Source of the DNA: a virus | Lineage: Duplodnaviria; Caudoviricetes | IMG/VR virus record: IMGVR_UViG_3300025120_000073 | Coordinates: 1-53,167 of that record | DNA length: 53,167 bases | Reading direction: 5' to 3' (one strand) | Shown: piece by piece, positions 1 to 53,167 of the stretch | How positions within the stretch are numbered: position 1 is the stretch's first letter | Layout of the letters: each line of letters opens with the position of its first letter | The notes under the pieces: generated by a model | What the model was told of the DNA's origin: nothing | The model's input: only the letters and a program-made list of their open reading frames with translations | Database searches by the model: none | Made by a program: the position numbers and the translations under genes

Positions 1-1
1 T

Positions 2-265
2 AGGATGCCCTGCATCGTTCAAGGCATTATACACGGTTGTGCGGTCACTGCGAATAGCTTCTCGCATATAAAACGCAACCACTTTTTCCATGTGCTTTTT
101 GAAGGCTTGTGCCTGATCTCGGATAGCGGGATGTGTACTGTCAGAAACACTTATAAGTTTCTCTACACAACGCTCCGATACCTCATCAGGTGTAAACCCT
201 CTATTCTCTGTAGTCTGTATGTTAACTACTGGTTCTTTCGGTATATCTACATTAAATTTAAACAT
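2..265 (-). CDS. conserved phage hypothetical protein, runs off the left edge
   Basis: Read manually: MFKFNVDIPKEPVVNIQTTENRGFTPDEVSERCVEKLISVSD...NDAGHP. ATG overlaps the end of the upstream gene; no stop before the edge. Confidence 0.75.
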   Translation of the reverse strand, partial: MFKFNVDIPKEPVVNIQTTENRGFTPDEVSERCVEKLISVSDSTHPAIRDQAQAFKKHMEKVVAFYMREAIRSDRTTVYNALNDAGHP

Positions 266-917
266 TGTTCTCGTCTTTGCTGTATCCCTCTTCGCCATCT
301 CTATAACCGTCTTGTTGCAGTAAGCCACCCACTTTAGTAAAGGCTTGCATAGCGAGCTGATGTTGTTTTCTATACTCGTTCATAAGATCTGTATCGCCCT
401 TCATAAACGAATATGCTTCTAGTAATGAGCCGTAAAGCAAAGCTGTTTCGGCATTGTCACCTAACCATGTTGTACCTGCTGTAACAATAGATGGTGGATC
501 GTAATAGTAGTTTATTTGAGCAAGATACGCAGCATTTGGCGTTGGCGCTAATATAAAAAAGCCCGGTGAGGTAGTAGTGCCTCCCACAAACTGACCATAA
601 TACTTTGGTAATCCTGTGTCATTCGCAGGATACGCCTCCTTCATATAGGTAACATTTTTATTGAGAAGATAGCTATAATTACCACTGCCATCTGTGATGG
701 CTATAGAATACACTGCGATCATGTCTGTGGGTCTAGCTAGATATTGAGAGTTAGCAACTGTACTACCAGTAGAAGCCTTTCGAAGCTCTGGAATAAGAAC
801 CTGACGAAGTATCTTTTCTTCTGCCTGTCGAACAAACGTAGGAATATTAGCCACAAAAGAAGTCTCTGTGTTCTCCGTGTAGTCCTGTATAGCCTGTGTT
901 AACTCTGTATAGTTCAT
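258..917 (-). CDS. putative head-tail adaptor / connector protein
   Basis: 219 aa; MNYTELTQAIQDY N-terminus, LAPTPNAAY and ALLYGSLLEAY segments resemble podovirus adaptor proteins; lies in the virion operon. Confidence 0.6.
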   Translation of the reverse strand: MNYTELTQAIQDYTENTETSFVANIPTFVRQAEEKILRQVLIPELRKASTGSTVANSQYLARPTDMIAVYSIAITDGSGNYSYLLNKNVTYMKEAYPANDTGLPKYYGQFVGGTTTSPGFFILAPTPNAAYLAQINYYYDPPSIVTAGTTWLGDNAETALLYGSLLEAYSFMKGDTDLMNEYRKQHQLAMQAFTKVGGLLQQDGYRDGEEGYSKDENNV

Positions 918-923
918 TTGAAC

Positions 924-1457
924 TTATCCGTTTCTACTAAAGTTGCCGCCTCTGACGGCCTTACCCATACCACCACAGGAACCACCTTTTTGCATGTATC
1001 CCATCTTGTTACGAACAGCCGTAGGGAGTTTCTTCAAACCATTATTGCTTTCGGGAACCGACTTAAGGCTTCCACCCTCTGCTGATTTCTTTGTGGGTCT
1101 TTTTTTTGGTCTTAAAGAAGTAGTTAGGGGTATTGATTTTGGTCTAATTTTAGGTCGCAAAGATTGATTTTTTGGATCTTTTTTCTTGCGAACTTCTGCA
1201 GCTTTTCTTTTTGTATCTGCTCCTGCCTCAAGCTTTGTAAAAGTATTATTACGCCCTTTGTCTGCTGCTCTTTGAAGGCTACTGCGAGCCTTGTTGCGAA
1301 TATTGGTAAGTCCTTTAACAATAGGTTGATTTTTTATACCTCTTTTAACAGCATCAACAACTTTTTTAGTTGTGCTTTTTGAGCGCTTACCTTGCTTACC
1401 TTCCCTAGATTCCATAGTGCGCTTAGTTCTTGGTAAGTTTCTTCCTGTTTGTGCCAT
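924..1457 (-). CDS. highly basic K/R-rich virion-region protein with xxxGG motifs
   Basis: Start moved to ATG 1457 (GGAGG RBS); SAEGG and MQKGG motifs; repeated SLRPKxRP. Confidence 0.75.
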   Translation of the reverse strand: MAQTGRNLPRTKRTMESREGKQGKRSKSTTKKVVDAVKRGIKNQPIVKGLTNIRNKARSSLQRAADKGRNNTFTKLEAGADTKRKAAEVRKKKDPKNQSLRPKIRPKSIPLTTSLRPKKRPTKKSAEGGSLKSVPESNNGLKKLPTAVRNKMGYMQKGGSCGGMGKAVRGGNFSRNG

Positions 1458-1472
1458 CTTGCCCTCCAAAAA

Positions 1473-1484
1473 GTTCAATTGAAC
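1473..1484. repeat. dispersed palindrome GTTCAATTGAAC, copy 1
   Basis: Exact copy, between a TGTTAAAAT -10-like element and the RBS of 924-1457. Confidence 0.95.
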
Positions 1485-1518
1485 TTATTTTAACATGTTT
1501 AAATTTTCAAATCTACCG

Positions 1519-2373
1519 TTAAGGTGTATTCACTTGGCCTCCCATACCACTGTGGTTAGTGCAATAGTAGTGTAATGTTGGTGCGCCCGAAGCTATCACG
1601 ATCTGAGTATAAGCACCTGCGTTTCCGGGGGTTCCGCTAGTTGTAACGCCTGTTGTGTACTCCACACCACCTGAATGGGTTCCGTTTGATGTTGTTGAAA
1701 ACCTTAGTGGGTGACCACTATTACTCGAATGTGATTGATCAAATATGTAGGTATTTCCTTCGCTAAGATTTCCTGTAGGAGATTCTATACCATCGATGTA
1801 AAACTTATTACCACCACTATACCCTGTAGTTACAGTAACTGCGAAAGATTGTGCTACATTGGTAGATAAAGTAGCTACGCCTGTAGTTCCCACGGCAGAA
1901 ACACCATTTGGAAATGCAGTTATTCCTACGCCTAGTAGGGTAACCGTCCCAACCGCACCTATAGCGGCATTTGGAGCAGTTAGATTTGCGCTATATGTAT
2001 TAGCCACAACAGAGCCAACAGAAGATGAGGCTGAAGAACCTGTAACGTTCACCACGCCCTCATCGAAACTTATGGCAACTCTACCGACAGCTCCTGTCAT
2101 AAATTGAGCAGGGTTCCATACAGGAGAAAATCCAAACAACTGTCTGCTTTCTTCTAAAGACCTATCTGGCCTAGCGTGTGCAAGACTTTGAGGATCAAAT
2201 ATTCTAACCCTGCCCAAAAAGTTTTGAGGATGATCGCCATCAGCAACATCCCGACCAACTCTTAGTCCAGTCTTTACGCCATTCTTGAACTCATCAACAA
2301 GCTCATTCAGCGGATACCTGAAGCCAGTTCTGTCGCAGAAACCGAAAGCATATTTACTTCTAGCAGTTGTCAT
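1519..2373 (-). CDS. virion structural protein with C-terminal cupredoxin-like domain
   Basis: N-terminal CDRTGFRY..HPQ block, S/T/G/V repeats, C-terminal GHPLRF...YYCTNHSGMG. Confidence 0.7.
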   Translation of the reverse strand: MTTARSKYAFGFCDRTGFRYPLNELVDEFKNGVKTGLRVGRDVADGDHPQNFLGRVRIFDPQSLAHARPDRSLEESRQLFGFSPVWNPAQFMTGAVGRVAISFDEGVVNVTGSSASSSVGSVVANTYSANLTAPNAAIGAVGTVTLLGVGITAFPNGVSAVGTTGVATLSTNVAQSFAVTVTTGYSGGNKFYIDGIESPTGNLSEGNTYIFDQSHSSNSGHPLRFSTTSNGTHSGGVEYTTGVTTSGTPGNAGAYTQIVIASGAPTLHYYCTNHSGMGGQVNTP

Positions 2374-3047
2374 CCACCACCTAACATAAATGTATTGTAT
2401 GGCACAAATTTGATTGATGCTGTTTCAGCATCTTCACCCGCTGCAAGCTCAAACTGATACTCATATTCTTGCTTTAAGGGAACAACTCTGGCTATTGCTT
2501 CTGGTTTCTTCATAGCTATTTGATATGCAAGACCCGCAACAAGACATGGAACAAATCTAGGTGGTATAGCCGCTGTTGTGCCAACGCCCGTTGCCAAGCC
2601 ATCTATTCCCTTTAATCGATGAAAAGCCAAAATATAATCTGTGTCAGGAACGGGCCAAAGTGTTACTTTTGTTTCTGTAGCCAGTCTTTGAACAAATATT
2701 TGACTAGGCTTACCCTGTGTATTTTTATTAGATTGAGCTGCGTAAGTAGATACAGATATGCGTTGCAATGCTGCATCAACTTGATTTGTTCCTGTTCCAG
2801 TCCTTATTTGATGCTCGATTACATCTATAGTGTCTATGGGCATAGAGTAGGTTGCTGTTCCTGAGCTTAGATTTAAAACACCTGAATCAACCGTAAAAAG
2901 ATTGAGGCCTCTATTTTGCCATTCGAGCAACATGATATTAAGGCTACGCCTCGCTGTTCGAAGATCGTAACCTGTGTTTAGCTCTAGACCTGCGCGTTCA
3001 TAAGCTTCTTCAAATATGTCAGGTAAATCTGGTGTAACGACTGCCAT
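2370..3047 (-). CDS. putative head-completion / adaptor protein (P22 gp4-like role)
   Basis: 225 aa; ARRSLNIMLLEWQNRG, LWPVPD and CLVAGLAYQIA motifs; downstream of the capsid genes. Confidence 0.6.
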   Translation of the reverse strand: MAVVTPDLPDIFEEAYERAGLELNTGYDLRTARRSLNIMLLEWQNRGLNLFTVDSGVLNLSSGTATYSMPIDTIDVIEHQIRTGTGTNQVDAALQRISVSTYAAQSNKNTQGKPSQIFVQRLATETKVTLWPVPDTDYILAFHRLKGIDGLATGVGTTAAIPPRFVPCLVAGLAYQIAMKKPEAIARVVPLKQEYEYQFELAAGEDAETASIKFVPYNTFMLGGG

Positions 3048-3053
3048 TTTATC

Positions 3054-3299
3054 CTACCGTTTCTTGGCTTTAGAGTTTCTAGGGAAACTCCTGTTTTTAG
3101 CTTTTGTTTTCATCGTAAGGTTTTTTCTAGAGTTATCACGAGGGTTTCCATTCTTGTGATCAACGTCTTTTCCATCACCTTTTTTTGCCTTACCTGCTTT
3201 AACCATCTTAGATCGTGCCGTGTTTCGAGATGCCCTCTTTTTCTTCTGTGTAGAGGATTTGTGGTAGCTATCGTATTCTTTTCTATAGTTTCGGGGCAT
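3054..3299 (-). CDS. small HNH endonuclease-like protein
   Basis: DVDHKNGNPRDNSRKNL...NR matches the HNH pattern. Confidence 0.75.
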   Translation of the reverse strand: MPRNYRKEYDSYHKSSTQKKKRASRNTARSKMVKAGKAKKGDGKDVDHKNGNPRDNSRKNLTMKTKAKNRSFPRNSKAKKR

Positions 3300-3301
3300 T
3301 G

Positions 3302-3553
3302 CTATCTATACCCTCTCGTTTTCTTTGCTATCTTTTTGGGTTGAGCCACATGCTGTTTACCTGCCTTCTTACCTTTTCTCTTAGCACGGGAGGTAGCTGA
3401 ATACTCAGCAGCGCTAAGGGATTTTATGGCTGCAGAAGGCAGGTATCTCTCACCAGTAGCCTTACGACCTTGCGTAGATGGCTTACCGCTTTTGGTACGC
3501 CATTTCTGCTTAGTCCAACTTTTAAGGCTTTTCTGTGATTTTTTTAACGGCAT
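3302..3553 (-). CDS. basic hypothetical protein resembling the C-terminal half of DUF5872-like proteins
   Basis: SQKSLKSWTKQKWRTK...TGERYLP; family assignment from memory. Confidence 0.7.
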   Translation of the reverse strand: MPLKKSQKSLKSWTKQKWRTKSGKPSTQGRKATGERYLPSAAIKSLSAAEYSATSRAKRKGKKAGKQHVAQPKKIAKKTRGYR

Positions 3554-3556
3554 TGT

Positions 3557-3805
3557 TTAGAACAACTTCTTTCCTGCTTTTTTAGCTGCGTCTTTTAACA
3601 TTTGCATTTTGCTCTTTGCAGGTTTTGATCTAGTAGTTTTACCACTTCCTTTTTTTGTAAAACTTTTTGGCCCTGCTGTTGCTTTACTCGAACCGCCACG
3701 CTTCATAGCCATAGGCTTTTTAGCCATACCGCCACGCATCATTTTCTTTCCGCCACGCTTCATAGCAACTGGCTTCTTTTTCATCGCTCTAGGTTTCATA
3801 GCCAT
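3557..3805 (-). CDS. very basic K/M/G-rich protein with repeated MKRGG
   Basis: Start moved to ATG 3805 (AAGGAG RBS); MKRGG twice and MMRGG once. Confidence 0.75.
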   Translation of the reverse strand: MAMKPRAMKKKPVAMKRGGKKMMRGGMAKKPMAMKRGGSSKATAGPKSFTKKGSGKTTRSKPAKSKMQMLKDAAKKAGKKLF

Positions 3806-4319
3806 CGTCAAGTCTCCTTTTCCTGTTAACAACTAATTCTTCATACTCTTCATCAGGATACACATCATAGTAACCTAAAGTATGCAACTTATCACTTGCT
3901 CGAACCACCTGTTCGAGGTCTTGAATAAACACCATACAATAGTGCCTATCTATTAAACTTTCCCAGTCATTATCTGAAAGAAAGTCTAGATTTGCATCAT
4001 CCGCACCGTAATCTGGATGAAATTCCATACAATGTAGGTTATCAAAAAGTATATTAAGGTTTTGAACATATTTATTAAATTTGTCTAATTCTGGAACTTC
4101 ATATGAAGCGACAACAACAAGCTCCTTATTAGATAAGATAAAATCAGAGCAATGCCTTAGACTGTCTGCATATATATCATCTGTTTGCACAACTAATACT
4201 TTATTTTTTTCCCAAGCATTCTTAGCGTAGGGACATGGGGAAAGACCTTTTAGGCTTGAGTTTGGCACTTCTAGAACCTCACTCGACCAACTTCTAAGAT
4301 CTCTCTCTATTTCTCCCAT
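3789..4319 (-). CDS. hypothetical protein, DUF1415-like
   Basis: CPYAKNAW and FHPDY motifs; acidic protein overlapping both neighbours. Confidence 0.6.
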   Translation of the reverse strand: MGEIERDLRSWSSEVLEVPNSSLKGLSPCPYAKNAWEKNKVLVVQTDDIYADSLRHCSDFILSNKELVVVASYEVPELDKFNKYVQNLNILFDNLHCMEFHPDYGADDANLDFLSDNDWESLIDRHYCMVFIQDLEQVVRASDKLHTLGYYDVYPDEEYEELVVNRKRRLDDGYET

Positions 4320-4822
4320 TAGTCTCTGTAGCCTCCACCTGCTTTTTTATAAGCTTTTGCCATCATTTGGGCTTTTCTGGCTGACCATTGGCCCGGAGCG
4401 CCACCCTTTCCACCTGCCTTTATTCTATTGAATATACGTTTACGCTTTGCAGGATCTGTATAATTACCTGCCTCGTTGACGCGGCTCTTGGACTTCTTCT
4501 TAGGACTGCCCCCGTCACCCATGCGAATAATACTTAAGTCTTTTGCATCATCGCCAGTAGACATCATGCGACCACCATTTTTTGCAACAGGAACCGCCTC
4601 TTGCTCTCGCATCTGCTTCTTTTTCTTTTGTTGTTTTGCAAGCATACCCGCAGGGCTAAAACCTGCACTTGCCAGTTTACCAAAAGCACCCTCACCCGAA
4701 ATCATTCCATATAATGGACTGATACTACCAAGCACTTTGCTGCCACTCTTTTTCTTAACAACTTTCTTTTTCATCTTACCTGACTTTATCTGCTTGCTCA
4801 TATTCGCTCTTGAGATAGCCAT
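4319..4822 (-). CDS. basic protein with GQWSARKAQ motif (DUF5872-like N-terminal half at its C-terminus)
   Basis: Start moved to MAISRANMS (TAATG overlap); YTDP..RKRI..GGKGGAPGQWSARKAQMMAKAYKKAGGGY. Confidence 0.75.
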   Translation of the reverse strand: MAISRANMSKQIKSGKMKKKVVKKKSGSKVLGSISPLYGMISGEGAFGKLASAGFSPAGMLAKQQKKKKQMREQEAVPVAKNGGRMMSTGDDAKDLSIIRMGDGGSPKKKSKSRVNEAGNYTDPAKRKRIFNRIKAGGKGGAPGQWSARKAQMMAKAYKKAGGGYRD

Positions 4823-4980
4823 TATAGAAACCTTCCTGCTACAGCCGCAGCAACAATCAGAGCAGCAATGCCCCACAGACGCATATCAAGTCGTTCAAGT
4901 TGCTTTTCAATACGCTCAAAACGTCTATCAGACTCTTTTTCATGTTTTTCCATAATCTTTAATACGTCTTGTGCTTTCAT
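4822..4980 (-). CDS. 52-aa coiled-coil protein with C-terminal membrane anchor (not in the ORF track)
   Basis: Read manually: MKAQDVLKIMEKHEKESDRRFERIEKQLERLDMRLWGIAALIVAAAVAGRFL; fills the gap exactly; AGGTG RBS. Confidence 0.75.
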   Translation of the reverse strand: MKAQDVLKIMEKHEKESDRRFERIEKQLERLDMRLWGIAALIVAAAVAGRFL

Positions 4981-4985
4981 TACCG

Positions 4986-5234
4986 TCACCTAATTGTACC
5001 TTTGGTTTTGCCTTTAACAGCAATACCATCGCCTCTAACTCTGCCGCCTCTTTTCTTTTTGGTGACTTTCCCACCTTTTTTAAACTCTTCCATTCCTTCG
5101 TCCAACATATCTTTAAGATTTTGTGATCTTAGTTTAAGAGTTTTCATCTCTTTAGCGCCAGTTTTAGGATCAAGCATTCTATCTTCTACATCACTTAATC
5201 TATCTAAAATATCAAATTTGCTTCTTTTTGCCAT
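4986..5234 (-). CDS. basic hypothetical protein with xKxGG motifs
   Basis: FKKGG, KKRGG; C-terminal RGDGIAVKGKTKG. Confidence 0.75.
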   Translation of the reverse strand: MAKRSKFDILDRLSDVEDRMLDPKTGAKEMKTLKLRSQNLKDMLDEGMEEFKKGGKVTKKKRGGRVRGDGIAVKGKTKGTIR

Positions 5235-5235
5235 A

Positions 5236-5526
5236 TTAACACTTCCATCTCTTTCTAGCCTGTCTTAGGCGACTGTTTGGATCTTTTGCTGCTTTTGGAA
5301 ACTGCTTCATCTGACCTGCAGATCTGGCGCAATAAGACTTACGTCTTTTCGCAGCCTTGCTACCTTTTTTAACTGTGCCAGTCACAGCGGTTTTAAGCTT
5401 AGAACCGGGGTTATCCCTACGGTACTTAGCTACACCTTTAGCGGTCATACCCGCACCTTTTTTGGTGGGGCGTTTTTGCCCCCCCTTGATGGAGTGACCC
5501 TTCATAGTTCCCTTGCGAGCAGCCAT
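5236..5526 (-). CDS. basic phage protein, DUF6321-like
   Basis: GMTAKGVAKY..NPGSKLK..RRKSYCAR..DPNSRL..RWKC; family name from memory. Confidence 0.7.
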   Translation of the reverse strand: MAARKGTMKGHSIKGGQKRPTKKGAGMTAKGVAKYRRDNPGSKLKTAVTGTVKKGSKAAKRRKSYCARSAGQMKQFPKAAKDPNSRLRQARKRWKC

Positions 5527-5530
5527 AACA

Positions 5531-5800
5531 TTAATTAAAGAATATTGTTATAGCTGTTAGTGCCGTAGCAGTAGCTACATGAATATCACTAACTCTAATC
5601 CCATCATCTGGGATATTGACAGCATGAACGTCAGAAGCTTTTAGATCCAAATCTAGAACTGTAGCCCCACCGTTACCATCTGAGATAGTTAATCGGGGTG
5701 TACCCGATCCTGATAAAACATGTATCTGCCGTATGCGAGCAGGGCCAACTGCGAGTGATCCTGCTCCTGTGACACGCTTTGCCTTTACATCACTAGACAT
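5531..5800 (-). CDS. small beta-rich virion protein
   Basis: 89 aa, alternating hydrophobic pattern; in the operon after the capsid gene. Confidence 0.65.
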   Translation of the reverse strand: MSSDVKAKRVTGAGSLAVGPARIRQIHVLSGSGTPRLTISDGNGGATVLDLDLKASDVHAVNIPDDGIRVSDIHVATATALTAITIFFN

Positions 5801-5803
5801 AGC

Positions 5804-6013
5804 TTACCCTTTCTTCTTAGGGCGACCACGCTTTTTAACAGATGATTCTTCCCATGCCTCATTTACATCAGGTGTAGAAGGGTCATCTGCTTTAAGCGTT
5901 CCATCGCTGTTTCTTGCGCGAACTTTGTTAGTCCATACTTTTAGTGGGTTTCCATCTGGGTCTAACCCACGAGCCGCCAGTTCTTCAACACTTGGTGGTG
6001 AAAATCTACTCAT
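5804..6013 (-). CDS. hypothetical protein
   Basis: RARNSDGTLKADDPSTPDVNEAW plus an AT-hook-like KKRGRPKK tail. Confidence 0.7.
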   Translation of the reverse strand: MSRFSPPSVEELAARGLDPDGNPLKVWTNKVRARNSDGTLKADDPSTPDVNEAWEESSVKKRGRPKKKG

Positions 6014-6020
6014 AATTCAC

Positions 6021-6245
6021 CTATGAAGCTGAAATGGTTGCGCCTGTATCGGAACGCTTCCAGTTTGTTCCGTCAGAGAAAGCCAAGATAGCAGCACCTG
6101 CAGCGCCATTTGAAATGTACGCTATAGTACCTGCACCTGCTGTAGCAGCGGAAGGTGCGGCTGCAACTGTGTAGCTTGTTAATGTGATAAGACCAACAAA
6201 TCCATCAGAAGATGTCACTGGGCCTGAAAATGTAGTTGATGCCAT
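6021..6245 (-). CDS. putative head fibre / decoration protein
   Basis: Start moved to MASTTFSGPV; C-terminal LAFSDGTNWKR resembles capsid-spike domains. Confidence 0.6.
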   Translation of the reverse strand: MASTTFSGPVTSSDGFVGLITLTSYTVAAAPSAATAGAGTIAYISNGAAGAAILAFSDGTNWKRSDTGATISAS

Positions 6246-6249
6246 AATA

Positions 6250-6325
6250 AATACCCCTTGCACAAGGTTTTGCCTAGCAGTCTGTGCAACGTCAGGGAGG
6301 GGAGTGTCCTGTCTGCAAGGCTAAT
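6250..6325 (-). ncRNA. structured cis-RNA with pseudoknot downstream of the capsid gene (candidate Mu-gpT-DE-type motif)
   Basis: P1 GCCUUGCAG/CUGCUAGGC, inner CAGG/CCUG hairpin; UUGCACA (6283-6289) pairs with UGUGCAA (6258-6264) beside the RBS. Confidence 0.55.
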
Positions 6326-6359
6326 GTTGCCCCTAAAAAGACCATAACATAGTTTTTTT

Positions 6360-6393
6360 AAAAAGAAAGGGGCAACTCCTGCAAGCTGCCCCT
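6360..6393 (-). terminator. intrinsic terminator after the major capsid gene
   Basis: AGGGGCAGCT-TGCAGG-AGTTGCCCCT followed by TTCTTTTT. Confidence 0.8.
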
Positions 6394-6449
6394 ATTTACC
6401 GGGAGAAGTAAATATCCCCTTTAGAGGGACACTTCTTCTATACCATAGT

Positions 6450-7355
6450 TTACGCTCCGGGGGAACCAAACATTCCTAATGGATCTGATACACCAAAAGA
6501 ATAACGCTCACGAGCTTTGTAGCGAACATTACCTGTATCGAAATCTCCATCCATAGATGTTGCCATAGCGGTACGCTCGAAATGCTTCATACCATTTGGA
6601 ATATCTGTTGTGATGAAGAACGCATCTGTGTCCGTTAGATAGTGATTCACACGATAGCCTTCAGGGATTGATCCATTTGAACGCAATGCGTTTGTATCGT
6701 TATCCGCTGTACCAGTGCGAAGCTCTGTCTGTAGCAGTCTTGTTGCCACGAACATTAGCGCAGGTGGAACGATTAACTTACGAGGGCGAGCCGCGATCAA
6801 TAATCCACGTTCATCTGTGAACGCTGAAATATCAATAACTGCTTGCTCTAGTGAGGTTTCGTTCAAGTCTGCATTTACTGCAAGCCTGTTAGCGTTTGTA
6901 CCACCACCGACAGTTGGGTGTGAAGTACTAAACAATGTAACGCCATCACCTGAGTTGAAGCTTGTAAAACCTGTGTTCAACAAAGCTGCAGCCTTAGTCT
7001 GCTTGGTATAAGCCATAGCGCGAGCTAGTGCTTTTGTATATCGAGCAGACAATGAGTCGTACAAGTTGTCTTCCATCGCTTCTTCAGTGACAGAGAAACC
7101 CATTGCAACGGTCTCATGGTTGTATCGAGCAGTATAATGCTCTTGTGCGTTATCATACGAAATTGCTGCACCTTCTGCTTTCACAGGAGCCGCCCCAAAA
7201 CCACTTAATTTGACTTCTTCTTCAAAGCTTCTGTCTGAAGTTTCTGTCTCATAAATTTCTGAGTGTTCATTTTCGTATTTGTCGTATTCCAAGCCGTACA
7301 ATGCGTTTAGGCCGGGAAGTAGCTCTTTAAGGAGCTGTGCGCGTGAAATAGCCAT
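6450..7355 (-). CDS. major capsid protein (Mu gpT-like, HK97 fold)
   Basis: 301 aa; MAISRAQLLKELLPGL N-terminus, PRKLIVPPAL, YKARERYSFG; followed by a terminator; downstream of the scaffold gene. Confidence 0.85.
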   Translation of the reverse strand: MAISRAQLLKELLPGLNALYGLEYDKYENEHSEIYETETSDRSFEEEVKLSGFGAAPVKAEGAAISYDNAQEHYTARYNHETVAMGFSVTEEAMEDNLYDSLSARYTKALARAMAYTKQTKAAALLNTGFTSFNSGDGVTLFSTSHPTVGGGTNANRLAVNADLNETSLEQAVIDISAFTDERGLLIAARPRKLIVPPALMFVATRLLQTELRTGTADNDTNALRSNGSIPEGYRVNHYLTDTDAFFITTDIPNGMKHFERTAMATSMDGDFDTGNVRYKARERYSFGVSDPLGMFGSPGA

Positions 7356-7366
7356 TAGTCAGTCTC

Positions 7367-7969
7367 CTATGCTTGACCTTTGTCCACAGTCATCGAATGA
7401 TAACTAGGGGCAAATTTTACTAAAATATCCGGGAACCCATCAGTTGGCGGTGATACAAAACCTACAACTTTGAAGGCTTTTGTAGCTGAAGATGCGTCTG
7501 CATCCATTGCCGTATTAGAGTTTCCAGTCGCAGTGCTACCTGTAGAAGTGGATTGCACTGCTGCGAATGTAGTACACATGCCTAAATCAGACTGAGTCAT
7601 AGTCGCGTCTGCTTGTGCTTGAAATAATACATTTGGATCATCAACAACTAAAGCTTTCGCATTTAGTTTACCTGAAGGATAATAGTTCGAATGAACTGTT
7701 TGACCTTCATCGTTCTGATACTCACAACCAACAAAAACACCAATAGCACCAATGCCACTGCCGCCTAAGTTGTTTGTTGTTGCGTCAGCACCTGAAGCGG
7801 TACTAATCGCAATATACCCATCCGTCCCAATTATGACGACTTGACCATTAAAAATATTGGTCGCCTCGCCCGCAGGATCGATCAGGTATTCAGTAGTTGC
7901 CCCTGCATAGGGCATGCCATCCGCACGTTTTACGGGCTTCAGGCCTTGGGGAGCTGCTGTAGTAGCCAT
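7367..7969 (-). CDS. putative capsid cement / minor capsid protein
   Basis: 200 aa, G/A/T-rich; GLKPV, IGVFVGCEY and VVDDPNVLFQAQ motifs; directly upstream of the major capsid gene. Confidence 0.6.
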   Translation of the reverse strand: MATTAAPQGLKPVKRADGMPYAGATTEYLIDPAGEATNIFNGQVVIIGTDGYIAISTASGADATTNNLGGSGIGAIGVFVGCEYQNDEGQTVHSNYYPSGKLNAKALVVDDPNVLFQAQADATMTQSDLGMCTTFAAVQSTSTGSTATGNSNTAMDADASSATKAFKVVGFVSPPTDGFPDILVKFAPSYHSMTVDKGQA

Positions 7970-8015
7970 TTGCTCTTTCTCCTAACCAAATTAAAATTAA
8001 GAAAGCTCCCTAGAA

Positions 8016-8027
8016 GTTCAATTGAAC
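8016..8027. repeat. dispersed palindrome, copy 2
   Basis: Exact copy, intergenic, upstream of the capsid genes. Confidence 0.95.
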
Positions 8028-8034
8028 TTTTTGG

Positions 8035-8478
8035 TTACTTTCCAAACGATGTGCGCGTGGAACGCTCAGGGTTCAACACTGGCATACGAGGATCGTTTTC
8101 TCTCATAAAATTACGATCTACCGCATCCTGTGCGTGTTGAGCCTGTTCGAGTTGTACCTCGACACGTTCTTCAGCAATTTCTGCAGGTATACTACATAAA
8201 AGCAGTCCACCTACCTCAACGTTGTCTTTAAATCGAGAATCGATGTCAGACACAACGGTTAACTCAGGAACATCTGAAGCCTTGACTGGTGTATAGCCTT
8301 CACGAAATCGAGCCGAAACATTAGTATTGTCGCTATTACCCAAAGTTGCTGTGCGAATCCAACGGAAATGTAATCCATCCCTTGGTTCGGGGGTAGGTAG
8401 CGAAGATGGTCGAGACCATCCCTTTTTACGAACTGTTTTTTCTCTAGTTTCTGTAGTGCGTGGAGTTCTATCAGTCAT
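8035..8478 (-). CDS. conserved head-module hypothetical protein
   Basis: 147 aa; FRWIR, REGYTPV and VGGLLLC motifs; between scaffold and capsid genes. Confidence 0.7.
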   Translation of the reverse strand: MTDRTPRTTETREKTVRKKGWSRPSSLPTPEPRDGLHFRWIRTATLGNSDNTNVSARFREGYTPVKASDVPELTVVSDIDSRFKDNVEVGGLLLCSIPAEIAEERVEVQLEQAQHAQDAVDRNFMRENDPRMPVLNPERSTRTSFGK

Positions 8479-8479
8479 A

Positions 8480-9439
8480 TCAATTTTCCTTCATTAGTTG
8501 CGCGGCATACTGTTCTGCAGTTAGACCTAGCCGTTTCGCGAGTGCGGCTGCGGTCGGAGTCAACTTCACCTTGCGTGGTTTTTTAGACGTTCTGGACGTA
8601 GGGGCAACCACGGCTCCTGTTCGGGGTTGTTGTGATGTAGGCTCCTCTACCGCAACGCCGAATTTATCTGGGAACGCTTCCATCATGGCAGCGTCTATCT
8701 TATCATAATACTCTTTTGAATTTAAAACAACACCTTCTGCTTGCAATTCTGTGTGTACACCCATTGCGAAACCAGTTAAGGCTTTGTCCCCCTTAGAATT
8801 TCCTTCAAACCAAGTATTGTTTTTCCACCACTCCATAGCTTGCGGTGGAGGCTGTTGTTTCTGTTGTTGTTGATTGGGTTCAAACTCTTCAGCTTGTTTT
8901 CTTTTTGGAGGAGTATAGTTATCGTATCTAAACTTCTCATTCTGAAGGTTTGTCAGATTTTCCTGTGCATCAATAAGAGCATCAGTGTCACCTACTTCAT
9001 GAGCTTCTTTAAGCTTACCTTTAGCCTGAGCGATTTGTGAATCGATCCTGCCTTTTGCCTGATCAACAAGAACGCCCTCGCTTTTCTCAAGAGTTTCTTT
9101 AAGCTTATCGTTCTCTTCTTTAATTTTTTGAGCGTAGCTTACTGCCTCTTCTTTTAGTTTAGCAGCTTCTTCCTTAGCTCGCCTCTCTTCATGAAATTCC
9201 CACTTCATTTTCTTCAGGCGCTTCTGAACGCCCTCGCTATAAGATTCTAGCTCTTCATCATTGGGAATGTCAGGCTCTGCACCTTCCGCTCTTCTTGCTC
9301 TACCCTTGTCTTCTTCAGGGGTATCGTCAACGATTTCGACCTCTACTTCAGAAGAAGTCTCTTCTTCCTTTTCTACCCCTTCAACATCTTGTGTTTCAGT
9401 GGCATCAAAATCAATATCTTGTTCTGCAGCTTTATTCAT
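8480..9439 (-). CDS. putative capsid scaffolding protein
   Basis: Acidic N-terminus, long coiled coil, C-terminal VKLTP..AKRLGLTAEQYA. Confidence 0.7.
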   Translation of the reverse strand: MNKAAEQDIDFDATETQDVEGVEKEEETSSEVEVEIVDDTPEEDKGRARRAEGAEPDIPNDEELESYSEGVQKRLKKMKWEFHEERRAKEEAAKLKEEAVSYAQKIKEENDKLKETLEKSEGVLVDQAKGRIDSQIAQAKGKLKEAHEVGDTDALIDAQENLTNLQNEKFRYDNYTPPKRKQAEEFEPNQQQQKQQPPPQAMEWWKNNTWFEGNSKGDKALTGFAMGVHTELQAEGVVLNSKEYYDKIDAAMMEAFPDKFGVAVEEPTSQQPRTGAVVAPTSRTSKKPRKVKLTPTAAALAKRLGLTAEQYAAQLMKEN

Positions 9440-9816
9440 ACTCTTGTATACCCCCTTGGATCATCGACAACACCCTCCACGGTATCATCGTTTATAAGAC
9501 GAAACTCTTTTCCCGATACTTTAAATCTAGTGCCTGAGTACGATCTGAAAATAACAAAATCGCCCTCTTTGCACCAAGCCCCGTTAGGAAACCTTTCCTT
9601 GTCGGAGTAAGCATCTGGCCCTGATTTAATAACAAAACCAATAATTGAAGCTGTTGATTCGTCTTTGACAAGTCCATCAGGCATGATTACTCCGCCCTGT
9701 GTCTTCTCATCGATCTCTGGAAGTGCTATCAGAAGTCTATATCCCGTAGGTTCTGGTAGCTTTGCGTGAAGGTCATCCCCTACCTTCGTATTATCGACTT
9801 TAATTGTCGCAACCAT
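9436..9816 (-). CDS. groES: co-chaperonin GroES-like protein
   Basis: PTGYRLLI..TQGGVIMP..VIKSGP..KEGDFVIF..YSGT..EFRLINDDTVEGVV follows the Cpn10 pattern. Confidence 0.85.
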   Translation of the reverse strand: MVATIKVDNTKVGDDLHAKLPEPTGYRLLIALPEIDEKTQGGVIMPDGLVKDESTASIIGFVIKSGPDAYSDKERFPNGAWCKEGDFVIFRSYSGTRFKVSGKEFRLINDDTVEGVVDDPRGYTRV

Positions 9817-9901
9817 ATTGCACCCATTTGCAGTGATTTAAAGGTTCACAGTTACCTTGCGCGGATTATCCGCGAATAATCAGAACTTAACTAAAAAGTT
9901 T

Positions 9902-10102
9902 TTAGCTTTCAATATATCTTTTTTCAATTTCCGATAAATCTTCTTCTATAATTCTAAAAGCTTCGTACTTTCCTGTTAGCTTGACGTAATCTTCTTGCGT
10001 TTTAGCACCGCCCTCAGCAAGAAAAAGTTCAATTGAACTTTTGTATTCAGCTATCTTACCTTTGATTACTAGAATTAATGGATCAGTCACTGGATTTATC
10101 AA
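9902..10102 (-). CDS. small hypothetical protein after the portal gene
   Basis: 66-aa helical ORF overlapping the portal end; contains a palindrome copy encoding SSIE. Confidence 0.7.
   Translation of the reverse strand: MINPVTDPLILVIKGKIAEYKSSIELFLAEGGAKTQEDYVKLTGKYEAFRIIEEDLSEIEKRYIES
10027..10038. repeat. dispersed palindrome, copy 3
   Basis: Exact copy extending to a 20-bp palindrome; in a CDS as SSIE. Confidence 0.95.
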
Positions 10103-12527
10103 GCTCTCTGGCTATTTCTAATCCTAGCTTCGTTCCCTCGCGTTTATCTTTACGCTGCTCCTTATCTAGCTCTGTAGCAATCCTAGCACCAATAGATGCA
10201 CCTGCACGTTTGTTCTCAGATTTAATTCTTTCAGCCTGTAGATCCAAGTTACCGATCTTGGTTGTTGCATCCAGATCAAGACTTGCTCTATCCATTTCCA
10301 TTTTGTGCTTAAGCTCTTGCTCTTTGATTGCAAGCTCTCGCTGTTGGATCTGTGTAAGTGGATCTTGCGCTGCTTCTTGTGCTTGTTGCTGTGCAACCTC
10401 TGCTTGATTTTTGCCGAGTAGCTTCTGAGCTGCGTCTGCCGCAAGACGAGAGATCTCTTCTTCTGTGTCTTCTGGAAGCGCTTGATCTTCGCTTGGCATT
10501 TCCACACCTAGCTGTAGCTGTATCTCTTTGCGATACTGATAGGCAACGTGTTCGGTTATGTGTGATGACATTGCGCTCTGTATCGCCCCTGCAAAGGGAG
10601 ACTGACCCACGATCTGCTGTATCTTTGGATCTTGCATTGCTGCCATATGCACTTGGATGTGTGCCTCGTGATCCTGATACATAAACGCTTTGACAGGCTC
10701 TTGTTTCAAAATAGCCATGTTTTCTGAAACTGGATCTTTTGGTTTGATGTCTTCTGGAAGCTTAATGATGTCGGCTGCGTCACTAATTCCCAGAACTTCT
10801 AGCATCTGCCTGTGTAGTTTTCCCATGTCGTATAGTTGCGGTGCTTGCTGTGCAAGCTGAAGTGCCGCCTGATACTGCATCACCCTTTGTGACATTGTTG
10901 CTGCATTTGGATCTGAAACGGGAATAACATCAATACGACCATCAAAGTCTTCTGTTCTGTTAAACTCGCCTTCAATCTCATAGGAATACTCTGAAGCCAT
11001 ATTGTCGTGAATTATTTTAGCGAGTATTCTTAGTTCCTGCTTAAGTGCAGCATGTAGTCTTGCTTGCACCCCAGACATCACTTTCATGGATCTTTCCATG
11101 AGAGCTAGGGTTGTTCCTACTGGAGCCTGTGGGTTTGTATCGCCTACCTGTACATCGGCAACAGAACCTATTCTGCGCCCTTCTTCAACGATATTTCCGA
11201 GTAGCGAGTAGAGTACGCTTGATGGCTCTTTATAAGGAATAAATGTAATTGAGTCACGGATAGCACCGCCCGGTACGTCCACATCCCTAAATTCGCCCGG
11301 CATGAGAGGCGTATCATCACCTTTGATACGGAGACCGCGAGCTTTAAGACCTGCAGGTAAATTCGATAGCGTACCCGCATCAATAAGTTGTCGAAGTATT
11401 GAGGTGGCTGATTTCGCCAAGCCTCCAATGAGGTGAATAAGTCCTGTGCCGTAAAATCCCAAGCCCGGTAGGTATCGGTAATGTACGAAATGCATACGTT
11501 TCTTTTTCTTTTCATCGTCCTCGTACCAGTTTCTTCTGATGGATAATACTTCTCTTGATGACTTATCGATTGTAATTACATAGGGCCGAGCAATCCCATC
11601 AGGATCATCAAACTCTTCTGGCATGTTCATATCGACATGCATCTCCAGAATTGTATGGCGGTCATCATCATCAATGACCGCCTCTTCGCCATCCAACTCA
11701 TCGTACTTTTGCTTAATATCAGAGTAGTCTGGTTCAGGGTCTGGAAGATCTACATCACGGTAGAAGCCGTTTACCTGTAGCTGTAGAACCTCATTCGATG
11801 TTTTTTTCATCACATGCGTGTATCTTGGGCATGTTTTTAAATCTGATGCCCCGTAAGACACAACGAAATCCTCTGATGGAACGAACATAGAGCATGGTCT
11901 TTCCATCAATGGATCGTAATAAACTTTCTTAAATGCAGAACCTGCAATGGGGAGCTTGAATAGCATCTGCTCCATCTCATCGCGGTACTCAGACATTTCT
12001 TCGGTAAGCAAATAGTTCATCTCGTTTTCTACACGAAATGCCTGATCTTTCTTTTCGGTGTCACTCTTTCCAACAATTTTAGTTCGCACTGGCCCTGAAG
12101 CAGGGAATATCTCTCCCATAGCCTGTGCTTGGAAACGAACAACAGCTTCCGTAAGTATCGGGTGAAACACCCCTGAAGCACCCGCCCACGGCTGCTGTCT
12201 GTCCTCGACCTTCATTCCTAGAAGATCTAATCCCTTGACGTATGCCCTCGCCCAATCTGACCTGCTTTCCTGATCTGACTGAAAGTCAGAAACAAGATCG
12301 CTTGCCATTGACTGGAGAACATCCTCATCAATAACCTCTGCAAGGTTTTGATCATGGCCTTCGCCCCCTAAAAGCTCTTCGCTAATGTCTCCTTCAAAAT
12401 CGATAATGATGCCGCCATCCTCTGTCTCCATAGAAACGGCTTCAGGATTGACTATTTCAACCTGCACTGCCTCTTCCTGATCATCATCCTCTAATTCGAA
12501 GGGTGTCATTTGCTTTTCGATTGCCAT
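10083..12527 (-). CDS. portal protein (P22-like, long C-terminal coiled coil)
   Basis: 814 aa after terL; HPILTEAVVRFQA, GSAFKKVYYD, FYGTGLIH; Q-rich barrel-like tail. Confidence 0.85.
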   Translation of the reverse strand: MAIEKQMTPFELEDDDQEEAVQVEIVNPEAVSMETEDGGIIIDFEGDISEELLGGEGHDQNLAEVIDEDVLQSMASDLVSDFQSDQESRSDWARAYVKGLDLLGMKVEDRQQPWAGASGVFHPILTEAVVRFQAQAMGEIFPASGPVRTKIVGKSDTEKKDQAFRVENEMNYLLTEEMSEYRDEMEQMLFKLPIAGSAFKKVYYDPLMERPCSMFVPSEDFVVSYGASDLKTCPRYTHVMKKTSNEVLQLQVNGFYRDVDLPDPEPDYSDIKQKYDELDGEEAVIDDDDRHTILEMHVDMNMPEEFDDPDGIARPYVITIDKSSREVLSIRRNWYEDDEKKKKRMHFVHYRYLPGLGFYGTGLIHLIGGLAKSATSILRQLIDAGTLSNLPAGLKARGLRIKGDDTPLMPGEFRDVDVPGGAIRDSITFIPYKEPSSVLYSLLGNIVEEGRRIGSVADVQVGDTNPQAPVGTTLALMERSMKVMSGVQARLHAALKQELRILAKIIHDNMASEYSYEIEGEFNRTEDFDGRIDVIPVSDPNAATMSQRVMQYQAALQLAQQAPQLYDMGKLHRQMLEVLGISDAADIIKLPEDIKPKDPVSENMAILKQEPVKAFMYQDHEAHIQVHMAAMQDPKIQQIVGQSPFAGAIQSAMSSHITEHVAYQYRKEIQLQLGVEMPSEDQALPEDTEEEISRLAADAAQKLLGKNQAEVAQQQAQEAAQDPLTQIQQRELAIKEQELKHKMEMDRASLDLDATTKIGNLDLQAERIKSENKRAGASIGARIATELDKEQRKDKREGTKLGLEIARELDKSSD

Positions 12528-12571
12528 GATCTGTCCTTTGCAAAAGTTCTTTCATCAGTATAGCAGAACAA

Positions 12572-14077
12572 TTAATAATATTCTACTGGTCTTCTATAAC
12601 TTGGCTCGTCATCCCATTCATCAGTTGGAGATCTAATCCAACCGCCTTGGCGGAAACGTATCAATGCTTGTGACATCGAGTCAACATAATCATCGTGATC
12701 TCCCGCAGGGAAAGAAGCCACCTCTTCAATCACCTCGTCTGCAAACCTAGTATCTGGACACCAGACAATACCACTGGCAAATAAGTCAGAAACTGCGTTT
12801 ACACGAGCTATCTTATCTTGTCCTCTTGATGGAGTAAACTCTGTAACGGGTAATCCCATAGCTCTAAGTTCGAATATCAAAGGCGCACCAGACGCTTTTT
12901 TCTCCACCACAAGCTGATCTGGCTCATATTCCCAGTATTTGTCGTATGCAGCCTTCTTCAGTTCTGGAAACTCTAGCTTTTCTTTGTATGCGTCTAGCAT
13001 AATCAGGTTAGGAGCCATCTCTCCCGTGTCATCTGGGTGATAAAACACCCCCCATGTTGTTACAGCGCTGTAGTCAGAGCGTTCTGTCTTCAAAAACGCA
13101 GTATCCCACGACTGGATGATGGCTTCGCAAGCAGGTGGGTGGCTTTTTTCCCAATTTCTCCACCATTCTCGCTTAATTAACGCCCCTTCTTCCGATGTGG
13201 GGTCTTGTTGGTACTGTGCAGACCACTTCCCAACAGGGATTTCGGCCTTAATCGCCTCTAGTTCGTCCTGTTTCCAAAACTCAGGCCATAATGGTTGACC
13301 AGAAGGCATAAGTGCAGGGAACTCTATGACTTCCCATTCGTCAGAACCTATCCTCTCAGCAGATTTATTCACAATCTGTCCAGTCAGATCCCTTTTTGAC
13401 CATCTGGTCATCACAATGATGATTGCCCCTCCGGGCTGTAGACGCTGTCTGGGGCCAGATGTATACCATTCGTACACCCTGTCGTACACTTCGGGGTTAA
13501 ACTGCCCTTGTTGGGCGTCCTGTTCGCTGTGAGGGTCATCTATGATCAATAGATCCGCACCTTTACCCGTTACCGCACCGCCGACACCAATCGCGAAGTA
13601 GTCACCTCGCTTGTTTGTGTTCCAACGACCCGCAGCTTTTGAGTCTGACGATAGATCTATTCCATGAAACACCTTCTTGAAGTCTTCGCCCTGTATCAGG
13701 TTCCTGACCTTACGACCAAAACCCACAGCCAGTTCTGCAGTGTGGGCTGTCTGAATAACTTTTTTCTCTGGGTACTGCCCCAAGAACCAAGCGGGAAGAA
13801 GATAAGACGCAAACTCTGACTTGGTGTGACGGGGTGGCATGTTGATGATAAGCCTTTTCAACTCTCCCCTAGCCACACGTTCGAATGCCTCAGCCATAAC
13901 TTTGTGATGCCGACCACCAATAAAGCTAGGCCACATCATTTTGGTAAATGCCAAAAACTCTGATTTAGCCTTCTTCTTGTTCTTCAGCTCTTCAAGCTGT
14001 TCGAGATCAGCAAGCAAATCTGCCTGAGCTTCCAATGGAAGCTTTTTAAGTTGTTCAAGTATCTTCTCGTGCTTCAT
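12572..14077 (-). CDS. terL: terminase large subunit
   Basis: Walker A-like MPPRHTKS, Walker B LLIIDDP, MTRW, nuclease SWDTA and HDDYVD; start moved to ATG 14077 (GGAGGA RBS). Confidence 0.95.
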   Translation of the reverse strand: MKHEKILEQLKKLPLEAQADLLADLEQLEELKNKKKAKSEFLAFTKMMWPSFIGGRHHKVMAEAFERVARGELKRLIINMPPRHTKSEFASYLLPAWFLGQYPEKKVIQTAHTAELAVGFGRKVRNLIQGEDFKKVFHGIDLSSDSKAAGRWNTNKRGDYFAIGVGGAVTGKGADLLIIDDPHSEQDAQQGQFNPEVYDRVYEWYTSGPRQRLQPGGAIIIVMTRWSKRDLTGQIVNKSAERIGSDEWEVIEFPALMPSGQPLWPEFWKQDELEAIKAEIPVGKWSAQYQQDPTSEEGALIKREWWRNWEKSHPPACEAIIQSWDTAFLKTERSDYSAVTTWGVFYHPDDTGEMAPNLIMLDAYKEKLEFPELKKAAYDKYWEYEPDQLVVEKKASGAPLIFELRAMGLPVTEFTPSRGQDKIARVNAVSDLFASGIVWCPDTRFADEVIEEVASFPAGDHDDYVDSMSQALIRFRQGGWIRSPTDEWDDEPSYRRPVEYY

Positions 14078-14081
14078 CGTA

Positions 14082-14130
14082 TCCTCCACCCAAATGGTAG
14101 ACACTGATCGGGTGGGAGACAGTGCCTACC
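14082..14130 (-). promoter_or_regulatory. hairpin/pseudoknot covering the terL ribosome-binding site
   Basis: 11-bp stem GGUAGGCACUG/CAGUGUCUACC; loop CCACCC is complementary to GGGUGG at the SD. Confidence 0.5.
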
Positions 14131-14158
14131 GTGGATGAAAATGGGATAAATAAACATC

Positions 14159-14278
14159 CGCGTGTAATATATAATATATATATAATAATTAATATATATA
14201 TAATCTCTCTCTTTAAGAGAGAGATATATTAATATATAATATATATAATATAATATATATATATACTAGGGAGGGGTA
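14159..14278 (+). repeat. AT-rich element with (TC)n/(GA)n palindrome, copy A
   Basis: CGCGTGTAATAT..(TA)n..ATCTCTCTCTT-T-AAGAGAGAGAT (14203-14225)..(TA)n..AGGGGTA; inverted homologue at 25211-25306. Confidence 0.8.
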
Positions 14279-14497
14279 TGTGAACCTACCCCTTTTTCTA
14301 AAAAACCAAATATATTTCTCAATAGTGATATTGGCACTCAAAAACTAAAGGGGGGGTATTTGAAAGTTTTTAGTAATTGTTTGTGTGGAACACCATGTAT
14401 GTAAGTTGTATGTGCGACCGAGTATATACTATCATGGGGGTAGGTGGGGTCACGACATACTGGTCAGACTAAATGGGTATTGCCATAAATCAATAAA

Positions 14498-14509
14498 GTT
14501 CAATTGAAC
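14498..14509. repeat. dispersed palindrome, copy 4
   Basis: Exact copy at the terS stop codon. Confidence 0.95.
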
Positions 14510-15030
14510 TATTTAATCCCTAGAGCAATCAATTTGTTTTGGATATCTTTTTCTAGCTGTTGCTCATTACGTTCTGTCTTATCCTCAGTTTCTACCCTAT
14601 CGATCCATAGCCCCATAGACTTTCCTAATAACTCAATTGCTCTGACTTGTGTACCGTCAGCTTCACCATCTCGCAGTGCGACTTGTTCCAGTTTTGAAAT
14701 CACACGATCCCTTCGAGAGAGGGCCATCAAGCGGTTATTGCTCTCTATATCACTATAATATCTATCTAAGCTTAGTGACACATTAGGGTTCTTAGCCAAC
14801 CTACACGCTTCTACATGTATGCTTGCATTGCTCATATTACTGGCATCATATGCCAGACGATAAGCATCACTTATATTATTACCATCTATTATGGCTTCAA
14901 TGAATGCCTGTTGTTTATCTGTTACCCCTCTATTGTTCTTAGGGGTTCTTTGTCTACTCTTACCTGTAATCGGTACAACTACGCTAGGCGCTTGGCCTTT
15001 ATCGTGGTTTTGATCTTGATCTTTTGGCAT
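14509..15030 (-). CDS. terS: terminase small subunit
   Basis: VTDKQQAFIEAIIDGNNISDAYRLAY..EACRLAKNPNV HTH and AIELLGKSMGLWIDR; upstream of terL. Confidence 0.8.
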   Translation of the reverse strand: MPKDQDQNHDKGQAPSVVVPITGKSRQRTPKNNRGVTDKQQAFIEAIIDGNNISDAYRLAYDASNMSNASIHVEACRLAKNPNVSLSLDRYYSDIESNNRLMALSRRDRVISKLEQVALRDGEADGTQVRAIELLGKSMGLWIDRVETEDKTERNEQQLEKDIQNKLIALGIK

Positions 15031-15076
15031 TGCTCAAACCTTTTAATTAACTTGGAACAAACATAGCCATTATACA

Positions 15077-15091
15077 GAACAAATCAAGAAA
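15077..15091 (+). promoter_or_regulatory. near-match alphaproteobacterial LexA box beside the terS -10
   Basis: GAAC-AAATCAA-GAAA (one mismatch to GAAC-N7-GAAC); TATAAT on the minus strand at 15069-15074. Confidence 0.3.
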
Positions 15092-15185
15092 TAGCTCCAA
15101 TAGCCAATATAAGCCCCTCTGAGAGGGGTTTAAGGTTTCATAGGGTATTAGCCACGAAACTTCCTTTGCTAAAATGTACACATAT

Positions 15186-15200
15186 GTTCCGCATATGTTC
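15186..15200 (+). promoter_or_regulatory. alphaproteobacterial-type LexA (SOS) box
   Basis: GTTC-CGCATAT-GTTC, an exact GTTC-N7-GTTC, in the divergent promoter region. Confidence 0.4.
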
Positions 15201-15247
15201 TCACTTTTTGGCACTTCCTCCTGCTAAGTCATTGTTTTCATTACATT

Positions 15248-15287
15248 AGGTACGTCTGCCCCCCAAAAGGTACGTTTACCCCCCAAA
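15248..15287 (+). repeat. tandem 20-bp direct repeat
   Basis: AGGTACGTCTGCCCCCCAAA / AGGTACGTTTACCCCCCAAA, 18 of 20 identical. Confidence 0.8.
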
Positions 15288-15334
15288 TTAAACCCACATT
15301 AAAAGTTCATTTGAACCTTCTTTAATCTTTAGGG

Positions 15335-15363
15335 TTGCAATAGGTTTCATTAAGTGTCATTAA
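15335..15363 (+). promoter_or_regulatory. putative sigma70 early promoter
   Basis: TTGCAA-N17-CATTAA upstream of a structured leader and the first early gene. Confidence 0.4.
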
Positions 15364-15733
15364 GGTCATGTACCGAGGGTTTTTGATTCGGGTTGATTAC
15401 TCCCCACCCCTTCGTACGTTCTTAAACTAACGCCAATAGGCTCAGGAACGCACCCTGCCGCGAGGCACACGCGCCCAGATATACTGGGAGGTTTGTAACA
15501 AGGAATTGCTAGTACGACTGACCGACAATGCATGTGTATATTATGTGCGTAAAAATTTCTGTTTAGCGTAAACGTTTCGGGTTCCGACACTTAGGTATGG
15601 GTAAGTGAGTTGGTTAAATTAAGAGAATGCAAAGCCTTAAGTAGTAGCGACACAGCGATTAGCACAAAAAGTTAAATTAACGAGTGTAGCCTTTCGGGGC
15701 TATAGTCTTGGTTTAATTTAGAAAGGAACCATC

Positions 15734-16333
15734 ATGAAATTACATGTTCTTAAAAAGTATATGACTAACGTGAACAAGGTTAAGGCAGACAGAGCGCAAA
15801 ATATGAATGCTTCTGCACAGTCTAGGGCTTTTAGAGACCTGTCTTTTATCAGACCTGAAAAATCAGAGTTTTGCGAATACGCATACGATCAGGGAAAAAC
15901 AGACACTATCATATTGAATGCACTTATTCACAGTGCATGGAAACATACAATTTCTTACTATGTACAGGGCATCGATTCAGAGAGTGCTTTGGAAAAACTT
16001 GTTCAAGTTGAAGAAGGCACGGTTTATGCCGATGTGCAAGGCATTTACTGCCTGACTGCACGAGCAAAGCATGTGCCACTGTCAGTAGGTGATGCTGTAG
16101 TTGTCGAGCAAGACACAAGTTGGAGAGGCATGAATACAACACGCCCAGTCGTTTATCTTTTCACTTACGATGGATGGGTGCAAGTTAGTCAGCATGTAAT
16201 GTTGGCTATGTTTGAGGCCAACCTCTGCCCTTCAATTATTTGTGAGGGTGAGCATGTGAGATTTGAAAGAATACAAAATAGCTCACAATACGAAGTTTTC
16301 ATAAATCTAGAGCAAGCAAGAGAGGTTGCATAA
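15734..16333 (+). CDS. early hypothetical protein
   Basis: 199 aa, AAAGGA RBS; no recognised motif. Confidence 0.75.
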   Translation: MKLHVLKKYMTNVNKVKADRAQNMNASAQSRAFRDLSFIRPEKSEFCEYAYDQGKTDTIILNALIHSAWKHTISYYVQGIDSESALEKLVQVEEGTVYADVQGIYCLTARAKHVPLSVGDAVVVEQDTSWRGMNTTRPVVYLFTYDGWVQVSQHVMLAMFEANLCPSIICEGEHVRFERIQNSSQYEVFINLEQAREVA

Positions 16334-16341
16334 AGCTTCAC

Positions 16342-16372
16342 TTGCACCGTCCAACTATCATGGATGGTGCAA
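16342..16372 (+). other. 12-bp intergenic hairpin (processing or stability element)
   Basis: TTGCACCGTCCA-ACTATCA-TGGATGGTGCAA; no U-tract. Confidence 0.6.
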
Positions 16373-16428
16373 TGGCGGCAGTATGCCGATAACCCCAATA
16401 TTTTCAATCAATCAATAGGAGGCCAATC

Positions 16429-17136
16429 ATGGCTAAAGTATCAAACGTATCATTCTCAATTGAAGCAACAAACAACATAACAGACGCTTATGTTGCTTAT
16501 TCTGCAACTAAAGACGCAATCGGTGTCGAGAAGGAAAAAGGCGAAAGCTACAATCTAGCAATGTACTCTGAGGTCATTGCTGTAATGAACGGCTGTAAGC
16601 TTAACGCAAAGAACAAGCTGTACCGTGAGGATGCACTCGCGATCAAAGGCGAAATTGGTGTTGCTCTTGGCAATGGCAAAGGTGCTGATGCTAAAGCGAA
16701 ACGTCTTTATGAAAACAGTTTCAAAGCTGTCAAACACTTCAATGTCGTATCAAAAGATGAGGACAAGCTTCCTTCAGGCGACAACGCAACCGCGTCAGCT
16801 ATACGCGAACACTTAGCAATTATGAACGTGACCACAGAATCAAATTTAGCCGCACTTGGCAAAGAAAAAGTTGATGCTGTAGCCGCGTTGGTACGAAAGG
16901 TATCAGGTAACTTGGTTACACAAAAAACTGTGAAGGGAAAGAAGGTTGATCTAGATCAGCCAGTATACAAAGACGGCTTATCTGATGAGGATCTGCAATC
17001 TTTTCAGGATCAGTTGGCGGTAGCTATTGCAGAGAGATTTGCATACCGCGATGCTGAAGCCGCCAAAAAAGCAGGTGCTAAGGTCGGTGTCGAAAACGAT
17101 ACAGTTAACTCATCATTAGATGCTTTAGCGGCATGA
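16429..17136 (+). CDS. early hypothetical protein (A/K-rich, helical)
   Basis: 235 aa, strong AGGAGG RBS. Confidence 0.8.
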   Translation: MAKVSNVSFSIEATNNITDAYVAYSATKDAIGVEKEKGESYNLAMYSEVIAVMNGCKLNAKNKLYREDALAIKGEIGVALGNGKGADAKAKRLYENSFKAVKHFNVVSKDEDKLPSGDNATASAIREHLAIMNVTTESNLAALGKEKVDAVAALVRKVSGNLVTQKTVKGKKVDLDQPVYKDGLSDEDLQSFQDQLAVAIAERFAYRDAEAAKKAGAKVGVENDTVNSSLDALAA

Positions 17137-17255
17137 GTATCCGACAACAAAAAGAGGCCAAACGTGTAGGTTATGCGTTTGGCTTCGCACATGGCATGGG
17201 CGCTTCAATGTCGCTCGTGCTTATCGTCACTTGGATAAGTATGTATCTATCATGA
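17133..17255 (+). CDS. 40-aa putative membrane protein (not in the ORF track)
   Basis: MSIRQQKEAKRVGYAFGFAHGMGASMSLVLIVTWISMYLS; ATGA overlap with the upstream stop. Confidence 0.55.
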   Translation: MSIRQQKEAKRVGYAFGFAHGMGASMSLVLIVTWISMYLS

Positions 17256-17310
17256 TTATTCGTATTAAATTTCGCGGTCGTTCAGGTCGCCTCATATAAG
17301 GAAGTCAGAA

Positions 17311-18375
17311 ATGAGATTATCAGAAGCAAGCATTCTTTCAGAGAATGCATTAATTCACCAATTAGACAATCGCGGTAAGGTCGCGGAGTCTGAAATACTT
17401 GTACCATATTGGATCGGAGCGGCAGGGCTTGGTAAAACCCAAGCGGTTAAGGCATTATCAAAACGCCTTAGCGAAATACGCGGTGTTGATTTTGGCTGTA
17501 ACATTTTTAGTTTAGCTCAATATTCTCCAGAGGATATTGCAGGATGGCTTTTGCCAAACAGCGACAAAACTAAAATGATCAGGATCAAACCTGATTGGAT
17601 GCCCGAAAAAGGTACGCACGGTATACTGTTCTTTGATGAGATACCCCAAGCTATTGTCGCCAACCAAAACGTAGCGGCTCAGATTATCAATGAACACCGT
17701 GTTGGCGATTGGAATATACCCGACACATGGGTTGTTGTTGCCGCAGGTAACAGAGCCTCAGATCGTGCAGGTACAAACCAAATGCCTAACCACCTCAAAG
17801 ACAGGTTGATGTTCTTGCCAGTTGAGGCCAACCATTGGGAATGGATTAGCCATATGATGTCGCGCAAAAGAGGCGAACAGGCTTGTGCTTTTATTGGCTT
17901 CAAGCCTACTGCTTTACATGTAGTCAATCATGATGAAGATGTGAACCCGACACCTAGATCATGGGATAAGGTCTGCACTGCCATGACAATTTACGCAAGC
18001 TTACCATTAGCTCAACGCAGGAATGCTGTAGCAGGATTGGTTGGCGCGTCTGTGGCGGCAGAGTTTTTTGCTTTTCTCGCGGTATATGATGAGATTGGTG
18101 ATGTTGATGACATTATCAAAAACCCTGCATCTGCACCCATCCCTGACCGTCCAGATGTTGTCTTTGCTCTTTGTCAATCACTAGCGTCAAAAGCTAGCGA
18201 CAAAAACATTGGCAACATTATCAAATATATCAATCGACTTGAGGAGGTTGGCATGGGTGCTGAGTATTCTGCTTTCGTTATGAAGACAGCAATACAGGCA
18301 ATACCAAACTACAAGCAGAACCCAGACATAAGAGATTGGGTTTTGAATAGTGGTGGCAAAGAGTTGCTACTCTAA
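17311..18375 (+). CDS. MoxR-type AAA+ ATPase
   Basis: Walker A GAAGLGKT, Walker B ILFFDE, VAAGN sensor, LKDRL, TPRSW. Confidence 0.9.
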   Translation: MRLSEASILSENALIHQLDNRGKVAESEILVPYWIGAAGLGKTQAVKALSKRLSEIRGVDFGCNIFSLAQYSPEDIAGWLLPNSDKTKMIRIKPDWMPEKGTHGILFFDEIPQAIVANQNVAAQIINEHRVGDWNIPDTWVVVAAGNRASDRAGTNQMPNHLKDRLMFLPVEANHWEWISHMMSRKRGEQACAFIGFKPTALHVVNHDEDVNPTPRSWDKVCTAMTIYASLPLAQRRNAVAGLVGASVAAEFFAFLAVYDEIGDVDDIIKNPASAPIPDRPDVVFALCQSLASKASDKNIGNIIKYINRLEEVGMGAEYSAFVMKTAIQAIPNYKQNPDIRDWVLNSGGKELLL

Positions 18376-18384
18376 AAAACAAGC

Positions 18385-18419
18385 AGATACCTCGCGTCAG
18401 CGCGAGGTATCTTTTTTTT
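18385..18419 (+). terminator. intrinsic terminator between the AAA and VWA genes
   Basis: AGATACCTCGCG-TCAG-CGCGAGGTATCT plus a T-run. Confidence 0.85.
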
Positions 18420-18424
18420 AATTT

Positions 18425-18436
18425 GTTCAATTGAAC
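18425..18436. repeat. dispersed palindrome, copy 5
   Basis: Exact copy between a terminator and the VWA gene RBS. Confidence 0.95.
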
Positions 18437-18455
18437 TTTTTTTTAGTGAGGTATT

Positions 18456-19610
18456 ATGGAACCCAAATTATTAGTTGCCCGTGCTGTTACAAAGCTTTTG
18501 CTTCAGTATCCATTCTATGGGTCACTGGCCTTAGCACTGCGAATGATGCAAGATGACACTATCGACACCATGTGTACTGATGGTAAATCAATCAAGTGGA
18601 GTGCTAACTTTGTTGCTACTCTTGATCCCTTACAAGTGATGTTTGTTATTACTCATGAGGTGTTACATGTTGCGTTCAAGCATATGTTCAGGATAGGCAA
18701 GCGCAATCACAAGCTGTGGAACATTGCCTGTGACTTTGCAATCAATGCAATACTTATCAAAATGTTTGGCATCGAAGCTATGCCAGAGGGTGGGCTTTAC
18801 GATCCTCAATATGAGGGTATGTCAGCCGAAAAGATTTATGATCTAATCAAAGACATGTCTGATGATGAAATAGACAAAATCACTGGCGGTCGAGATCAAT
18901 GGCAGATGGGTGATTTTCAAGAACCTAAAGATGGCAATGGTGATGCGATGCAGGAAGCAGAGCTTGACCAGTTATCAGATGATATCGATCAAAAGGTTAT
19001 CATAGCCGCTGACACTGCCAGAGCCGCAGGAAAGCTACCATCTGAAGTGCAGGAGCTTGTTGATATTATGAAGCGGTCACAAGTTGACTTAGAGACAGTA
19101 GTCTCTCGCTTTGTTGGTGGAGATGTTCCTGCTGACTTCAGCTATAGGAAAATCAACAGGCGCTCTTATATGATGCTCGACATGGTGTCACCAACGATTG
19201 CCAAGCATTCTGTCGGTCACGTTATTATCAAGATTGACAGTAGCGCATCGGTCAGAAAAGAAGAGCTTCAATATTTCCTTGGCATCTGCAATCAGTTTGT
19301 CGAAGAGAAGCAACCAGAATCTGTTACTATCATTACTTGGGATACAAAGGTTCGAACCGTCACAACCTACGATAAAGGTCAAGCAATACCTGACCTAAAG
19401 CTTACAGGTCGAGGCGGCACACTAATCAGCCCAGTGTTCCAATATGTAGAAGACAACCAGTTGCCATGTGACTATTCAATTGTTTTGTCTGATATGTGCA
19501 TCTTTGACTACCCTGAGCGTCCTGCTAATTACCCAGTGCTTTGGGTAAGCCCAGATATGAGATCGAAACCTGCCCCTTGGGGCAAGTCAACTTGGATGAA
19601 GGCCGCTTAA
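18456..19610 (+). CDS. putative metallopeptidase + VWA domain protein (DUF2201-like)
   Basis: TMCTDG, HEVLHVAFKH (HExxH), WNIACDFAIN; MIDAS-like IDSSAS, GRGGT, LSD. Confidence 0.9.
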   Translation: MEPKLLVARAVTKLLLQYPFYGSLALALRMMQDDTIDTMCTDGKSIKWSANFVATLDPLQVMFVITHEVLHVAFKHMFRIGKRNHKLWNIACDFAINAILIKMFGIEAMPEGGLYDPQYEGMSAEKIYDLIKDMSDDEIDKITGGRDQWQMGDFQEPKDGNGDAMQEAELDQLSDDIDQKVIIAADTARAAGKLPSEVQELVDIMKRSQVDLETVVSRFVGGDVPADFSYRKINRRSYMMLDMVSPTIAKHSVGHVIIKIDSSASVRKEELQYFLGICNQFVEEKQPESVTIITWDTKVRTVTTYDKGQAIPDLKLTGRGGTLISPVFQYVEDNQLPCDYSIVLSDMCIFDYPERPANYPVLWVSPDMRSKPAPWGKSTWMKAA

Positions 19611-19627
19611 TGCGGTCTTCTTTTTTT
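19598..19627 (+). terminator. intrinsic terminator
   Basis: GAAGGCCGC-TTAAT-GCGGTCTTC plus a T-run. Confidence 0.8.
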
Positions 19628-19641
19628 AAAGGGAAAAGTAA

Positions 19642-19761
19642 ATGGAAAAATTTTTAGATGTAATAGCATTTATAGTGCTATGTGTGTTGCCAATTTCGAT
19701 TGTTGTTGGCGTTTGGTTATCATTGGCAAAGAATGTCATAACCGTTTTTGGAGCAATGTAA
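19642..19761 (+). CDS. 39-aa single-pass membrane protein (not in the ORF track)
   Basis: MEKFLDVIAFIVLCVLPISIVVGVWLSLAKNVITVFGAM; AAGGGA RBS; fills the gap to the next ATG. Confidence 0.65.
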   Translation: MEKFLDVIAFIVLCVLPISIVVGVWLSLAKNVITVFGAM

Positions 19762-19762
19762 A

Positions 19763-20521
19763 ATGGAAACTTCTGATATAGATTATCTAACAATTTGTAA
19801 ATCAATAGATGTATTGAAAGCACACGCTCAATACACGTTCAAGCAGTTAGGACTGTCGAAAGATGCAACTGAAAAATTAATAGAACATGCCAGAGAAAAT
19901 GCGTATGTCAGCCACAAGGCTGTCTCTTCTATCATTGGTTTAAATACTTCATCTGCAAGGATATTGCTTTCTTCATTCAGTAGTTGTGTAAATGAAATAC
20001 ACCAAACTAGAAGGATGCTCCGCAGTGTTGATAAATCATCAAGGCTAGACGAGGCTAGGTATGAAAGTCAAAGCAATGCATATCGAGCATTCGGTGACGC
20101 ATTTCCCTCTGCTCAGATAGAGACTAAATGTCAGGTTGGAGAAGAGATTGCCGTAAGAGATCTCTACAACAAATGGGATACCCTTGTTGAGGGCGGTGCG
20201 AGTGTTTCAGTTCCTATCAGTTGGAACAAAAAGATATACGAAGAAGGTATATCTGTTGTACAAGCAGGAGATGGTGCAAGATTTATCTTGGATTGCAAAG
20301 AGCGCAAGATAGCTAGGCTTAACAATGACTATATACGTTGTTGGGCTGTTCGAGCGGTCAAGCGCAAGCATAAGGTATGCAGTGTGGAGAATGCCACCGT
20401 CATGAAGTACAATGCAGGTGGTGAAGTTGTGCTATCAATCTCTGACAGCTTCAGTAAATCTGAGAGCTTGATTAGACGTAGGATCAAAGACAAGGCACTT
20501 GGTGTGCTTATGGAACTCTAG
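19763..20521 (+). CDS. hypothetical protein
   Basis: Start moved to ATG 19763 (GGAG RBS); 252 aa. Confidence 0.75.
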   Translation: METSDIDYLTICKSIDVLKAHAQYTFKQLGLSKDATEKLIEHARENAYVSHKAVSSIIGLNTSSARILLSSFSSCVNEIHQTRRMLRSVDKSSRLDEARYESQSNAYRAFGDAFPSAQIETKCQVGEEIAVRDLYNKWDTLVEGGASVSVPISWNKKIYEEGISVVQAGDGARFILDCKERKIARLNNDYIRCWAVRAVKRKHKVCSVENATVMKYNAGGEVVLSISDSFSKSESLIRRRIKDKALGVLMEL

Positions 20522-20577
20522 GCTTACCTCGCTGTAGGTTTATACATGCCTTCCTACAGTTTGCCTAGAAAACTTAG

Positions 20578-20605
20578 GGGAGAGCTGCGGCTCTCCCTTT
20601 TTTTT
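20578..20605 (+). terminator. intrinsic terminator
   Basis: GGGAGAGC-TGCG-GCTCTCCC plus T8. Confidence 0.85.
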
Positions 20606-20617
20606 GTTCAATTGAAC
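20606..20617. repeat. dispersed palindrome, copy 6
   Basis: Exact copy between a terminator T-run and the next RBS. Confidence 0.95.
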
Positions 20618-20638
20618 TTTTTTATGGGAGAAATATTA

Positions 20639-21538
20639 ATGAGTAATGATGAAAAAAAACCAACGATAGGTAATCGTATGGGGTTTATTGAAACTATTAA
20701 TGACACCTTAACTCTTTATAGAGGTTTGCTAGAACCTAATCATCGTGGATTTAACAATAGAAGCGACTTATCTTTTGATGAGAAGATGCTTATGAGAAAA
20801 TCAATTGAGGATCTTAAACGTGCAGATCTATATTTTATGCACGAGGATTTTGCAGAAATACTGACAGACTATGGAGATCAATTTGATGGAATTGATTTTC
20901 CTGAAATGCGTTTCAGTGAATTTACCAGACCATGTTCAAGAGTATGTTACATGCGTATTAATCATCTTACTAACCTTATACTAGATAGTGAAAATAAAGA
21001 TAAATCCGTAGCAAACTATGGCTATATTACTGAGTATTATGAAGACAAAACAACCGCTATCACCTTGGTTGCGCCATTAACTGCGCCAAGACCAGTGGGT
21101 GCTTATCATCCTGATCGTGGTATTTATATGCCAGAAAATACACCAGAGGAATTTTACGAACCTTTTGCGGGTGCATGTTTTTATATCGCAGGTGCTTTTG
21201 AGTTAATCAACAATCCTAAGTTTGTCATATCTAAGGCGGCAGGGACTAGAGCGCAAAGAAAACAAATGAAGCGTGAGCAAGACATACCTTTGGAGGCATG
21301 GCATCAAATTGCATGGAATGTAGACGATGAAACAATTGAGGTAAACGAAGTAGATCGTGGTGGATGGCATATGCCCCTTCACTACACTAGGGGTCATACT
21401 CGAAAAGCTGAACCGCATCACAAAAACGTGATGTATAAAGATGGCAAACCATACAAATGGATACACGGCTTTTGGTCTGGTCATCCTGCGTATGGAATTA
21501 AGAAGGGGTATCATGCCCCTAAAATAACTGCGGCATAA
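20639..21538 (+). CDS. hypothetical phage protein with C-terminal HxxRGHxR motif
   Basis: Start moved to MSNDEKK (GGGAG RBS); HYTRGHTR..KWIHGFWSGHP. Confidence 0.75.
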   Translation: MSNDEKKPTIGNRMGFIETINDTLTLYRGLLEPNHRGFNNRSDLSFDEKMLMRKSIEDLKRADLYFMHEDFAEILTDYGDQFDGIDFPEMRFSEFTRPCSRVCYMRINHLTNLILDSENKDKSVANYGYITEYYEDKTTAITLVAPLTAPRPVGAYHPDRGIYMPENTPEEFYEPFAGACFYIAGAFELINNPKFVISKAAGTRAQRKQMKREQDIPLEAWHQIAWNVDDETIEVNEVDRGGWHMPLHYTRGHTRKAEPHHKNVMYKDGKPYKWIHGFWSGHPAYGIKKGYHAPKITAA

Positions 21539-21549
21539 GGAGAGAAGTA

Positions 21550-21747
21550 ATGAAAAGATTTTATGTGGAATTAAAACGTCATACCCGAAGCATATCAAGC
21601 TCTGAAAGCCTTGATACATGGGCTGAAGAAAAATCTGAATTTGTTTACATTATGGCGTATCATAGAGATCAGATTGTAGACATGCTTGGCGATGAATATT
21701 TTATCGTTAAAATAATTGAGAAGGAGATAAGTGAACGTGGCTACTAA
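21550..21747 (+). CDS. small hypothetical protein
   Basis: AAGGAG RBS; tightly packed operon. Confidence 0.7.
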   Translation: MKRFYVELKRHTRSISSSESLDTWAEEKSEFVYIMAYHRDQIVDMLGDEYFIVKIIEKEISERGY

Positions 21748-21925
21748 AGTTGGAGACACTGATTTAGTTCAGCGTGGCATTCTAATCAGTAAGTATATTG
21801 ATAATGAGTGTGATGAGCGAGAAAGAATACAAGCAGAATTTCTCATAGATAACGATGACTGGTGCAACAAAGTTTATGTACAACAACTTATCGCTCAAGC
21901 CAGACTTGAGGAGTATTTTATCTGA
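21731..21925 (+). CDS. small hypothetical protein
   Basis: AAGGAG RBS, GTG start; packed operon. Confidence 0.65.
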   Translation: MNVATKVGDTDLVQRGILISKYIDNECDERERIQAEFLIDNDDWCNKVYVQQLIAQARLEEYFI

Positions 21926-22131
21926 TGGAATATTGGACACTCTTAACGATAGGATACAACGTCCTTGATAATATGATGTATGTCAGCATCTGGTTTCAAA
22001 ATGAAAAGGATTGTTGGAGCGTACTTATGAATAGCGGTACGCTCTACGATCAAATCAATGCCGAAATGGGTTACTGTGATGTAAGCGAGGTCGCATCGCA
22101 TGTAGTGAGGCCTAAAATCAGACCTTGGTAG
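21925..22131 (+). CDS. small hypothetical protein
   Basis: TGATG overlap; two Cys; C-terminal VRPKIRPW. Confidence 0.7.
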   Translation: MEYWTLLTIGYNVLDNMMYVSIWFQNEKDCWSVLMNSGTLYDQINAEMGYCDVSEVASHVVRPKIRPW

Positions 22132-22140
22132 GAGAAGTAA

Positions 22141-22311
22141 ATGCCAAAATATAAAGTAACCGCCACATGTGATGTGGGATATGCCGCTGTTATCGAAGCC
22201 GATACCGAAGAAGAAGCTTGGAAGATAGCAAAAGGTGACTGTGAAGCGGATTGGGAGCAAACCGATCAAGGTCACGACTGGACAGTAGAAAACATTTGGG
22301 AGATAAAATGA
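22141..22311 (+). CDS. 56-aa acidic hypothetical protein (not in the ORF track)
   Basis: MPKYKVTATCDVGYAAVIEADTEEEAWKIAK...; AGGAG RBS; fills the gap. Confidence 0.75.
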   Translation: MPKYKVTATCDVGYAAVIEADTEEEAWKIAKGDCEADWEQTDQGHDWTVENIWEIK

Positions 22312-22527
22312 ATGGGATATGAGCAGTTAACCATGTTTCAAGCCAGTCAATTGAAATGGTTAAAAAGACAGGTGGATAATCTCGCGGATGAAAGCAGACG
22401 AAGTGATGCTAGGCCGCGAATAGAACAGGAGCTTTTCGCCGCGCGTGAGGAGCTTGATGATTATGTTGAAAATTTAAAGCAATCAGGTATTGCAATAGAA
22501 CATGGGAGAAGATCATGGCTATATTAG
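22312..22527 (+). CDS. small coiled-coil hypothetical protein
   Basis: 71 aa in a packed operon. Confidence 0.7.
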   Translation: MGYEQLTMFQASQLKWLKRQVDNLADESRRSDARPRIEQELFAAREELDDYVENLKQSGIAIEHGRRSWLY

Positions 22528-22847
22528 CTAAAGCAAAAGGCACGGTTTATGCCAGTGAAGAAGCAAGAATAAAACTAGAGGTTTTGTACAGACAAGGTTG
22601 GATGGAACAAAATAAAAAAGACGCGGCTTTAAGGCCCGAATTAAGAATAAGGTCTCATTTCAAATCTGATAAAGTAATAAAAAGATCTCAGTCACCAAAA
22701 AAACCTCAATTACCAAAACAGGCAAAAATAGTTAATAACATGTTGTCTGAAGGAAAATCACCTAGGCAGGTAGCTAAATCTTTATATGAAAATATAAAGT
22801 ATATCAGTAGCTTAATAACTAAATATAACCTTCCTACAAGAAAATAA
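22515..22847 (+). CDS. basic protein with possible C-terminal HTH
   Basis: IVNNMLSEGKSPRQVAKSL resembles an HTH; last gene of the early operon. Confidence 0.6.
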   Translation: MAILAKAKGTVYASEEARIKLEVLYRQGWMEQNKKDAALRPELRIRSHFKSDKVIKRSQSPKKPQLPKQAKIVNNMLSEGKSPRQVAKSLYENIKYISSLITKYNLPTRK

Positions 22848-22893
22848 AGCGCACCTACGCAAATTAAACGAATCATGTGTTATGTTGTAAATA

Positions 22894-22999
22894 AGATCCG
22901 TTTTTTGCAGGAGATAAATTATGCCTCCACCATAATTATGCGTAAGCTATGAGTGCGCTGAGGGCGAACTGAACATGTGAAATGACGAACAGTCCTTAA
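22894..22999 (+). other. RBS followed by a chain of five minigenes (MPPP, MRKL, MSALRAN, M, MTNSP)
   Basis: AGGAG at 22909-22913; ORFs 22921-22935, 22938-22952, 22949-22972, 22975-22980, 22982-22999. Confidence 0.5.
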
Positions 23000-23041
23000 C
23001 CATAGCAGTAAGAGCCTGAACCTTTACTGGTGATCTTACAC

Positions 23042-23070
23042 TAGGGGAGAAGTATCAGCCTTCTCCCCTA
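23042..23070 (+). terminator. strong hairpin ending the plus-strand transcript
   Basis: TAGGGGAGAAG-TATCAGC-CTTCTCCCCTA, 11-bp perfect stem; weak U-tract. Confidence 0.7.
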
Positions 23071-23080
23071 ATTTATAAAA

Positions 23081-23092
23081 GTTCAATTGAAC
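23081..23092. repeat. dispersed palindrome, copy 7
   Basis: Exact copy between two convergent terminators. Confidence 0.95.
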
Positions 23093-23121
23093 AAAAAAAA
23101 GAGGTGGCGCGAAGCCACCTC
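23093..23121 (-). terminator. intrinsic terminator (minus strand)
   Basis: GAGGTGGC-TTCGC-GCCACCTC plus T8. Confidence 0.85.
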
Positions 23122-23186
23122 AGATCCGTTCAGAGCAGGATTATCGTCAGTTCACAACAAGCGGAAGTGAAAAACAAATGTCCTGA
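23093..23186 (-). ncRNA. candidate ~90-nt antisense small RNA
   Basis: Lies between its own promoter (23192-23220) and terminator; 5' GUCAG/CUGAC stem; carries UCCUGC-N4-AACGGAUCU complementary to 22894-22912. Confidence 0.55.
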
Positions 23187-23191
23187 CACAA

Positions 23192-23220
23192 GATCTAGCA
23201 CTCGCACATATTAACGTCAA
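23192..23220 (-). promoter_or_regulatory. sigma70-type promoter for the candidate sRNA
   Basis: TTGACG-N17-TAGATC with an extended -10 TG. Confidence 0.6.
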
Positions 23221-23369
23221 ACACTTTTGTTTAGTTTGTCAGACAAATCTTTTATAAGATTTAGAGTGGTTCTTATATCTAGACGTATAACCTCTACTTC
23301 TTTTCCTTTTGAATAAACGTGTAAATTCACACACTTATCACCCTCTCTTGCAGTAATGTACTTGCTCAT
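23217..23369 (-). CDS. 50-aa hypothetical protein (not in the ORF track)
   Basis: MSKYITAREGDKCVNLHVYSKGKEVEVIRLDIRTTLNLIKDLSDKLNKSV; ATGA overlap with the helicase stop. Confidence 0.65.
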   Translation of the reverse strand: MSKYITAREGDKCVNLHVYSKGKEVEVIRLDIRTTLNLIKDLSDKLNKSV

Positions 23370-25138
23370 AAGTCAATATCCAAATCTAAATCATGTGCTA
23401 TTGACGCAACACTTGTCGCGTAAGGTAGGTTGTATGTGCTTGTGGGGCTATCAAAAGATAGCTCAGTATCACCCTGCTTTCCCGCCCAAGAGAAGCGGCA
23501 TTTCCACACAATTATTTTTGATAAAGAAGAATGTACAGGATCAGGTCTGTGTACCGTAAGGCCAACATCAGCCTTAGCAAACCAAGCGGCTGACCCAGAT
23601 ATGTCATACCCTTTCGGGGCAGGTACTTCTCCATTACTATCACGCATCATCTTTGTTGGGTGTGCCACAAACCATAGATGTATCCCGTGCGCTTGTGCAA
23701 AAACTCTTAATCGTGTCAAAACATCTGATACCCATTCTGTTTCAGAAGTATCTGATTTATCCTTCTGAATATAATTATAAGGGTCAATGATTGCTCCCCT
23801 TATTCCATGCCGTAAAACGGCAACCTTCAATCGCTCGATAATGCTATCAACAGATGATAAAGTTCCATCAGCTTGATAGAGAAAAGAAAAGTTCGATTGA
23901 ACAAATTGCTTTCCCCCCTCCATTTCTTCTTTTGTCATTCTTGGTGTTTTACCATCAAAGAAAGGCAGTCGTAAAAACTTACTTATCAGCTTGGCAATGT
24001 GTATTCGTGGCTCGTTTTCGAAACTGCAAATTGCAAACTTCCATCCCTCACGCTCCGCCAAGTTTACCATTAATTGATCTATAAATTCTGATTTGCCAGA
24101 GCTTGGGTGACCAGTCACTACCGTAAGTTGACCCTCAACAATTGAATACAATTCGTCTACATTTTTGTAGCCAGTTGATACACCTGAACCCACCCCTTTC
24201 TCATAGATCTCATCAACGTCCTCAAAGAAATGCTTCGCGTCAAAAAGACCTGCAACAGGCCAAGGTGACGCCCCAGTAATCAGGCTATCCACACCGTCTT
24301 TACCGTGCTTCAATAAGACATCGTTGGCGTCCTTACAGCCCTCTGGATAATGAATTTTAAAAACTTTATCCTTACCAATGCGCCTTGCAATTTCTTCAGC
24401 CATAGCTTGACCTGCATCATCAGCGTCAGTTGCGATTATAATTTTTCCTGCCTCATCAATTTGCTTCTTCGCGTTCCATAAGAACTTGAATTTATTATCT
24501 TCTTTCGGATCAACTTGATTTTCGGCAACCTTCATTACTGCACCATTTGGAACAGAAACAGAGCTTGTATACCCTGATTCGATAAGTGCCAACGCATCCA
24601 TTTCTCCTTCGCAAATTATAAGATCTTTGCCTTTCTCAACGTTATCAATGTTAAAAAAGGTTTGAGGCGCACCGTTGCAGGAAAAACCTTTTCCTTCAAT
24701 CGATCTAATTTTTTGAGCGTAATCTTCACCCTTATTTGTGTATGGAAAAAGTATACAATCAACTTCTGCTTTAGCAGATTGTATATAATTTTTAGCGTAT
24801 TTTAGATTTACTTTTTTGGCGGTCTCTTCCGAGATGCCCCTGTGACGCAGAAAGCTTATCGCGTTCTCGCCAAGTGGAGATGTCTCAATTTTTTTTGCAA
24901 CGGACACTACTTCTACCCTTCTCTGAGCTTTGATTTGTGGTAACTCATCACGCAAAGGAACAATGCCGTTCATACCGCAGTGCCAACAATGGTACAGCGC
25001 CTTATCGCCATCTATCCTAAATGATAAAGTCTTTTCGTTTTTCTTTTTGCGGCTGTGACCACAGCTTGGGCATGATATTTTATATTGACCTTGACCTAAC
25101 CTGTTAGCTTCACCGCGCAGTTCTTGTTCTACTTGCAC
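23366..25138 (-). CDS. Twinkle/T7 gp4-like DNA primase-helicase
   Basis: Zn finger CPSC..CWHC; TOPRIM CEGEMD and DADDAG; KDAND; Walker A GHPSSGKS; IIDPYN, VAHPTK, YDISGSA. GTG start at 25138 preferred (AGGA RBS). Confidence 0.92.
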   Translation of the reverse strand: MQVEQELRGEANRLGQGQYKISCPSCGHSRKKKNEKTLSFRIDGDKALYHCWHCGMNGIVPLRDELPQIKAQRRVEVVSVAKKIETSPLGENAISFLRHRGISEETAKKVNLKYAKNYIQSAKAEVDCILFPYTNKGEDYAQKIRSIEGKGFSCNGAPQTFFNIDNVEKGKDLIICEGEMDALALIESGYTSSVSVPNGAVMKVAENQVDPKEDNKFKFLWNAKKQIDEAGKIIIATDADDAGQAMAEEIARRIGKDKVFKIHYPEGCKDANDVLLKHGKDGVDSLITGASPWPVAGLFDAKHFFEDVDEIYEKGVGSGVSTGYKNVDELYSIVEGQLTVVTGHPSSGKSEFIDQLMVNLAEREGWKFAICSFENEPRIHIAKLISKFLRLPFFDGKTPRMTKEEMEGGKQFVQSNFSFLYQADGTLSSVDSIIERLKVAVLRHGIRGAIIDPYNYIQKDKSDTSETEWVSDVLTRLRVFAQAHGIHLWFVAHPTKMMRDSNGEVPAPKGYDISGSAAWFAKADVGLTVHRPDPVHSSLSKIIVWKCRFSWAGKQGDTELSFDSPTSTYNLPYATSVASIAHDLDLDIDL

Positions 25139-25210
25139 GTTATTTCCTACTCTGATCCGTCTAGCATAGATTTCAGAGTGCCAGTCAGTCAAGCCACTAA
25201 ATTTAGTGGT

Positions 25211-25306
25211 TACCCCTATATATAAATACTATATAATCTCTCTCTTAGAGAGAGAGATATATTATATATATATTATATATTAATTATATTATTTATATTA
25301 CACGCG
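25211..25306 (-). repeat. AT-rich element with (TC)n/(GA)n palindrome, copy B (inverted relative to copy A)
   Basis: Minus strand reads CGCGTGTAATAT..(TA)n..palindrome (25236-25258)..AGGGGTA. Confidence 0.8.
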
Positions 25307-25647
25307 CTCACGCGAATAATAGTTCTAGGATTTTCTTTATCTAATTGCCAGTAAATCATCTTCTGTTTTACCTGACGATCATTGGCATAAATCTTATTTT
25401 GCATACAATCGAGAATCAGGCTTTCATCAAGGTCAGGCCTTCTTGATGCGTAATAAATTACCATCTCAACCTTCACATCTTCAGTAATTAAATTTTCTAG
25501 AACTGGGCATTGCGAATCAAATGCTTTGACATAGTCCAAAGCTTTTTTTGACTTTATAAACCGAGGCTTGCCACCGATCAAAACAGCCTTACGACTGTTC
25601 GCTTTACTGGCAGGTTCACCATAAATTGTTAACGAAGTATACCCCAA
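25273..25647 (-). CDS. RusA-like Holliday junction resolvase
   Basis: GEPASKANS, RRPDLD..ILDCMQ..YANDRQV, NPRTII. Confidence 0.8.
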   Translation of the reverse strand: MGYTSLTIYGEPASKANSRKAVLIGGKPRFIKSKKALDYVKAFDSQCPVLENLITEDVKVEMVIYYASRRPDLDESLILDCMQNKIYANDRQVKQKMIYWQLDKENPRTIIRVSACNINNIINI

Positions 25648-25706
25648 AAAACCCTATTGACCCCCAATTGATAATATGATTTAAGCATAGATGTTCGGAG
25701 TAAACA

Positions 25707-26594
25707 ATGAAAATAACAAACAAAACTGGGTTACCAGATTCTTTTGTCAATTTTGCCCGTGATGACAAGTACACGAAGGGCAAAGCTGATATCAGCGTAA
25801 CAACATTAATTGATAGTCCTCGTGTTCGAATCATGAAGGATCTTCATGCCCACAAATTAGAAGCAGATGTTGTCGATATGATCTGGCCTCTATTTGGTAC
25901 GGCAGTCCATCATATTTTAGAAAGTTCAAAGAATACTGATGGTGTGACAATCGAAGAGCGATTGTTTGGTGAAGCACTTGGTTGGACGCTGAGTGGAGCG
26001 ATAGACCATCAGGAACTTTTGGATGATGGCACTGTTCGGATTACAGATTACAAAGTTACTTCAGCTTGGTCAGTTATTCTTGGAAAAGATGAATGGGCGT
26101 TACAGCAGAACTGTTATTCTTGGCTCATCAAAAACTCTATTGATGGAAAGAATAGGGGAAGAGATGTAAGTAGCTTACGCATCTGTGCCATACTGCGTGA
26201 CTGGCAGAGAAAGAAAGCTTTGTTCGACAAAGACTACCCACAAGCTCCAATAGTTATTGTAGATCTTCCTGTTTGGTCTGGCAGAAAATCTAATGATTAT
26301 ATCCATGAAAGAATTACCCATCATCAGGACGCACAGATTATGTACGACACTGAAGATAGATTGCCATTGTGTAGCTCAGAAGAAATGTGGGCAAAACCAG
26401 ATACATTTGCAGTCAAAGAGAAGGGGAAAGTAAGAGCTAAAAGAGTTCTTAATTCCGAAGAAGAAGCCAAAGAATATATTGGTGATAAAGAAAACTTAGC
26501 AATTGAATTTCGTCAAGGTGAACGCACTAGGTGCGAAGGATATTGTTCTGTTTCAGAGTATTGCGATCAGTTTAACGGATGGAGAAAAACATGA
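25707..26594 (+). CDS. PD-(D/E)XK exonuclease (RecB/Cas4-like)
   Basis: GTAVH, EERL, SGAID, DYKVT, QQNCY; C-terminal C..YC...C cluster; next to ERF. Confidence 0.8.
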   Translation: MKITNKTGLPDSFVNFARDDKYTKGKADISVTTLIDSPRVRIMKDLHAHKLEADVVDMIWPLFGTAVHHILESSKNTDGVTIEERLFGEALGWTLSGAIDHQELLDDGTVRITDYKVTSAWSVILGKDEWALQQNCYSWLIKNSIDGKNRGRDVSSLRICAILRDWQRKKALFDKDYPQAPIVIVDLPVWSGRKSNDYIHERITHHQDAQIMYDTEDRLPLCSSEEMWAKPDTFAVKEKGKVRAKRVLNSEEEAKEYIGDKENLAIEFRQGERTRCEGYCSVSEYCDQFNGWRKT

Positions 26595-27133
26595 GCGATA
26601 ATTTAAAATTTATGAGCGAGAAGTTAACAACCGCTGTGAGGGCATTAACAAAAGCCCAGAAGGAATTTAATACACCTGAAAAGGATGCTACCAATGGATA
26701 CCTTGGTAACAAATATGCTAGTTTAAAAAGTTGTTTAAACACACTTAAACCTACTTTGCACGACAACGGCTTTGCACTTACTCAAGAAGGTGGCAAGGAT
26801 GAGTTTGGTCATTTTATAGATACAAAGTTTATTCATGAAACAGGTGATTCTTTTTCGAGTAGAATCTATCTTGAATTAGATAAAAGTAATATGCAGGGCG
26901 TTGGAAGCGCAGTGACATACGCAAAGAGATACGGCTTATTGAGTTTAGCCGCTATGGAGCCAGATGAAAATCCTGATGATGATGATGCAAATAAGGCATC
27001 AGGAACTAAACCTAAAAAAAGTTCAATTGAACAAAAAGCCGAGAAGATCCCCGCTGCCGGGCAGCAATCTTCAGGGAATTTACCCGAAAAAAAAGAACAA
27101 CCTGCGCCTGAAATTGATGGCTTAGATTTTTAA
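26591..27133 (+). CDS. ERF-family single-strand annealing recombinase
   Basis: KYASL, QGVGSAVTYAKRYGLLSLA, DDDAN. Confidence 0.88.
   Translation: MSDNLKFMSEKLTTAVRALTKAQKEFNTPEKDATNGYLGNKYASLKSCLNTLKPTLHDNGFALTQEGGKDEFGHFIDTKFIHETGDSFSSRIYLELDKSNMQGVGSAVTYAKRYGLLSLAAMEPDENPDDDDANKASGTKPKKSSIEQKAEKIPAAGQQSSGNLPEKKEQPAPEIDGLDF
27021..27032. repeat. dispersed palindrome, copy 8
   Basis: Exact copy in the ERF linker as SSIE. Confidence 0.95.
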
Positions 27134-27393
27134 TGGAAGACGACAAGCCTTTGGGTGTTATCACAAATACTATTTCATGGGATAAGAAATACAAAACCCC
27201 ATTTAGGTTTTATGATTGGCACTCATGGGCTGATGTTCTTTGCGCTTGGATTGATGGAGCAAAGAGTGTCGAACAATTACAGAAATTTGCTAATGCAAAT
27301 AAGAGGTCTATTAACCTCGCACAACACGAAAACCTGACTTCATACGAGTCAGTAATAGATAAGCTCAAATATAAAAAGAAGGAACTATCATGA
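27133..27393 (+). CDS. hypothetical protein
   Basis: 86 aa; TAATG overlap. Confidence 0.7.
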   Translation: MEDDKPLGVITNTISWDKKYKTPFRFYDWHSWADVLCAWIDGAKSVEQLQKFANANKRSINLAQHENLTSYESVIDKLKYKKKELS

Positions 27394-27674
27394 CAGAGCA
27401 ACTAAAAAAACCAAGCGGCGTATTGTTTAAACAAAAAAACAAAACAAAAGAAAGCCAACCAGATCATACTGGCAACATTGAGCTAAGTATTGATATGGTT
27501 AAACAGATTGTAGCCGAGATCAAATCAAACGCTAGTAAGTATGCTAACGAACATTTTAAGATTGATCTTGCCTGTTGGGAAAACATCGCAAAATCTGGTC
27601 AGCCTTACATGAGTGTTAGGGCAAGCATCCCTGAGAAAAAGGATGATGATCTCAATGATGAGATACCTTTTTAA
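27390..27674 (+). CDS. putative single-stranded DNA-binding protein
   Basis: GVLFK..QPDHTG..LACW..YMSV; acidic tail DDLNDEIPF typical of SSBs. Confidence 0.65.
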   Translation: MTEQLKKPSGVLFKQKNKTKESQPDHTGNIELSIDMVKQIVAEIKSNASKYANEHFKIDLACWENIAKSGQPYMSVRASIPEKKDDDLNDEIPF

Positions 27675-27676
27675 AA

Positions 27677-28192
27677 ATGAAACCAATTAACATTAGGCTT
27701 ACTGCTGAAGAAGTTAATAAATGTAATCAAGCTGCTACTTTAAGGTGGCAGCTTGCTAGAGCAAGTGGTGTTGTAAACCAAAGAAAAGATGGCAGTAGGG
27801 ATGATGGAGATATTGATTTACTAGGTATAAAAGCAGAGGTGGCTGTAGCAAATTTATTGGACTGTAAGTATAGCCCATTTGAATTTGGTGTAGATACTGG
27901 AACTGATTTTTTTCTTGGAAAGGTATCTATAGATGTTAAAAGCACTTTTTATAAAACAGGAAAGCTATTATTTAAATCTAAAGACTATTTTAAAGCAGAC
28001 TGCTCTGTACTAGTTTCATCAACAAATGATGACAATGTAATGAGCGTTGTAGGTTATTCTTCACAGAAATACTTTTTAGAAAATTGTGTACCTGATAACT
28101 TAGGTCATGGTCAGTGCGTTACCTTAAAACAGGATCAGCTAAAGCCTATGGAAAATCTATGGAGATATCATGTGGCTAATAAATTCAAATGA
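27677..28192 (+). CDS. putative PD-(D/E)XK-fold nuclease
   Basis: GIKAEVAVA..DTGTD..IDVKST pattern. Confidence 0.55.
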   Translation: MKPINIRLTAEEVNKCNQAATLRWQLARASGVVNQRKDGSRDDGDIDLLGIKAEVAVANLLDCKYSPFEFGVDTGTDFFLGKVSIDVKSTFYKTGKLLFKSKDYFKADCSVLVSSTNDDNVMSVVGYSSQKYFLENCVPDNLGHGQCVTLKQDQLKPMENLWRYHVANKFK

Positions 28193-28482
28193 CACTAATT
28201 CCGAAACATAAAAATATTCGGGATGAGAAATACCTGAAGACTATACGGGGGCTTCCCTGTTTGGTCTGTGGTCGTGGCGCAGAGGCGCATCACCTAATGT
28301 GCGTGGGGGAACGTGGGTTAGGTTATCGCTCAGGGGATAACTGGGCAGTGCCTCTGTGCCGCAATTGTCATACGGACTTACATCGATTTGGCAATGAAAA
28401 GAAATGGTGGAACCTAGAAGGTATCGATGTGATTGAGTGGGCTAAGATAAATTGGGAGAGATATCATGGTAACGATAACTAA
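28189..28482 (+). CDS. DUF968-like / HNH-like zinc-binding protein
   Basis: YLKTIRGLPCLVCG..EAHH..DNWAVPLCRNCH..LH. Confidence 0.75.
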   Translation: MTLIPKHKNIRDEKYLKTIRGLPCLVCGRGAEAHHLMCVGERGLGYRSGDNWAVPLCRNCHTDLHRFGNEKKWWNLEGIDVIEWAKINWERYHGNDN

Positions 28483-28648
28483 AAAAACTATACAGAAATA
28501 TGTATGTCCAAAGTGCAAAGCAAAATCTGGTGAATCTTGTGGTCACAGAAAAGATAAATCAAGAAGTCATCATGCTAGAATGGAACTCGCTCAAAAAAAA
28601 GAAAAAGAAAGACTTTTTTATAAATTAAAAAGAAAGTTAGGTAAATGA
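28466..28648 (+). CDS. small zinc-finger protein
   Basis: CPKCKAKSGESC..HHAR. Confidence 0.65.
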   Translation: MVTITKKTIQKYVCPKCKAKSGESCGHRKDKSRSHHARMELAQKKEKERLFYKLKRKLGK

Positions 28649-28890
28649 GTACACACACACTGAAAGCTAATCGTAGGCATCCCGATGCAGATCGACAATG
28701 CATACAGGTTGGTCACATTACTTTCGAATATAGCAGAAAGAATAAGACTTTCTGTTTAAAGGCTTGTGAAGCTGTGAATGCAAAAGACAGAAGACCTTTG
28801 TTTACAGGTTTTATTGAGAAAGGAATGGCTGAAGAGCTAATGCGTTTAGCATCTGTTTTTAGGCAAATATCGGAGGAAAAAGATGAGTGA
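28645..28890 (+). CDS. hypothetical protein
   Basis: ATGA overlap; packed operon. Confidence 0.7.
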   Translation: MSTHTLKANRRHPDADRQCIQVGHITFEYSRKNKTFCLKACEAVNAKDRRPLFTGFIEKGMAEELMRLASVFRQISEEKDE

Positions 28891-29296
28891 AGTTAGAAGT
28901 AACGCTATGAATTTTGAGGCAGTAAAGGTTTCAATGCAACAAAATAAAGATGGAGTTATGTTAAGATTAGCTGTGCATCCAAATGACTGCCCATCTGATT
29001 TACACACAGATTGGGTTGGGAGCCGCTATATGGTCGCTATGGTTAAGCTAAACGATCAAGATGAGATAGAGACCAGACAGAACGAACAAGCCATACAGAG
29101 GATCATATCGTCCTGTGGGTTACTATGTAGGGAGATAGATTTCCAGACCTACCTTGGCGTTGACGATGAAGATTCCGCTGTAAGTATGATTAGAGAGAAG
29201 TGTGGAATATCTTCTAGAACAGAATTTAGAGACAATGTAACTGCTAGAGAAAAATTTATTGAAATCCGTGAGGAGTATAAGAAATGGACGAAGTAG
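28883..29296 (+). CDS. hypothetical protein
   Basis: GGAGG RBS; FEAVKVSM, CGISSRTE. Confidence 0.75.
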   Translation: MSEVRSNAMNFEAVKVSMQQNKDGVMLRLAVHPNDCPSDLHTDWVGSRYMVAMVKLNDQDEIETRQNEQAIQRIISSCGLLCREIDFQTYLGVDDEDSAVSMIREKCGISSRTEFRDNVTAREKFIEIREEYKKWTK

Positions 29297-29469
29297 AAGA
29301 TAGGTACATGAACACTGTTGAGCTTAGGAACTACATGTCTGTTTCTAAAGCAACCCTGTGGAGAATTATGAATAATGATGATAAAATGCCGAAACCTTTT
29401 AAGGTTGGCGAACGTGGTGTACGTTGGAGAAAATCAGAGATAGACCAATGGTTAGAGGACACTAGGTAG
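29284..29469 (+). CDS. AlpA/excisionase-like winged-HTH DNA-binding protein
   Basis: YMNTVELRNYMSVSKATLWR..MPKPFKVGERGVRWRKSEIDQWL. Confidence 0.85.
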   Translation: MDEVEDRYMNTVELRNYMSVSKATLWRIMNNDDKMPKPFKVGERGVRWRKSEIDQWLEDTR

Positions 29470-29473
29470 TTAA

Positions 29474-29541
29474 TTCTTGAGGAGCAATACATCCTATTGT
29501 TTGCATGCCTGATCGAGGGGCAGGTTCCTCAAGAACCCCTC
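29474..29541. ncRNA. three-way-junction/pseudoknot element between convergent operons
   Basis: TTCTTGAGGA/TCCTCAAGAA outer stem, two inner hairpins; loop GAGGGG (29515-29520) complementary to CCCCTC (29536-29541). Confidence 0.45.
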
Positions 29542-29550
29542 ACCAAAAAA

Positions 29551-29562
29551 GTTCAATTGAAC
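29551..29562. repeat. dispersed palindrome, copy 9
   Basis: Exact copy; supplies the TGA stop of the giant gene. Confidence 0.95.
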
Positions 29563-32500
29563 TCTTTTAGCAAAACATTGGCTCTTTTAGTTAGTTTTTG
29601 TTTTGCTTTATCTAATCTGTCTAGTAACTCTTTTTTCTTTTCGTCAGTAAGAGTTCTGCTATCCCTAACATTATTTATTTGACGAGAGATCTTACGCCTT
29701 TGATTTTCTATCTGTCTAATAATACCTATAAATCGTATTTCATCTGCATAATCAGATCTAATTTTGGCTACTGCCTCTGAACTACCTGATTCAGATGCGG
29801 CCTTAAGTTCGTCCTTGGCTATAAGTATTTTGTCTCTTTTCTCTAGGTAGTCACCAAGGTCTTCTCTTGGAGAAACACTGCTGTATATTTTTCTAGTAAA
29901 CGGTATAGATCGATACAGTTCTTCCTGTAGTCCATCACCAGAAAGTTTGGTTGGCAACTCTACCGTTCTCTGTGCGAAGCGTCCGATACCACCAGTTATA
30001 TATTCAAACCAAAACTCTAGAACATCAGGAGATACATCTACAAGACCACTGCTTGCCGATGATCCTCCTGTTAAAGAGTTTACATTATCAGCAATCCATT
30101 TAGCAGAGGGTGATGTCGTAGACCAATATAGTTGAGAAGAAGGAGTTCTATCGCCCGGAAAGCCTTCTTTAAATACTGGTTTTCCTGTAAAATCTTCATT
30201 ACTTATTATGTCTATAAATGGGTCAGCTATTGTAGGAGCAACAGCATTATCTATGCCGTAATCCCAGATACCACCTATTGGGCTAAGAGTATCAATGGTT
30301 GTGCCAACTATAGAGTTACCTGCACCTTTTAGATCTGTGCCGCCTCTCGCAAGTTGGCTCATAGCTCTGCCAACATTATGAGCCATATTTAATCCGTATG
30401 GCATTGGGATAGATATGTATCCTCTTTCAGAGAAAGGGTTCATAATAATAAAATTATGCTCTAGCACATACTCAGGTATTTTATCATATGTTAGCTTACC
30501 ATCTTCGCCCTCATCTGAAAGAAGGCTGTTAAGCTGATCTTGCAATACACCTGCCGCTATAATGCCTAACCAAATCTGTTGTACTTTCTTTGATCGAGTG
30601 GCAGCATTTAAAAGTGCAAATGAACCTTGTAGAGATGCATTGTAAAATAAGTACCAAGCATTCATTAGTGATCTGTACTCACCACCTTTAGAGAAGTTAA
30701 CAGTGACACTTCCTGCAGCTTGAGCTGCACGTTCTCTGTTATACCCCTTATCTAACAAAGCTTTATAGGTTGCGACACGAACACCATTCTCAACGATAGT
30801 GTTGTAGTCTTCCATAAACTGTAGAAGTGATTTTCCTTTGCCTAAGAATTTTTGTTTAACAATTCCAAACTTACCCTTTTGACCTGCTTCGCCAATATCT
30901 CCTATAATACCTCTTAAATTGTTCATCTGATCAGCGATTGTGTCCATTTGGTTGGTAGCGTTTTTACCACCTGCTTCCACAAAATCTTCGTATATCTTTG
31001 ACCATTCTAAATTAGATTCAGGATCAGTTTTAGACTTTGCAAAAATTGGGGTTGATCGTATAGATTTTTCAATTCCTCCAAGAGCAGGTCTGACACCTTT
31101 TAGTATAGCCTTTGTCATACCTTTTTCTTCGTACTGATTTACGTTTACACCTGCTGTACTAAGGTCTCGTAAAAAGTTGCTAACAACAAACTCTGGGTTG
31201 TATGATGTGTTAATGTTTGAAAGGTATCTGTTTACCTTCAACATACCCCTGTTAATTATATTCATACTAGCAGAGCCAAGACCACTGCTTCCCTTCATAG
31301 CTTTAGCTATTTTTTCGTCTTCGAACCTAACGTATACATCAGCACCGTTTTCTTTAACTGTCATGATCATAGGATCTTGAGCGGCATTAAAGTCAGGGCT
31401 TTCTTTTGTTACTGGCCTACCGTCAGACATGACGGTTCTTCTTTGAGTTGGGATACGATCTAATATTTTAGCATAAACACCAGTTTTCTCAGTATCTGCC
31501 CGCAGAAGTTTTAGGAAAGATTGACCAACTAAATTTTTCTCTGATTTAACAACTGAGTTCTGGTTTTGAGCTATCGTTGTAGCAAAAATGTCTGTGGCGT
31601 ATTTATACCGACCAAGGGCCGTTGGGTCTTGCCTACCTTTTCCCCCAAAAGATCCACCAAGAGAAGCACCAAGTCCTATGTCTTGCTCGTTCTCTGGGTC
31701 AAAAACACCCCGAAGTGGGACATAATTCTGGTAATTTGTAAATTCTATAAACTCTTTTGGAATTAAACCTGAATCAATTCTAACTTTGTTTGTATCTTTA
31801 ATTATGCTTTTTACAGCAGTGCCGAAATTAGACACCGTTGTTTTATTTTCTGCATTGAGACTGTTGAACCAATCTAATATTGCATCTGCCTCACGATCAG
31901 ACATTGCAGACCCTTCAGGATTATTAGAGTCTTTGTTGGCTCGAATGTATGCGTTTCTTTCTTTTGCGTGACTGGCATATAAATAAATATCTCCCAGCGC
32001 TAGAACTTTGTTTTTTGAGCTTTCTATAGCTTGTGAGACAAAACCTTTACCATTAGCAGCGCTATCAGAAATTCTTTGTAAATTATTAATTTCTGCATCT
32101 GTTACATTTAACTGGTTTAGTGCGTCAGTGGCATTCTTATAAATGCCTTTCTCTCTCTTGAGTAATTCATTTGTAGTTTTACGGTGATACAATTCCTCTT
32201 TTAGGTAAGTATCCATAGCATCAACAATAGTAAGGCCTTGTTCTTTTAGCTCTTGTATCATTCTGCCTACGGGCAGGAAGCTATCTTGAAACCTTCTAAG
32301 TACTTCGTCAGCGGCCTTCTGCGCCCTGTCTGCAGGTAATGCAATCCTGAATGCTTTTCCAATAAAATCTGCTGATCGAGCATAGTTTTGATAATACTGT
32401 TTTTCTTGTATTTGATTTGGCAAACTAGCAGGGTTTAAGCTGTATTGAACTTTACCATTTCTAATAGCCCTGTCTTCTGGTTGTATGTTTGCGTAGAAGG

Positions 32501-35500
32501 TTTTTACCTCAAAAGCACCATTAGGAGCCTCTCTGTCTTTAACTAGAACCAATGTTAAAGGTGGAGATACCTCTGGTGTGTTTCGTGTCCATTGTAATAC
32601 AGCAGTGGGTCTTCCGTTATCTATCTCGGTAGAAAGCTCAACTCCCTCTGGATCGCTTTTAAATCCCTGACGTTTAAATTTCTCAAGGATGTCTATAATT
32701 GCTTTTTGAACTGGTCTTGGGTACTTACTATAGTTGGAGTATCTCTTAAGCTCTCCTTCGTGTCTTCTATCTAAAATGTGCCTAAGCCCAGTGCCAACTC
32801 CTATTCCAGATACTTCTGTATTTTCCCCTGCTCGAAGAAACACTGGTTTTTTATTTATAAATCCATGAGCATTAGATCTTATATCATCGGGATCGAGATC
32901 AGGTCTCTTCATAATTGTCTTAGGCTCTATGTTACCTAAAGAAAAAGATGTAGATTCAACAGCTTGAGTATCTGATGTAAGGTCTTCAATTATTTGTGCT
33001 TGTTGTTCAGTAAAAGCGGAAGGTTCAATTGAACTTTCTTCTTTTGCTACTGCAGGATCAATGTCTTTTGTAATATTTGTATCAGCAAAATTTATTATCT
33101 TATCTGGTGAAAAATCACTTTCAACTTCTTCTGCACCATTAAAGTATTTAAGTTCTGCTCTTATACTTGGAACATCAAACTCTGAACCAACAGCAACTCT
33201 TGTATTACCTTCTATTATATAAGGCTGTCCTCTGTGATTAACTCCAACCACGATGGCACTACCACCGTACTGACCATCTGCTTGTTCAGGATCAAATCCT
33301 TCTTTAGAAACTTTTTCTCTAAGAGCTTGATACCTTGCATCTGATCCAGATCTAACCTCATCATTTGCTCCAGTTAGAGTACGAAGAAAAGATGTTTTTA
33401 TAAATAAAGGTTTTTTCTCAAAATCCATTCCCATAACAGCAGTTATTGGGCCAGTTAAAAGTTTTCCAACAGCACCATCAGGATCTCCTGCAGCAGCTTC
33501 TTCTGCTATTTTTTGTTTTCTTAAAATATATTCTTCGTTACCATCTCGAACTGATGGATTGTCTTGTCTGTAGCCAAACTTTTCACGAGCTACTATAAAT
33601 CCTTCTCTGTCTGCTGAGGTGAGCCTTGATCCTGTTGTTGCTTCGGAGCCGAGGCTGTATCTTCTGTCGAGGTCTGAGTTCCCTCTTCTAGAGGCGTCCT
33701 TGCTTTTTCCAGTCCTCTCATCGCTTCTAAGAACTGAGCCATTGGATTTTGCATCTTCATACTCCCTTGCTAATTTATCTACAGAGCCTCTGTCTATTTC
33801 ATCAACCCTTTCAAACCAAGGGATGTCGGCTCTTGACGTTACTTTAAAATTACCTTGTTTAAATATACCTGTTTTAGAATTTTTTCTACTAGCGTCTTTA
33901 GACATAACACCAGTAAAATCTTTAAATGTTTGAGGTGTCATGTAAACCACATCACCATCTGACAAAGGATATTCTACAACAGTGGCGTTTGATCCTTTTA
34001 GGTATGTCATGTTTGATGAGAAAGTATCTGTCTTACCTTCAGTGACCCTAGTTCCTACAGTCTTTCTGTCTATGATTGCTTTCAAGGAGCCGTGATTAAC
34101 AACCTGCTCTCCTTCAATCACCCAAGTCTCCCAGTGGAACCTGCCTAGGGAAGCATCATTTGGTCTTCCAACTAATTCATAGGCTTTATTAACATTCTTA
34201 CGCATACCATTTTCAAGCATACGAGTAACAAGAATACCTTTTGGGCCTCTAAATATTCCGTTAAGACCTTCACCATTTGGCCCAATGCCATCATAAATAT
34301 TAGCTCCACCGTATCTGCCATCATCCCATAGGTGTCTGCCTTGTATTCTGTCCATCACAAGAACATCATCTTTACCTGCAACAAGAAGAATAAAGGATAA
34401 TACTTTATTATCTATTCCTGCGCCTTCTGTGTTTGAAAGAAATGTTTCTCTTATATCAGACGCTAAAACATTCTGATCTACCATTTGTTCATGAACTAAA
34501 TCAAGAGTTGTTCTGTTTGTGTTCGGAATCATTTGTGACATTGCAGAAACTAATTTAGCTGCTGCGTTTACGTTCATAGTAACTTGTTTTCCGGGTGAAC
34601 CTTCAGGAATTGCCGTGGAAACTTCAAGCATCCATCGATCAAGATCATCATCCGTCAAAGGTTCACGAACAGCTTTCTCTAACAATGGATGAGCTTGATC
34701 AATTACATCTATGTATGCTGACTCTTGTTGAACTGGCCCTGCGCCTCTTGAAAGTATTCCCCAGATAAATAAATCCAAGGTCATTCTAGGCGTAGCGTTA
34801 CCGCTGTTATATATATTTTGTAAATCTTTTACATGACCAAAGCCTTCATCCACACCCTTTCTTAACTCTGGCGTAAGAGCTTTAAGCTTCTCAGCCATAG
34901 CTTCGGGTGAAGAACTATACTGTATAGCAACAAGGGGTGGAGCAGGAATATATTCACCACCGAAAGCATCTTGCATTGCGTCCATCCAGTTTTCTACAGA
35001 ATCTGTAGCGTTTGGATGTTGCTCTAAAATTTGTTCAATTGAACTATTATTTCTTTCAGCATTACCTCTGTTGTACTTTTGCGTAATCTGTATGGTTTCT
35101 GGTCTGCCCGAACCCTCTATCAACAATTCATGCGGTAACTTATGCGCTCTAGAGCCATCTGGAGCAAACGGAAGCTTGGGAGTGAAGTTTTTAAGTGAGA
35201 AAGCTAACGCCTCAGACTCAACGTCAGCTTCTGGGTCTCCAAAATCTCTATTTAAAATCATTTGGAAAGGCTTCTTCTCAGATGAGATGATGCCTCTAGC
35301 CCCTATGTTTCCGCTTCTGATATTATCAAATATATCCTCTACACTAGATATACCTACATCGTTATTGCTTTTGACTATACTGACAAAGAAATCCTTGATG
35401 CGCTGCATAAGTGTTCGAGGCTTGCCAGATAGTTTGATTTTATTATCCGCGTAATCTCTAAACAGCTCTGCCACTGACTCTTCTTCGATAGTGGCCTCAG

Positions 35501-38300
35501 ATGAACCCAAACCTTCATACATAGATTTAGATCTATCGTAATAAGAATATTTTCTTTCTGTTGGAACGCCATCTTTTACAGCGACATACTTTTTAGCTTT
35601 GGCAGCTTTTACTAATGATGCGTATTCTTGCTTTGTAAATAGCCCAAGATTTTTAAGAGCGTGTATAACCTCATGGTTCATTATACCTTTTAGGGCATCG
35701 AACTGCTCTTGCGCTGTTGCGTTAGGATCAACAGCCTCCATAGCTAGAGATATAACTCTGTTACCATCCTTGGCATCAAACTGACCCTCTGGGTCTACAT
35801 GAACATCTTGACCATTGATGTTTACAGTTCTAGCAAGAGTTTTTTCTGCTGTTAAAGCAACATCTCTAAGTCCAAGCCTTGTAAGACGTTTTCTTAAAGC
35901 GTTGAATACCTGTTGTTCTTTCGCTGTGAAGACATCGCTTTTTCTTCTGTTTAGTGCCAGATCAGCAACCGTTCTAGCTGTCTTGGCTTGCTTGGCTTCA
36001 GGAGCTATTTGCACTGGAGATGATGGAGCGTCTATCTTAGACTGAGCGGATTTAATAAAGTATTTTAATCTTTCTACATCGTTCTCAAGCTCTTTTATTG
36101 CAACCTGATCAATTTGAGGCACAGGTGCTTTTCTAGCTTTTAGTCTACGAAGCATTTTACGCTTTTCATCAAGCTCTGCTTTTCTATTATCAACGCTAGT
36201 TTGGAGAGCTTCTCTTTGACCCTGAGTTGTTTCCTGACTTTCTATCGCTTGCTTTTCTTCGGATGATAGTACTCTTGGTCTCTCTGTAGCAGGAATTGCT
36301 TGTCCTTGAGGATCTGTCTCAATTTTCTTTTCTAAATCAGTAACAGTCTTTTCTGCTCTGGCTATCTCACCTTCAAGTGAGTCAGCCTTAGCATTTAGCT
36401 GTCGAGCCTTTCTTACATTATTCTCTACTTGTTGCGCTCTTCTAGCATCCTCAAGAAGTTTCTTTCTGTAAGATCTTAGTCCTAATTTTCTTGATTGAAA
36501 CTCTTCATCAGTTTCGTTCTCTGCTTTTTTCTTAGCAGTTCTTTCTCCATCCAGTACTGTCCTGATATCATTGACAGTTTTTCTGTATGATGCCGCTTCA
36601 TCGAAAGAAGATTCGACATCTGCTTCAACAACGTACCCAGTCCTAACTCTATCAGATTTACGCAATAAGCCACGGCTTACCATCTCATCTCTGACATCAA
36701 GAACCATTTGTCGTGGCACCCTTTTTAGGCCTGTAGCCTTCAAAGCTTTTTGCACCGCGTTAAAAGTGTATTTCTTCTGAGCCTTAACCTCTTGTACGGC
36801 ACGGTCGTATTGCGATTGTGTGAAGCCTTTACCGCTAATTGGGCCGAAGTGTGCTGCACCGCCCCCTAGAGGCTTCTGCTTCCTTACTTCTCTATCAGCA
36901 ACATCTTCGCCAAGAACTCTTCTTATTTCGTCTACTGAAACAGGTGCTGTAGGATCTACTCCTTGTGCGTTTCTAGAATTTCTAATTCTAGTCTGCTCAT
37001 CTAGTGCCAAAGTTGACAGGTCTACTGGTATAAGCGGTAGTGTGGTTTCTCTAGCCGCTTGCAGAAGTGCCATCTTCTCTTCGTCAGTTGATAGCCTATT
37101 GTTATCAGCGGGTGGAGCCATTGATTCAATCTGCAAAGGCTGCTCATCAAGTCCTGCTAATTTCTTTACTTCCGCTTGCTTTTCTTCTAACTTTCTTTGC
37201 TCTTCTTCAGGATCTATTACTAAATCCTCATCAATCATTACTTTTGATTTGTTTACTTCTTGTACTTTAACAAGAGCTTGCTGTCTTGCTTCCTCTTGAT
37301 CTTCTTGAAGCTGTCGAGATTTTTCTTCTTCTTCTTTATTTTTATCTCTAACTCTTTGATCACCTGCTACTATATTAGTGCCGCCACGAACAGTACCACC
37401 AACAATACCTGCGGCTATAGCGACATCATAATAAATTTTTTGTGCCTCTTCATCAAATAAAGGCAAGCCTGCTTGGTATCTGTTTATAATTTCTTGACCA
37501 ACTTCTGATGGAATTTCTGCGACAGTACCAAGACCAACCCCTTTAACTCCACGAGTAAATATTCCACCACTTGTACTAAATGATTTTGAAATAATCCCAC
37601 CAACAAGTAGTCTGTCTATAATTAAATCTAAACCTGCTTGAGGAAGTGAATAAAGAAAAGCCGCGCCTTCATCTATTTCTGTTTTAATCCCTCTATCTAT
37701 TGCATCCTTTTGAGCTTCTCTGTTATCGCCATAAAAATAAGGAATGTTAGCAGCCAAACCACCAATTATAGCACCTGCACCAGTTCCGATAATGGGAATA
37801 AACGAACCTGCCACTGCACCTGCGGCAGAACCTCCAAGTGTAGACCCAAGGTTTGGAAGTTGTTGCCCAAGAGTTTCTGTGTAAAATTTTGCGTAGTCAC
37901 CAAATGTTTCGGCATCTTCTAGTTGTGTAAAGCCTTGAGCTTTTTCAGCTCTTTCTCTTTCATTTTTTTCAACAACATCAGCACCATAATTTTCTAGACC
38001 CTCTAGCCCAGTTACACTTCCTAATCCTTCTATAGATGACCCATATGCAGTTTGAAGAGCGTCAACACCTGCGCCTACAGCCTTACGAAACCCACCCTCT
38101 TCTTGAATAGGAACTTCTTGAGGAACATCCTCATTAGTTCTTTGACCGAAATAGTAATTGTAAGATTGTTTGTAGGGCTGCTCTTGCTGTGTAAGAAAGC
38201 TGTCTATCTTTTGCTGTTCTGCAGCGGTTGGTGTATCACCTGCTATTTGAACTGAGTATGCTTTACCTGAGAATTGACCTTTTTGTTGGATAACGCCCAT
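29553..38300 (-). CDS. giant internal-virion/ejection polyvalent protein with C-terminal LPD38-like domain
   Basis: 2915 aa, last gene of the ejection cluster; Gly-rich hydrophobic N-terminal helices; HEVIH zincin motif; EGNTR ParB-like segment; GLRHI segment; IPMPYG..FTGKPV..VSPDVLE C-terminus. Confidence 0.8.
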   Translation of the reverse strand: MGVIQQKGQFSGKAYSVQIAGDTPTAAEQQKIDSFLTQQEQPYKQSYNYYFGQRTNEDVPQEVPIQEEGGFRKAVGAGVDALQTAYGSSIEGLGSVTGLEGLENYGADVVEKNERERAEKAQGFTQLEDAETFGDYAKFYTETLGQQLPNLGSTLGGSAAGAVAGSFIPIIGTGAGAIIGGLAANIPYFYGDNREAQKDAIDRGIKTEIDEGAAFLYSLPQAGLDLIIDRLLVGGIISKSFSTSGGIFTRGVKGVGLGTVAEIPSEVGQEIINRYQAGLPLFDEEAQKIYYDVAIAAGIVGGTVRGGTNIVAGDQRVRDKNKEEEEKSRQLQEDQEEARQQALVKVQEVNKSKVMIDEDLVIDPEEEQRKLEEKQAEVKKLAGLDEQPLQIESMAPPADNNRLSTDEEKMALLQAARETTLPLIPVDLSTLALDEQTRIRNSRNAQGVDPTAPVSVDEIRRVLGEDVADREVRKQKPLGGGAAHFGPISGKGFTQSQYDRAVQEVKAQKKYTFNAVQKALKATGLKRVPRQMVLDVRDEMVSRGLLRKSDRVRTGYVVEADVESSFDEAASYRKTVNDIRTVLDGERTAKKKAENETDEEFQSRKLGLRSYRKKLLEDARRAQQVENNVRKARQLNAKADSLEGEIARAEKTVTDLEKKIETDPQGQAIPATERPRVLSSEEKQAIESQETTQGQREALQTSVDNRKAELDEKRKMLRRLKARKAPVPQIDQVAIKELENDVERLKYFIKSAQSKIDAPSSPVQIAPEAKQAKTARTVADLALNRRKSDVFTAKEQQVFNALRKRLTRLGLRDVALTAEKTLARTVNINGQDVHVDPEGQFDAKDGNRVISLAMEAVDPNATAQEQFDALKGIMNHEVIHALKNLGLFTKQEYASLVKAAKAKKYVAVKDGVPTERKYSYYDRSKSMYEGLGSSEATIEEESVAELFRDYADNKIKLSGKPRTLMQRIKDFFVSIVKSNNDVGISSVEDIFDNIRSGNIGARGIISSEKKPFQMILNRDFGDPEADVESEALAFSLKNFTPKLPFAPDGSRAHKLPHELLIEGSGRPETIQITQKYNRGNAERNNSSIEQILEQHPNATDSVENWMDAMQDAFGGEYIPAPPLVAIQYSSSPEAMAEKLKALTPELRKGVDEGFGHVKDLQNIYNSGNATPRMTLDLFIWGILSRGAGPVQQESAYIDVIDQAHPLLEKAVREPLTDDDLDRWMLEVSTAIPEGSPGKQVTMNVNAAAKLVSAMSQMIPNTNRTTLDLVHEQMVDQNVLASDIRETFLSNTEGAGIDNKVLSFILLVAGKDDVLVMDRIQGRHLWDDGRYGGANIYDGIGPNGEGLNGIFRGPKGILVTRMLENGMRKNVNKAYELVGRPNDASLGRFHWETWVIEGEQVVNHGSLKAIIDRKTVGTRVTEGKTDTFSSNMTYLKGSNATVVEYPLSDGDVVYMTPQTFKDFTGVMSKDASRKNSKTGIFKQGNFKVTSRADIPWFERVDEIDRGSVDKLAREYEDAKSNGSVLRSDERTGKSKDASRRGNSDLDRRYSLGSEATTGSRLTSADREGFIVAREKFGYRQDNPSVRDGNEEYILRKQKIAEEAAAGDPDGAVGKLLTGPITAVMGMDFEKKPLFIKTSFLRTLTGANDEVRSGSDARYQALREKVSKEGFDPEQADGQYGGSAIVVGVNHRGQPYIIEGNTRVAVGSEFDVPSIRAELKYFNGAEEVESDFSPDKIINFADTNITKDIDPAVAKEESSIEPSAFTEQQAQIIEDLTSDTQAVESTSFSLGNIEPKTIMKRPDLDPDDIRSNAHGFINKKPVFLRAGENTEVSGIGVGTGLRHILDRRHEGELKRYSNYSKYPRPVQKAIIDILEKFKRQGFKSDPEGVELSTEIDNGRPTAVLQWTRNTPEVSPPLTLVLVKDREAPNGAFEVKTFYANIQPEDRAIRNGKVQYSLNPASLPNQIQEKQYYQNYARSADFIGKAFRIALPADRAQKAADEVLRRFQDSFLPVGRMIQELKEQGLTIVDAMDTYLKEELYHRKTTNELLKREKGIYKNATDALNQLNVTDAEINNLQRISDSAANGKGFVSQAIESSKNKVLALGDIYLYASHAKERNAYIRANKDSNNPEGSAMSDREADAILDWFNSLNAENKTTVSNFGTAVKSIIKDTNKVRIDSGLIPKEFIEFTNYQNYVPLRGVFDPENEQDIGLGASLGGSFGGKGRQDPTALGRYKYATDIFATTIAQNQNSVVKSEKNLVGQSFLKLLRADTEKTGVYAKILDRIPTQRRTVMSDGRPVTKESPDFNAAQDPMIMTVKENGADVYVRFEDEKIAKAMKGSSGLGSASMNIINRGMLKVNRYLSNINTSYNPEFVVSNFLRDLSTAGVNVNQYEEKGMTKAILKGVRPALGGIEKSIRSTPIFAKSKTDPESNLEWSKIYEDFVEAGGKNATNQMDTIADQMNNLRGIIGDIGEAGQKGKFGIVKQKFLGKGKSLLQFMEDYNTIVENGVRVATYKALLDKGYNRERAAQAAGSVTVNFSKGGEYRSLMNAWYLFYNASLQGSFALLNAATRSKKVQQIWLGIIAAGVLQDQLNSLLSDEGEDGKLTYDKIPEYVLEHNFIIMNPFSERGYISIPMPYGLNMAHNVGRAMSQLARGGTDLKGAGNSIVGTTIDTLSPIGGIWDYGIDNAVAPTIADPFIDIISNEDFTGKPVFKEGFPGDRTPSSQLYWSTTSPSAKWIADNVNSLTGGSSASSGLVDVSPDVLEFWFEYITGGIGRFAQRTVELPTKLSGDGLQEELYRSIPFTRKIYSSVSPREDLGDYLEKRDKILIAKDELKAASESGSSEAVAKIRSDYADEIRFIGIIRQIENQRRKISRQINNVRDSRTLTDEKKKELLDRLDKAKQKLTKRANVLLKEFN
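33023..33034. repeat. dispersed palindrome, copy 10
   Basis: Exact copy in the giant gene as SSIE. Confidence 0.95.
35033..35044. repeat. dispersed palindrome, copy 11
   Basis: Exact copy in the giant gene as SSIE. Confidence 0.95.
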
Positions 38301-38314
38301 AGTCCAATCCTCAT

Positions 38315-40246
38315 TTATTTCGCAGTTGCATCAAGATCGACACCTAAAGAGCCTATGCCCCCAAGTAGAGATTGAAAATATTTTTCTTTGACAGAAAGAT
38401 CTGCAACTTCTCTTTTAAGACTTTCTACTGAATTTGCTAATTGCTTCTTTTGCTCATCATCATAAATTATTCCTTCTTTTGAGGGAGAAGTCATTTCGGC
38501 TATTTTTTCCATAAGGCTAGATTTTCGTGTTTGAATATTATTTAATCTTGAAATAACATTAGTACCCGAAAGACCGCTCTTATCCTTACCTGCGGCAGTG
38601 GCTCTAGCTTGTTCTAGCTTTCTTTGAGCATCGAGTAATGTAATCTTATCAGCTCTATATGATTTTCTAGAAGCCTGAAGATCTTCCACACCTGCCATAC
38701 CCGCTTCGCCCAAAGCACCACCAAACGTAGGATTGCTAGATGACATAAGTGCTAAACCCATTTTAGCTAAAGCTAGGTATTTATCTTGCTCTCTATCTTC
38801 TTCGTTTTCTTTCAACATGTTAGCGATTTCTGATTCAAGAGAGCTAACAGCAGAATTTGGGTCGGGCTTCTTTTTTGTGGGATCAATGAATAGATCGTCA
38901 TCTATTTTATCAGCAGGTTTTAAACGCTTATCTTCAGCATCCATAGATTTTGCTATCTGCATACCTTCATCCATTAGTGATTGTTCAGCAGATAAATTAG
39001 CAAACGTGTCTCCCAAAGAATCTAAATTAGAATTTCTAGCACTTAGGATGTCAGGCATAGCTCTATTAACAGGTGTTTCAGAAGTAAATTCAGGTATATT
39101 GTCTGTAGTATCTAAATTGCTTAGTTGCTGACTTCTTAATTTACCAATATTTTCCATAGCTTCTATGCTAGGAAGACCACTTGTAGACCTCCTTGACCCT
39201 GCAATACTTTCCATATCTAAAGGATTTTGCCCTTGATCTGGATATTGAAGAGCTGTGCCTTCAAATATCGTCTTTAGATCTGGGCTTTCAATTTCTGTCT
39301 CAGGATTTGACTTAAGCATATTAGATGCAGTGTCTATATTTTCAGAACTCCCTGTGCCTGTTACATCGAAAGCTTCTACGCTTGGGCCTTCGTAAGGCTT
39401 TAAGGTAAAATTTTTGTCCTTCACTAAAGGCATTTGAGGCAGGTCTCTAAATTCATCAGGCTGCTTATCAGTGGATGCAATTGATGGCATCTGATTACCC
39501 AGTGTAAACATTGGGTCAGGGGTATTAACAGGAGCTATCTCAGACATAGGATTAAAAGTATCTAGGTTCGCAGATATATTTCCTATTCCACCAAGATCAG
39601 TAGTAACATTTGGCCCAGTGTTTAAAACAGCACTTACAATCTCAGGACTTGTTACTTCTTGCCCACGCCTCATACTGCCGCTTCTGGAAGCTTTAAAAAC
39701 TCTGCCAGAACCATCTGTGAGGTATCTTTGACCCTCGTACACAACTTCTCTAGTTGGGCTACCTGCTGTTGCCATCTTAACAACGCCACCATCAGCTTTC
39801 TTTTCAACAGGTCTGTAGTCCCCACCAAAGTTAATCATTTCTGCGATAGACTTGCCGCCAGTAGCTTCCCTAACTTCTTCTTCTTCATCAGCACCTATAC
39901 TTCTTAGGTATGCCAACAGCATATCCATTCTATTGCGAGATGGCTTTCCACCCTTTTCCATCATCTCGACACCATCATTTTGTTCAATTGAACTTTTTGG
40001 AGCCATAGATCTAGCCATGTCCATTATGCCGCCTTGAGGTACACCTGCTGCAGAAACTACTTCTTGAGCAACTGTAGGTTGGTTTTGAGCTTGCCGACCT
40101 TCTATGTCTTGCTTCATTCGGTTGCGTCTGCCTAGCTCTGTAAGAACCAGAAACTGAGGAACCATCCCAGATGGCTTATTTATTTCACCAACTAGCTGCT
40201 GTTCAGAAAAGTTTTTAAGAGTGTCTTGTACTTCAACTATGTTCAT
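38315..40246 (-). CDS. putative internal virion / DNA ejection protein
   Basis: 643 aa, low complexity; LALAKMGLALMS..FGGALGEAG; between the pilot-like gene and the giant gene. Confidence 0.6.
   Translation of the reverse strand: MNIVEVQDTLKNFSEQQLVGEINKPSGMVPQFLVLTELGRRNRMKQDIEGRQAQNQPTVAQEVVSAAGVPQGGIMDMARSMAPKSSIEQNDGVEMMEKGGKPSRNRMDMLLAYLRSIGADEEEEVREATGGKSIAEMINFGGDYRPVEKKADGGVVKMATAGSPTREVVYEGQRYLTDGSGRVFKASRSGSMRRGQEVTSPEIVSAVLNTGPNVTTDLGGIGNISANLDTFNPMSEIAPVNTPDPMFTLGNQMPSIASTDKQPDEFRDLPQMPLVKDKNFTLKPYEGPSVEAFDVTGTGSSENIDTASNMLKSNPETEIESPDLKTIFEGTALQYPDQGQNPLDMESIAGSRRSTSGLPSIEAMENIGKLRSQQLSNLDTTDNIPEFTSETPVNRAMPDILSARNSNLDSLGDTFANLSAEQSLMDEGMQIAKSMDAEDKRLKPADKIDDDLFIDPTKKKPDPNSAVSSLESEIANMLKENEEDREQDKYLALAKMGLALMSSSNPTFGGALGEAGMAGVEDLQASRKSYRADKITLLDAQRKLEQARATAAGKDKSGLSGTNVISRLNNIQTRKSSLMEKIAEMTSPSKEGIIYDDEQKKQLANSVESLKREVADLSVKEKYFQSLLGGIGSLGVDLDATAK
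39982..39993. repeat. dispersed palindrome, copy 12
   Basis: Exact copy in the 643-aa gene as SSIE. Confidence 0.95.
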
Positions 40247-41109
40247 TACGTTAACCCACGATAAAGACTTAGACCTGCAACTCCTGCCCCAAGTGCCTGT
40301 TGCATTGGGTTATATGGCTGAAAGTTTTGCTGTGATGTATTTGGCCTGACAGGAACACCCTGAAGCATGTTTGAAAAGAAACCCAACTGATCTTTATTGA
40401 AATTCTGTTGGTTCATAAAGTCCTGATAACCTATATCCATACCTGCCTGTTGTTCTCCAAGCTGTTGCTTTCCTATGCCTTCAAGAAGTTGTGCGCCCTG
40501 TATGTCACCTGCTCTTCTAGCACTCCCAAGTTGTGCAAGCTGACCAAGCCCTGACATACCTGCTTGTCTGTCTGCATCAAAACCTGATCTAGCATCCCTA
40601 AAAGCAGCTTCTCTGCCACTAGCATCGATGTCTCCTAGCTGTTGCTGCAGACCTTCCTGCGCTAAGTAATCAGTTACGCCCTGTCTAGAACCACCAAACG
40701 CCCCCGCATTTACAGCTTGGGCATTTCTAGACGCACCCATACGGTTAAAATCTTGTATTGCACCCTGTTTTTGTCTATCTACAACCTGTTCCATGTATGG
40801 GTTCATGTAGTCTTGAGCCATTTGCCCAGTAAACTGACCCTGTCGAGATAGATCTCTAATACCACCTATAGCCTCTTGTGTCTCAGGCATACCCTGATTT
40901 GCCACGTTTCTAGCCATATCTCTTGAGTTAACTATGTCAGCTATGCTTCCAGACTCGGCTATTCTCTGACCCTGATATGGCTGATATCCTTGTAAGGATT
41001 CACCTTCAGCACGTTCCATAAGGTTTTCAAAGTACGGACGGGCGTAGTCAGGCAGTGAATTAATGACTGTCTGTTCTCCCGATTTTACTTGCTTATTACC
41101 CTTACCCAT
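40246..41109 (-). CDS. putative internal virion (pilot-like) protein
   Basis: Q/G/A-rich; YMNPY, AGAFGGSRQGV; hydrophobic C-terminal ALGAGVAGLSLY. Confidence 0.65.
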   Translation of the reverse strand: MGKGNKQVKSGEQTVINSLPDYARPYFENLMERAEGESLQGYQPYQGQRIAESGSIADIVNSRDMARNVANQGMPETQEAIGGIRDLSRQGQFTGQMAQDYMNPYMEQVVDRQKQGAIQDFNRMGASRNAQAVNAGAFGGSRQGVTDYLAQEGLQQQLGDIDASGREAAFRDARSGFDADRQAGMSGLGQLAQLGSARRAGDIQGAQLLEGIGKQQLGEQQAGMDIGYQDFMNQQNFNKDQLGFFSNMLQGVPVRPNTSQQNFQPYNPMQQALGAGVAGLSLYRGLT

Positions 41110-41552
41110 CAGTTTAACTCCATTTTATAGGCGATATAATCTGGCTTCCAACCATATTTTCTAAGCCAACGATCCCAACCCCTTCTTCCATAACCTTCTA
41201 AATACTTGCAGTTATGTATTTTAGCGTATTGAGATATTCTTTCTTGTGCCAACGGCAACCAATCCTTCATTCTCTTACCACCAATCCAGTCCATAGCCAT
41301 AGAGTTTCCTTGAGGATATTCTATTAATCTGGTGGTAATTGCGGCTATAATATCATCATCTCTATCGTGGTCAGCAACAATCCATAATACAATCTGATTA
41401 TCTACAATCTCTGGATACAGATCTTCTACTTTGTACTTTCCTTCTGCGGTCTTAACTGACTTTTCCATTATATCAGACACTTTAGACCAAACACTATCAA
41501 GAAATTCAACAGGAACTGGAGTAAACATTAATCCTGTTCTTACATCTTTCAT
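41109..41552 (-). CDS. putative GNAT-like protein of the podovirus tail/ejection module
   Basis: WIGG..W, CKYLEGYGRRGWDRWL..GW; position comparable to T7 gp13. Confidence 0.55.
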   Translation of the reverse strand: MKDVRTGLMFTPVPVEFLDSVWSKVSDIMEKSVKTAEGKYKVEDLYPEIVDNQIVLWIVADHDRDDDIIAAITTRLIEYPQGNSMAMDWIGGKRMKDWLPLAQERISQYAKIHNCKYLEGYGRRGWDRWLRKYGWKPDYIAYKMELN

Positions 41553-42619
41553 GACAACGCCTTACCCATTATCCCCATAGCATCTATTTCTTCAGGCTGC
41601 ATAGAAGATCCTGTTGCAGCTTTTCTAACATCTTCTCTCATCTTATCTAACTTTTCTGCACCTGCATCACTAGATCCGTTACCAATCATAGAAACTGTTG
41701 GAGCATCAACCACATACTCATCTTTACTTATAAGAAGATCTTGCTCTCCATCAATGGTTGCAGGAACTGAATCACTCATTCCGTCACCACCGCCATCAAT
41801 CATTCCTTCTGCCTTGCCACCAACATCATTGTATTCACCTTCTTGAACATCTTGAACTAGCTCTTGTAGAGCCTCTTCTCCGTACTTCTGTACGAATTGT
41901 GCCAAAGCTATTGATGCTGACTGCTCATCCATATTGCCTTTTACGGCATTTACAGCGTTTACAATAAGGTCTTTTTCGTTTGGTGGAGCTGCTGTTGGAG
42001 CTAAATCGGCTATACCGCCCTCTTGTATAAACTTAGTTTGCAGCTCATCTGCAGATGGATTTCTAAAGCCATAGTTAAATTCTGGATCTATTCCGGGCCT
42101 GTATCCCATTGGTGGCTGTTGTATGTTCTGTTGTATTGGTATTGTTTCTCTTGGCTTAAATGGTGTTTTTGCGGGATCTTCCTGTTGCTTAGAAGCATCT
42201 GCTAACATTGTGCCGCCCACTACACCTGCGGTTGTAAATGGATTTGTTTTGGCAAGGTTAACTCCAGTATCAAACGTACTTTGCAAGGCATTTTTGGCCC
42301 CACCAAGACTTTCAAGTGCGCCACTGGTGTTTGCAGGTGTTACTGCATTCGCCATTTGTGGATTTACCATATCTTTAAGTTTCGCTAGTCCTGTAGCATC
42401 TGGGTTCGGAGCAGCAAACTCTTTACCAAGACCACCTAGAAGCTTACCACCCATGAAGCTTGTTAAACCTGTACCTATAGCTTCATCTAAATCATCACCC
42501 TGAAGTAAACTACCTAAACCAGAGCCTATAGCTCCTGCTGCTAATGGACTTAAAGCTGAACCAAACATTCCGGGCAGTATTGCTGAACCTAAAAAGCTAC
42601 CTAAGAGGGGAAGTACCAT
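41549..42619 (-). CDS. putative internal virion protein
   Basis: Gly-rich hydrophobic N-terminus; C-terminal GDGMSDSVPA..ISKDEYVV..GNGSSDAGA. Confidence 0.65.
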   Translation of the reverse strand: MVLPLLGSFLGSAILPGMFGSALSPLAAGAIGSGLGSLLQGDDLDEAIGTGLTSFMGGKLLGGLGKEFAAPNPDATGLAKLKDMVNPQMANAVTPANTSGALESLGGAKNALQSTFDTGVNLAKTNPFTTAGVVGGTMLADASKQQEDPAKTPFKPRETIPIQQNIQQPPMGYRPGIDPEFNYGFRNPSADELQTKFIQEGGIADLAPTAAPPNEKDLIVNAVNAVKGNMDEQSASIALAQFVQKYGEEALQELVQDVQEGEYNDVGGKAEGMIDGGGDGMSDSVPATIDGEQDLLISKDEYVVDAPTVSMIGNGSSDAGAEKLDKMREDVRKAATGSSMQPEEIDAMGIMGKALS

Positions 42620-42634
42620 TTAAATCTCCAAAAA

Positions 42635-42646
42635 GTTCAATTGAAC
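42635..42646. repeat. dispersed palindrome, copy 13
   Basis: Exact copy just upstream of the GGAG RBS of the ejection cluster. Confidence 0.95.
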
Positions 42647-42678
42647 TTTAACATTTTATTACATTTTATACTATAGTA

Positions 42679-43290
42679 TTATTTTAACCAACCATAAATC
42701 TTTTTAGTTTCTTTTATACGATGATCTAGACCATTGTAACCACCGTTTACAACCTTAGTTACGCGCTTAATTGTGTCTTCATTTACACCTTCATCACATA
42801 TTTTCCATATGTTGTTTCTTTTGAAGAACCACAAAGCTGAATCCATAGCGTAATCATGAGATACAAGATCAGGGTTGTCCATGACCTCTGGTAGCCTCAT
42901 ATCGCTTGAAAACATCCTATAGTTGTCTCTGTGCGTTAATTGAAGGAAACCTCGACCCCGCCACACATAGCCTTGTCCCTCGTTACCGCCACGGTGTCCG
43001 TACACCTTGTCAGCAAGAGCTTGAGGGTTTCTAGCATACGGCTCTGCCTCCGCTGTTGTTTTAAAGTACTTACTAAACACCCTCAAACAAGACTCAACAG
43101 AATAGTTTAGATTTTCTGCCGTATGCTTAAAAGAACCACTTTCATGCACAGTCTGACCTAGCAGGTGTGCGCCACGCTCTGGTGACAGCTCAAGATGCAT
43201 AACCATAGCTTTAGCGGTATTGGGGCCAAACGCTCCATCTGGTTCTACACCACACTTTTCTTGCAGTAATTTTAATGCTTCAAACGCCAT
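42679..43290 (-). CDS. endolysin, glycoside hydrolase family 19, with N-terminal PG-binding motif
   Basis: LQ..GVEPDGAFGPNT; HESGSF, ENLNYS, RGRGFLQLT, VNGGYNGLDHR; start moved to MAFEALK. Confidence 0.9.
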   Translation of the reverse strand: MAFEALKLLQEKCGVEPDGAFGPNTAKAMVMHLELSPERGAHLLGQTVHESGSFKHTAENLNYSVESCLRVFSKYFKTTAEAEPYARNPQALADKVYGHRGGNEGQGYVWRGRGFLQLTHRDNYRMFSSDMRLPEVMDNPDLVSHDYAMDSALWFFKRNNIWKICDEGVNEDTIKRVTKVVNGGYNGLDHRIKETKKIYGWLK

Positions 43291-43684
43291 CAGCTTCATT
43301 CCTTTTAGCCATAAGATCTTCAAGGTTCCTTACTTTAGTGCCGCCATCGTAAGGCCAAGCATAACCCTTATCAATCATAACCTGATTAATAGACTTTGTG
43401 TCTTCATCTGATTTGTACAGCCAACCAAGCATACGCCCGAACTTACCATCTTTTTCAGTTCTTACGGTAAGCTTTGTTGCTTCCATAAGATGCATCTCCA
43501 AGAACTCTGTAGCTTGATAACCCATCTCTTTTTCTTTTGGGTTTTTAGTTCTCTTCTCTGGTGTATCTATACCCGCGAGCCTAACCCGCTCTTTCTTGGT
43601 GAGATCGAACCCAAGATCTATGCTGATGTCTATTGTGTCACCATCAACAACTCTATCTATAGATTTTACAAAATAAGTGTACAT
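43280..43684 (-). CDS. thermonuclease (staphylococcal nuclease) family protein
   Basis: RVVDGDT, RVRLAGIDTPE, GKFGRMLG, INQVMIDKGYA. Confidence 0.9.
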   Translation of the reverse strand: MYTYFVKSIDRVVDGDTIDISIDLGFDLTKKERVRLAGIDTPEKRTKNPKEKEMGYQATEFLEMHLMEATKLTVRTEKDGKFGRMLGWLYKSDEDTKSINQVMIDKGYAWPYDGGTKVRNLEDLMAKRNEADGV

Positions 43685-44067
43685 TATTTTTTCCCCATAA
43701 ATTGTTTACCGCCACGGATTCCTATAGCCGCACTGCATACAGCAAAAACTAACCAAGTATACCACTCTGGGAGTTCAGACAAACGATCAAAGCCGTTTTT
43801 TACAACATTCTCTAGACCCGGTATGAAGCATAAAATAACTGGAATCATTACAACAATAGTTATAAATTCGTCTTTCCACGAGTTCTTGGTGCTTTCTGCC
43901 ATTATTCTTTCCCAATCGGCAGTCGAGGTCTCTTTTGACATTAAAATGGCTGCTTTTGATTCCGCCTCTACAAGCTTTAGCTTTGTGTTTGCGGTGGCTT
44001 TGTCAGCTTTACCTTGCAAATAACTACTTGCAAGGTTTGCTATTGGTCCTATTAACTGTCCTATCAT
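43684..44067 (-). CDS. putative holin (GTA 3TM-holin-like)
   Basis: SWKDEF followed by two hydrophobic helices, LPEWY, basic C-terminus; in the lysis cassette. Confidence 0.7.
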   Translation of the reverse strand: MIGQLIGPIANLASSYLQGKADKATANTKLKLVEAESKAAILMSKETSTADWERIMAESTKNSWKDEFITIVVMIPVILCFIPGLENVVKNGFDRLSELPEWYTWLVFAVCSAAIGIRGGKQFMGKK

Positions 44068-44369
44068 TTGTTAGATCCCATGTTTGTAAAACCAAAATAT
44101 GCTGCGGTTACACCCGACACAGCAACTACATACACTGCGGCTATATCTGCAAGTAAGTTTGAGGCTTGTTCCAACCCTAGCCAAGAAGACATGACGATTG
44201 CGAAAGGATATAAAACCATGCCACTTAAAGCAAACCACGTCATCCGTAGTTGTGCGTCGCGCTTTGCGTCGGCATCTTCCATCATACGGCGGCGATCTTC
44301 GAGCATTATCTGACGCTCATCTGGATCAATCTTGCCGTTATCGTTTAGATCGTAGTCCTTTTTGGGCAT
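44064..44369 (-). CDS. 2-TM membrane protein with EF-hand-like loop
   Basis: DLNDNGKIDPDE, then two transmembrane segments. Confidence 0.7.
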   Translation of the reverse strand: MPKKDYDLNDNGKIDPDERQIMLEDRRRMMEDADAKRDAQLRMTWFALSGMVLYPFAIVMSSWLGLEQASNLLADIAAVYVVAVSGVTAAYFGFTNMGSNK

Positions 44370-44547
44370 TTGCGTAATCCTGTACTATTTTTCTATCGTA
44401 TCCTAGTATAATTAACTTACCATTTTTATCATAGGCTGCAAACTTCTTTCCATGTTCTACTATTGTTGGCTGTTCACTTCTAGGCAAGTCACCTTCATTG
44501 AGTTGTGCGTTACTAGTATTTGTGCTTTTTTTGCTTGCTCTAGGCAT
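44338..44547 (-). CDS. small hypothetical protein, start uncertain
   Basis: Fills the gap in the operon but overlaps the upstream ORF by about 90 nt. Confidence 0.4.
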   Translation of the reverse strand: MPRASKKSTNTSNAQLNEGDLPRSEQPTIVEHGKKFAAYDKNGKLIILGYDRKIVQDYANAQKGLRSKR

Positions 44548-44633
44548 TGTTCTTTATCCGAAAATGTGCCGATCTGATAATACTGCAAGCGATCTGTACT
44601 GATAAAATGTAAAAAAACCAAAACATAAATCAT
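44460..44633 (-). CDS. small putative secreted/membrane protein
   Basis: MIYVLVFLHF start (ATGA overlap); FSDKEQC..VTCL. Confidence 0.6.
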   Translation of the reverse strand: MIYVLVFLHFISTDRLQYYQIGTFSDKEQCLEQAKKAQILVTHNSMKVTCLEVNSQQ

Positions 44634-45094
44634 GGAAAATAATCCCAAACATCAACCCAACCCATATAATGCAAGTACCCTGCTGCTCCTATAAATGTCA
44701 TAATAAGGAGTACAATTATACCTACTATTGTAACCATTAATTCCTGTTGTTGTATAGCATCGCGCCTTGCCTGTGCTTCGGCCTCACGCTTCTCTGCTAA
44801 GACCTCTCTCCTAATTTTTAAAAGCTCTAAGTACTTTGATCTTCCGTAGGTTTGAGTGATCCACTCTTTGAGTTCTTCTTCAGCTTCTGCAGCCTGTCTA
44901 AGTTTCGCCCAACGATCCAACGCCGTAGCATTCGAGCTTTTTGCTGATATACCTTTTTTCTGTAGCGTTTTCTTAGCTTGGTCAGTTGCGTCAAAGAATT
45001 GTCCTATCTGTTTGCTAAGACCAGCTATGGATTTTCCAGTTTGGAGGCCTAACTTTATGCCGCTAAGAACCGTGATAGGATCGACCATGATCAC
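44630..45094 (-). CDS. coiled-coil protein with C-terminal TM
   Basis: DPITVL N-terminus; IVGIIVLLIMTFIGAA. Confidence 0.75.
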   Translation of the reverse strand: MIMVDPITVLSGIKLGLQTGKSIAGLSKQIGQFFDATDQAKKTLQKKGISAKSSNATALDRWAKLRQAAEAEEELKEWITQTYGRSKYLELLKIRREVLAEKREAEAQARRDAIQQQELMVTIVGIIVLLIMTFIGAAGYLHYMGWVDVWDYFP

Positions 45095-45486
45095 ATTCCA
45101 TCGCGTCTGCTAAACTCTACTGTTTTCTCTAAGATTGCTATCCTAGATTGCAGCTTAATGATCTCCATCATATGAGCCGCCATGCCGCCCATGTCTTCGT
45201 TAATCATATCTATATCTTGCCAAATCTCATTGTCTGCATCTTCCATGTCTTCATAGACCTCTGACAGAATATCAATAATTTCTTGAAGGTTATCAGTATT
45301 ACGCTGCACATCTCTGATTAGATTAGTCTTATCAGTAGCGTTGTTCTCAACAGTTAATATATTTACTGTCTCTTCAAGGTTAGATATTGTACTAGCTTGC
45401 TGAGCAGTCCACCAAATAAATCCACCGATCTGGGCTATAACAACCCCGACTACAGCAATACTCACTTTTGGTAACTTATCAGACAT
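45091..45486 (-). CDS. N-terminal TM + coiled-coil protein
   Basis: IAVVGVVIAQIGGFIWW followed by heptads; head of the lysis region. Confidence 0.75.
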   Translation of the reverse strand: MSDKLPKVSIAVVGVVIAQIGGFIWWTAQQASTISNLEETVNILTVENNATDKTNLIRDVQRNTDNLQEIIDILSEVYEDMEDADNEIWQDIDMINEDMGGMAAHMMEIIKLQSRIAILEKTVEFSRRDGM

Positions 45487-45546
45487 TGCAATACGCTCTT
45501 ATAAATTTATCAAATATTATACTTGTATATTTTAAAAAGTCTATCA

Positions 45547-46137
45547 TCAGCCTTTACCTATAGATATTAAAAAAGCTTCTGGATTATGTTGCTCAGCAAC
45601 ATTTGGTATGTGAGCGTAACATTGATCGGTAGGGCCATCTCTGTAACTAAACAATCTGGGGGCTATAAATCCTAGCCTTTCGCACAAATCCCAAGGTTCA
45701 TTTGAACCTTTCCAGACTTCTCTATCGTTTGAAAACCATTCATTTTGTGTATCAATATAATCACCATTTGGGGTTTTTCTAATTATCTTAAAAAAGGGAA
45801 TATTAGGGTATGCTTTTGTTCTTTGATGCATATAGTGTTTGATAATTGTAATATTATTGTTTTCATCCAAATAATATCCTTTTCCAAATTCAGGATTTAG
45901 ATCATCATTTTGGATGTAAATTCTATTTTCATCTGTGCCTAGGCTATCTAGATCCAACCAATGATATTGATCATCTGACGCTATGTTAGCAGTATACTCA
46001 TAGCCAAACTCTGCTGCTAAGTGCTTTGCGTGATCTTTATTAACAACACCTATTACAAGTGACGTAACTCTATTACGGCAAGCATAAACTGCTTTATGAG
46101 CTATTTTCCATTGTGTGTTTGTTAGTGTTCTAGGCAT
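45547..46137 (-). CDS. hypothetical protein, paralogue of 49692-50240
   Basis: Shared blocks such as DLDSLGTDENRIYI and GYYLDENNNITIIKHY. Confidence 0.75.
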   Translation of the reverse strand: MPRTLTNTQWKIAHKAVYACRNRVTSLVIGVVNKDHAKHLAAEFGYEYTANIASDDQYHWLDLDSLGTDENRIYIQNDDLNPEFGKGYYLDENNNITIIKHYMHQRTKAYPNIPFFKIIRKTPNGDYIDTQNEWFSNDREVWKGSNEPWDLCERLGFIAPRLFSYRDGPTDQCYAHIPNVAEQHNPEAFLISIGKG

Positions 46138-46967
46138 TAATTAAAACTCGTAGTAAAATACATTATACCCGCAGTAAGTCCATTATTGGAGGTACTGACA
46201 ATAGATCCCCATTGAGACAGAATAGCAATATCACCATAAGTAAAGGGGCTACCGTTAGCATTCAAGAGGTTAAATCCCGTTCGATCGTCAGCCATCAGTC
46301 CTACATGGTTATTGCTGTCTGTATAGCCTGTCATGCCATTTGCACCATTCGATTGAAGGTCTAGACTAGGATTATAGACCGTTGCTGAACCCCAGTTTGA
46401 ACCTGACAAAGCCCCGCCAGATTGGGCTTCCCAATAAGTAAGTACCCCTTCAGGACCATACCCATCACCTCCATCTCTTACAACTGCTACATGATGATGT
46501 TCGTGACCACTTGCGTCTTGTACTTTTGCAGGGCTTTGCATTCTATAGCCAGAAGGTGACCGACCTAATGATGCATAAGTAGTCTGACCACCAATGGTCA
46601 TATGCCTGTACCGAACATCGACATTTGCGTCATCATTGGTGGTATAATGTACATTTGCTTGCCCCCCAACATTAAGTGAGCCATCTGGATTATAAAACGG
46701 GTACGCTGTGCCACTGTTAGGATACGGAGTATAAAAATATGCTGTGTTATTAGCACTAGTCCCTACTGTGGTATTGTTATCGGCTGTGAATGGAGGAATT
46801 GACGAAGCTCCAAAATAATCTGATATAGAATTGGACGCATTTAAGCCCTTGCTTATTAAGCCTCTGACATCTGTTTCATTCAAAGAGACTGTAGATCCAC
46901 TTGTCCCGCCCACTTCAACGTGAATTTGATTTAAGCTTAACGTATTTCCAGAAGCAGGTAAGGTCAT
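46137..46967 (-). CDS. putative tail-fibre tip / adhesin
   Basis: N-terminus MTLPASGNTLSLNQI shared with 50247-50963; G/S/T/N-rich variable body. Confidence 0.6.
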   Translation of the reverse strand: MTLPASGNTLSLNQIHVEVGGTSGSTVSLNETDVRGLISKGLNASNSISDYFGASSIPPFTADNNTTVGTSANNTAYFYTPYPNSGTAYPFYNPDGSLNVGGQANVHYTTNDDANVDVRYRHMTIGGQTTYASLGRSPSGYRMQSPAKVQDASGHEHHHVAVVRDGGDGYGPEGVLTYWEAQSGGALSGSNWGSATVYNPSLDLQSNGANGMTGYTDSNNHVGLMADDRTGFNLLNANGSPFTYGDIAILSQWGSIVSTSNNGLTAGIMYFTTSFN

Positions 46968-47194
46968 TAGGTAGAGCCACTAATCTTCTCAGGTGCTGTT
47001 ACTGATATTGTAGTTTTTCTTACTTCACTGCCTGTCCAAGTCTCTCCACAATCTGGACAATCTCCATCAGGATAAGATGCAATCTCTGCAGGTGTATCTA
47101 CCTCGTTTCCGCAATTTGCACACTTTACTACATCCGTAGATGAAGAAGGTGACCATTTTGAGCCATCAGGCATATTTATTACTGTGTCAGACAT
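46967..47194 (-). CDS. small zinc-ribbon protein
   Basis: CANC..CPDC. Confidence 0.7.
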   Translation of the reverse strand: MSDTVINMPDGSKWSPSSSTDVVKCANCGNEVDTPAEIASYPDGDCPDCGETWTGSEVRKTTISVTAPEKISGST

Positions 47195-47203
47195 AATAAC
47201 TCC

Positions 47204-47758
47204 TTATGTTATACTAACTGTTACCCCACCCACGCCAGAACTAGCAGACGCAGCAGTTCCAGTCAAAGAATAGGCAGATGCTGTAGTCACAGAACCCGCT
47301 GCAGAAGTAGCAGTCGCGGTTGTACCTGCAATAGTATATGTACTCTCTATATTAACGGCACTAACCTGCCCCTGACCTGTAAAGAATACTGGTTGCTCTA
47401 TTTCTGCAGAAGCATCAAATGTAGCTACAGTACCCACCTGTCCTATACCAGACCTAAAAAACTCAATATTTACTGGCACTGTTACATTAGGATCAATGGT
47501 AATTCTAACTTCACCTGTAGAAAGCATCCACATATCGCCCGGTTGCAGACCTGCAGCATAGGCTTCTACATTGTTAGCAAACTGCCTTATACCACCACCT
47601 TCTGGTAATAAGTTTAACTCGTTGGCTGTAAGCTTGCCCGGATTTGACAGTTGTTCCTGAAATAGAGAAAAAGACCTAACCAACTCACGCATGTAGTTTG
47701 GATCATAGTCTTTTGGCGGTACACCAAAGAAGTATCTTGGTAGTGGGTTGTCTGCCAT
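47204..47758 (-). CDS. putative tail needle / tail-associated protein
   Basis: PPKDYDPNYMRELVRSF helix directly after the nozzle gene; C-terminal S/A/T/G repeats. Confidence 0.55.
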   Translation of the reverse strand: MADNPLPRYFFGVPPKDYDPNYMRELVRSFSLFQEQLSNPGKLTANELNLLPEGGGIRQFANNVEAYAAGLQPGDMWMLSTGEVRITIDPNVTVPVNIEFFRSGIGQVGTVATFDASAEIEQPVFFTGQGQVSAVNIESTYTIAGTTATATSAAGSVTTASAYSLTGTAASASSGVGGVTVSIT

Positions 47759-49680
47759 TATCTCTTACCATCAGGCCGAATATCTAATCTATTTAATCCT
47801 GTTCTCCACGTTGTGCCTACTTGATCAGAACTTATTTTTATAGCTATAGATCTTCCTCTAACTCTAAGGTCTACTTTTTCTGTATATTGCTCTATAGGAA
47901 CAGAAGCTGATTTTACGATGTTTGCTGTATCAGAGCTTACTTGTAGGCCACCATTGTAATTAAAAGCATCTACAGTAAAATCTACTTGAGGTGCTGAATT
48001 AGTGCTGTTTCTAAAAGTCACATCTGGAATTAACCTTCGAACATAACTAAACACCTCTCCATCGCCCAAGTCTATAGGCGCAGATTGTATAAAAGATTCT
48101 ATAGCAACAGGAGCTGCTCCGCTTTGATCATCTGCCTCATATTCGTGATTATATAATATCCCATCTGTACCTGCAGCTACAGGATAATCTGTTACCCCTC
48201 GATCAACCCACGCAGTCCTGTTTAATGTGCCGTAATACCAAATGTTAGCATCGTAATTGTAGACAACATACTTATCCACATCATTGCTAGTTAGAGATGG
48301 GTAAAACCACCATATTTCTTGATAACCAGAGTTAACCCCAACAAATATTTTTTCTAACTGATCGTCATTTATATCTCTTAAAATCTTCTCTCTCACGGTA
48401 CAATCTAGTTGATTGACGTTACCATTATAAACATAGAACTGATCTTTACCCATCCAGTATACAGCGTCACCAATAGCAACAGCAGCGTTAGGACTTCTAA
48501 TGGTTATGTTCTCTGATATTCTATTAATACCAAAAGTATATGGCGGGCCTATAAACTGCATTGAGTGCAAGGCTTGGTCTGTAAACACAAGTATTTCTTG
48601 TCTTGTCTCAACAGCTTGAATTATCGCTGTACCAGAACCTATGCGAAGATCTCCTGCTGTGTTGGTAGTCAAGGGTCTCCAGTCTGCAGGGTTCTCTTGT
48701 GCTGAGAACCTAATAAGCAAAGGATCTTGTACGTTAGATCCAAGTGGGTTGCACCCAAAAGCAATAACGTGCCTATCCACATCTGATACTATTACTTGTT
48801 TAGCTACGATGGGAGAATCTTGAGCGCCATTTAAATCTTTTAAGAAAATACCTCTTTGTGAAGCACCTCCAGATGCATCCCAGTAGAATATAGGGCCGTT
48901 CCTTATATTATAAATAAGATCTTCCCCAAACGTATCGTGTTGCCACAGACGCAAAGTTTCAGACTGAACCACGATTGTTGCTCTTGAGTTCCAAGCCCCT
49001 CTAGACCAAACACCTGCACCCCAACCATTACCAAACAATGTAACGTCCACACCAGTCTGTATCTGGTAAGCACCTACAGTAGAGCCACCTCCAGTATTTG
49101 TGTCACCTGATGTAGCAGTCACTAAAGCAGCACTGTCATCTATGACTCCACCCTCATAGTATTGATTTACAGTTGTGGTCGCTGCTCTTGCATTAATTGT
49201 GTACGTGCCTGTCGTTGGTGCAGTTTGAATTTGATATTCCTGATTGAGGACAGCCGCAGTCATAGCACCGCCTAAACTAGCAGCTCCGCTAAAAGTAACA
49301 AAGTCACCTTCTCTAGCACCATGATTAGTGTCACTTACAGTTATAACGCTACTGCCCTGAGACGCGGAGAAGGTTACATCACCCGCACCTGTTGTTTCTC
49401 TAATAGGTGTGATGTCATAAAATACACCACCATCTTCTACAAAATACTTTAAAGAAGTGCCGATACCGATGAGGTTGTCTCTATCTAACGTAGTCCACTG
49501 CTTCATGGCACGAGCAGCGCCTATAAATTGATTGTCACCCTTTTTAGCCCAACCACCTATTTTTTCTGGATGACCTTCTCTAAATCGTATTTTGTTACCA
49601 TCATTCCAACCGTTTTCATTGGCATAATCAGGAAGCTCCGTGTTTATACCGGGCCTAAATTGCATTTTTTGTAGTACCAT
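47758..49680 (-). CDS. putative tail nozzle / stabilization protein (P22 gp10-like)
   Basis: 640 aa beta-propeller-like; FRPGIN, PEKIGGW, DPLLIRFS, VYWMG, LRVRGR, DIRPDGKR. Confidence 0.7.
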   Translation of the reverse strand: MVLQKMQFRPGINTELPDYANENGWNDGNKIRFREGHPEKIGGWAKKGDNQFIGAARAMKQWTTLDRDNLIGIGTSLKYFVEDGGVFYDITPIRETTGAGDVTFSASQGSSVITVSDTNHGAREGDFVTFSGAASLGGAMTAAVLNQEYQIQTAPTTGTYTINARAATTTVNQYYEGGVIDDSAALVTATSGDTNTGGGSTVGAYQIQTGVDVTLFGNGWGAGVWSRGAWNSRATIVVQSETLRLWQHDTFGEDLIYNIRNGPIFYWDASGGASQRGIFLKDLNGAQDSPIVAKQVIVSDVDRHVIAFGCNPLGSNVQDPLLIRFSAQENPADWRPLTTNTAGDLRIGSGTAIIQAVETRQEILVFTDQALHSMQFIGPPYTFGINRISENITIRSPNAAVAIGDAVYWMGKDQFYVYNGNVNQLDCTVREKILRDINDDQLEKIFVGVNSGYQEIWWFYPSLTSNDVDKYVVYNYDANIWYYGTLNRTAWVDRGVTDYPVAAGTDGILYNHEYEADDQSGAAPVAIESFIQSAPIDLGDGEVFSYVRRLIPDVTFRNSTNSAPQVDFTVDAFNYNGGLQVSSDTANIVKSASVPIEQYTEKVDLRVRGRSIAIKISSDQVGTTWRTGLNRLDIRPDGKR

Positions 49681-49691
49681 CTAATAAACCC

Positions 49692-50240
49692 TCAATAAAC
49701 AGACACTTTTATGTAACTTTGATCTTTATCTTTTCTTTTAGAGTATAATATTAAAAAATTATTATCTGAAGCAATTTTTTCCAAGCTGTCGGCAAGTGAG
49801 CTATCGCCACCCCAGTCTGATCTAGAGCCGACAACCTCTACTTCGTCTACAGATATTACATCACCATTGGCTTCATACCTGTCTATTAAGGCATCGGTAG
49901 TATCAGTTCTTTTATATATCTTTTTTTGCACTACGTCTTTGTTACTAGAAAAGTAATATCCTAATATAGACTCATCATTAGATCTAGAGTTTAAATACAC
50001 TCTAAGTTTATCTGTTCCAATAGTACTTAGATCTACTGCGTATCTTTCTGTATTGTATATTTCTACAGGTAAGTTCCCAACCAAAGACCTTAATGTTTTT
50101 ATATTGTCAGTTACTAAAGTTACACTCTCAATTTTGTTTCTATAGCAGTATATAAGTTCTGTTGTTTTATTTAATATCTGTGAATCTAAATCCTTAGTTG
50201 ATGGATGAAGATGAGCAAATAATTTTCCTATATAAGACAT
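49692..50240 (-). CDS. hypothetical protein, paralogue of 45547-46137
   Basis: DLSTIGTDKLRVYL, GYYFSSNKDVVQKKIY, DQSY; AT-rich gene. Confidence 0.75.
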   Translation of the reverse strand: MSYIGKLFAHLHPSTKDLDSQILNKTTELIYCYRNKIESVTLVTDNIKTLRSLVGNLPVEIYNTERYAVDLSTIGTDKLRVYLNSRSNDESILGYYFSSNKDVVQKKIYKRTDTTDALIDRYEANGDVISVDEVEVVGSRSDWGGDSSLADSLEKIASDNNFLILYSKRKDKDQSYIKVSVY

Positions 50241-50246
50241 TTTATC

Positions 50247-50963
50247 TTAACTCGTTAATGTTAAAGTTCCATTAGATGTAAAAGGATGTACGTTACTACC
50301 AACAACAATTTGCACAAATCCACCCGCTCCGTTACCACCTGCGTGATTTCCTCCAGTACCTCCCGCTCCTGCAGACCCAATAGTTATCGTAAGGGTCGTG
50401 CCGCTTACAACAGTAGCTGTACCCGTTTGTCGGCTTGAGGCATCTCCACCCTCTCCTCCTCCGCCTGAACTATCGAATTTACTAGGAGAGTCTCCTCCAC
50501 CCCCCGCACCACCTGCACCGTAGTGAGATGCTGTGGCTGAAGCTCCTGCAACGCCATTGGGAGTACCTACTGGCCCTGCACCATAGTATGAAGTATCACC
50601 CTCCCTGCCTACGGGTGTATTCCAAGAAATGGTGGCATGTGTTCCACCCTGCGCTCCAGATGAAGTTATAGTTGTAAGGCCAGAAGCTGTTATACTTGAA
50701 TTTCCTCCACTCCCTGCTCTAGCAGAAGAGCCATAGCCATCTTCTAAGCCGTAGCCTCCACCTCCACCTCCACCTATAATTTCGTAAGTAAAACTTACAG
50801 CGTTTGCTGTACCATAGAAATCACTTACAGAAATAGTATTACCAGAAGCAGGTATGCCCGAAGCGGCAGAAAAGTACTCAGATATATTTATAGGATTAGT
50901 ACCCCCAAACTCACCTTGAATTTGGTTAAGGCTTAGTGAGTTTCCAGATGATGGCAGAGCCAT
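50247..50963 (-). CDS. glycine-rich tail-fibre adhesin-like protein
   Basis: MALPSSGNSLSLNQI N-terminus; IIGGGGGGG, GAGGAGGGG, ITIGSAGAGG, GGNGAGGFV. Confidence 0.7.
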   Translation of the reverse strand: MALPSSGNSLSLNQIQGEFGGTNPINISEYFSAASGIPASGNTISVSDFYGTANAVSFTYEIIGGGGGGGYGLEDGYGSSARAGSGGNSSITASGLTTITSSGAQGGTHATISWNTPVGREGDTSYYGAGPVGTPNGVAGASATASHYGAGGAGGGGDSPSKFDSSGGGGEGGDASSRQTGTATVVSGTTLTITIGSAGAGGTGGNHAGGNGAGGFVQIVVGSNVHPFTSNGTLTLTS

Positions 50964-51700
50964 TAGGGAGACCCAAAGGCTGTCACATCATTTGCGGCTA
51001 CTGTGGCTCCCGAAGATGATATACTATACTTAACAACACCGTTGTGAGCAAAAACCAATTTACCCCCTACCTCATCTATAGTCCACGCTCCAAAGTCTAC
51101 TAGACCCGCCTGAACTTCACCGCCACTTCCGTAGATAACAGCTTTTGAGCCAACAACAGTGTTTACCACCGCCCCATCTAAAAGGTTTAAGTCTGCGGCT
51201 TCTAATGAGGCGCTAACACCGTCTAAGGTATTAAGTTCTGCAGCAGAGGATGTAACAGCAGTTCCGTTTTGTTTAAGCTGACCTGCTTGCGAGTCGTCTA
51301 TAAGATTAACAACATCATTACTACCGTCAGCATATATGATTGCAAAAGAACCCGTGGCTACGCTCGCTGTAGTCGCTCCAGATCCTTGAGTAAATGTAAC
51401 TGTTTTGGTTGCATCGTTCTTTACATAGTAAACCTTCTGTGCATCTGCGGGGAGTATGCTGATAGTATGAGTTGCTGCTAGAGTTCCGCTACAAAGAAGG
51501 ACTTTGTTTTGCCCGTCTGATGTTGAACCATTATTTGTTGTAAGATTACTAGATGTTCCTGAAAGGCTCAACGAAACAACGCCATTAATTGCGCGATCAA
51601 GTATATCACTATTTGTATTTACGGTTATACCCCAAGAACCAGACTGCTCACCCTGTGCGGGCTTCTCTATACCCGTGTTCGTTGTGAATGTACTAGGCAT
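50963..51700 (-). CDS. putative tail fibre protein
   Basis: MPSTFT..GEQSGSWGITVNTN..LDRAING N-terminus; SAAELNTLDG repeats; DVTAFGSP end. Confidence 0.65.
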   Translation of the reverse strand: MPSTFTTNTGIEKPAQGEQSGSWGITVNTNSDILDRAINGVVSLSLSGTSSNLTTNNGSTSDGQNKVLLCSGTLAATHTISILPADAQKVYYVKNDATKTVTFTQGSGATTASVATGSFAIIYADGSNDVVNLIDDSQAGQLKQNGTAVTSSAAELNTLDGVSASLEAADLNLLDGAVVNTVVGSKAVIYGSGGEVQAGLVDFGAWTIDEVGGKLVFAHNGVVKYSISSSGATVAANDVTAFGSP

Positions 51701-51718
51701 GTTACTCTCCTATAAAAA

Positions 51719-51730
51719 GTTCAATTGAAC
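51719..51730. repeat. dispersed palindrome, copy 14
   Basis: Exact copy just upstream of the AGGAG RBS of the tail fibre gene. Confidence 0.95.
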
Positions 51731-51738
51731 TTATTTTA

Positions 51739-52743
51739 CTAAGCTGCTTCATTTTCTATATCTAAATCTGACCATACTGGTGGGCCAGCTTCATCGACTT
51801 CTAAATTTATGTCAGTGTACACATTATCTGTTGGAACGTCTATAACGAAGGGTGAATACGGATTTGAATTAACTTCTTGTAATGGATCTACCTCATTAAA
51901 CATTTTTACTTGACCAACAGCAGTCCCAGTAGAAATCCCCGTTACAAAGATCCCTGCTTTAGCTGATATTGCCACACTCCCGACAAGCCCAGAAGAACTT
52001 TCCGCTGTTGTCGGAAATGATATGTACGGTGTAACTGAACTTGTAGATATAGTTGCGGATATACCAGTTACCGATGTGTTTGCTGCAGCAACAGTCGTTA
52101 CAGATCCGACTAAACTAGAACCTGCAAGCCCTGTTGATGGTATATCGGCTGTACCTATTGTCGTTACAGCCCCTGCAGATCCATTTACTGATGGACTTGT
52201 AATAGCTACATTAGCAAGACTAGAAACGCTAACTCCACTAATTGCAGTACTAGAGGTCACTCCTGTTACTGAGACTGACGCATCTATAGAAATATTTGCA
52301 GAACCAACAGAACCTGTAGCTGTCAATCCACTTACTGATGTATTTGCTACACCGCTTATGGTAGCGCTGCCAACTCCAGTAGATGCTTGAAGACCAGTCT
52401 CAACTACATCTGCCGCCCCGTCTACGGTCACACCATTTGAGCTAACTGATACCTGAAGACCAGACACATCTACAGATTTTGGTATGCTTACTACTAATGC
52501 ACCTGTAGATGCGGTTATTTCAACACCAGTGGCATCGATGTTACCAACACCTATAACAGTGAGGCTTCCAACACCGCCTGAAGAGCCAAGACCTGTCTGC
52601 GGTGTATCTACAGCACCTGTTACCGCAGAAGTTCCTATAGATGTTGTTGCACTTAACCCAGTAACGGAGACAGTAATCGGAACGATTACCCCTGACTGAT
52701 CATCAGCTACTGCAGCCGATGCTACTGGATAAAAGCCAAACAT
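51739..52743 (-). CDS. repetitive virion structural protein
   Basis: MFGF N-terminus; about a dozen ~20-aa VxVTGxxxxxxVGxV repeats. Confidence 0.7.
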   Translation of the reverse strand: MFGFYPVASAAVADDQSGVIVPITVSVTGLSATTSIGTSAVTGAVDTPQTGLGSSGGVGSLTVIGVGNIDATGVEITASTGALVVSIPKSVDVSGLQVSVSSNGVTVDGAADVVETGLQASTGVGSATISGVANTSVSGLTATGSVGSANISIDASVSVTGVTSSTAISGVSVSSLANVAITSPSVNGSAGAVTTIGTADIPSTGLAGSSLVGSVTTVAAANTSVTGISATISTSSVTPYISFPTTAESSSGLVGSVAISAKAGIFVTGISTGTAVGQVKMFNEVDPLQEVNSNPYSPFVIDVPTDNVYTDINLEVDEAGPPVWSDLDIENEAA

Positions 52744-52754
52744 CTAGGTGTTTC

Positions 52755-53069
52755 CTATGAGTCTCTTGCGGCTATCCAAGCAGCGACTTCTGCCTTAACT
52801 TCATCAGTAGTCATCTCTTCTTCATCTTCGCCGGGTTCTGCACCCGGTTTCGTAAAAGCGTTAGCGCTGTGCATCCCTAAAACTCTAGTTTCTAGCTGTG
52901 CTGCGGTAAGCTCTGTCACCGTATCTGGGATATAGTATTCTCTATCAGCTTCGTCTGGTGACCAACCAATTAAAGTGTGATCTGACTTAGCGTAGTACCC
53001 ACCATCATCGATCCACTCAGGGTTTTTCATACCCCCTGCGGTCATATGCATTTTGTATTCAAGTATCAT
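52755..53069 (-). CDS. hypothetical protein (tail region)
   Basis: 104 aa, GGAGG RBS. Confidence 0.75.
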   Translation of the reverse strand: MILEYKMHMTAGGMKNPEWIDDGGYYAKSDHTLIGWSPDEADREYYIPDTVTELTAAQLETRVLGMHSANAFTKPGAEPGEDEEEMTTDEVKAEVAAWIAARDS

Positions 53070-53166
53070 CTTTTTCCTCCGATTTTTCTACTCTTAACAT
53101 ATATTCAGGATTCAGAAAATCTGATTTACCAAATATTCTTTCAGCAGTCTTATCTGCATTCTTATA
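53059..53166 (-). CDS. C-terminal fragment of a gene entering from the right edge
   Basis: ...YKNADKTAERIFGKSDFLNPEYMLRVEKSEEKDDT*; overlaps the next start. Confidence 0.6.
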   Translation of the reverse strand, partial: YKNADKTAERIFGKSDFLNPEYMLRVEKSEEKDDT

Positions 53167-53167
53167 A

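What the first reader, a model, noticed from the sequence alone, without database searches (positions are those of the whole stretch)
912..51730. Genome-wide array of the 12-bp palindrome GTTCAATTGAAC: a candidate phage genome-marking system
Seen: 14 exact copies starting at 1473, 8016, 10027, 14498, 18425, 20606, 23081, 27021, 29551, 33023, 35033, 39982, 42635 and 51719. One-mismatch copies at 912, 15305, 45696 (GTTCATTTGAAC) and 23891 (GTTCGATTGAAC); a two-mismatch copy at 7685. Most are flanked by A/T tracts (AAAAG...CTTTT). My rough estimate at ~40% GC is about 0.01 chance copies per 53 kb. Exact copies are never closer than ~2 kb, mostly 2-5 kb apart, and occur in early, replication and late modules, inside and between genes. 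Known: ordinary operators cluster at promoters, whereas evenly dispersed palindromes are typical of chromosome-organisation sites (parS/ParB, matS/MatP, SlmA and Noc sites). Inference: a dimeric protein marks the whole phage genome for compaction, protection, segregation, ejection/packaging or global silencing. In-window binder candidates: the HTH-like 22515-22847, AlpA-like 29284-29469, TerS, or the wHTH/ParB-like segments of the giant protein; a host factor is also possible.
Basis: partly seen in the sequence, partly recalled or inferred. Interest (0 to 1): 0.92.

Follow-up and report, generated by a model that had tools for sequence, protein, structure and literature searches.

The report
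Dispersed palindrome array in marine phage
One short palindromic DNA word is repeated at gene boundaries all along this phage genome and its many relatives, most likely as the landing site of an unidentified phage protein, which resembles unexplained repeat arrays seen in a few other phages.

Summary
There are 14 exact GTTCAATTGAAC copies and none in 100 shuffles. The smallest gap is 2010 bp (P=7.5e-5). Nine of 14 copies lie in the 6.2% non-coding DNA (P=2e-8).

The 12-mer is the core of an 18-22 bp dyad element, AAAGTTC-N4-GAACTTT. All 80 of 80 related IMG/VR loci fetched with a VWA-protein profile carry it. Inner bases differ by lineage. The cultured phage Pag-Yong1 (68% GC) has GGTTCAG-S-CTGAACC.

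In a 6.4 Mb Pseudomonas MAG holding a relative, the element is not enriched outside the phage region. Structural-module relatives with other replication modules lack it.

Sites follow stop codons or terminators. About a third lie 20-27 nt before a start codon. Others lie inside long genes at non-homologous positions.

The spacer is strictly N4, and arm mismatches are not wobble-biased. Best reading, about 0.4: duplex-DNA sites for a phage-encoded dimer acting after transcription initiation. The binder was not identified. No ParB, integrase, sigma factor or RNA polymerase was found.

The closest published analogue is the unexplained 17-bp repeat of Cluster O mycobacteriophages (PMC4351075).

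The parts
912..923 (.). One-mismatch copy GTTCATTTGAAC. On the minus strand its centre is the ATG (917-915) of the SU10-adaptor-like gene 258-917. It lies directly after the stop of gene 924-1457.
   Evidence: The same variant sits at the same gene start in G001 and G006.
1473..1484 (.). Exact copy. On the minus strand it reads motif-TTTTT-GGAGGG-CAAG-ATG, 15 nt before the ATG at 1457 and 34 nt after the stop of 1519-2373.
8016..8027 (.). Exact copy, intergenic. It lies 7 nt after the stop of 8035-8478 and 46 nt before the start of 7367-7969 (minus strand).
10027..10038 (.). Exact copy, 44 nt after the portal gene stop (10083). It lies inside a small conserved ORF, 9902-10102.
14498..14509 (.). 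Exact copy abutting the stop of the TerS-like gene 14509-15030, in the 404-nt gap before TerL.
   Evidence: Sites at or near the TerS/TerL junction also occur in G001, G004, G005 and G011.
15305..15316 (.). One-mismatch copy, intergenic, between 15047-15214 and 15366-15590.
18425..18436 (.). Exact copy, 12 nt after the GC-rich terminator hairpin 18385-18412 and 19 nt before the ATG of the DUF2201/VWA gene (18456).
   Evidence: A site between the AAA ATPase and VWA orthologues occurs in most related loci.
20606..20617 (.). Exact copy, 6 nt after terminator 20576-20599 and 21 nt before the ATG at 20639. It is the left border of the variable cassette 20639-22847.
23081..23092 (.). Exact copy at a convergent gene junction, between two hairpins. 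It lies 8 nt beyond the minus-strand terminator 23121-23101.
23891..23902 (.). One-mismatch copy GTTCGATTGAAC inside the primase-helicase gene 23366-25192.
27021..27032 (.). Exact copy inside the 3' part of the ERF recombinase gene 26579-27133, with A-tracts on both sides.
   Evidence: A site with similar flanks occurs in G001.
29551..29562 (.). Exact copy overlapping the stop codon (29553-29555) of the 2915-aa gene, at the convergent junction with the AlpA-like gene.
   Evidence: A site at the 3' end of the giant gene occurs in G001, G004, G005 and G006.
33023..33034 (.). Exact copy inside the giant gene, near residue 1758. It encodes SSIE.
   Evidence: Internal sites in relatives lie at non-homologous positions and in other frames.
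35033..35044 (.). Exact copy inside the giant gene, near residue 1088.
39982..39993 (.). Exact copy inside gene 38315-40246.
   Evidence: The orthologous gene carries a site in G004 and G005.
42635..42646 (.). Exact copy, 15 nt before the ATG at 42619 (motif-TTTTT-GGAG-ATTTAA-ATG on the minus strand) and 32 nt after the stop at 42679.
45696..45707 (.). One-mismatch copy inside gene 45547-46137.
51719..51730 (.). Exact copy, 18 nt before the ATG at 51700 and 8 nt after the stop at 51739 (minus strand).
29284..29469 (+). AlpA/HTH_17-like 61-aa gene. It is a candidate binder by co-occurrence only and is not demonstrated.
   Evidence: Pfam Phage_AlpA E=4e-10. The family was found in G000, G001, G003, G005 and G006, in G004 by BLAST, and is annotated in Pag-Yong1 with a motif 11 nt before its start. 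The putative recognition helix is poorly conserved among lineages that share the same half-site.

Best explanation
GTTCAATTGAAC is the core of an 18-22 bp dyad-symmetric element, (A/T tract)AAAGTTC-N4-GAACTTT(T tract). I read it as the duplex-DNA recognition site of a phage-encoded, probably dimeric, sequence-specific protein. The sites sit at cistron and operon boundaries: after stop codons and intrinsic terminators, immediately 5' of the next ribosome-binding site, at convergent gene ends, and at intervals inside very long genes. They are absent from the two divergent intergenic regions where early promoters are expected. The protein would therefore act after initiation, as a roadblock or insulator for host RNA polymerase that sets apart transcription units. 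This resembles a stoperator array, but it is symmetric and occurs in a phage with no sign of lysogeny.

Shown: the array, its conservation, its phage specificity, its anatomy and its strict spacer. Inferred: that the ligand is a protein, that it binds duplex DNA, and what binding does. The binder is not identified.
For: 1. Enrichment and conservation. There are 14 exact copies against 0 in shuffles. The loose pattern AGTT[CA]-N4-[GT]AACT occurs in 80 of 80 loci fetched with the VWA profile, at 0.14-0.66 per kb. It gives 14 pattern matches in the 60% GC phage region of a Pseudomonas MAG. The related element GTTC-N5-GAAC occurs 29 times in the 68.5% GC phage Pag-Yong1. The arms are therefore kept across 37-68% GC.

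2. Phage-encoded reader. In the 6.4 Mb MAG, 8 of 15 hits at <=1 mismatch lie in ~45 kb of phage DNA. The other 7 compare with 5 hits for the reversed control pattern. Inner bases are uniform within a genome but differ by lineage: CAATTG, AC..GT, AA..TT.

3. Duplex DNA rather than a stem. The spacer is strict: AGTTC-N4-GAACT occurs 232 times, against <=8 for every other spacer from N0 to N9, in 1.73 Mb. In G004 the seventh half-site base is C or A independently in the two arms (5 of 13 sites unpaired, read). Arm mismatches in 185 oriented sites are mostly non-wobble, with G:U-type 9 against A:C-type 5. Flanking tracts are often A..A or T..T. Predicted RNA stems are weak: -4.8 kcal/mol for the window 18-mer and -1.1 to -2.7 for the G004 and G005 types.

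4. Post-initiation role. No conserved -35 or -10 lies upstream; information is about 0 from -60 to -12 in 110 oriented sites. Three of the 5 strongest terminator-like hairpins in the window are followed within 13 nt by an exact copy. One copy lies between two convergent hairpins. No copy lies in the divergent regions near 15.6 and 25.7 kb.

5. Published analogues. Passages of PMC4351075 report that Cluster O mycobacteriophages carry 34 copies of TGTTCGGNNNCCGAACA. Its authors predict a dimeric binder acting in a process other than transcription initiation.
Against: No binder was found. The candidates give no DNA-binding fold match: the 257-aa and 137-aa families have no Foldseek hit at E<=0.001. 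The AlpA-like helix varies among lineages that share the same half-site.

A roadblock has no obvious need for the tight distance to the start codon. In 89 of 110 oriented sites the start lies 20-27 nt from the motif centre. In Pag-Yong1 the layout is stop-4 nt-motif-20 to 24 nt-ATG.

There is a modest polarity. Loop TATT occurs 30 times against AATA 7 relative to the downstream gene. By 63 gene clusters, T-rich loops number 27 against A-rich 13. This fits an element read on one strand.

The half-site spacing differs by 1 bp between the window clade (N4) and Pag-Yong1 (N5). That change is trivial for a hairpin loop but not for a dimer.

No integrase was found in 0 of 8 genomes, so there is no prophage to silence.
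Confidence: 0.4

Rival explanations
1. The element works as a hairpin in the transcript, or in extruded single-stranded DNA. It would be an intercistronic stem-loop with a conserved stem (A)GUUC/GAAC(U), recognised by a phage-encoded RNA-binding protein or endoribonuclease. It would process or stabilise cistrons, or tune translation of the gene directly downstream.
For: The position relative to the ribosome-binding site is tight: 89 of 110 oriented sites have the start codon 20-27 nt from the centre. Pag-Yong1 shows stop-4 nt-motif-20 to 24 nt-ATG at nearly every early junction. In three genomes the start codon lies in the motif centre, and in G004 two starts directly follow the motif. There is a loop polarity relative to the downstream gene, 27 against 13 clusters. 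The stem sequence is conserved while loop sequence and length vary (N4 against N5). The T-run is stronger on the downstream side.
Against: Stems are weak, -1.1 to -4.8 kcal/mol at 37 C. Mismatches are not wobble-biased, 9 against 5. Within the clade the loop length is strictly 4, 232 against <=8. Flanks are often non-complementary. Copies lie beyond terminators at convergent ends, where little RNA should exist. No nuclease or RNA-binding family was seen in the Pfam and PHROG scans of most window ORFs; roughly twenty small ORFs were not scanned.
Confidence: 0.25
2. The sites mark the genome at intervals for a DNA-level process unrelated to gene expression, such as compaction, segregation, packaging or ejection, or priming by the clade-specific primase-helicase.
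For: Spacing is more even than random in the window (P=7.5e-5 for the minimum gap), in G006 (gaps 2366-4556, CV 0.22, P<5e-5) and in G004 (CV 0.48, P=0.0066). Long genes carry internal copies at non-homologous positions and in different frames, as if a site were needed there. The element co-occurs with a primase-helicase, RusA and exonuclease module that is shared with Pag-Yong1 and absent from motif-less relatives.
Against: Spacing is not significantly regular in G001, G005 or G011. In Pag-Yong1 the density follows gene junctions, 0.3-1.4 kb apart in the early operon. No ParB_N domain was found in 0 of 5 genomes. Even spacing may simply reflect operon structure. The link to ribosome-binding sites is unexplained.
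Confidence: 0.13
3. The copies are recombination joints or the footprints of a spreading cassette. Identical short sequences at gene borders would promote module exchange, as recalled for promoter-stem-loop cassettes of T4-type phages. They may have little function of their own.
For: Variable cassettes are bracketed by copies: 912|924-1457|1473 and 20606|20639-22847|23081. Several BLASTN homology breakpoints against close relatives fall within 45 nt of a copy, at window positions 18417, 20633, 23073, 15267 and 15320. The Cluster O paper reports two deletions between repeats (PMC4351075 passages).
Against: Most breakpoints are not at copies, and breakpoints favour intergenic DNA anyway. The arms are conserved across very divergent genomes and GC contents, with a strict spacer, which argues for selection on recognition. 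No transposase or integrase was found.
Confidence: 0.08
4. The element is a promoter for an unrecognised phage RNA polymerase. An example would be a hairpin promoter read by a virion-borne polymerase hidden in the 2915-aa protein, as recalled for coliphage N4. The transcript would start just before the ribosome-binding site.
For: The terminator-motif-RBS-ATG order recurs at many junctions. The length is like that of phage polymerase promoters, and the distance to the start codon is fixed. There is a giant virion-type protein, and homologues of the MoxR+VWA gene pair occur in 825 phage records.
Against: A perfect palindrome would fire in both directions. Copies lie at convergent ends and inside genes. 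No T7-type polymerase or sigma domain was found, although the polymerase search had a silent control. The giant protein has no PDB hit by sequence or profile. Pag-Yong1 would need a promoter before almost every small early gene.
Confidence: 0.07
5. The element is a site for a host transcription factor, for example a LexA-type repressor with GTTC/GAAC half-sites, so that host physiology gates the whole phage.
For: GTTC/GAAC half-sites occur in published LexA motifs. GTTC-N7-GTTC for Alphaproteobacteria is quoted in PMC8565304 (passage). A palindromic Verrucomicrobia motif is recalled only; that paper is not held.
Against: The element is not enriched in the one available host-like genome outside the phage region, 7 hits against 5 control. 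Inner bases change with phage lineage. The same arms are kept across phages of 37-68% GC, presumably with different hosts.
Confidence: 0.03

Closest known systems
17-bp dyad repeats of Cluster O mycobacteriophages (Corndog: TGTTCGGNNNCCGAACA, 34 copies). Passages of PMC4351075 were read.
   Same: Both have tens of invariant inverted repeats with a variable A/T-rich centre. They are spread through the whole genome of a phage with no integrase and no stable lysogens. Many copies are intergenic and about a third lie in genes. The repeat is absent from the host genomes. GTTC...GAAC arms are shared. The function is unknown, and the authors predict a dimeric binder not acting on transcription initiation.
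   Different: The phages are unrelated: siphoviruses of Mycobacterium against marine or freshwater podovirus-like phages with an SU10-type portal. The spacing of the GTTC/GAAC arms differs (7 against 4 or 5). The Cluster O repeats are reported as not closely linked to translation starts. Here about a third of the copies lie 20-27 nt before a start codon.
Stoperators of Cluster A mycobacteriophages (L5 gp71). The abstract start of PMC9283540 was seen in the listing; details are recalled.
   Same: Both have many copies of one site in short intergenic spaces of lytic operons across the genome. The proposed action is to stop elongating RNA polymerase rather than to block initiation.
   Different: Stoperators are asymmetric, oriented with transcription, and bound by a monomeric immunity repressor of a temperate phage. 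Here the site is a palindrome. No integrase was found in 0 of 8 genomes, and no repressor was identified.
Start-associated sequences (SAS) of Cluster K mycobacteriophages. PMC3203893 was seen only in the listing, and it is mentioned in PMC4351075; details are recalled.
   Same: Both are repeated motifs immediately upstream of the start codons of a subset of genes, of unknown function.
   Different: SAS are recalled as asymmetric and overlapping the ribosome-binding site. Here the motif is a palindrome 5' of the site, and two thirds of the copies are not next to a start codon.
Conserved inverted repeats (CIRs) bound by the phiC31 repressor. Recalled only, from no call.
   Same: Both are highly conserved palindromic sites in many intergenic regions of one phage genome.
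   Different: CIRs serve a lysogenic repressor and are associated with phage early promoters. Neither lysogeny genes nor promoter association is seen here.
ParB/parS and the dispersed centromere sites of prophage N15. Recalled only.
   Same: Both are ~16-bp palindromes with GTT.CA-like half-sites scattered on a replicon.
   Different: No ParB_N domain was found in 0 of 5 genomes. The half-site spacing differs from the recalled parS consensus. The sites here follow gene junctions.

Membership tests
Cluster O-type dispersed dyad repeats (a descriptive class of unknown function) | More than 10 copies of an invariant inverted repeat with a variable centre, spread over the whole genome | tested here: met
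   There are 14 exact copies plus 4 one-mismatch copies across 53 kb. Relatives carry 10-16 each.
Cluster O-type dispersed dyad repeats (a descriptive class of unknown function) | Motif absent from or not enriched in the host genome | tested here: met
   This was testable only for one relative in a Pseudomonas MAG: 8 of 15 hits lie in the phage region, and the other 7 compare with 5 control hits. The window's own host is unknown.
Cluster O-type dispersed dyad repeats (a descriptive class of unknown function) | Phage not evidently temperate | tested here: met
   No Phage_integrase domain was found in 0 of 8 genomes, two of them at least 98% complete.
Stoperator array (Cluster A mycobacteriophages) | Asymmetric site with a fixed orientation relative to transcription | tested here: not met
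   The site is a perfect palindrome in the window. Relatives show only a weak loop polarity, 27 against 13 clusters.
Stoperator array (Cluster A mycobacteriophages) | Bound by the immunity repressor of a temperate phage | tested here: not met
   No integrase was found. An HTH_3 domain was present in only some genomes and absent from the window and G004.
Stoperator array (Cluster A mycobacteriophages) | Binding stops elongating RNA polymerase | not testable with these tools
   This needs transcript mapping.
ParB/parS partition or condensation system | A ParB (ParB_N) protein encoded with the sites | tested here: not met
   0 of 5 genomes had a match, while the control rang in 11 of 14 reference genomes.
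Intrinsic (Rho-independent) terminator | Stable G+C-rich stem followed by a U-run | tested here: not met
   Stems are -4.8 kcal/mol (window 18-mer) and -1.1 to -2.7 (G004 and G005 types). Pag-Yong1 copies have no T-run. True GC-rich terminators lie beside three of the copies.
N4-type hairpin promoter | A virion RNA polymerase encoded by the phage | tested here: inconclusive
   The giant protein shows only LPD38 and PHROGs of unknown function, and no PDB hit. Its fold was not predicted. The T7-type polymerase search had a silent control.
N4-type hairpin promoter | Sites confined to the early region, upstream of early genes | tested here: not met
   Copies lie in all modules, inside genes and at convergent gene ends.
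Host LexA/SOS box | Motif found upstream of host regulon genes | tested here: not met
   There is no excess in the MAG outside the phage region. Only one genome was tested, with a strict pattern.
Start-associated sequences (Cluster K) | Located a few bases upstream of start codons | tested here: inconclusive
   110 of 321 unique-context sites have an SD and a start codon on exactly one side within about 46 nt of the centre, and for 89 of them the start lies 20-27 nt away. 209 have none.

The most novel reading that the evidence does not exclude
A large, environmentally abundant clade of lytic podovirus-like phages may use one self-encoded sequence reader and a single palindrome to punctuate the whole genome. 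Every transcription or translation unit boundary would be marked, and very long genes would be marked every 2-5 kb. This would be a global layer of post-initiation control or genome architecture without lysogeny. The unexplained Cluster O repeats of mycobacteriophages, which share GTTC/GAAC arms, would be an independent instance of the same principle.
Probability: 0.25. Interest if true: 0.8.

Novelty: new variant of a known kind. Interest (0 to 1): 0.62.

Why it matters
Dispersed identical palindromes in lytic phage genomes have been described, in Cluster O mycobacteriophages, but never explained. This case shows the phenomenon is conserved across at least 80 fetched related loci and across 37-68% GC. 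The phages share structural genes with the HTVC023P-type group, which a preprint calls the most abundant known marine viral group (10.1101/2019.12.14.876532, passages).

The element also has a defined anatomy: stop or terminator, then motif, then ribosome-binding site. A cultured phage, Pag-Yong1, whose records MinM2 and Pra-JY27 are very similar, carries a sister motif. Binding assays and transcript-end mapping could therefore settle what such arrays do.

If the element is a roadblock or insulator system, it would be a compact way to partition a phage genome into expression units. It would also supply a portable part, one protein and one 18-bp site, for synthetic control of transcription.

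Tried and rejected
**Binder identification**
- Pfam and PHROG scans of most window ORFs (roughly twenty small ORFs were not scanned) gave only the AlpA-like HTH and a small zinc finger (28466-28648) as nucleic-acid binders.
- PDB sequence searches for the 257-aa, 235-aa and 137-aa proteins found nothing useful.
- The Atlas search for the 257-aa protein gave only a 0.76 lead to winged-helix clusters, below the level that means anything.
- AlphaFold models of the 257-aa family (pLDDT 78.6) and the 137-aa family (78.2) had no Foldseek PDB match at E<=0.001.
- Complex prediction with two copies of the AlpA-like protein returned 'no answer' with score 0.00. This is neither for nor against binding.

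**Covariation of binder with half-site type**
The A-type half-sites fall in essentially one clade of the VWA tree, so there is no statistical power.

**Expression data**
- The look-up of sequencing runs listed five marine RNA runs holding at most 20% of the sampled words, kept as contigs only.
I did not resend it, so I have no transcript evidence.

**Host and lifestyle**
- The genome-contig scan gave mostly short MAG contigs, and binning is unreliable for host calls.
- The 465-kb Pseudomonas MAG contig starts inside the phage. It continues into defence-like genes with no integrase seen among ten ORFs. I therefore do not claim a prophage.

**Ideas dropped**
- Sigma-70 promoter: the geometry puts the start site inside the gene, there are no -10 or -35 elements, and promoter-like sites are not above shuffles.
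- IHF, Fis, CRP and tRNA T-loop resemblances were recalled consensus comparisons only and do not fit.
- Integron attC has the opposite arm order.
- A phosphorothioation motif is too short to explain an 18-mer.

**Literature**
- The 'HTVC023P' search found 10 papers. PMC9599517 has 0 occurrences of 'palindrom', 'promoter' or 'terminator'.
- The 'Pag-Yong1/MinM2/Pra-JY27' search returned only unrelated medical papers among the 10 of 112 listed.
- 'TGTTC-N4-GAACA' returned 0 papers.
- 'Corndog' with '17 bp repeat' returned only the 2015 paper.
- I found no description of this motif. These searches are not exhaustive, and paper supplements were not seen.

Full report
**Observation.** The window is a complete IMG/VR virus record of 53,167 bp, estimated 89% complete. 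GTTCAATTGAAC occurs 14 times at exactly the coordinates given and in none of 100 dinucleotide-preserving shuffles. Within two mismatches there are 20 matches against 3.11 +/- 1.65 expected. The flanks are A/T tracts, giving a consensus AAAAAGTTCAATTGAACTTTTT. Several sites have A..A or T..T flanks rather than complementary ones. The 13 gaps between exact copies run from 2010 to 9084 bp, with CV 0.53. Random placement gives a minimum gap that large with P=7.5e-5 and a CV that small with P=0.0097. On an ORF map built, 6.2% of the window is non-coding. Even so, 9 of 14 copies lie there (P=2e-8), and a tenth overlaps a stop codon.

**What the phage is.** Pfam and PHROG scans identified the following genes.
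- An SU10-type portal, two SU10-adaptor-like proteins, TerL, TerS, a major head protein and a GroES-like protein.
- A MoxR-type AAA ATPase and a DUF2201/VWA protein.
- A primase-helicase, RusA, an exonuclease, an ERF recombinase and a DUF968/HNH protein.
- A small zinc finger and a 61-aa AlpA/HTH_17 protein.
- A 2915-aa protein whose only Pfam hit is LPD38. An alignment of giant-protein orthologues shows an invariant HExxH.

No integrase was found in 0 of 8 related genomes. No ParB_N was found in 0 of 5. No sigma region 4 was found, and no T7-type polymerase, although that last search had a silent control.

The portal is 41-43% identical to those of Pelagibacter phages HTVC023P and HTVC027P, Planktothrix phage Pag-Yong1, phage DSL-LC04 and Roseobacter phage CRP-901. 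At least 598 IMG/VR stretches encode a portal relative, and the best 80 are 72-99% identical.

**The motif in relatives.**
- The exact 12-mer occurs 22 times in 18 of those 80 portal loci, which total 690 kb.
- Whole records were fetched and scanned de novo for enriched palindromes. The results are below.

| Record | Enriched palindrome | Count | Expected |
|---|---|---|---|
| G001 | GTTC-N4-GAAC | 12 | 1.41 |
| G006 | GTTC-N4-GAAC | 12 | 0.71 |
| G004 | AAAGTT-N6-AACTTT, mostly AAAGTTAC..GTAACTTT | 11 | 0.03 |
| G005 | AGTTAA-N2-TTAACT | 11 | 0.05 |
| G003 (57% GC) | AGTTC-N4-GAACT, weak | 4 | 0.19 |
| G007 | nothing convincing | - | - |
| G002 | GTAGTGA-N-TCACTAC, a different palindrome | 9-12 | 0.01 |

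- The outer arms AAGTT...AACTT are therefore shared, while the inner bases are uniform within a genome and differ by lineage.
- A profile of the VWA protein retrieved 297 relatives. All 80 of the 80 best loci carry the loose pattern, at 0.14-0.66 per kb.
- The spacer is strict. In 1.73 Mb of clade loci, AGTTC-N4-GAACT occurs 232 times and every other spacer from N0 to N9 at most 8 times.
- A phage region of 60% GC at the start of a 465-kb contig of a Pseudomonas MAG has 14 pattern matches, such as AAAGTTCCATGGAACTTT.
- The cultured phage Pag-Yong1 (65 kb, 68.5% GC) has the same gene set: polyvalent protein, AlpA family protein, Erf, Cas4-like exonuclease, primase-helicase, VWA and MoxR. It carries a sister element, GGTTCAG-S-CTGAACC. 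GTTC-N5-GAAC occurs 29 times in the genome, against about 1 expected in the first 50 kb.
- HTVC027P, DSL-LC04 and CRP-901 share the structural module but have other replication modules, and they have no such array. CRP-7, which shares only the MoxR+VWA pair, has none either.
- The genes found in both the window and Pag-Yong1 but not in the motif-less phages are the primase-helicase, RusA, the exonuclease and a 137-aa protein (28883-29296). An AlpA-family gene is annotated in Pag-Yong1 and detected by Pfam in the window.

**Phage reader or host reader.** In the 6.4 Mb MAG, AAGTTCNNNNGAACTT with at most one mismatch hits 15 places. Eight are in the first 45 kb of the phage-bearing contig and 7 are elsewhere, against 5 for the reversed control pattern. 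With the lineage-specific inner bases, this points to a phage-encoded reader. It rests on one genome.

**Anatomy.**
- In the window, five exact copies lie 15-21 nt before a start codon, in the order motif, T-run, GGAG, ATG. These are 1473, 18425, 20606, 42635 and 51719.
- Three of the five strongest terminator-like hairpins are followed within 13 nt by a copy. One of these, 23081, sits between two convergent hairpins with no gene after it.
- The one-mismatch copy at 912 has the start codon of the adaptor gene at its centre. The same is true in G001 and G006.
- No copy lies in the two divergent intergenic regions near 15.6 and 25.7 kb.
- Positions are conserved across relatives: between the AAA and VWA genes in six genomes, at the 3' end of the giant gene in five, and around TerS. 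One clade has instead fused the AAA and VWA genes by a TGATG overlap and has no copy there.
- Of 321 unique-context sites pooled from all loci, 110 have a Shine-Dalgarno sequence plus start codon on one side only. For 89 of these the start lies 20-27 nt from the centre. Two have one on both sides and 209 on neither.
- Upstream of the motif there is no conserved -35 or -10; information is about 0 from -60 to -12. The downstream T-run is stronger than the upstream A-run.
- In Pag-Yong1 nearly every junction of the early operon reads TGA, 4 nt, motif, 20-24 nt with an SD, ATG. The TerL/portal junction reads motif-C-GGAG-N9-ATG.
- Copies inside the giant gene lie at non-homologous positions, in different frames, and encode different peptides. 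Four genomes have one about 600 codons from the start.

**Duplex DNA or hairpin.**

For duplex recognition:
- The spacer is strict.
- In G004 the seventh half-site base is C or A independently in the two arms (5 of 13 sites unpaired, read).
- Among 185 oriented near-sites, arm mismatches are mostly non-wobble (TT 41, AA 24, GA 20, CT 14, AG 12). G:U-type mismatches number 9 against A:C-type 5.
- Predicted RNA stems are weak: -4.8 kcal/mol for the window 18-mer and -1.1 to -2.7 for the G004 and G005 forms.
- Copies lie beyond terminators.

For a strand-specific, RNA-level role:
- The distance to the start codon is tight.
- There is a loop polarity: TATT 30 against AATA 7, and by 63 downstream-gene clusters, T-rich 27 against A-rich 13.
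- The window clade (N4) and Pag-Yong1 (N5) differ by one base of spacing.

I weigh the first set more heavily, but the question is open.

**The binder.**
- Families present in 22 of 22 long VWA loci are TerS, AAA, VWA, primase-helicase, RusA, exonuclease and a 94-aa protein (27390-27674).
- Nearly universal families are a 257-aa protein (20 of 22), a 235-aa protein (19), DUF968/HNH (19), the 137-aa protein (17) and the AlpA-like protein (16).
- The AlpA family is detectable in G000, G001, G003, G005 and G006, and by BLAST in G004. In Pag-Yong1 its gene starts 11 nt after a motif copy.
- The P. aeruginosa AlpA reads a 6-bp element with its C-terminal HTH as a single molecule (PMC9371919, passages). 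The putative recognition helix of the phage proteins is poorly conserved among lineages with the same half-site.
- Models of the 257-aa and 137-aa families matched no solved fold.
- The binder is therefore unknown.

**Comparison with what is known.** The closest published case is the 17-bp repeat TGTTCGGNNNCCGAACA of Cluster O mycobacteriophages. Corndog has 34 copies, many intergenic and about a third in genes. The repeat is absent from host genomes, the phages have no integrase, and the function is unknown. The authors predict a dimeric DNA-binding protein acting in a process other than transcription initiation (PMC4351075, passages). That repeat also has GTTC/GAAC arms. Stoperators of Cluster A mycobacteriophages work on elongating polymerase at many dispersed sites, but they are asymmetric, oriented, and bound by a lysogenic repressor (the abstract start of PMC9283540 was seen; the rest is recalled). 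Start-associated sequences of Cluster K phages share the link to start codons. phiC31 CIRs, N15 centromere sites, T4 promoter-stem-loop cassettes and N4 hairpin promoters are recalled analogies only. I found no description of the present motif.

**Verdict.** The finding is real and the array is a conserved, phage-specific functional element. I put about 0.4 on duplex-DNA sites for a phage-encoded dimer acting after transcription initiation, as a roadblock or insulator at unit boundaries. It is a new variant of a known but unexplained kind. Its breadth and the existence of a cultured carrier make the open question testable.

Noticed in passing
G002 (IMG/VR record reached through L138), 19979-32020: This relative has a different palindrome, GTAGTGA-S-TCACTAC. 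Its 12 copies are confined to the early or replication module, which is not homologous to the window's. Three of them cluster at 30933-31097 near the divergent control region, which looks like a classical operator set. The same genome keeps only a few GTTC-type copies, in its structural module.
   Followed up: partly
G005 (reached through L196) and G004 (reached through L194): Second over-represented words occur beside the main motif. G005 has ACTAGTTATAAC/GTTATAACTAG (8 copies, part of a longer palindrome). G004 has TATATTATAATA (8 copies).
   Followed up: no
window 14204-14224 and 25236-25258: There are two similar (TC)n...(GA)n palindromes, TCTCTCTTAAAGAGAGAGA and ATCTCTCTCTTAGAGAGAGAGAT. 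One is in the 404-nt TerS/TerL gap. The other is between the primase-helicase start and the RusA stop (25193-25272), about 0.4 kb from the divergent region. They could be origin or promoter-region elements.
   Followed up: no
L234-L237 (G011 contig C21, 1-75000): The phage-like region starts at the very beginning of a 465-kb Pseudomonas MAG contig and ends near 48.3 kb. It is followed by AAA_21, reverse transcriptase, HEPN/Toprim and DUF4917 genes and then an EAL gene. No integrase was seen among ten ORFs. It could be a prophage, an accessory defence island or a chimeric assembly.
   Followed up: partly
Phage records OL906435.1, OQ594354.1 and PP438419.1: Three records named for phages of different cyanobacteria (Planktothrix, Synechococcus, Planktothricoides) have the same length, 65,014 bp, and identical match statistics. 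Pag-Yong1 is 68.5% GC, which to my recollection is unusual for such hosts. The true host may be a co-cultured heterotroph.
   Followed up: no
window 912-1484 and 20606-23092: Poorly conserved gene cassettes are bracketed by motif copies: gene 924-1457, and genes 20639-22847. Some BLASTN homology breakpoints against close relatives fall within 45 nt of a copy.
   Followed up: partly
window 29553-38300: The 2915-aa protein has an invariant HExxH (residues 876-880 in the alignment of seven orthologues) and a highly conserved C-terminal third with LPD38. This matches a polyvalent injected protein. Homologues of the neighbouring MoxR+VWA pair occur in 825 phage records (Escherichia, Vibrio, Pseudomonas and others).
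   Followed up: partly
window 43280-43684 and 42679-43323: A staphylococcal-nuclease-like gene and a chitinase class I / peptidoglycan-binding-like gene (probably a lysin) lie in the variable late region.
   Followed up: no

What the first reader, a model, noticed from the sequence alone, without database searches (positions are those of the whole stretch)
22878..23070. Chain of five back-to-back minigenes behind a strong RBS, beginning with Met-Pro-Pro-Pro-stop
Seen: an extended -10-like TGTTATGTT (22878-22886), SD AGGAG (22909-22913), then ATG CCT CCA CCA TAA. It is followed by MRKL* (22938), MSALRAN* (22949, ATGA overlap), M* (22975) and MTNSP* (22982); each ATG lies within 2 nt of, or overlaps, the previous stop. 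An 11-bp hairpin closes the unit. The region can also fold (GCTATG/CATAGC, CAGTAA/TTACTG, GTAAG/CTTAC). Known: PPP stalls ribosomes and requires EF-P, Pro-stop impairs termination, and lambda bar minigenes are toxic through peptidyl-tRNA drop-off. Inference: an mRNA whose activity is ribosome or tRNA sequestration (host shut-off, dormancy, addiction) rather than a protein product.
Basis: partly seen in the sequence, partly recalled or inferred. Interest (0 to 1): 0.8.

Follow-up and report, generated by a model that had tools for sequence, protein, structure and literature searches.

The report
Phage small RNA gene with mini-ORF leader
The "chain of five minigenes" lies inside a small structured non-coding RNA gene that many marine phages share; only the first mini-ORF (Met-X-Pro-Pro-stop behind a ribosome-binding site) looks like a real translated signal, and the other four appear to be by-products of the RNA's own sequence.

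Summary
A chain of five coupled ATG/stop pairs arose in 1 of 5000 dinucleotide shuffles. Comparison changes the reading. Window 22940-23042 (+) is one copy of a ~100-nt, three-helix RNA found in 72 places (54 distinct sequences) in marine viral and metagenome contigs. Of its base-pair cells, 99.2% are paired, and 8 of 14 pairs show compensatory changes. Fifty of 59 distinct copies are followed by a hairpin plus T-run. No Rfam 15 family matches. Minigenes 2-5 lie inside this RNA. They have no RBS, their frames and lengths are not conserved, and minigenes 4 and 5 exist only in the window's lineage. The extended -10, the AGGAG and the first minigene form an optional 5' module, present in 5 of 54 distinct copies. 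In that module all 15 signal positions (SD, ATG, Pro-codon positions 1-2, stop) are invariant, while 8 of 12 other positions vary. The peptide reads MPPP, MQPP or MRPP. The nearest relative has lost the whole module but keeps the RNA. The RNA's function is unknown. My best guess is a stable phage RNA whose leader parks a slow ribosome at its 5' end. Ribosome or tRNA sequestration by a five-gene array is not supported.

The parts
22870..22886 (+). Conserved promoter block ending in an extended -10 (TG at 22878-22879, hexamer TATGTT at 22881-22886)
   Evidence: 20 of 24 positions at 22870-22893 are invariant in the window plus 4 L092-type sequences, against 5 of 22 at 22848-22869. The hexamer reads TATGTT, TATGCT or TATAGT, keeping T1, A2 and T6 and the TG. 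L111 keeps this block directly before the core. The promoter scan did not list it because that scan demands a -35.
22894..22939 (+). Predicted 46-nt leader. The transcription start near 22894 is inferred, not mapped.
   Evidence: The start is placed 7-8 nt after the -10 (inference). One RNA-library contig begins at 22887 (X15); it is a contig only, so this is a weak hint. The leader is predicted to be largely unstructured in 5 variants.
22909..22913 (+). Shine-Dalgarno AGGAG, 7 nt before the ATG
   Evidence: Invariant in 5 leader variants, while 5 of the 7 spacer positions vary. AGGAG-N5-9-ATG occurs 15 times in the window, and 10 of those open a frame of at least 50 codons.
22921..22935 (+). 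Mini-ORF 1: MPPP-stop (M-X-P-P-stop in relatives)
   Evidence: The relatives read MQPP and MRPP. ATG, positions 1-2 of Pro codons 3 and 4, and TAA are invariant; codon 2 and the wobble of codon 4 vary. The stop ends 10 nt before helix P1.
22938..22999 (+). Minigenes 2-5 (22938-22952, 22949-22972, 22975-22980, 22982-22999): by-product ORFs inside the RNA
   Evidence: None has an SD. Frames and lengths are not conserved. Their positions fall in P1, P2 and the P2 loop.
22940..23042 (+). Core structured RNA. P1 is 22946-22954 with 22999-23006 (A22952 bulged). P2 is 22960-22965 with 22992-22997. P3 is 23008-23013 with 23034-23039.
   Evidence: Covariance model R1 scores it 91 bits, E 1.4e-17. The family has 72 hits and 54 distinct sequences. 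99.2% of pair cells are paired, and 3 P1 pairs and 5 of 6 P3 pairs show double-sided changes. P2 forms a hairpin of different sequence in each of 14 variants.
23042..23070 (+). Terminator-like hairpin: 11 bp, 7-nt loop, weak T-run after it
   Evidence: Folding. The only difference from the closest relative within it is in the loop, at 23054. 50 of 59 distinct family copies have a hairpin ending within 3 nt of a run of at least 3 T. The window's own T-run is too weak for the terminator scan.
23079..23094 (.). Palindrome AAGTTCAATTGAAC between the two convergent hairpins. It is a genome-wide repeat and not part of the RNA.
   Evidence: 36 strand-matches at up to 2 mismatches, against 0.96 expected.
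23101..23121 (-). Intrinsic terminator of the convergent minus-strand operon (primase-helicase 23366-25192 and a 50-aa ORF)
   Evidence: Terminator scan: 8 pairs followed by T8. Pfam DnaB_C and Toprim on the 608-aa protein.

Best explanation
The region is a small non-coding RNA gene at the end of a rightward operon, in a convergent gap of an uncultured marine phage. The phage's TerL is 52-60% identical to those of Pelagibacter phages HTVC027P and HTVC023P and related records.

Its core (22940-23042) belongs to a family of ~100-nt RNAs that I could not find under any name. The family has a long irregular hairpin (P1-P2) with fixed letters around an internal loop, a second hairpin (P3) with fixed inner letters, and then a terminator-like hairpin.

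In most family members the RNA follows an upstream gene directly, in a 3'-UTR position. In the window's lineage it has gained its own extended -10 promoter and a 46-nt leader. That leader carries a strong RBS and a four-codon ORF, M-X-P-P-stop.

Shown: the RNA structure, its family, the optional nature of the leader, and the codon-like conservation of mini-ORF 1.

Inferred: the RNA is the product and acts as a stable structured RNA that binds a protein or pairs with another RNA. The target is unknown. A ribosome that initiates on the leader is slow, both at consecutive prolines and at release after proline. It therefore sits about 10 nt from P1, shielding the 5' end or delaying P1 folding.

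Minigenes 2-5 are side-effects of ATG- and stop-rich fixed letters of the RNA.
For: Structure and family. RNAalifold and pair counts on 14 and then 54 distinct sequences give 99.2% of cells paired and a covariation score of 0.465, against 0.202 in shuffles (0 of 500 reach it). Slid controls pair only 23-47% of cells. The P1 middle triplet covaries (CAT/ATG 31, CGT/ACG 12, TGT/ACA 2, CAA/TTG 2). P2 stems differ in every variant.

Strand. 18 G-U and 11 U-G cells in P3 would be mismatches on the other strand. The T-run follows on the same strand.

Not coding. ORF lengths run from 7 to more than 42 codons. P2 loop lengths differ by 1-2 nt between near-identical copies.

Cassette behaviour. The element is present in L048 and L053 but absent from the siblings L059, L051 and L049 at the same spot between two terminators. 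Flanking genes differ: 23 downstream and 16 upstream clusters.

Leader. 15 of 15 signal positions are invariant against 4 of 12 others (Fisher p = 0.0002, classes chosen post hoc). The -10 pattern is conserved.

Expression hint. Contigs from 4 RNA libraries of 3 studies cover the unit. In 3 of the 4 the cover lies only within 22770-23225 of the 1-kb stretch laid.
Against: No strand-specific reads, mapped 5' or 3' ends, or ribosome footprints exist; one search gave contigs only, and DNA carry-over in RNA libraries is possible. One contig (X15) runs through both terminators to 23140.

The window's own T-run after the hairpin is weak.

The leader comes from only two deep lineages plus minor variants, so the Fisher test overstates independence.

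The leader is dispensable in nature: it is deleted in L007, the SD and ORF are missing in L111, and it is absent from 49 of 54 distinct cores.

No target, partner or phenotype is known, so the parking and shielding role is pure inference.

The P1 end pairs and most fixed letters were fixed by my search patterns, an ascertainment bias.
Confidence: 0.7

Rival explanations
1. The core is not a free-standing trans-acting RNA. It is a cis-acting 3'-end element of the upstream operon, serving as an mRNA 3' stabiliser or a termination insulator at convergent junctions. The leader module is then a secondary acquisition of no special function.
For: In most members the element starts 10-34 nt after the stop of an upstream ORF, with no room for a promoter. 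32 of 59 distinct copies face a convergent gene, which is TerL in the GC-rich subgroup and primase-helicase here. L007 keeps the RNA without any promoter. The X17 RNA-library contig runs from the upstream ORFs into the element and stops at 23064.
Against: A plain terminator hairpin would serve the same purpose, and it would not explain about 35 fixed letters and three covarying helices. 23 of 59 copies have a same-strand gene downstream. The window's lineage carries a conserved dedicated promoter.
Confidence: 0.3
2. One reading: the transcript is a minigene array whose activity is sequestration of ribosomes or tRNA (peptidyl-tRNA drop-off, Pro-Pro stalling), giving host shut-off or addiction.
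For: Mini-ORF 1 has what toxic minigenes need: a strong SD, 4 codons and a stop, with conservation of exactly those signals. The chain is rare in shuffles. Minigenes of 3-8 codons inhibit translation more the shorter they are (PMC2490762, passages read).
Against: Four of the five ORFs lack an RBS and are not conserved as ORFs. The ATG of minigene 3 is buried in P1. The closest relative has deleted mini-ORF 1. 49 of 54 distinct family cores have no such leader. From recall: bar toxicity is seen only in Pth-defective hosts.
Confidence: 0.07
3. No translation takes place at all. The AGGAG and the CCACC letters are conserved for RNA reasons, for example an SD-like 5' stabiliser that binds 30S subunits without translation, or a pairing partner. 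MPPP is then a coincidence.
For: About 5 of 15 AGGAG-N5-9-ATG sites in the window are not gene starts. SD-like 5' stabilisers are known in Bacillus (STAB-SD; search listing only). There are only two deep leader lineages.
Against: The ATG, the TAA and the exact 3-codon distance between them are all kept, while codon 2 changes CCT/CAA/CGA and codon 4 changes only at the wobble position. I found no conserved partner for CCACC in the core, by eye.
Confidence: 0.2
4. The region is a decayed longer protein-coding ORF.
For: In 10 of 17 variants the frame from the P1 ATG reaches the fixed CCATAGCAG letters in the same frame (TIAV...). In L048, L089 and L106 it runs 41 codons or more.
Against: P2 lengths of 26-53 nt fall in all three phases: 5 of 10 distinct lengths are multiples of 3. 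All 3 differences between L089 and L106 are non-synonymous, by my reading of the two peptides printed. There is no SD before that ATG. Changes are compensatory in stems rather than at wobble positions. The ends of the frames differ.
Confidence: 0.03
5. The conserved block is a DNA-level site, such as a homing-endonuclease target or recombination site, and not an RNA.
For: HNH or GIY-YIG genes lie next to the element in at least 12 loci: the L169 type in 7, L120, the L124 type in 2, L103 and L166. The element is present or absent between close relatives.
Against: Helices are kept through compensatory changes, with many G-U pairs on one strand only. The orientation relative to the T-run is fixed. 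Homing endonucleases tend to sit beside conserved genes (recalled), so adjacency fits an RNA gene as well.
Confidence: 0.05

Closest known systems
Lambda bar minigenes and synthetic toxic minigenes
   Same: A strong SD, an ORF of a few codons and a stop, on a phage transcript that yields no useful protein. Shorter minigenes inhibit more (PMC2490762, passages read; the bar papers appear only in its reference list).
   Different: Only one of the five ORFs qualifies. It ends in Pro-Pro-stop and is fused to a structured RNA. The closest relative has deleted it. Toxicity was not tested.
Proline-codon leader ORFs that sense EF-P or proline (mgtP of Salmonella mgtCBR)
   Same: A short leader ORF with consecutive Pro codons lies next to RNA structure (PMC5299641 and PMC6460261: search listing and start of abstracts only).
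   Different: There is no regulated downstream gene here; the unit ends in a hairpin facing a convergent terminator. The alternative pairing is not conserved.
Ribosome-dependent 5' stabilisers (STAB-SD, hbs mRNA, erm leader stalling)
   Same: A ribosome bound at a strong SD near the 5' end protects the RNA downstream (PMC5737220: search listing and start of abstract; erm is recalled).
   Different: Those cases come from Gram-positive mRNAs. Here the protected body would be a non-coding RNA of a phage of marine bacteria. This was not tested.
Phage morons, 3'-UTR-derived small RNAs, and mobile regulatory cassettes of T4-type phages (recalled)
   Same: A promoter-to-terminator unit that is present or absent between close relatives. 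The RNA sits at the 3' end of an operon and shares a terminator with it.
   Different: The cargo is a covarying three-helix RNA found across very different phage backbones, often next to homing endonuclease genes.
Catalogue of 8,495 candidate structured RNAs from IMG/VR 3 (DNAVirus_X; PMC10690425)
   Same: The same data source and the same kind of object: intergenic, covarying, and 1,241 with Rho-independent terminators (passages read).
   Different: No function or mini-ORF leader is described in the passages I read.

Membership tests
Toxic minigene (lambda bar type) | Strong SD at the proper distance before the start codon | tested here: met
   Met for minigene 1 only: AGGAG, then 7 nt, then ATG. 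Minigenes 2-5 have no SD.
Toxic minigene (lambda bar type) | ORF of about 2-8 codons closed by a stop | tested here: met
   The five ORFs have 4, 4, 7, 1 and 5 sense codons.
   This holds for minigene 1 in 5 of 54 distinct cores. It is deleted in the nearest relative, and minigenes 3-5 are not kept as such.
Toxic minigene (lambda bar type) | Growth inhibition through peptidyl-tRNA build-up, relieved by Pth or tRNA | not testable with these tools
   This needs expression in pth(ts) and wild-type hosts.
Small non-coding RNA gene with intrinsic terminator | Secondary structure kept by compensatory changes | tested here: met
   8 of 14 pairs show double-sided changes and 99.2% of cells are paired, with shuffle and slide controls.
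Small non-coding RNA gene with intrinsic terminator | No conserved reading frame | tested here: met
Small non-coding RNA gene with intrinsic terminator | Hairpin plus U-run at the 3' end | tested here: inconclusive
   50 of 59 distinct copies qualify. In the window itself there is an 11-bp hairpin but a weak T-run, which the terminator scan did not call.
Small non-coding RNA gene with intrinsic terminator | Own promoter and a discrete transcript | tested here: inconclusive
   An extended -10 is conserved in the window's subgroup only. RNA-library contigs cover the unit but give neither strand nor ends.
Ribosome-stalling leader peptide / attenuator | Short ORF with a stall-prone motif | tested here: met
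   M-X-P-P-stop (PPP in the window). The stalling itself is inferred from general knowledge.
Ribosome-stalling leader peptide / attenuator | A downstream gene under its control | tested here: not met
   No plus-strand ORF of at least 30 aa lies between 22848 and the convergent terminator, apart from a 36-aa GTG frame at 23104-23214 beyond both hairpins.
Riboswitch / cis-regulatory leader | The same gene family downstream in most members | tested here: not met
   23 downstream clusters among 79 loci, and 32 of 59 copies face a convergent gene.
Any Rfam 15 family | Score at or above the gathering threshold | tested here: not met
   0 matches in the window. In 22800-23260 only chance-level hits, E 0.38 to 3. 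0 matches in 11 loci holding diverse members. ARAGORN found nothing.

The most novel reading that the evidence does not exclude
The M-X-P-P-stop mini-ORF is a working device and not a passenger. In this reading the phage fuses a ribosome-arresting four-codon gene to a widely shared phage RNA. A long-lived ribosome (slow fMet-Pro-Pro bond formation, slow release after Pro) then either gates the folding and lifetime of the RNA according to the host's translation state (EF-P, tRNA-Pro, release factor), or itself drains peptidyl-tRNA(Pro) and ribosomes. In very small marine cells, which by recall hold only hundreds of ribosomes, that drain could matter. Separately, the core RNA would be a new, widespread phage RNA with a dedicated protein partner. 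That would explain its fixed internal-loop letters and why homing endonucleases settle next to it.
Probability: 0.13. Interest if true: 0.8.

Novelty: new variant of a known kind. Interest (0 to 1): 0.55.

Why it matters
It turns an eye-catching but mostly accidental pattern into two testable objects.

The first is a structured RNA family that I found in no named collection. It has 54 distinct sequences, is not in Rfam 15, occurs across unrelated marine phage backbones, and often lies beside homing endonucleases and at convergent gene junctions. RNAs kept this widely by phages usually do something for infection, and none of this shape has a known role.

The second is a natural fusion of a conserved M-X-P-P-stop mini-ORF to a non-coding RNA. 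If the ribosome on it controls the RNA's stability or folding, that would be a simple, portable way of coupling an RNA's activity to the host's translational state. It would also be a natural counterpart of the laboratory minigene effect.

If neither holds, the result still shows that dense ATG/stop chains can arise from the fixed letters of an RNA.

Tried and rejected
Nucleotide search of 22500-23400 against 50,697 phage records gave no match.

Model R1 found nothing (0 of 4) in the four nearest complete phage records by TerL: HTVC027P, 023Pt_psg01, DSL-LC04 and HTVC023P. The tool notes that an empty answer without a positive control shows little.

Among the 80 loci kept for helicase relatives, only the L007 contig, L048 and L053 hold the element.

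The exact-anchor pattern gave 1 hit in 185,579 species genomes, in a Trinickia contig (L093). It has no flanking likeness and R1 does not match it, so I treat it as chance. L113, L126, L130, L134 and L136 are likewise pattern-only hits that R1 does not match; I dropped them from all counts.

The promoter-plus-SD pattern found only L092 in viral contigs.

A scan for SD plus a short ORF ending in Pro-Pro-stop over 2,582,370 nt (both strands, 175 sources) gave 12 hits. Ten are the family's leaders and the window, and two are unrelated (L066, L168).

MAFFT could not align P2, so P2 rests on single-sequence folds and is not part of the pair counts. In those folds z-scores ran from +0.02 to -3.25, and 9 of the 14 were weaker than -2.

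I looked by eye for pairing of the leader's CCACC or AGGAG with the core or the terminator and found nothing conserved.

I considered likeness to hammerhead, K-turn or box C/D motifs, put RNA and phi29 pRNA from memory only. None was tested beyond the Rfam scans, and none is claimed.

The fixed GGTGAT letters in P3 are, by recall, complementary to the 3' tail of 16S rRNA. They appear mostly paired within P3 and no start codon follows, so I dropped the idea.

PHROGs and Pfam gave no function for ORF 22515-22847 or its neighbours.

RNA-library cover: parts of the 1-kb stretch without contigs (22570-22671 in all four runs, most of 22400-22770 in three) are not evidence of silence.

Supplementary files of PMC10690425 are closed, so I could not check whether the family is already listed there. 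"Not described" therefore rests only on Rfam and one full-text search.
Full report
SETTING. The window is an IMG/VR virus record of 53,167 bases, linear, estimated 89% complete. The finding lies in the gap 22848-23216. On one side is a rightward run of small ORFs ending with a 110-aa ORF (22515-22847, +). On the other is a leftward operon ending with a 50-aa ORF and a T7-gp4-like primase-helicase (23366-25192, -; Pfam DnaB_C, Toprim). The large terminase is 52-60% identical to those of Pelagibacter phages HTVC027P and HTVC023P, phage 023Pt_psg01 and phage DSL-LC04. Runs holding the stretch are marine.

THE OBSERVATION. These are the TGTTATGTT, the AGGAG seven bases before ATG CCT CCA CCA TAA, four further tiny ORFs each starting within 2 nt of or overlapping the previous stop, and an 11-bp hairpin at 23042-23070. 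With criteria written after the fact, a chain of five or more arose in 1 of 5000 dinucleotide shuffles of 22848-23042. It is also the only chain of four or more on either strand of the window. So the pattern is real and unusual. What produces it is a separate question.

THE NEAREST RELATIVE SPLITS THE UNIT IN TWO. One viral contig (L007, L045 and L088 are the same record) has a 99% identical helicase and a 65% identical copy of the 110-aa ORF. It lacks about 78 nt, window 22855-22932. That stretch holds the extended -10, the AGGAG and all but the last three bases (the stop codon) of the MPPP mini-ORF. From 22933 to 23053 the two are identical. The few differences further on fall in hairpin loops, in an A-run and at two single sites. 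An RNA-library contig of this deleted form exists as well (X17).

THE CORE IS A MEMBER OF A LARGE STRUCTURED-RNA FAMILY. More distant helicase relatives showed a homologous element of about 145 nt. It is inserted between the two convergent terminators in L048 and L053 but absent from their siblings L059, L051 and L049.

A pattern built from two fixed blocks found 5 viral contigs and 22 metagenome contigs. It also found one bacterial genome hit that I regard as chance. A pattern leaving the middle of helix P1 free found 66 viral stretches, 61 of them new.

A covariance model built from the first 14 distinct cores (A2, R1) matched 72 places full-length. Its E-values ran from 2e-18 to 7e-6, and it rejected the pattern-only hits.

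On the 54 distinct sequences, 99.2% of 756 pair cells are standard pairs. All three free pairs of P1 and five of six pairs of P3 show changes on both sides. The covariation score is 0.465 against 0.202 in shuffles (0 of 500 reach it), and slid registers pair only 23-47%. That alignment was fitted to the model, which favours the structure. The earlier MAFFT alignment gave the same picture for P3: 84 of 84 cells paired and 5 of 6 pairs with double changes.

P2 could not be aligned. It folds as a hairpin abutting the fixed AACC block in all 14 variants, with stems of different sequence. G-U and U-G cells in P3 (29 in two pairs) and the T-run on the same strand fix the orientation as plus. Fifty of 59 distinct copies are followed by a hairpin and at least three T.

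No Rfam 15 family matches the window, the gap at a permissive threshold, or 11 loci with diverse members. ARAGORN finds nothing.

WHAT THIS DOES TO MINIGENES 2-5. They lie within the core. The stop of minigene 2 and the ATG of minigene 3 are letters of the P1 5' arm. Minigene 3 ends, and minigenes 4 and 5 lie, within P2, mostly in its loop. None has an SD.

Minigene 2 exists only where ATGCG precedes the core. The frame opened by the P1 ATG runs 7, 8, 12, 20, 22, 24, 25, 41 or more than 42 codons in 17 variants. Minigenes 4 and 5 occur only in the window and L007. Across the family that triplet is ATG in 43, GTG in 10 and AAG in 1 of 54 distinct cores, always compensated in the 3' arm. Loop lengths differ by one or two bases between near-identical copies.

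A decayed or live protein gene is therefore unlikely. The chain is best read as a consequence of ATG- and stop-rich fixed letters plus lineage-specific loop sequence.

WHAT SURVIVES: THE 5' MODULE. Six of the 17 distinct variants of the window's subfamily carry the leader: the window with L100, then L104, L092, L101, L108 and L109. That is 5 of 54 distinct cores.

The block 22870-22893 is invariant at 20 of 24 positions, against 5 of 22 just upstream. The TG and the T, A and T of the hexamer are kept while its middle varies: TATGTT, TATGCT, TATAGT. L111 has this block placed 8 nt before the core, with no SD or mini-ORF. This supports the block as the promoter and puts the RNA's 5' end close to the fixed CGTAAGC.

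In the 27-nt block from SD to stop, all 15 signal positions are invariant. These are AGGAG, ATG, the first two letters of Pro codons 3 and 4, and TAA. Eight of the 12 other positions vary, so the peptides read MPPP, MQPP and MRPP. Fisher p is 0.0002, but the classes were chosen post hoc and there are effectively two deep lineages.

AGGAG-N5-9-ATG occurs 15 times in the window, and 10 of those sites open a frame of at least 50 codons. The phage therefore uses such sites as gene starts. The leader is predicted to be largely open in five variants, while the core folds identically behind it. The stop codon ends 10 nt (11 in the L092 type) before P1.

EXPRESSION. Contigs from four RNA libraries of three studies lie on the unit. 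X15 covers 22887-23140 at 100% identity. X16 covers 22770-22956 and 23075-23225. X18 covers 22844-23026. X17 carries the deleted form up to 23064, plus a separate contig from 23077. These show presence in RNA libraries only. They give neither strand nor ends, and DNA carry-over is possible. Two studies have contigs that break between the two hairpins, which is a weak hint of transcript ends.

CONTEXT OF THE FAMILY. Flanking genes are not conserved, with 23 downstream and 16 upstream clusters, so a riboswitch-like cis leader is unlikely.

The element usually begins 10-34 nt after an upstream stop codon. Recurrent upstream genes are the 110-aa HTH-like ORF (15 loci), a winged-helix HTH_39 protein (15 loci, gap always 10 nt) and a phrog_5931 protein.

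Thirty-two of 59 copies face a convergent gene. In a GC-rich subgroup that gene is the large terminase.

At least 12 loci have an HNH or GIY-YIG homing endonuclease gene next to the element. I read that as endonucleases settling beside a conserved target. This is an inference.

MECHANISM: WHAT IS SHOWN AND WHAT IS GUESSED. Shown: a conserved, covarying RNA with a 3' hairpin; cassette-like presence or absence; an optional promoter-plus-leader module whose SD, ATG, Pro-Pro and stop are kept.

Inferred, in decreasing confidence:
(a) The RNA itself is the product.
(b) Ribosomes initiate on the leader.
(c) The ribosome dwells there, because consecutive prolines slow peptide-bond formation and need EF-P, and because release after proline is slow. 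Both points are general knowledge; abstracts were seen and the rest is recalled. It sits next to P1 and shields the 5' end or delays folding, as ribosomes do on some Gram-positive mRNAs (abstract seen).
(d) The core binds a protein or pairs with a target. Nothing here identifies either.

COMPARISON AND NOVELTY. The single first ORF resembles a bar-type minigene in form (PMC2490762, passages read). It fails the conservation test as part of a chain, and its toxicity is untested. It resembles proline-codon leader ORFs but has no gene to regulate.

The core is a new family with respect to Rfam 15. One full-text search for such an RNA near homing endonucleases gave nothing specific.

I therefore file the whole as a new variant of a known kind: a phage small-RNA gene, here with a conserved arrest-prone mini-ORF as leader.

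VERDICT. Observation confirmed. Interpretation partly supported: an RNA product, a real promoter and a real first mini-ORF hold up, while a five-gene sequestration array does not. Interest 0.55.

Noticed in passing
window 23079-23094 and about 17 other sites (e.g. 1471-1486, 8014-8029, 10025-10040, 14496-14511, 18423-18438, 29549-29564, 42633-42648, 51717-51732): The 14-16-nt palindrome AAGTTCAATTGAAC(TT) gives 36 strand-matches at up to 2 mismatches, against 0.96 expected. About 11-12 of roughly 18 sites fall in gaps between ORFs of at least 90 aa (compare). It also recurs in related contigs. It may be an operator of a phage DNA-binding protein or an RNA hairpin; its function is unknown.
   Followed up: partly
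L169:700-1410, L120:1425-2414, L124:6000-6287, L103:7075-7938, L166:1466-2050: HNH (one with NUMOD3) and GIY-YIG homing endonuclease genes lie directly beside copies of the RNA element in at least 12 loci.
   Followed up: partly
L066 around 1933 (minus strand): A second, unrelated SD plus ATG CCA CCG TAA (Met-Pro-Pro-stop) is directly followed by the ATG of a longer ORF. It may be a coupling leader or chance.
   Followed up: no
L120-L179 (GC-rich subgroup), about 30 nt before the core: An extra hairpin lies upstream of the fixed CCGTAAGC. Its stem reads GGGCGC/GCGCCC, GGGTG/CACCC or GGGGGC/GCCCCC, and in one subgroup it overlaps the stop codon of the upstream winged-helix gene. It is absent from the window's copy.
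   Followed up: no
window 29553-38300 (-): A 2,915-aa ORF with a C-terminal LPD38 domain (large polyvalent protein). It holds three internal copies of the palindrome.
   Followed up: no
window 17311-19610 (+) and L139:794-4213: A MoxR-like AAA ATPase followed by a VWA/DUF2201 metallopeptidase-like gene lies a few kb upstream of the RNA in the window. A comparable AAA_5 plus VWA pair faces the RNA in L139.
   Followed up: no
window 22917-22924 and 22934-22941: AATTATGC occurs twice, once around the ATG of mini-ORF 1 and once just before the core. This suggests the leader arose by a local duplication.
   Followed up: no

Follow-up and report, generated by a model that had tools for sequence, protein, structure and literature searches.

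The window, by which we mean the whole 53,167-nt stretch of DNA analysed, is a phage record that includes genes for replication and for structural proteins. No DNA similarity to cultured phages, near or distant, was found, and ARAGORN identified no tRNA or tmRNA. The locus under study comprises a primase-helicase gene on the minus strand, a predicted small RNA (sRNA) gene at the 3' end of its operon, and a convergent predicted RNA on the plus strand, which we call RNA-2. The features, from the primase-helicase promoter downward, are as follows.

25163-25192, minus strand: primase-helicase promoter, TTGACT-18 nt-TATGCT, flagged by the promoter scan and kept in relatives
25145-25155, minus strand: predicted sRNA target in the primase leader, UCAGAGUAGGA, pairing with the seed over 11 bp, among them one G-U pair, and including the Shine-Dalgarno (SD) sequence AGGA at 25148-25145
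23366-25138, minus strand: primase-helicase gene, probable true start GTG at 25138-25136
23217-23369, minus strand: 50-aa ORF between the primase gene and the sRNA promoter
23215-23220, minus strand: sRNA -35 hexamer TTGACG, recognized by sequence, overlapping the TGA stop of the 50-aa ORF
23192-23200, minus strand: sRNA extended -10 TG-C-TAGATC, recognized by sequence, with TAGATC at 23197-23192, 17 nt from the -35 hexamer
23093-23186, minus strand: predicted sRNA of ~92-95 nt, with a predicted 5' end
23122-23140, minus strand: sRNA seed, UCCUGCUCUGAACGGAUCU, which is box 2 in its minus-strand reading, just 5' of the terminator hairpin
23093-23121, minus strand: intrinsic terminator common to the sRNA and the primase operon, with hairpin 23121-23101 and U-run 23100-23093, flagged by the terminator scan
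23081-23092, no strand assigned: palindrome GTTCAATTGAAC, between the two convergent terminators
22946-23075, plus strand: structured 3' domain of RNA-2, with P1 (22946-22966/22991-23006), P2 (23008-23013/23034-23039) and a terminal hairpin (23042-23070)
22909-22935, plus strand: SD AGGAG (22909-22913), 7 nt, and mini-ORF ATG CCT CCA CCA TAA (22921-22935), encoding Met-Pro-Pro-Pro-stop
22894-22912, plus strand: box 1, at the predicted 5' end and SD of RNA-2 and complementary to the seed of the sRNA
22878-22886, plus strand: candidate RNA-2 extended -10 TG-T-TATGTT, recognized by sequence, which would set the 5' end near 22893/22894

The GTG codon at 25138 is the probable start of the primase-helicase gene because tblastn alignments of many relatives start at residue 19, with an SD 6 nt ahead of this codon and ATG or GTG at the same position in relatives. 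The TTG at 25192, considered as the start of a 608-aa ORF, was recognized instead as part of the -35 hexamer. The predicted primase leader is short, at ~20-25 nt. The best phage protein matches to the primase were annotated as DnaG/twinkle-like and reached only 35% identity, so no annotated relative exists. Among bacterial and archaeal genomes, the best match (37%) lay in mixed MAGs, which does not allow a host to be inferred. An ORF similar to the 50-aa ORF is found in several relatives; in others, which lack it, the sRNA promoter comes immediately after the stop codon of the primase gene. Searches of PHROGs and Pfam returned no family for the 50-aa ORF or for a neighboring 110-aa ORF, and the latter matched only the L044 contig in IMG/VR (65% identity).

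A preliminary description of this locus had reported that the pattern AGATCCGTT-N4-GCAGGA occurs twice on the plus strand, and our pattern search of the window recovered exactly these 19-nt copies, box 1 at 22894-22912 and box 2 at 23122-23140. No third copy was found in the window with up to 2 mismatches allowed. Two matches compare with 0.04 expected and with 0 of 100 shuffles containing 2, but this significance is overstated because the pattern was picked after being seen. The two boxes form a direct repeat in the DNA and may have arisen by duplication. The palindrome GTTCAATTGAAC is itself repeated, with 18 copies in the window at no more than 1 mismatch against 0.2 expected.

Box 2 lies in a minus-strand unit (23220-23093) that was proposed to have its own promoter and terminator and no plausible ORF. 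The terminator and the lack of a conserved ORF were upheld, and the promoter is a candidate. The promoter sequence TTGACG-N17-TAGATC is present and conserved in relatives, although the consensus promoter scan did not flag it; its -10 is non-consensus in that the last base is not T, and TG stands one base upstream. The terminator hairpin and T-run follow box 2 directly. The ORFs inside the unit, of 25 and 22 aa, are not conserved, and cassettes in relatives vary in length by numbers of nucleotides not divisible by 3. The possibility that the sRNA is coding, through a 15-aa frame after AGGA, was likewise rejected, as this frame is not maintained in relatives. The predicted sRNA, which is single copy within the window, folds at -30.1 kcal/mol (z = -3.49), with 0 of 200 shuffles as stable. 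In this fold, the UCCUG part of the seed pairs with a 5' CAGGA and the remaining seed is free. Positions 23140-23130 of the seed pair with the primase leader, and positions 23140-23135 and 23130-23122 pair with box 1. A search of Rfam with 21500-24500 of the window gave nothing at gathering score (best, AniS at 19.2 bits versus a gathering score of 50), and searches with five relative loci gave 0 matches; matches to AniS, GadY, and Ref66, all far under threshold, were dismissed as chance. For the conserved 5' part of the sRNA, we found no convincing target in the window.

For comparative analysis, we assembled 80 related viral loci and 15 metagenome loci, with cassette counts given over 81 loci. 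One further metagenome pattern match, L098, arose by chance in a microsatellite-rich contig without the cassette and was dropped. A cassette was present 3' of the primase-helicase gene in 69 of the 81 loci, 63 by automatic parsing and 6 by inspection (L043, L048, L050, L052, L058, and L071); the other 12 comprised 11 loci in which the examined DNA lacked a cassette and one locus that was too short. The order of elements is a TTGAC promoter, a variable body, a CU-rich stretch, a GC hairpin, and a T-run, located after the primase gene or after a small ORF behind it. TTGAC was kept at the -35 place in all 41 distinct cassette sequences from relatives, TA was kept at the first two positions of the -10, and the spacer was mostly 17 nt. 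The 29 distinct terminator hairpins in relatives have 8-12 bp with complementary changes in their arms, and a T-run follows each. RNAalifold on a MAFFT alignment of 17 sRNAs recovered only 5 pairs, since the lengths of the middle hairpin and loop vary. On this comparative evidence, the minus-strand unit behaves as a real, conserved small RNA gene.

In the distinct seed/leader pairs compared, the CU-rich seed can pair with the primase-helicase mRNA leader. RNAduplex paired the two in 30 of 30 distinct pairs, with 13-22 bp in total, and seed and leader co-vary over about ten sequence types: seed CUCCACUCUGAU faces leader AUCAGAGUAGGAG, CUCCACUCUAU faces AUAGAGUAGGAG, GUCCACUCUGAUC faces GAUCAGAGUGGA, CUCCCAAGAC faces GUCUUGGGAG, CUCCAUAGAAC faces GUUCUAUGGAG, and UCCUCCAAAGAAC faces GUUCUUGGAGGA. 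Among 12 clade representatives, the mean duplex energy of cognate pairs was -22.9 versus -15.8 (sd 1.3) for permuted pairs (0 of 20000). With the SD/anti-SD core left out, the flanks of 11 representatives still had 6.7 nt paired versus 3.15 (sd 0.73) when permuted (again 0 of 20000); because within-clade sequences are related, neither permutation count is a true probability. Whole-locus scans of ~5-10 kb on both strands ranked the primase leader as the best seed site in 7 of 12 loci, second in L047, third in the window, fifth in L008, and outside the top five in L040 and L060. In the window the primase site, at -22.3 to -25.1, is no energetic outlier, and several coding-region sites score alike. 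The longest gap-free run was a weak discriminator (median of 8 nt over 36 distinct pairs versus 6.5 for shuffled leaders, with at least 10 nt in 8 of 36), and many seed/leader duplexes need a 1-nt bulge. These comparisons point to the primase-helicase leader as most likely the conserved, co-varying target of the sRNA.

On the plus strand, we infer a convergent RNA-2 of ~185 nt running from 22894 to ~23078. Its candidate -10 reads TG-G-TATGCT in L093, L100, and L101, is of the same type as that of the primase promoter, and was not flagged by the scan; the promoter motif CGAATCATGTG has no repeat in the window. An alternative -10 (TAAATA or TAAGAT rather than TATGTT) would put the 9-nt arm of box 1 upstream of the transcript. 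The only SD-preceded frame in RNA-2 has 4 codons, Met-Pro-Pro-Pro, and is the only start-NNN-CCN-CCN-stop on either strand of the 53-kb window. Relatives have ATG CAA CCA CCT TAA or ATG CGA CCA CCT TAA in the same place. RNAalifold folded the 3' domain into 33 pairs, 5 of them with compensatory changes, and G-U pairs favor the plus strand (-43.3 versus -39.4 kcal/mol on the minus strand). Weak homologues of this domain occur in L047 and L052. The terminal hairpin has 2 co-varying pairs, lies ~107 nt past the mini-ORF stop, and can be extended to 23037-23075. The palindrome does lie where it had been described, between two convergent hairpins, but the plus-strand hairpin has a weak U-tract and the terminator scan does not list it. 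Because further minigenes in RNA-2 fall inside this conserved, co-varying structure and lack an SD, the earlier suggestion that a minigene array forms a toxin is unlikely. The leaders of RNA-2 and the primase mRNA can be aligned (AGAG-x-AGGA-xx-TA-x-C...xTG CAA), as in L101, where GGATCAGGAGATAAC stands in RNA-2 and GGATCAGAGTAGGAAATAAC in the primase leader.

The predicted pairing of 9+6 bp between the sRNA and the SD of this minigene was reproduced. With flanking pairs, the duplex in the window has 16 bp and -25.9 kcal/mol, compared with -11.9 (sd 2.9) for shuffled leaders, and box 1 was the top-ranked seed site within +/-4.6 kb. The cognate RNA-2 leaders of L093, L100, and L101 gave -21.4, -34.7 (with 27 bp), and -24.7, respectively, against ~-12 (sd 3) when shuffled. 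Of 500 shuffles each, 7 were as good for L093 and 0 for the window, L100, and L101. The computed antitoxin-type pairing of sRNA with RNA-2 thus spans 16-27 bp in four variants. The box 1 equivalents in L093/L102, L100, and L101 stay complementary to their own sRNA, including a compensatory change, with AACGGAUCU opposite AGAUCCGUU in the window and AACAGAU opposite AUCUGUU in L093, L100, and L101; in phages without the RNA-2 leader, that arm reads AACGAAC (L089/L094) or UAAUAC (L046 group). Compensatory changes between the boxes, which had been suggested as a check, are therefore seen, but in only about four variants, and box 1 is deleted in L044 and L088. These two phages, close to the window at this locus, are without box 1 and the mini-ORF and have a near-identical sRNA with an unchanged seed. 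No seed-complementary site on the convergent strand was found in 16 wider relatives. By complementarity and distribution, box 1 is a second predicted target of the sRNA, specific to the window lineage, and the minigene RNA is far younger than the predicted sRNA and has a much narrower distribution.

These results bear on the proposal that the locus is an antisense-controlled module of the type I toxin-antitoxin kind. In type I systems, the toxin is a small, usually hydrophobic, membrane-active protein, and the antitoxin RNA pairs with the toxin mRNA. The present locus shares with them neighboring convergent genes and a small RNA complementary to the translation-initiation region of the adjoining transcript, and the conserved sRNA gene has a seed that stays complementary to the RNA-2 leader and SD through sequence change. 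Unlike type I systems, it has no small hydrophobic toxin protein and is therefore not a classical member, and its "antitoxin" is kept without the "toxin" in most relatives, with another conserved target. Since the conserved role of the sRNA is most likely to repress primase translation, the type I designation is only partly right. Nor is the pair an obligatory addiction module, because its two components are not always inherited together: L044, L088, and all wider relatives have the sRNA without the mini-ORF leader.

We consider it probable that a conserved, independently promoted, trans-acting sRNA limits translation of the primase-helicase and, in the window sub-lineage, acts on RNA-2 as well. 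In this model, for which transcription, 5' ends, repression, and physiological roles are predicted from the elements, conservation, complementarities, and co-variation described above, the sRNA, encoded at the 3' end of the operon for the primase-helicase, would be made from its own promoter and would end at the terminator of that operon. Its CU-rich single-stranded seed would pair over the SD in the primase-helicase mRNA leader, 1.9 kb upstream on the same strand, and most likely stop ribosome binding, leading to less replication protein. The outcome would be a dose-dependent brake on phage replication, as with plasmid copy-control RNAs. In the window sub-lineage, the seed would also pair with the extreme 5' end and SD of RNA-2, in which a primase-like leader and a Met-X-Pro-Pro-stop mini-ORF appear to stand ahead of an older structured domain. 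RNA-2 would then be repressed by the sRNA or would titrate it.

Other readings share much of this evidence. The primase mRNA could read through to the common terminator and fold its 3' end onto its own SD for autoregulation or stabilization, with no separate sRNA. No terminator separates the primase gene from the cassette, so that a full-length mRNA would hold both partners, and the cassette begins 2 nt past the primase stop in relatives without the small ORF. We nonetheless regard this cis action as unlikely: a TTGAC -35 and a TA-containing -10 are conserved ahead of the seed at constant spacing, with or without coding sequence overlapping them, which would be unexplained without a transcription start there. 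The cis and trans modes are, however, not mutually exclusive. It is very improbable that a regulatory protein binds the boxes as DNA sites (the 22894 and 23122 copies being direct repeats, with an inverted partial copy at the primase promoter) or that the match arose by chance. Complementarity to an RNA from the opposite strand is equivalent to a direct DNA repeat, so that the co-variation between the two boxes does not by itself distinguish RNA pairing from a DNA site, and another palindrome in the genome is clearly a repeated DNA motif. Yet all copies of the box motif are found on the sense strand of predicted transcripts, at the SD and downstream of a promoter rather than over it, and the partner always lies between promoter and terminator hairpin. 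Furthermore, the window primase duplex contains a G-U pair, which would be a mismatch in a DNA repeat, and the motif is wholly different between clades with complementarity kept. A chance match is excluded by the same co-variation and permutation tests.

For RNA-2, a possible, if not favored, role is that of a decoy or sponge whose leader mimics the primase leader, titrates the sRNA, and relieves or times primase repression, the mini-ORF being incidental or serving ribosome loading only. The alignment of the two leaders, including that in L101, is consistent with this role, as are the 27-bp duplex of L100, which goes far beyond what SD masking needs, a stable structured 3' domain and hairpin that would suit an abundant RNA, and the dispensability of the RNA-2 leader in L044 and L088. 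A sponge would leave conservation of Pro-Pro-stop unexplained, however, and the RNA-2 leader was not found in the wider family. We are doubtful that RNA-2 is instead a CreT-like RNA toxin whose mini-ORF is highly translated and stalls ribosomes, with the sRNA as an SD-masking antitoxin and the module joined to a pre-existing primase-control sRNA. The earlier statement that no equivalent is described is outdated, as a proline-codon mini-ORF RNA toxin repressed by CRISPR-Cas rather than by an sRNA, CreT of Pseudomonas aeruginosa type I-F CRISPR loci, was described in 2026 (preprint 10.64898/2026.06.02.729485). In the available portion of that preprint, toxicity needs an SD, a 15-nt mini-ORF with two proline codons followed by a stop, and a stabilizing hairpin, all three being required, and haloarchaeal CreT RNAs are described as sequestering tRNA in what is accessible of PMC8501985. 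RNA-2 has the same architecture as far as that portion describes it: an SD, a 15-nt ATG-X-Pro-Pro-stop mini-ORF, and a stable downstream hairpin on a small RNA. Its mini-ORF is the only one of its kind in the window, Pro-Pro-stop and the 15-nt length are kept in CCT CCA CCA, CAA CCA CCT, and CGA CCA CCT with a synonymous change in the last proline codon, SD pairing by the sRNA is retained in all variants, and presence or absence between near-identical phages is typical of accessory modules. Against this, there are three mini-ORF variants only and toxicity is a prediction; the start of the mini-ORF is similar to that of the primase gene (xTG CAA), so the mini-ORF may be left over from a duplication of the primase leader; and the hairpin lies ~107 nt from the stop, compared with a spacer of only 15 nt in the portion of the preprint available. 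L044 and L088 kept the "antitoxin" and lost the "toxin," and as dozens of further phages have the sRNA without the mini-ORF, an antitoxin function is not the primary role of the sRNA. The lack of a hydrophobic toxin peptide sets RNA-2 apart from classical type I toxins, and global translation arrest would hurt a lytic phage too. CreT, as described there, belongs to the cas locus of a bacterium and is repressed transcriptionally by a CRISPR-like CreA guide with Cascade, whereas RNA-2 is a phage element with a base-pairing sRNA as candidate repressor. A repeat search of 22000-24000 revealed no CRISPR-type repeat spacing.

To our knowledge, targets are known for few phage sRNAs, nearly all of them from temperate coliphages or a small number of model phages. 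sRNAs such as DapZ and MicL arise from mRNA 3' ends with their own internal promoter. The phage sRNA gene resembles them in lying at the 3' end of a coding operon with a common terminator and its own promoter and differs in that its predicted target is the 5' leader of its own host operon. Antisense RNAs control translation of plasmid replication proteins, as R1 CopA does at the repA leader and ColE2 RNA I at the leader of the Rep primase mRNA. Like these copy-control RNAs, the phage sRNA would be a small terminator-ended RNA acting on the leader and RBS of the mRNA for the replication protein of its own replicon, and dose-dependent negative feedback would be expected. Unlike CopA and ColE2 RNA I, which are antisense-transcribed and fully complementary, it is encoded on the primase strand, 1.9 kb off at the other gene end, and pairs over 11-22 bp (11 in the window), often with a bulge, as with trans-encoded sRNAs; the replicon, moreover, is a phage. 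Small RNAs also govern replication in a marine plasmid family, according to the accessible text of PMC3035462. Among phage RNAs, c4 RNA of P1/P7 and sar RNA of P22 act on ant mRNA by masking the RBS, as summarized in the available text of a 2025 review (PMC12197685). By that account, the present sRNA is like both in being phage encoded and in being predicted to pair around the RBS of a phage gene and repress its translation, and like c4 in having a target that is not on its antisense strand. c4 and sar act on antirepressor genes in temperate-phage immunity in that account, unlike the predicted target here, a replication enzyme. A literature search found no phage sRNA acting on a primase, and the word "primase" is absent from the available text of the same review.

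Taken further, a large family of uncultured marine phages may throttle its replication by a trans-acting sRNA at the tail of the primase-helicase operon, and in one lineage a copied primase leader may have given rise to a CreT-like Met-X-Pro-Pro-stop RNA that stalls ribosomes and is wired to this sRNA; we offer this combined view as speculative and rather unlikely to hold in full. If true, one riboregulator would couple phage DNA replication to a translation-arresting RNA, and a phage-borne RNA toxin would be under sRNA control instead of CRISPR-Cas. An active Met-X-Pro-Pro-stop RNA would extend the proline-codon RNA toxins described in 2026 from CRISPR loci to phages and to sRNA control and would show a module originating by copying of a regulated leader. 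The predicted target of the sRNA can be read from co-variation over dozens of environmental phage genomes, making the replication brake directly testable by reporter fusions. Among sequencing runs, a fraction of 0.08-0.37 of sampled words of 22700-25300 was present in six RNA runs, which speaks neither for expression nor for which part of the region was represented, and at least half of the words were present in 14 DNA runs, whose labels include marine, estuary, seawater, and viral metagenome.

As judged from sequence comparison, the minus-strand unit is a conserved small-RNA gene. It lies with RNA-2, a predicted convergent RNA of ~185 nt, in a 370-nt gap separating two convergent genes:

22515-22847, plus strand, 110-aa ORF on the left flank of the gap
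22894-22912, plus strand, box 1, in the 5' end and SD region of RNA-2
22946-23075, structured domain of RNA-2
23186-23093, minus strand, predicted sRNA
23140-23122, minus strand, sRNA seed (box 2), just 5' of the terminator
23369-23217, minus strand, 50-aa ORF on the right flank, downstream of the primase-helicase gene
25192-25163, minus strand, outside the gap, primase promoter TTGACT-18-TATGCT (promoter scan)

The record (53,167 bp; classed in IMG/VR as linear and 89% complete) belongs to a tailed phage with SU10-type portal, terminase, and capsid genes and a replication/recombination block encoding an ATPase, an HNH endonuclease, the primase-helicase, a RusA-like resolvase, an exonuclease, and an Erf-like protein. 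No cultured phage gave a DNA match to the window, leaving it without a close cultured relative, and the best primase match among cultured phages was 35%. The structural region contains a single 2915-aa ORF at 29553-38300 (-).

The elements named in the preliminary description were recovered. A window pattern search found the box AGATCCGTT-N4-GCAGGA exactly twice, the minus-strand terminator scored as strong in a terminator scan, the promoter-like TTGACG-17-TAGATC and the palindrome lie where they had been placed, and duplex computation reproduced the predicted pairing between the sRNA and box 1.

A primase search of IMG/VR collected 80 related loci, one at 99% and the others at 63-73% amino-acid identity. 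Automatic parsing placed the sRNA cassette directly after primase, or after a small ORF if present, in 63 of 81 loci (window included), and inspection added six; one locus was too short, and no cassette was seen in 11/81 by parsing and inspection of downstream DNA. The cassette comprises a promoter (TTGAC separated, mostly by 17 nt, from a -10 beginning with TA), a 5' stretch conserved in the nearer clades (UUGUGUCAGGAYAUUG), a variable hairpin followed by a CU-rich stretch, and a 3' GC-rich hairpin with a T-run. Because the lengths of the 41 distinct cassette sequences (99-151 nt) differ by non-multiples of three, a coding reading fails, in agreement with the earlier view that the unit holds no plausible ORF. 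Terminator hairpins come in 29 distinct sequences, all of which keep 8-12 bp. The window sRNA has a predicted fold of -30.1 kcal/mol (z -3.49), and no Rfam family matched the sRNA region of the window or of five relative loci at the gathering score.

In the 608-aa primase ORF, alignment with relatives' primases begins at residue 19, which in the window is a GTG (25138) with AGGA upstream. This GTG is the likely start. The TTG that opens the ORF belongs to the primase promoter's -35 hexamer, and the first 18 codons (25139-25192) are probably untranslated. Given these promoter and start positions, the predicted leader spans only ~20-25 nt. The sRNA segment immediately 5' of the terminator can pair with this leader across the SD. 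The window duplex joins UCCUGCUCUGA to UCAGAGUAGGA over 11 bp, including one G-U. Leader and seed co-vary across relatives, with duplexes of 13-22 bp in 30/30 distinct seed/leader pairs.

Primase leaders and sRNA seeds in related viral or metagenome loci (L handles)
L007: leader AUCAGAGUAGGAG; seed CUCCACUCUGAU
L008: leader AUAGAGUAGGAG; seed CUCCACUCUAU
L033: leader GAUCAGAGUGGA; seed GUCCACUCUGAUC
L056: leader GUCUUGGGAG; seed CUCCCAAGAC
L067: leader GUUCUAUGGAG; seed CUCCAUAGAAC
L082: leader GUUCUUGGAGGA; seed UCCUCCAAAGAAC
L043: leader AUCGAUAGAGAGGAG; seed CUUCUCUAUCGAU

Among 12 clade representatives, cognate duplexes averaged -22.9 kcal/mol versus -15.8 (sd 1.3) for permuted partners (0/20000), and among 11 representatives flank pairing with the SD core excluded was 6.7 nt versus 3.15 when permuted (sd 0.73; 0/20000), although kinship among the sequences inflates these permutation counts. 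Since the flanks pair without the SD core, the signal is not a trivial CUCC/GGAG match. Whole-locus scans of both strands ranked the primase leader as the top site in 7/12, second in 1/12, third in the window, and fifth in L008; L040 and L060 did not have it among their five best sites. The longest gap-free complementary run only modestly exceeded that of shuffled leaders, and duplex energy did not single out the primase-leader site in the window alone.

Box 1 is a predicted second, lineage-specific target of the sRNA. A metagenome pattern scan returned 15 loci, 14 of them relatives; L098 was discarded as a chance match. The RNA-2 structured domain occurs in nine loci, window included, and seven of these (the window, L091, L099, L093, L102, L100, and L101) also carry a leader with a box-1 equivalent and a mini-ORF. 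The other two, L044 and L088, have a clean 78-nt deletion equivalent to window 22855-22932. The RNA-2 leaders differ, yet each is complementary to the sRNA of its own locus, over 16 bp in both the window and L093 and over 19 bp in L101; in L100, extra changes on both sides lengthen the duplex to the start codon (27 bp, -34.7 kcal/mol). Compensatory change between the boxes, looked for in homologous loci, was found in one arm, G-C in the window versus A-U in L093, L100, and L101; phages that lack the RNA-2 leader differ in sequence at this arm. No comparable convergent-strand target was found in 16 wider relatives.

A conserved TG-n-TATGYT, of a -10 type shared with the primase promoter, is a candidate extended -10 for RNA-2 and would place the pairing region at its extreme 5' end; with a different -10 element, the 9-nt arm would fall outside the transcript. 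The RNA-2 leader can be aligned to the primase leader, first two codons included, and appears to copy or mimic this putative primary target. Upstream of the RNA-2 leader, L093, L101, and L102 have a promoter-like block, GCGAATCAT(G/A)TG(T/G)TA, in two tandem copies ~80 nt apart; the window has one.

The mini-ORF (AGGAG, 7 nt, ATG CCT CCA CCA TAA) is the sole start-X-Pro-Pro-stop frame in the window. Across 717,726 nt from related loci, this pattern occurs 14 times; six occurrences have an ATG and an SD, and 6/6 of these are at the homologous RNA-2 position. The variants CAA CCA CCT TAA and CGA CCA CCT TAA keep both length and Pro-Pro-stop. A June 2026 preprint (10.64898/2026.06.02.729485) describes the Pseudomonas aeruginosa RNA toxin CreT as a "proline-codon toxin" with three required parts: an SD, a mini-ORF of 15 nt whose stop follows two consecutive proline codons, and a stabilizing hairpin; earlier CreT RNAs use consecutive rare codons (PMC8501985). 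The predicted RNA-2 has exactly the architecture given for P. aeruginosa CreT in the preprint (SD, Pro-Pro-stop mini-ORF, and hairpin).

The three-helix RNA-2 structure contains 33 pairs, five with compensatory changes, and its G-U pairs favor the plus strand. The structure is 100% conserved between the window and L044, and the domain, with ~98% DNA identity, is much more conserved than the adjacent ORF (65% protein identity). Diverged homologues occur in L047 (L047:6029-6173) and L052, in clades without the RNA-2 leader or an obvious promoter. The further short frames previously read as a minigene array sit within this structure and are unlikely to be translated.

We consider it likely that the conserved sRNA target is the primase-helicase leader and that RNA-2 is a genuine pairing partner. 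The sRNA would be transcribed from its own promoter, with the primase transcript's 3' end as a possible additional source, and would pair with the leader to block ribosome binding, so that its accumulation would limit the replication protein; in the window's lineage it would additionally pair with RNA-2. The latter pairing may mean that the sRNA represses a translation-stalling mini-ORF RNA, updating the type I toxin-antitoxin-like pair first proposed, or, with roughly equal probability, that RNA-2 titrates the sRNA as a leader mimic. That the boxes are instead DNA sites is unlikely because all copies lie on the sense strand of a predicted transcript, at an SD, the partner is always flanked by a promoter and terminator, the window primase duplex contains a G-U pair, and the motif differs wholly between clades while complementarity is retained.

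Plasmid copy-control RNAs are already known. Phage RNAs that mask ribosome-binding sites, c4 and sar, are likewise known (PMC12197685). A trans-encoded sRNA directed at a phage's own primase-helicase leader, as predicted here, was not found in the literature searched, and the word "primase" is absent from the accessible part of the same 2025 review of phage regulatory RNAs (PMC12197685).

Several nearby elements were also observed. The Dam-type site GATC is present in the -10 of the sRNA (23192-23197), the seed (23123-23126), the primase leader target (25154-25157), and box 1 (22895-22898); since it is not kept in the -10 of other clades, this may be coincidence. The palindrome GTTCAATTGAAC has 18 window sites (14 exact and four with one mismatch; 0.2 expected), including 1473-1484, 8016-8027, 10027-10038, 18425-18436, 23081-23092, 42635-42646, and 51719-51730. 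Its copies, also present in many related loci, are mostly intergenic, often alongside A-runs and T-runs, and could be regulator binding sites or weak bidirectional terminators. Six loci (L093, L100, L101, L102, L089, and L094) carry an extra ~100-nt element, absent from the window, in which TTTTAATT comes after a long hairpin (GAGACAAGTGG ... CTTGTCTC). This element either separates the palindrome from the RNA-2 hairpin or replaces RNA-2, and is possibly another small-RNA module in this intergenic hot spot. An AT-rich stretch (25194-25290) in the RusA-like/primase intergenic region, upstream of the promoter for primase, contains two inverted repeats (TCTCTCTCTTAGAGAGAGA, ~25236-25258, and CCACTAAATTTAGTGG, 25209-25194); it may be a terminator or resemble an origin.
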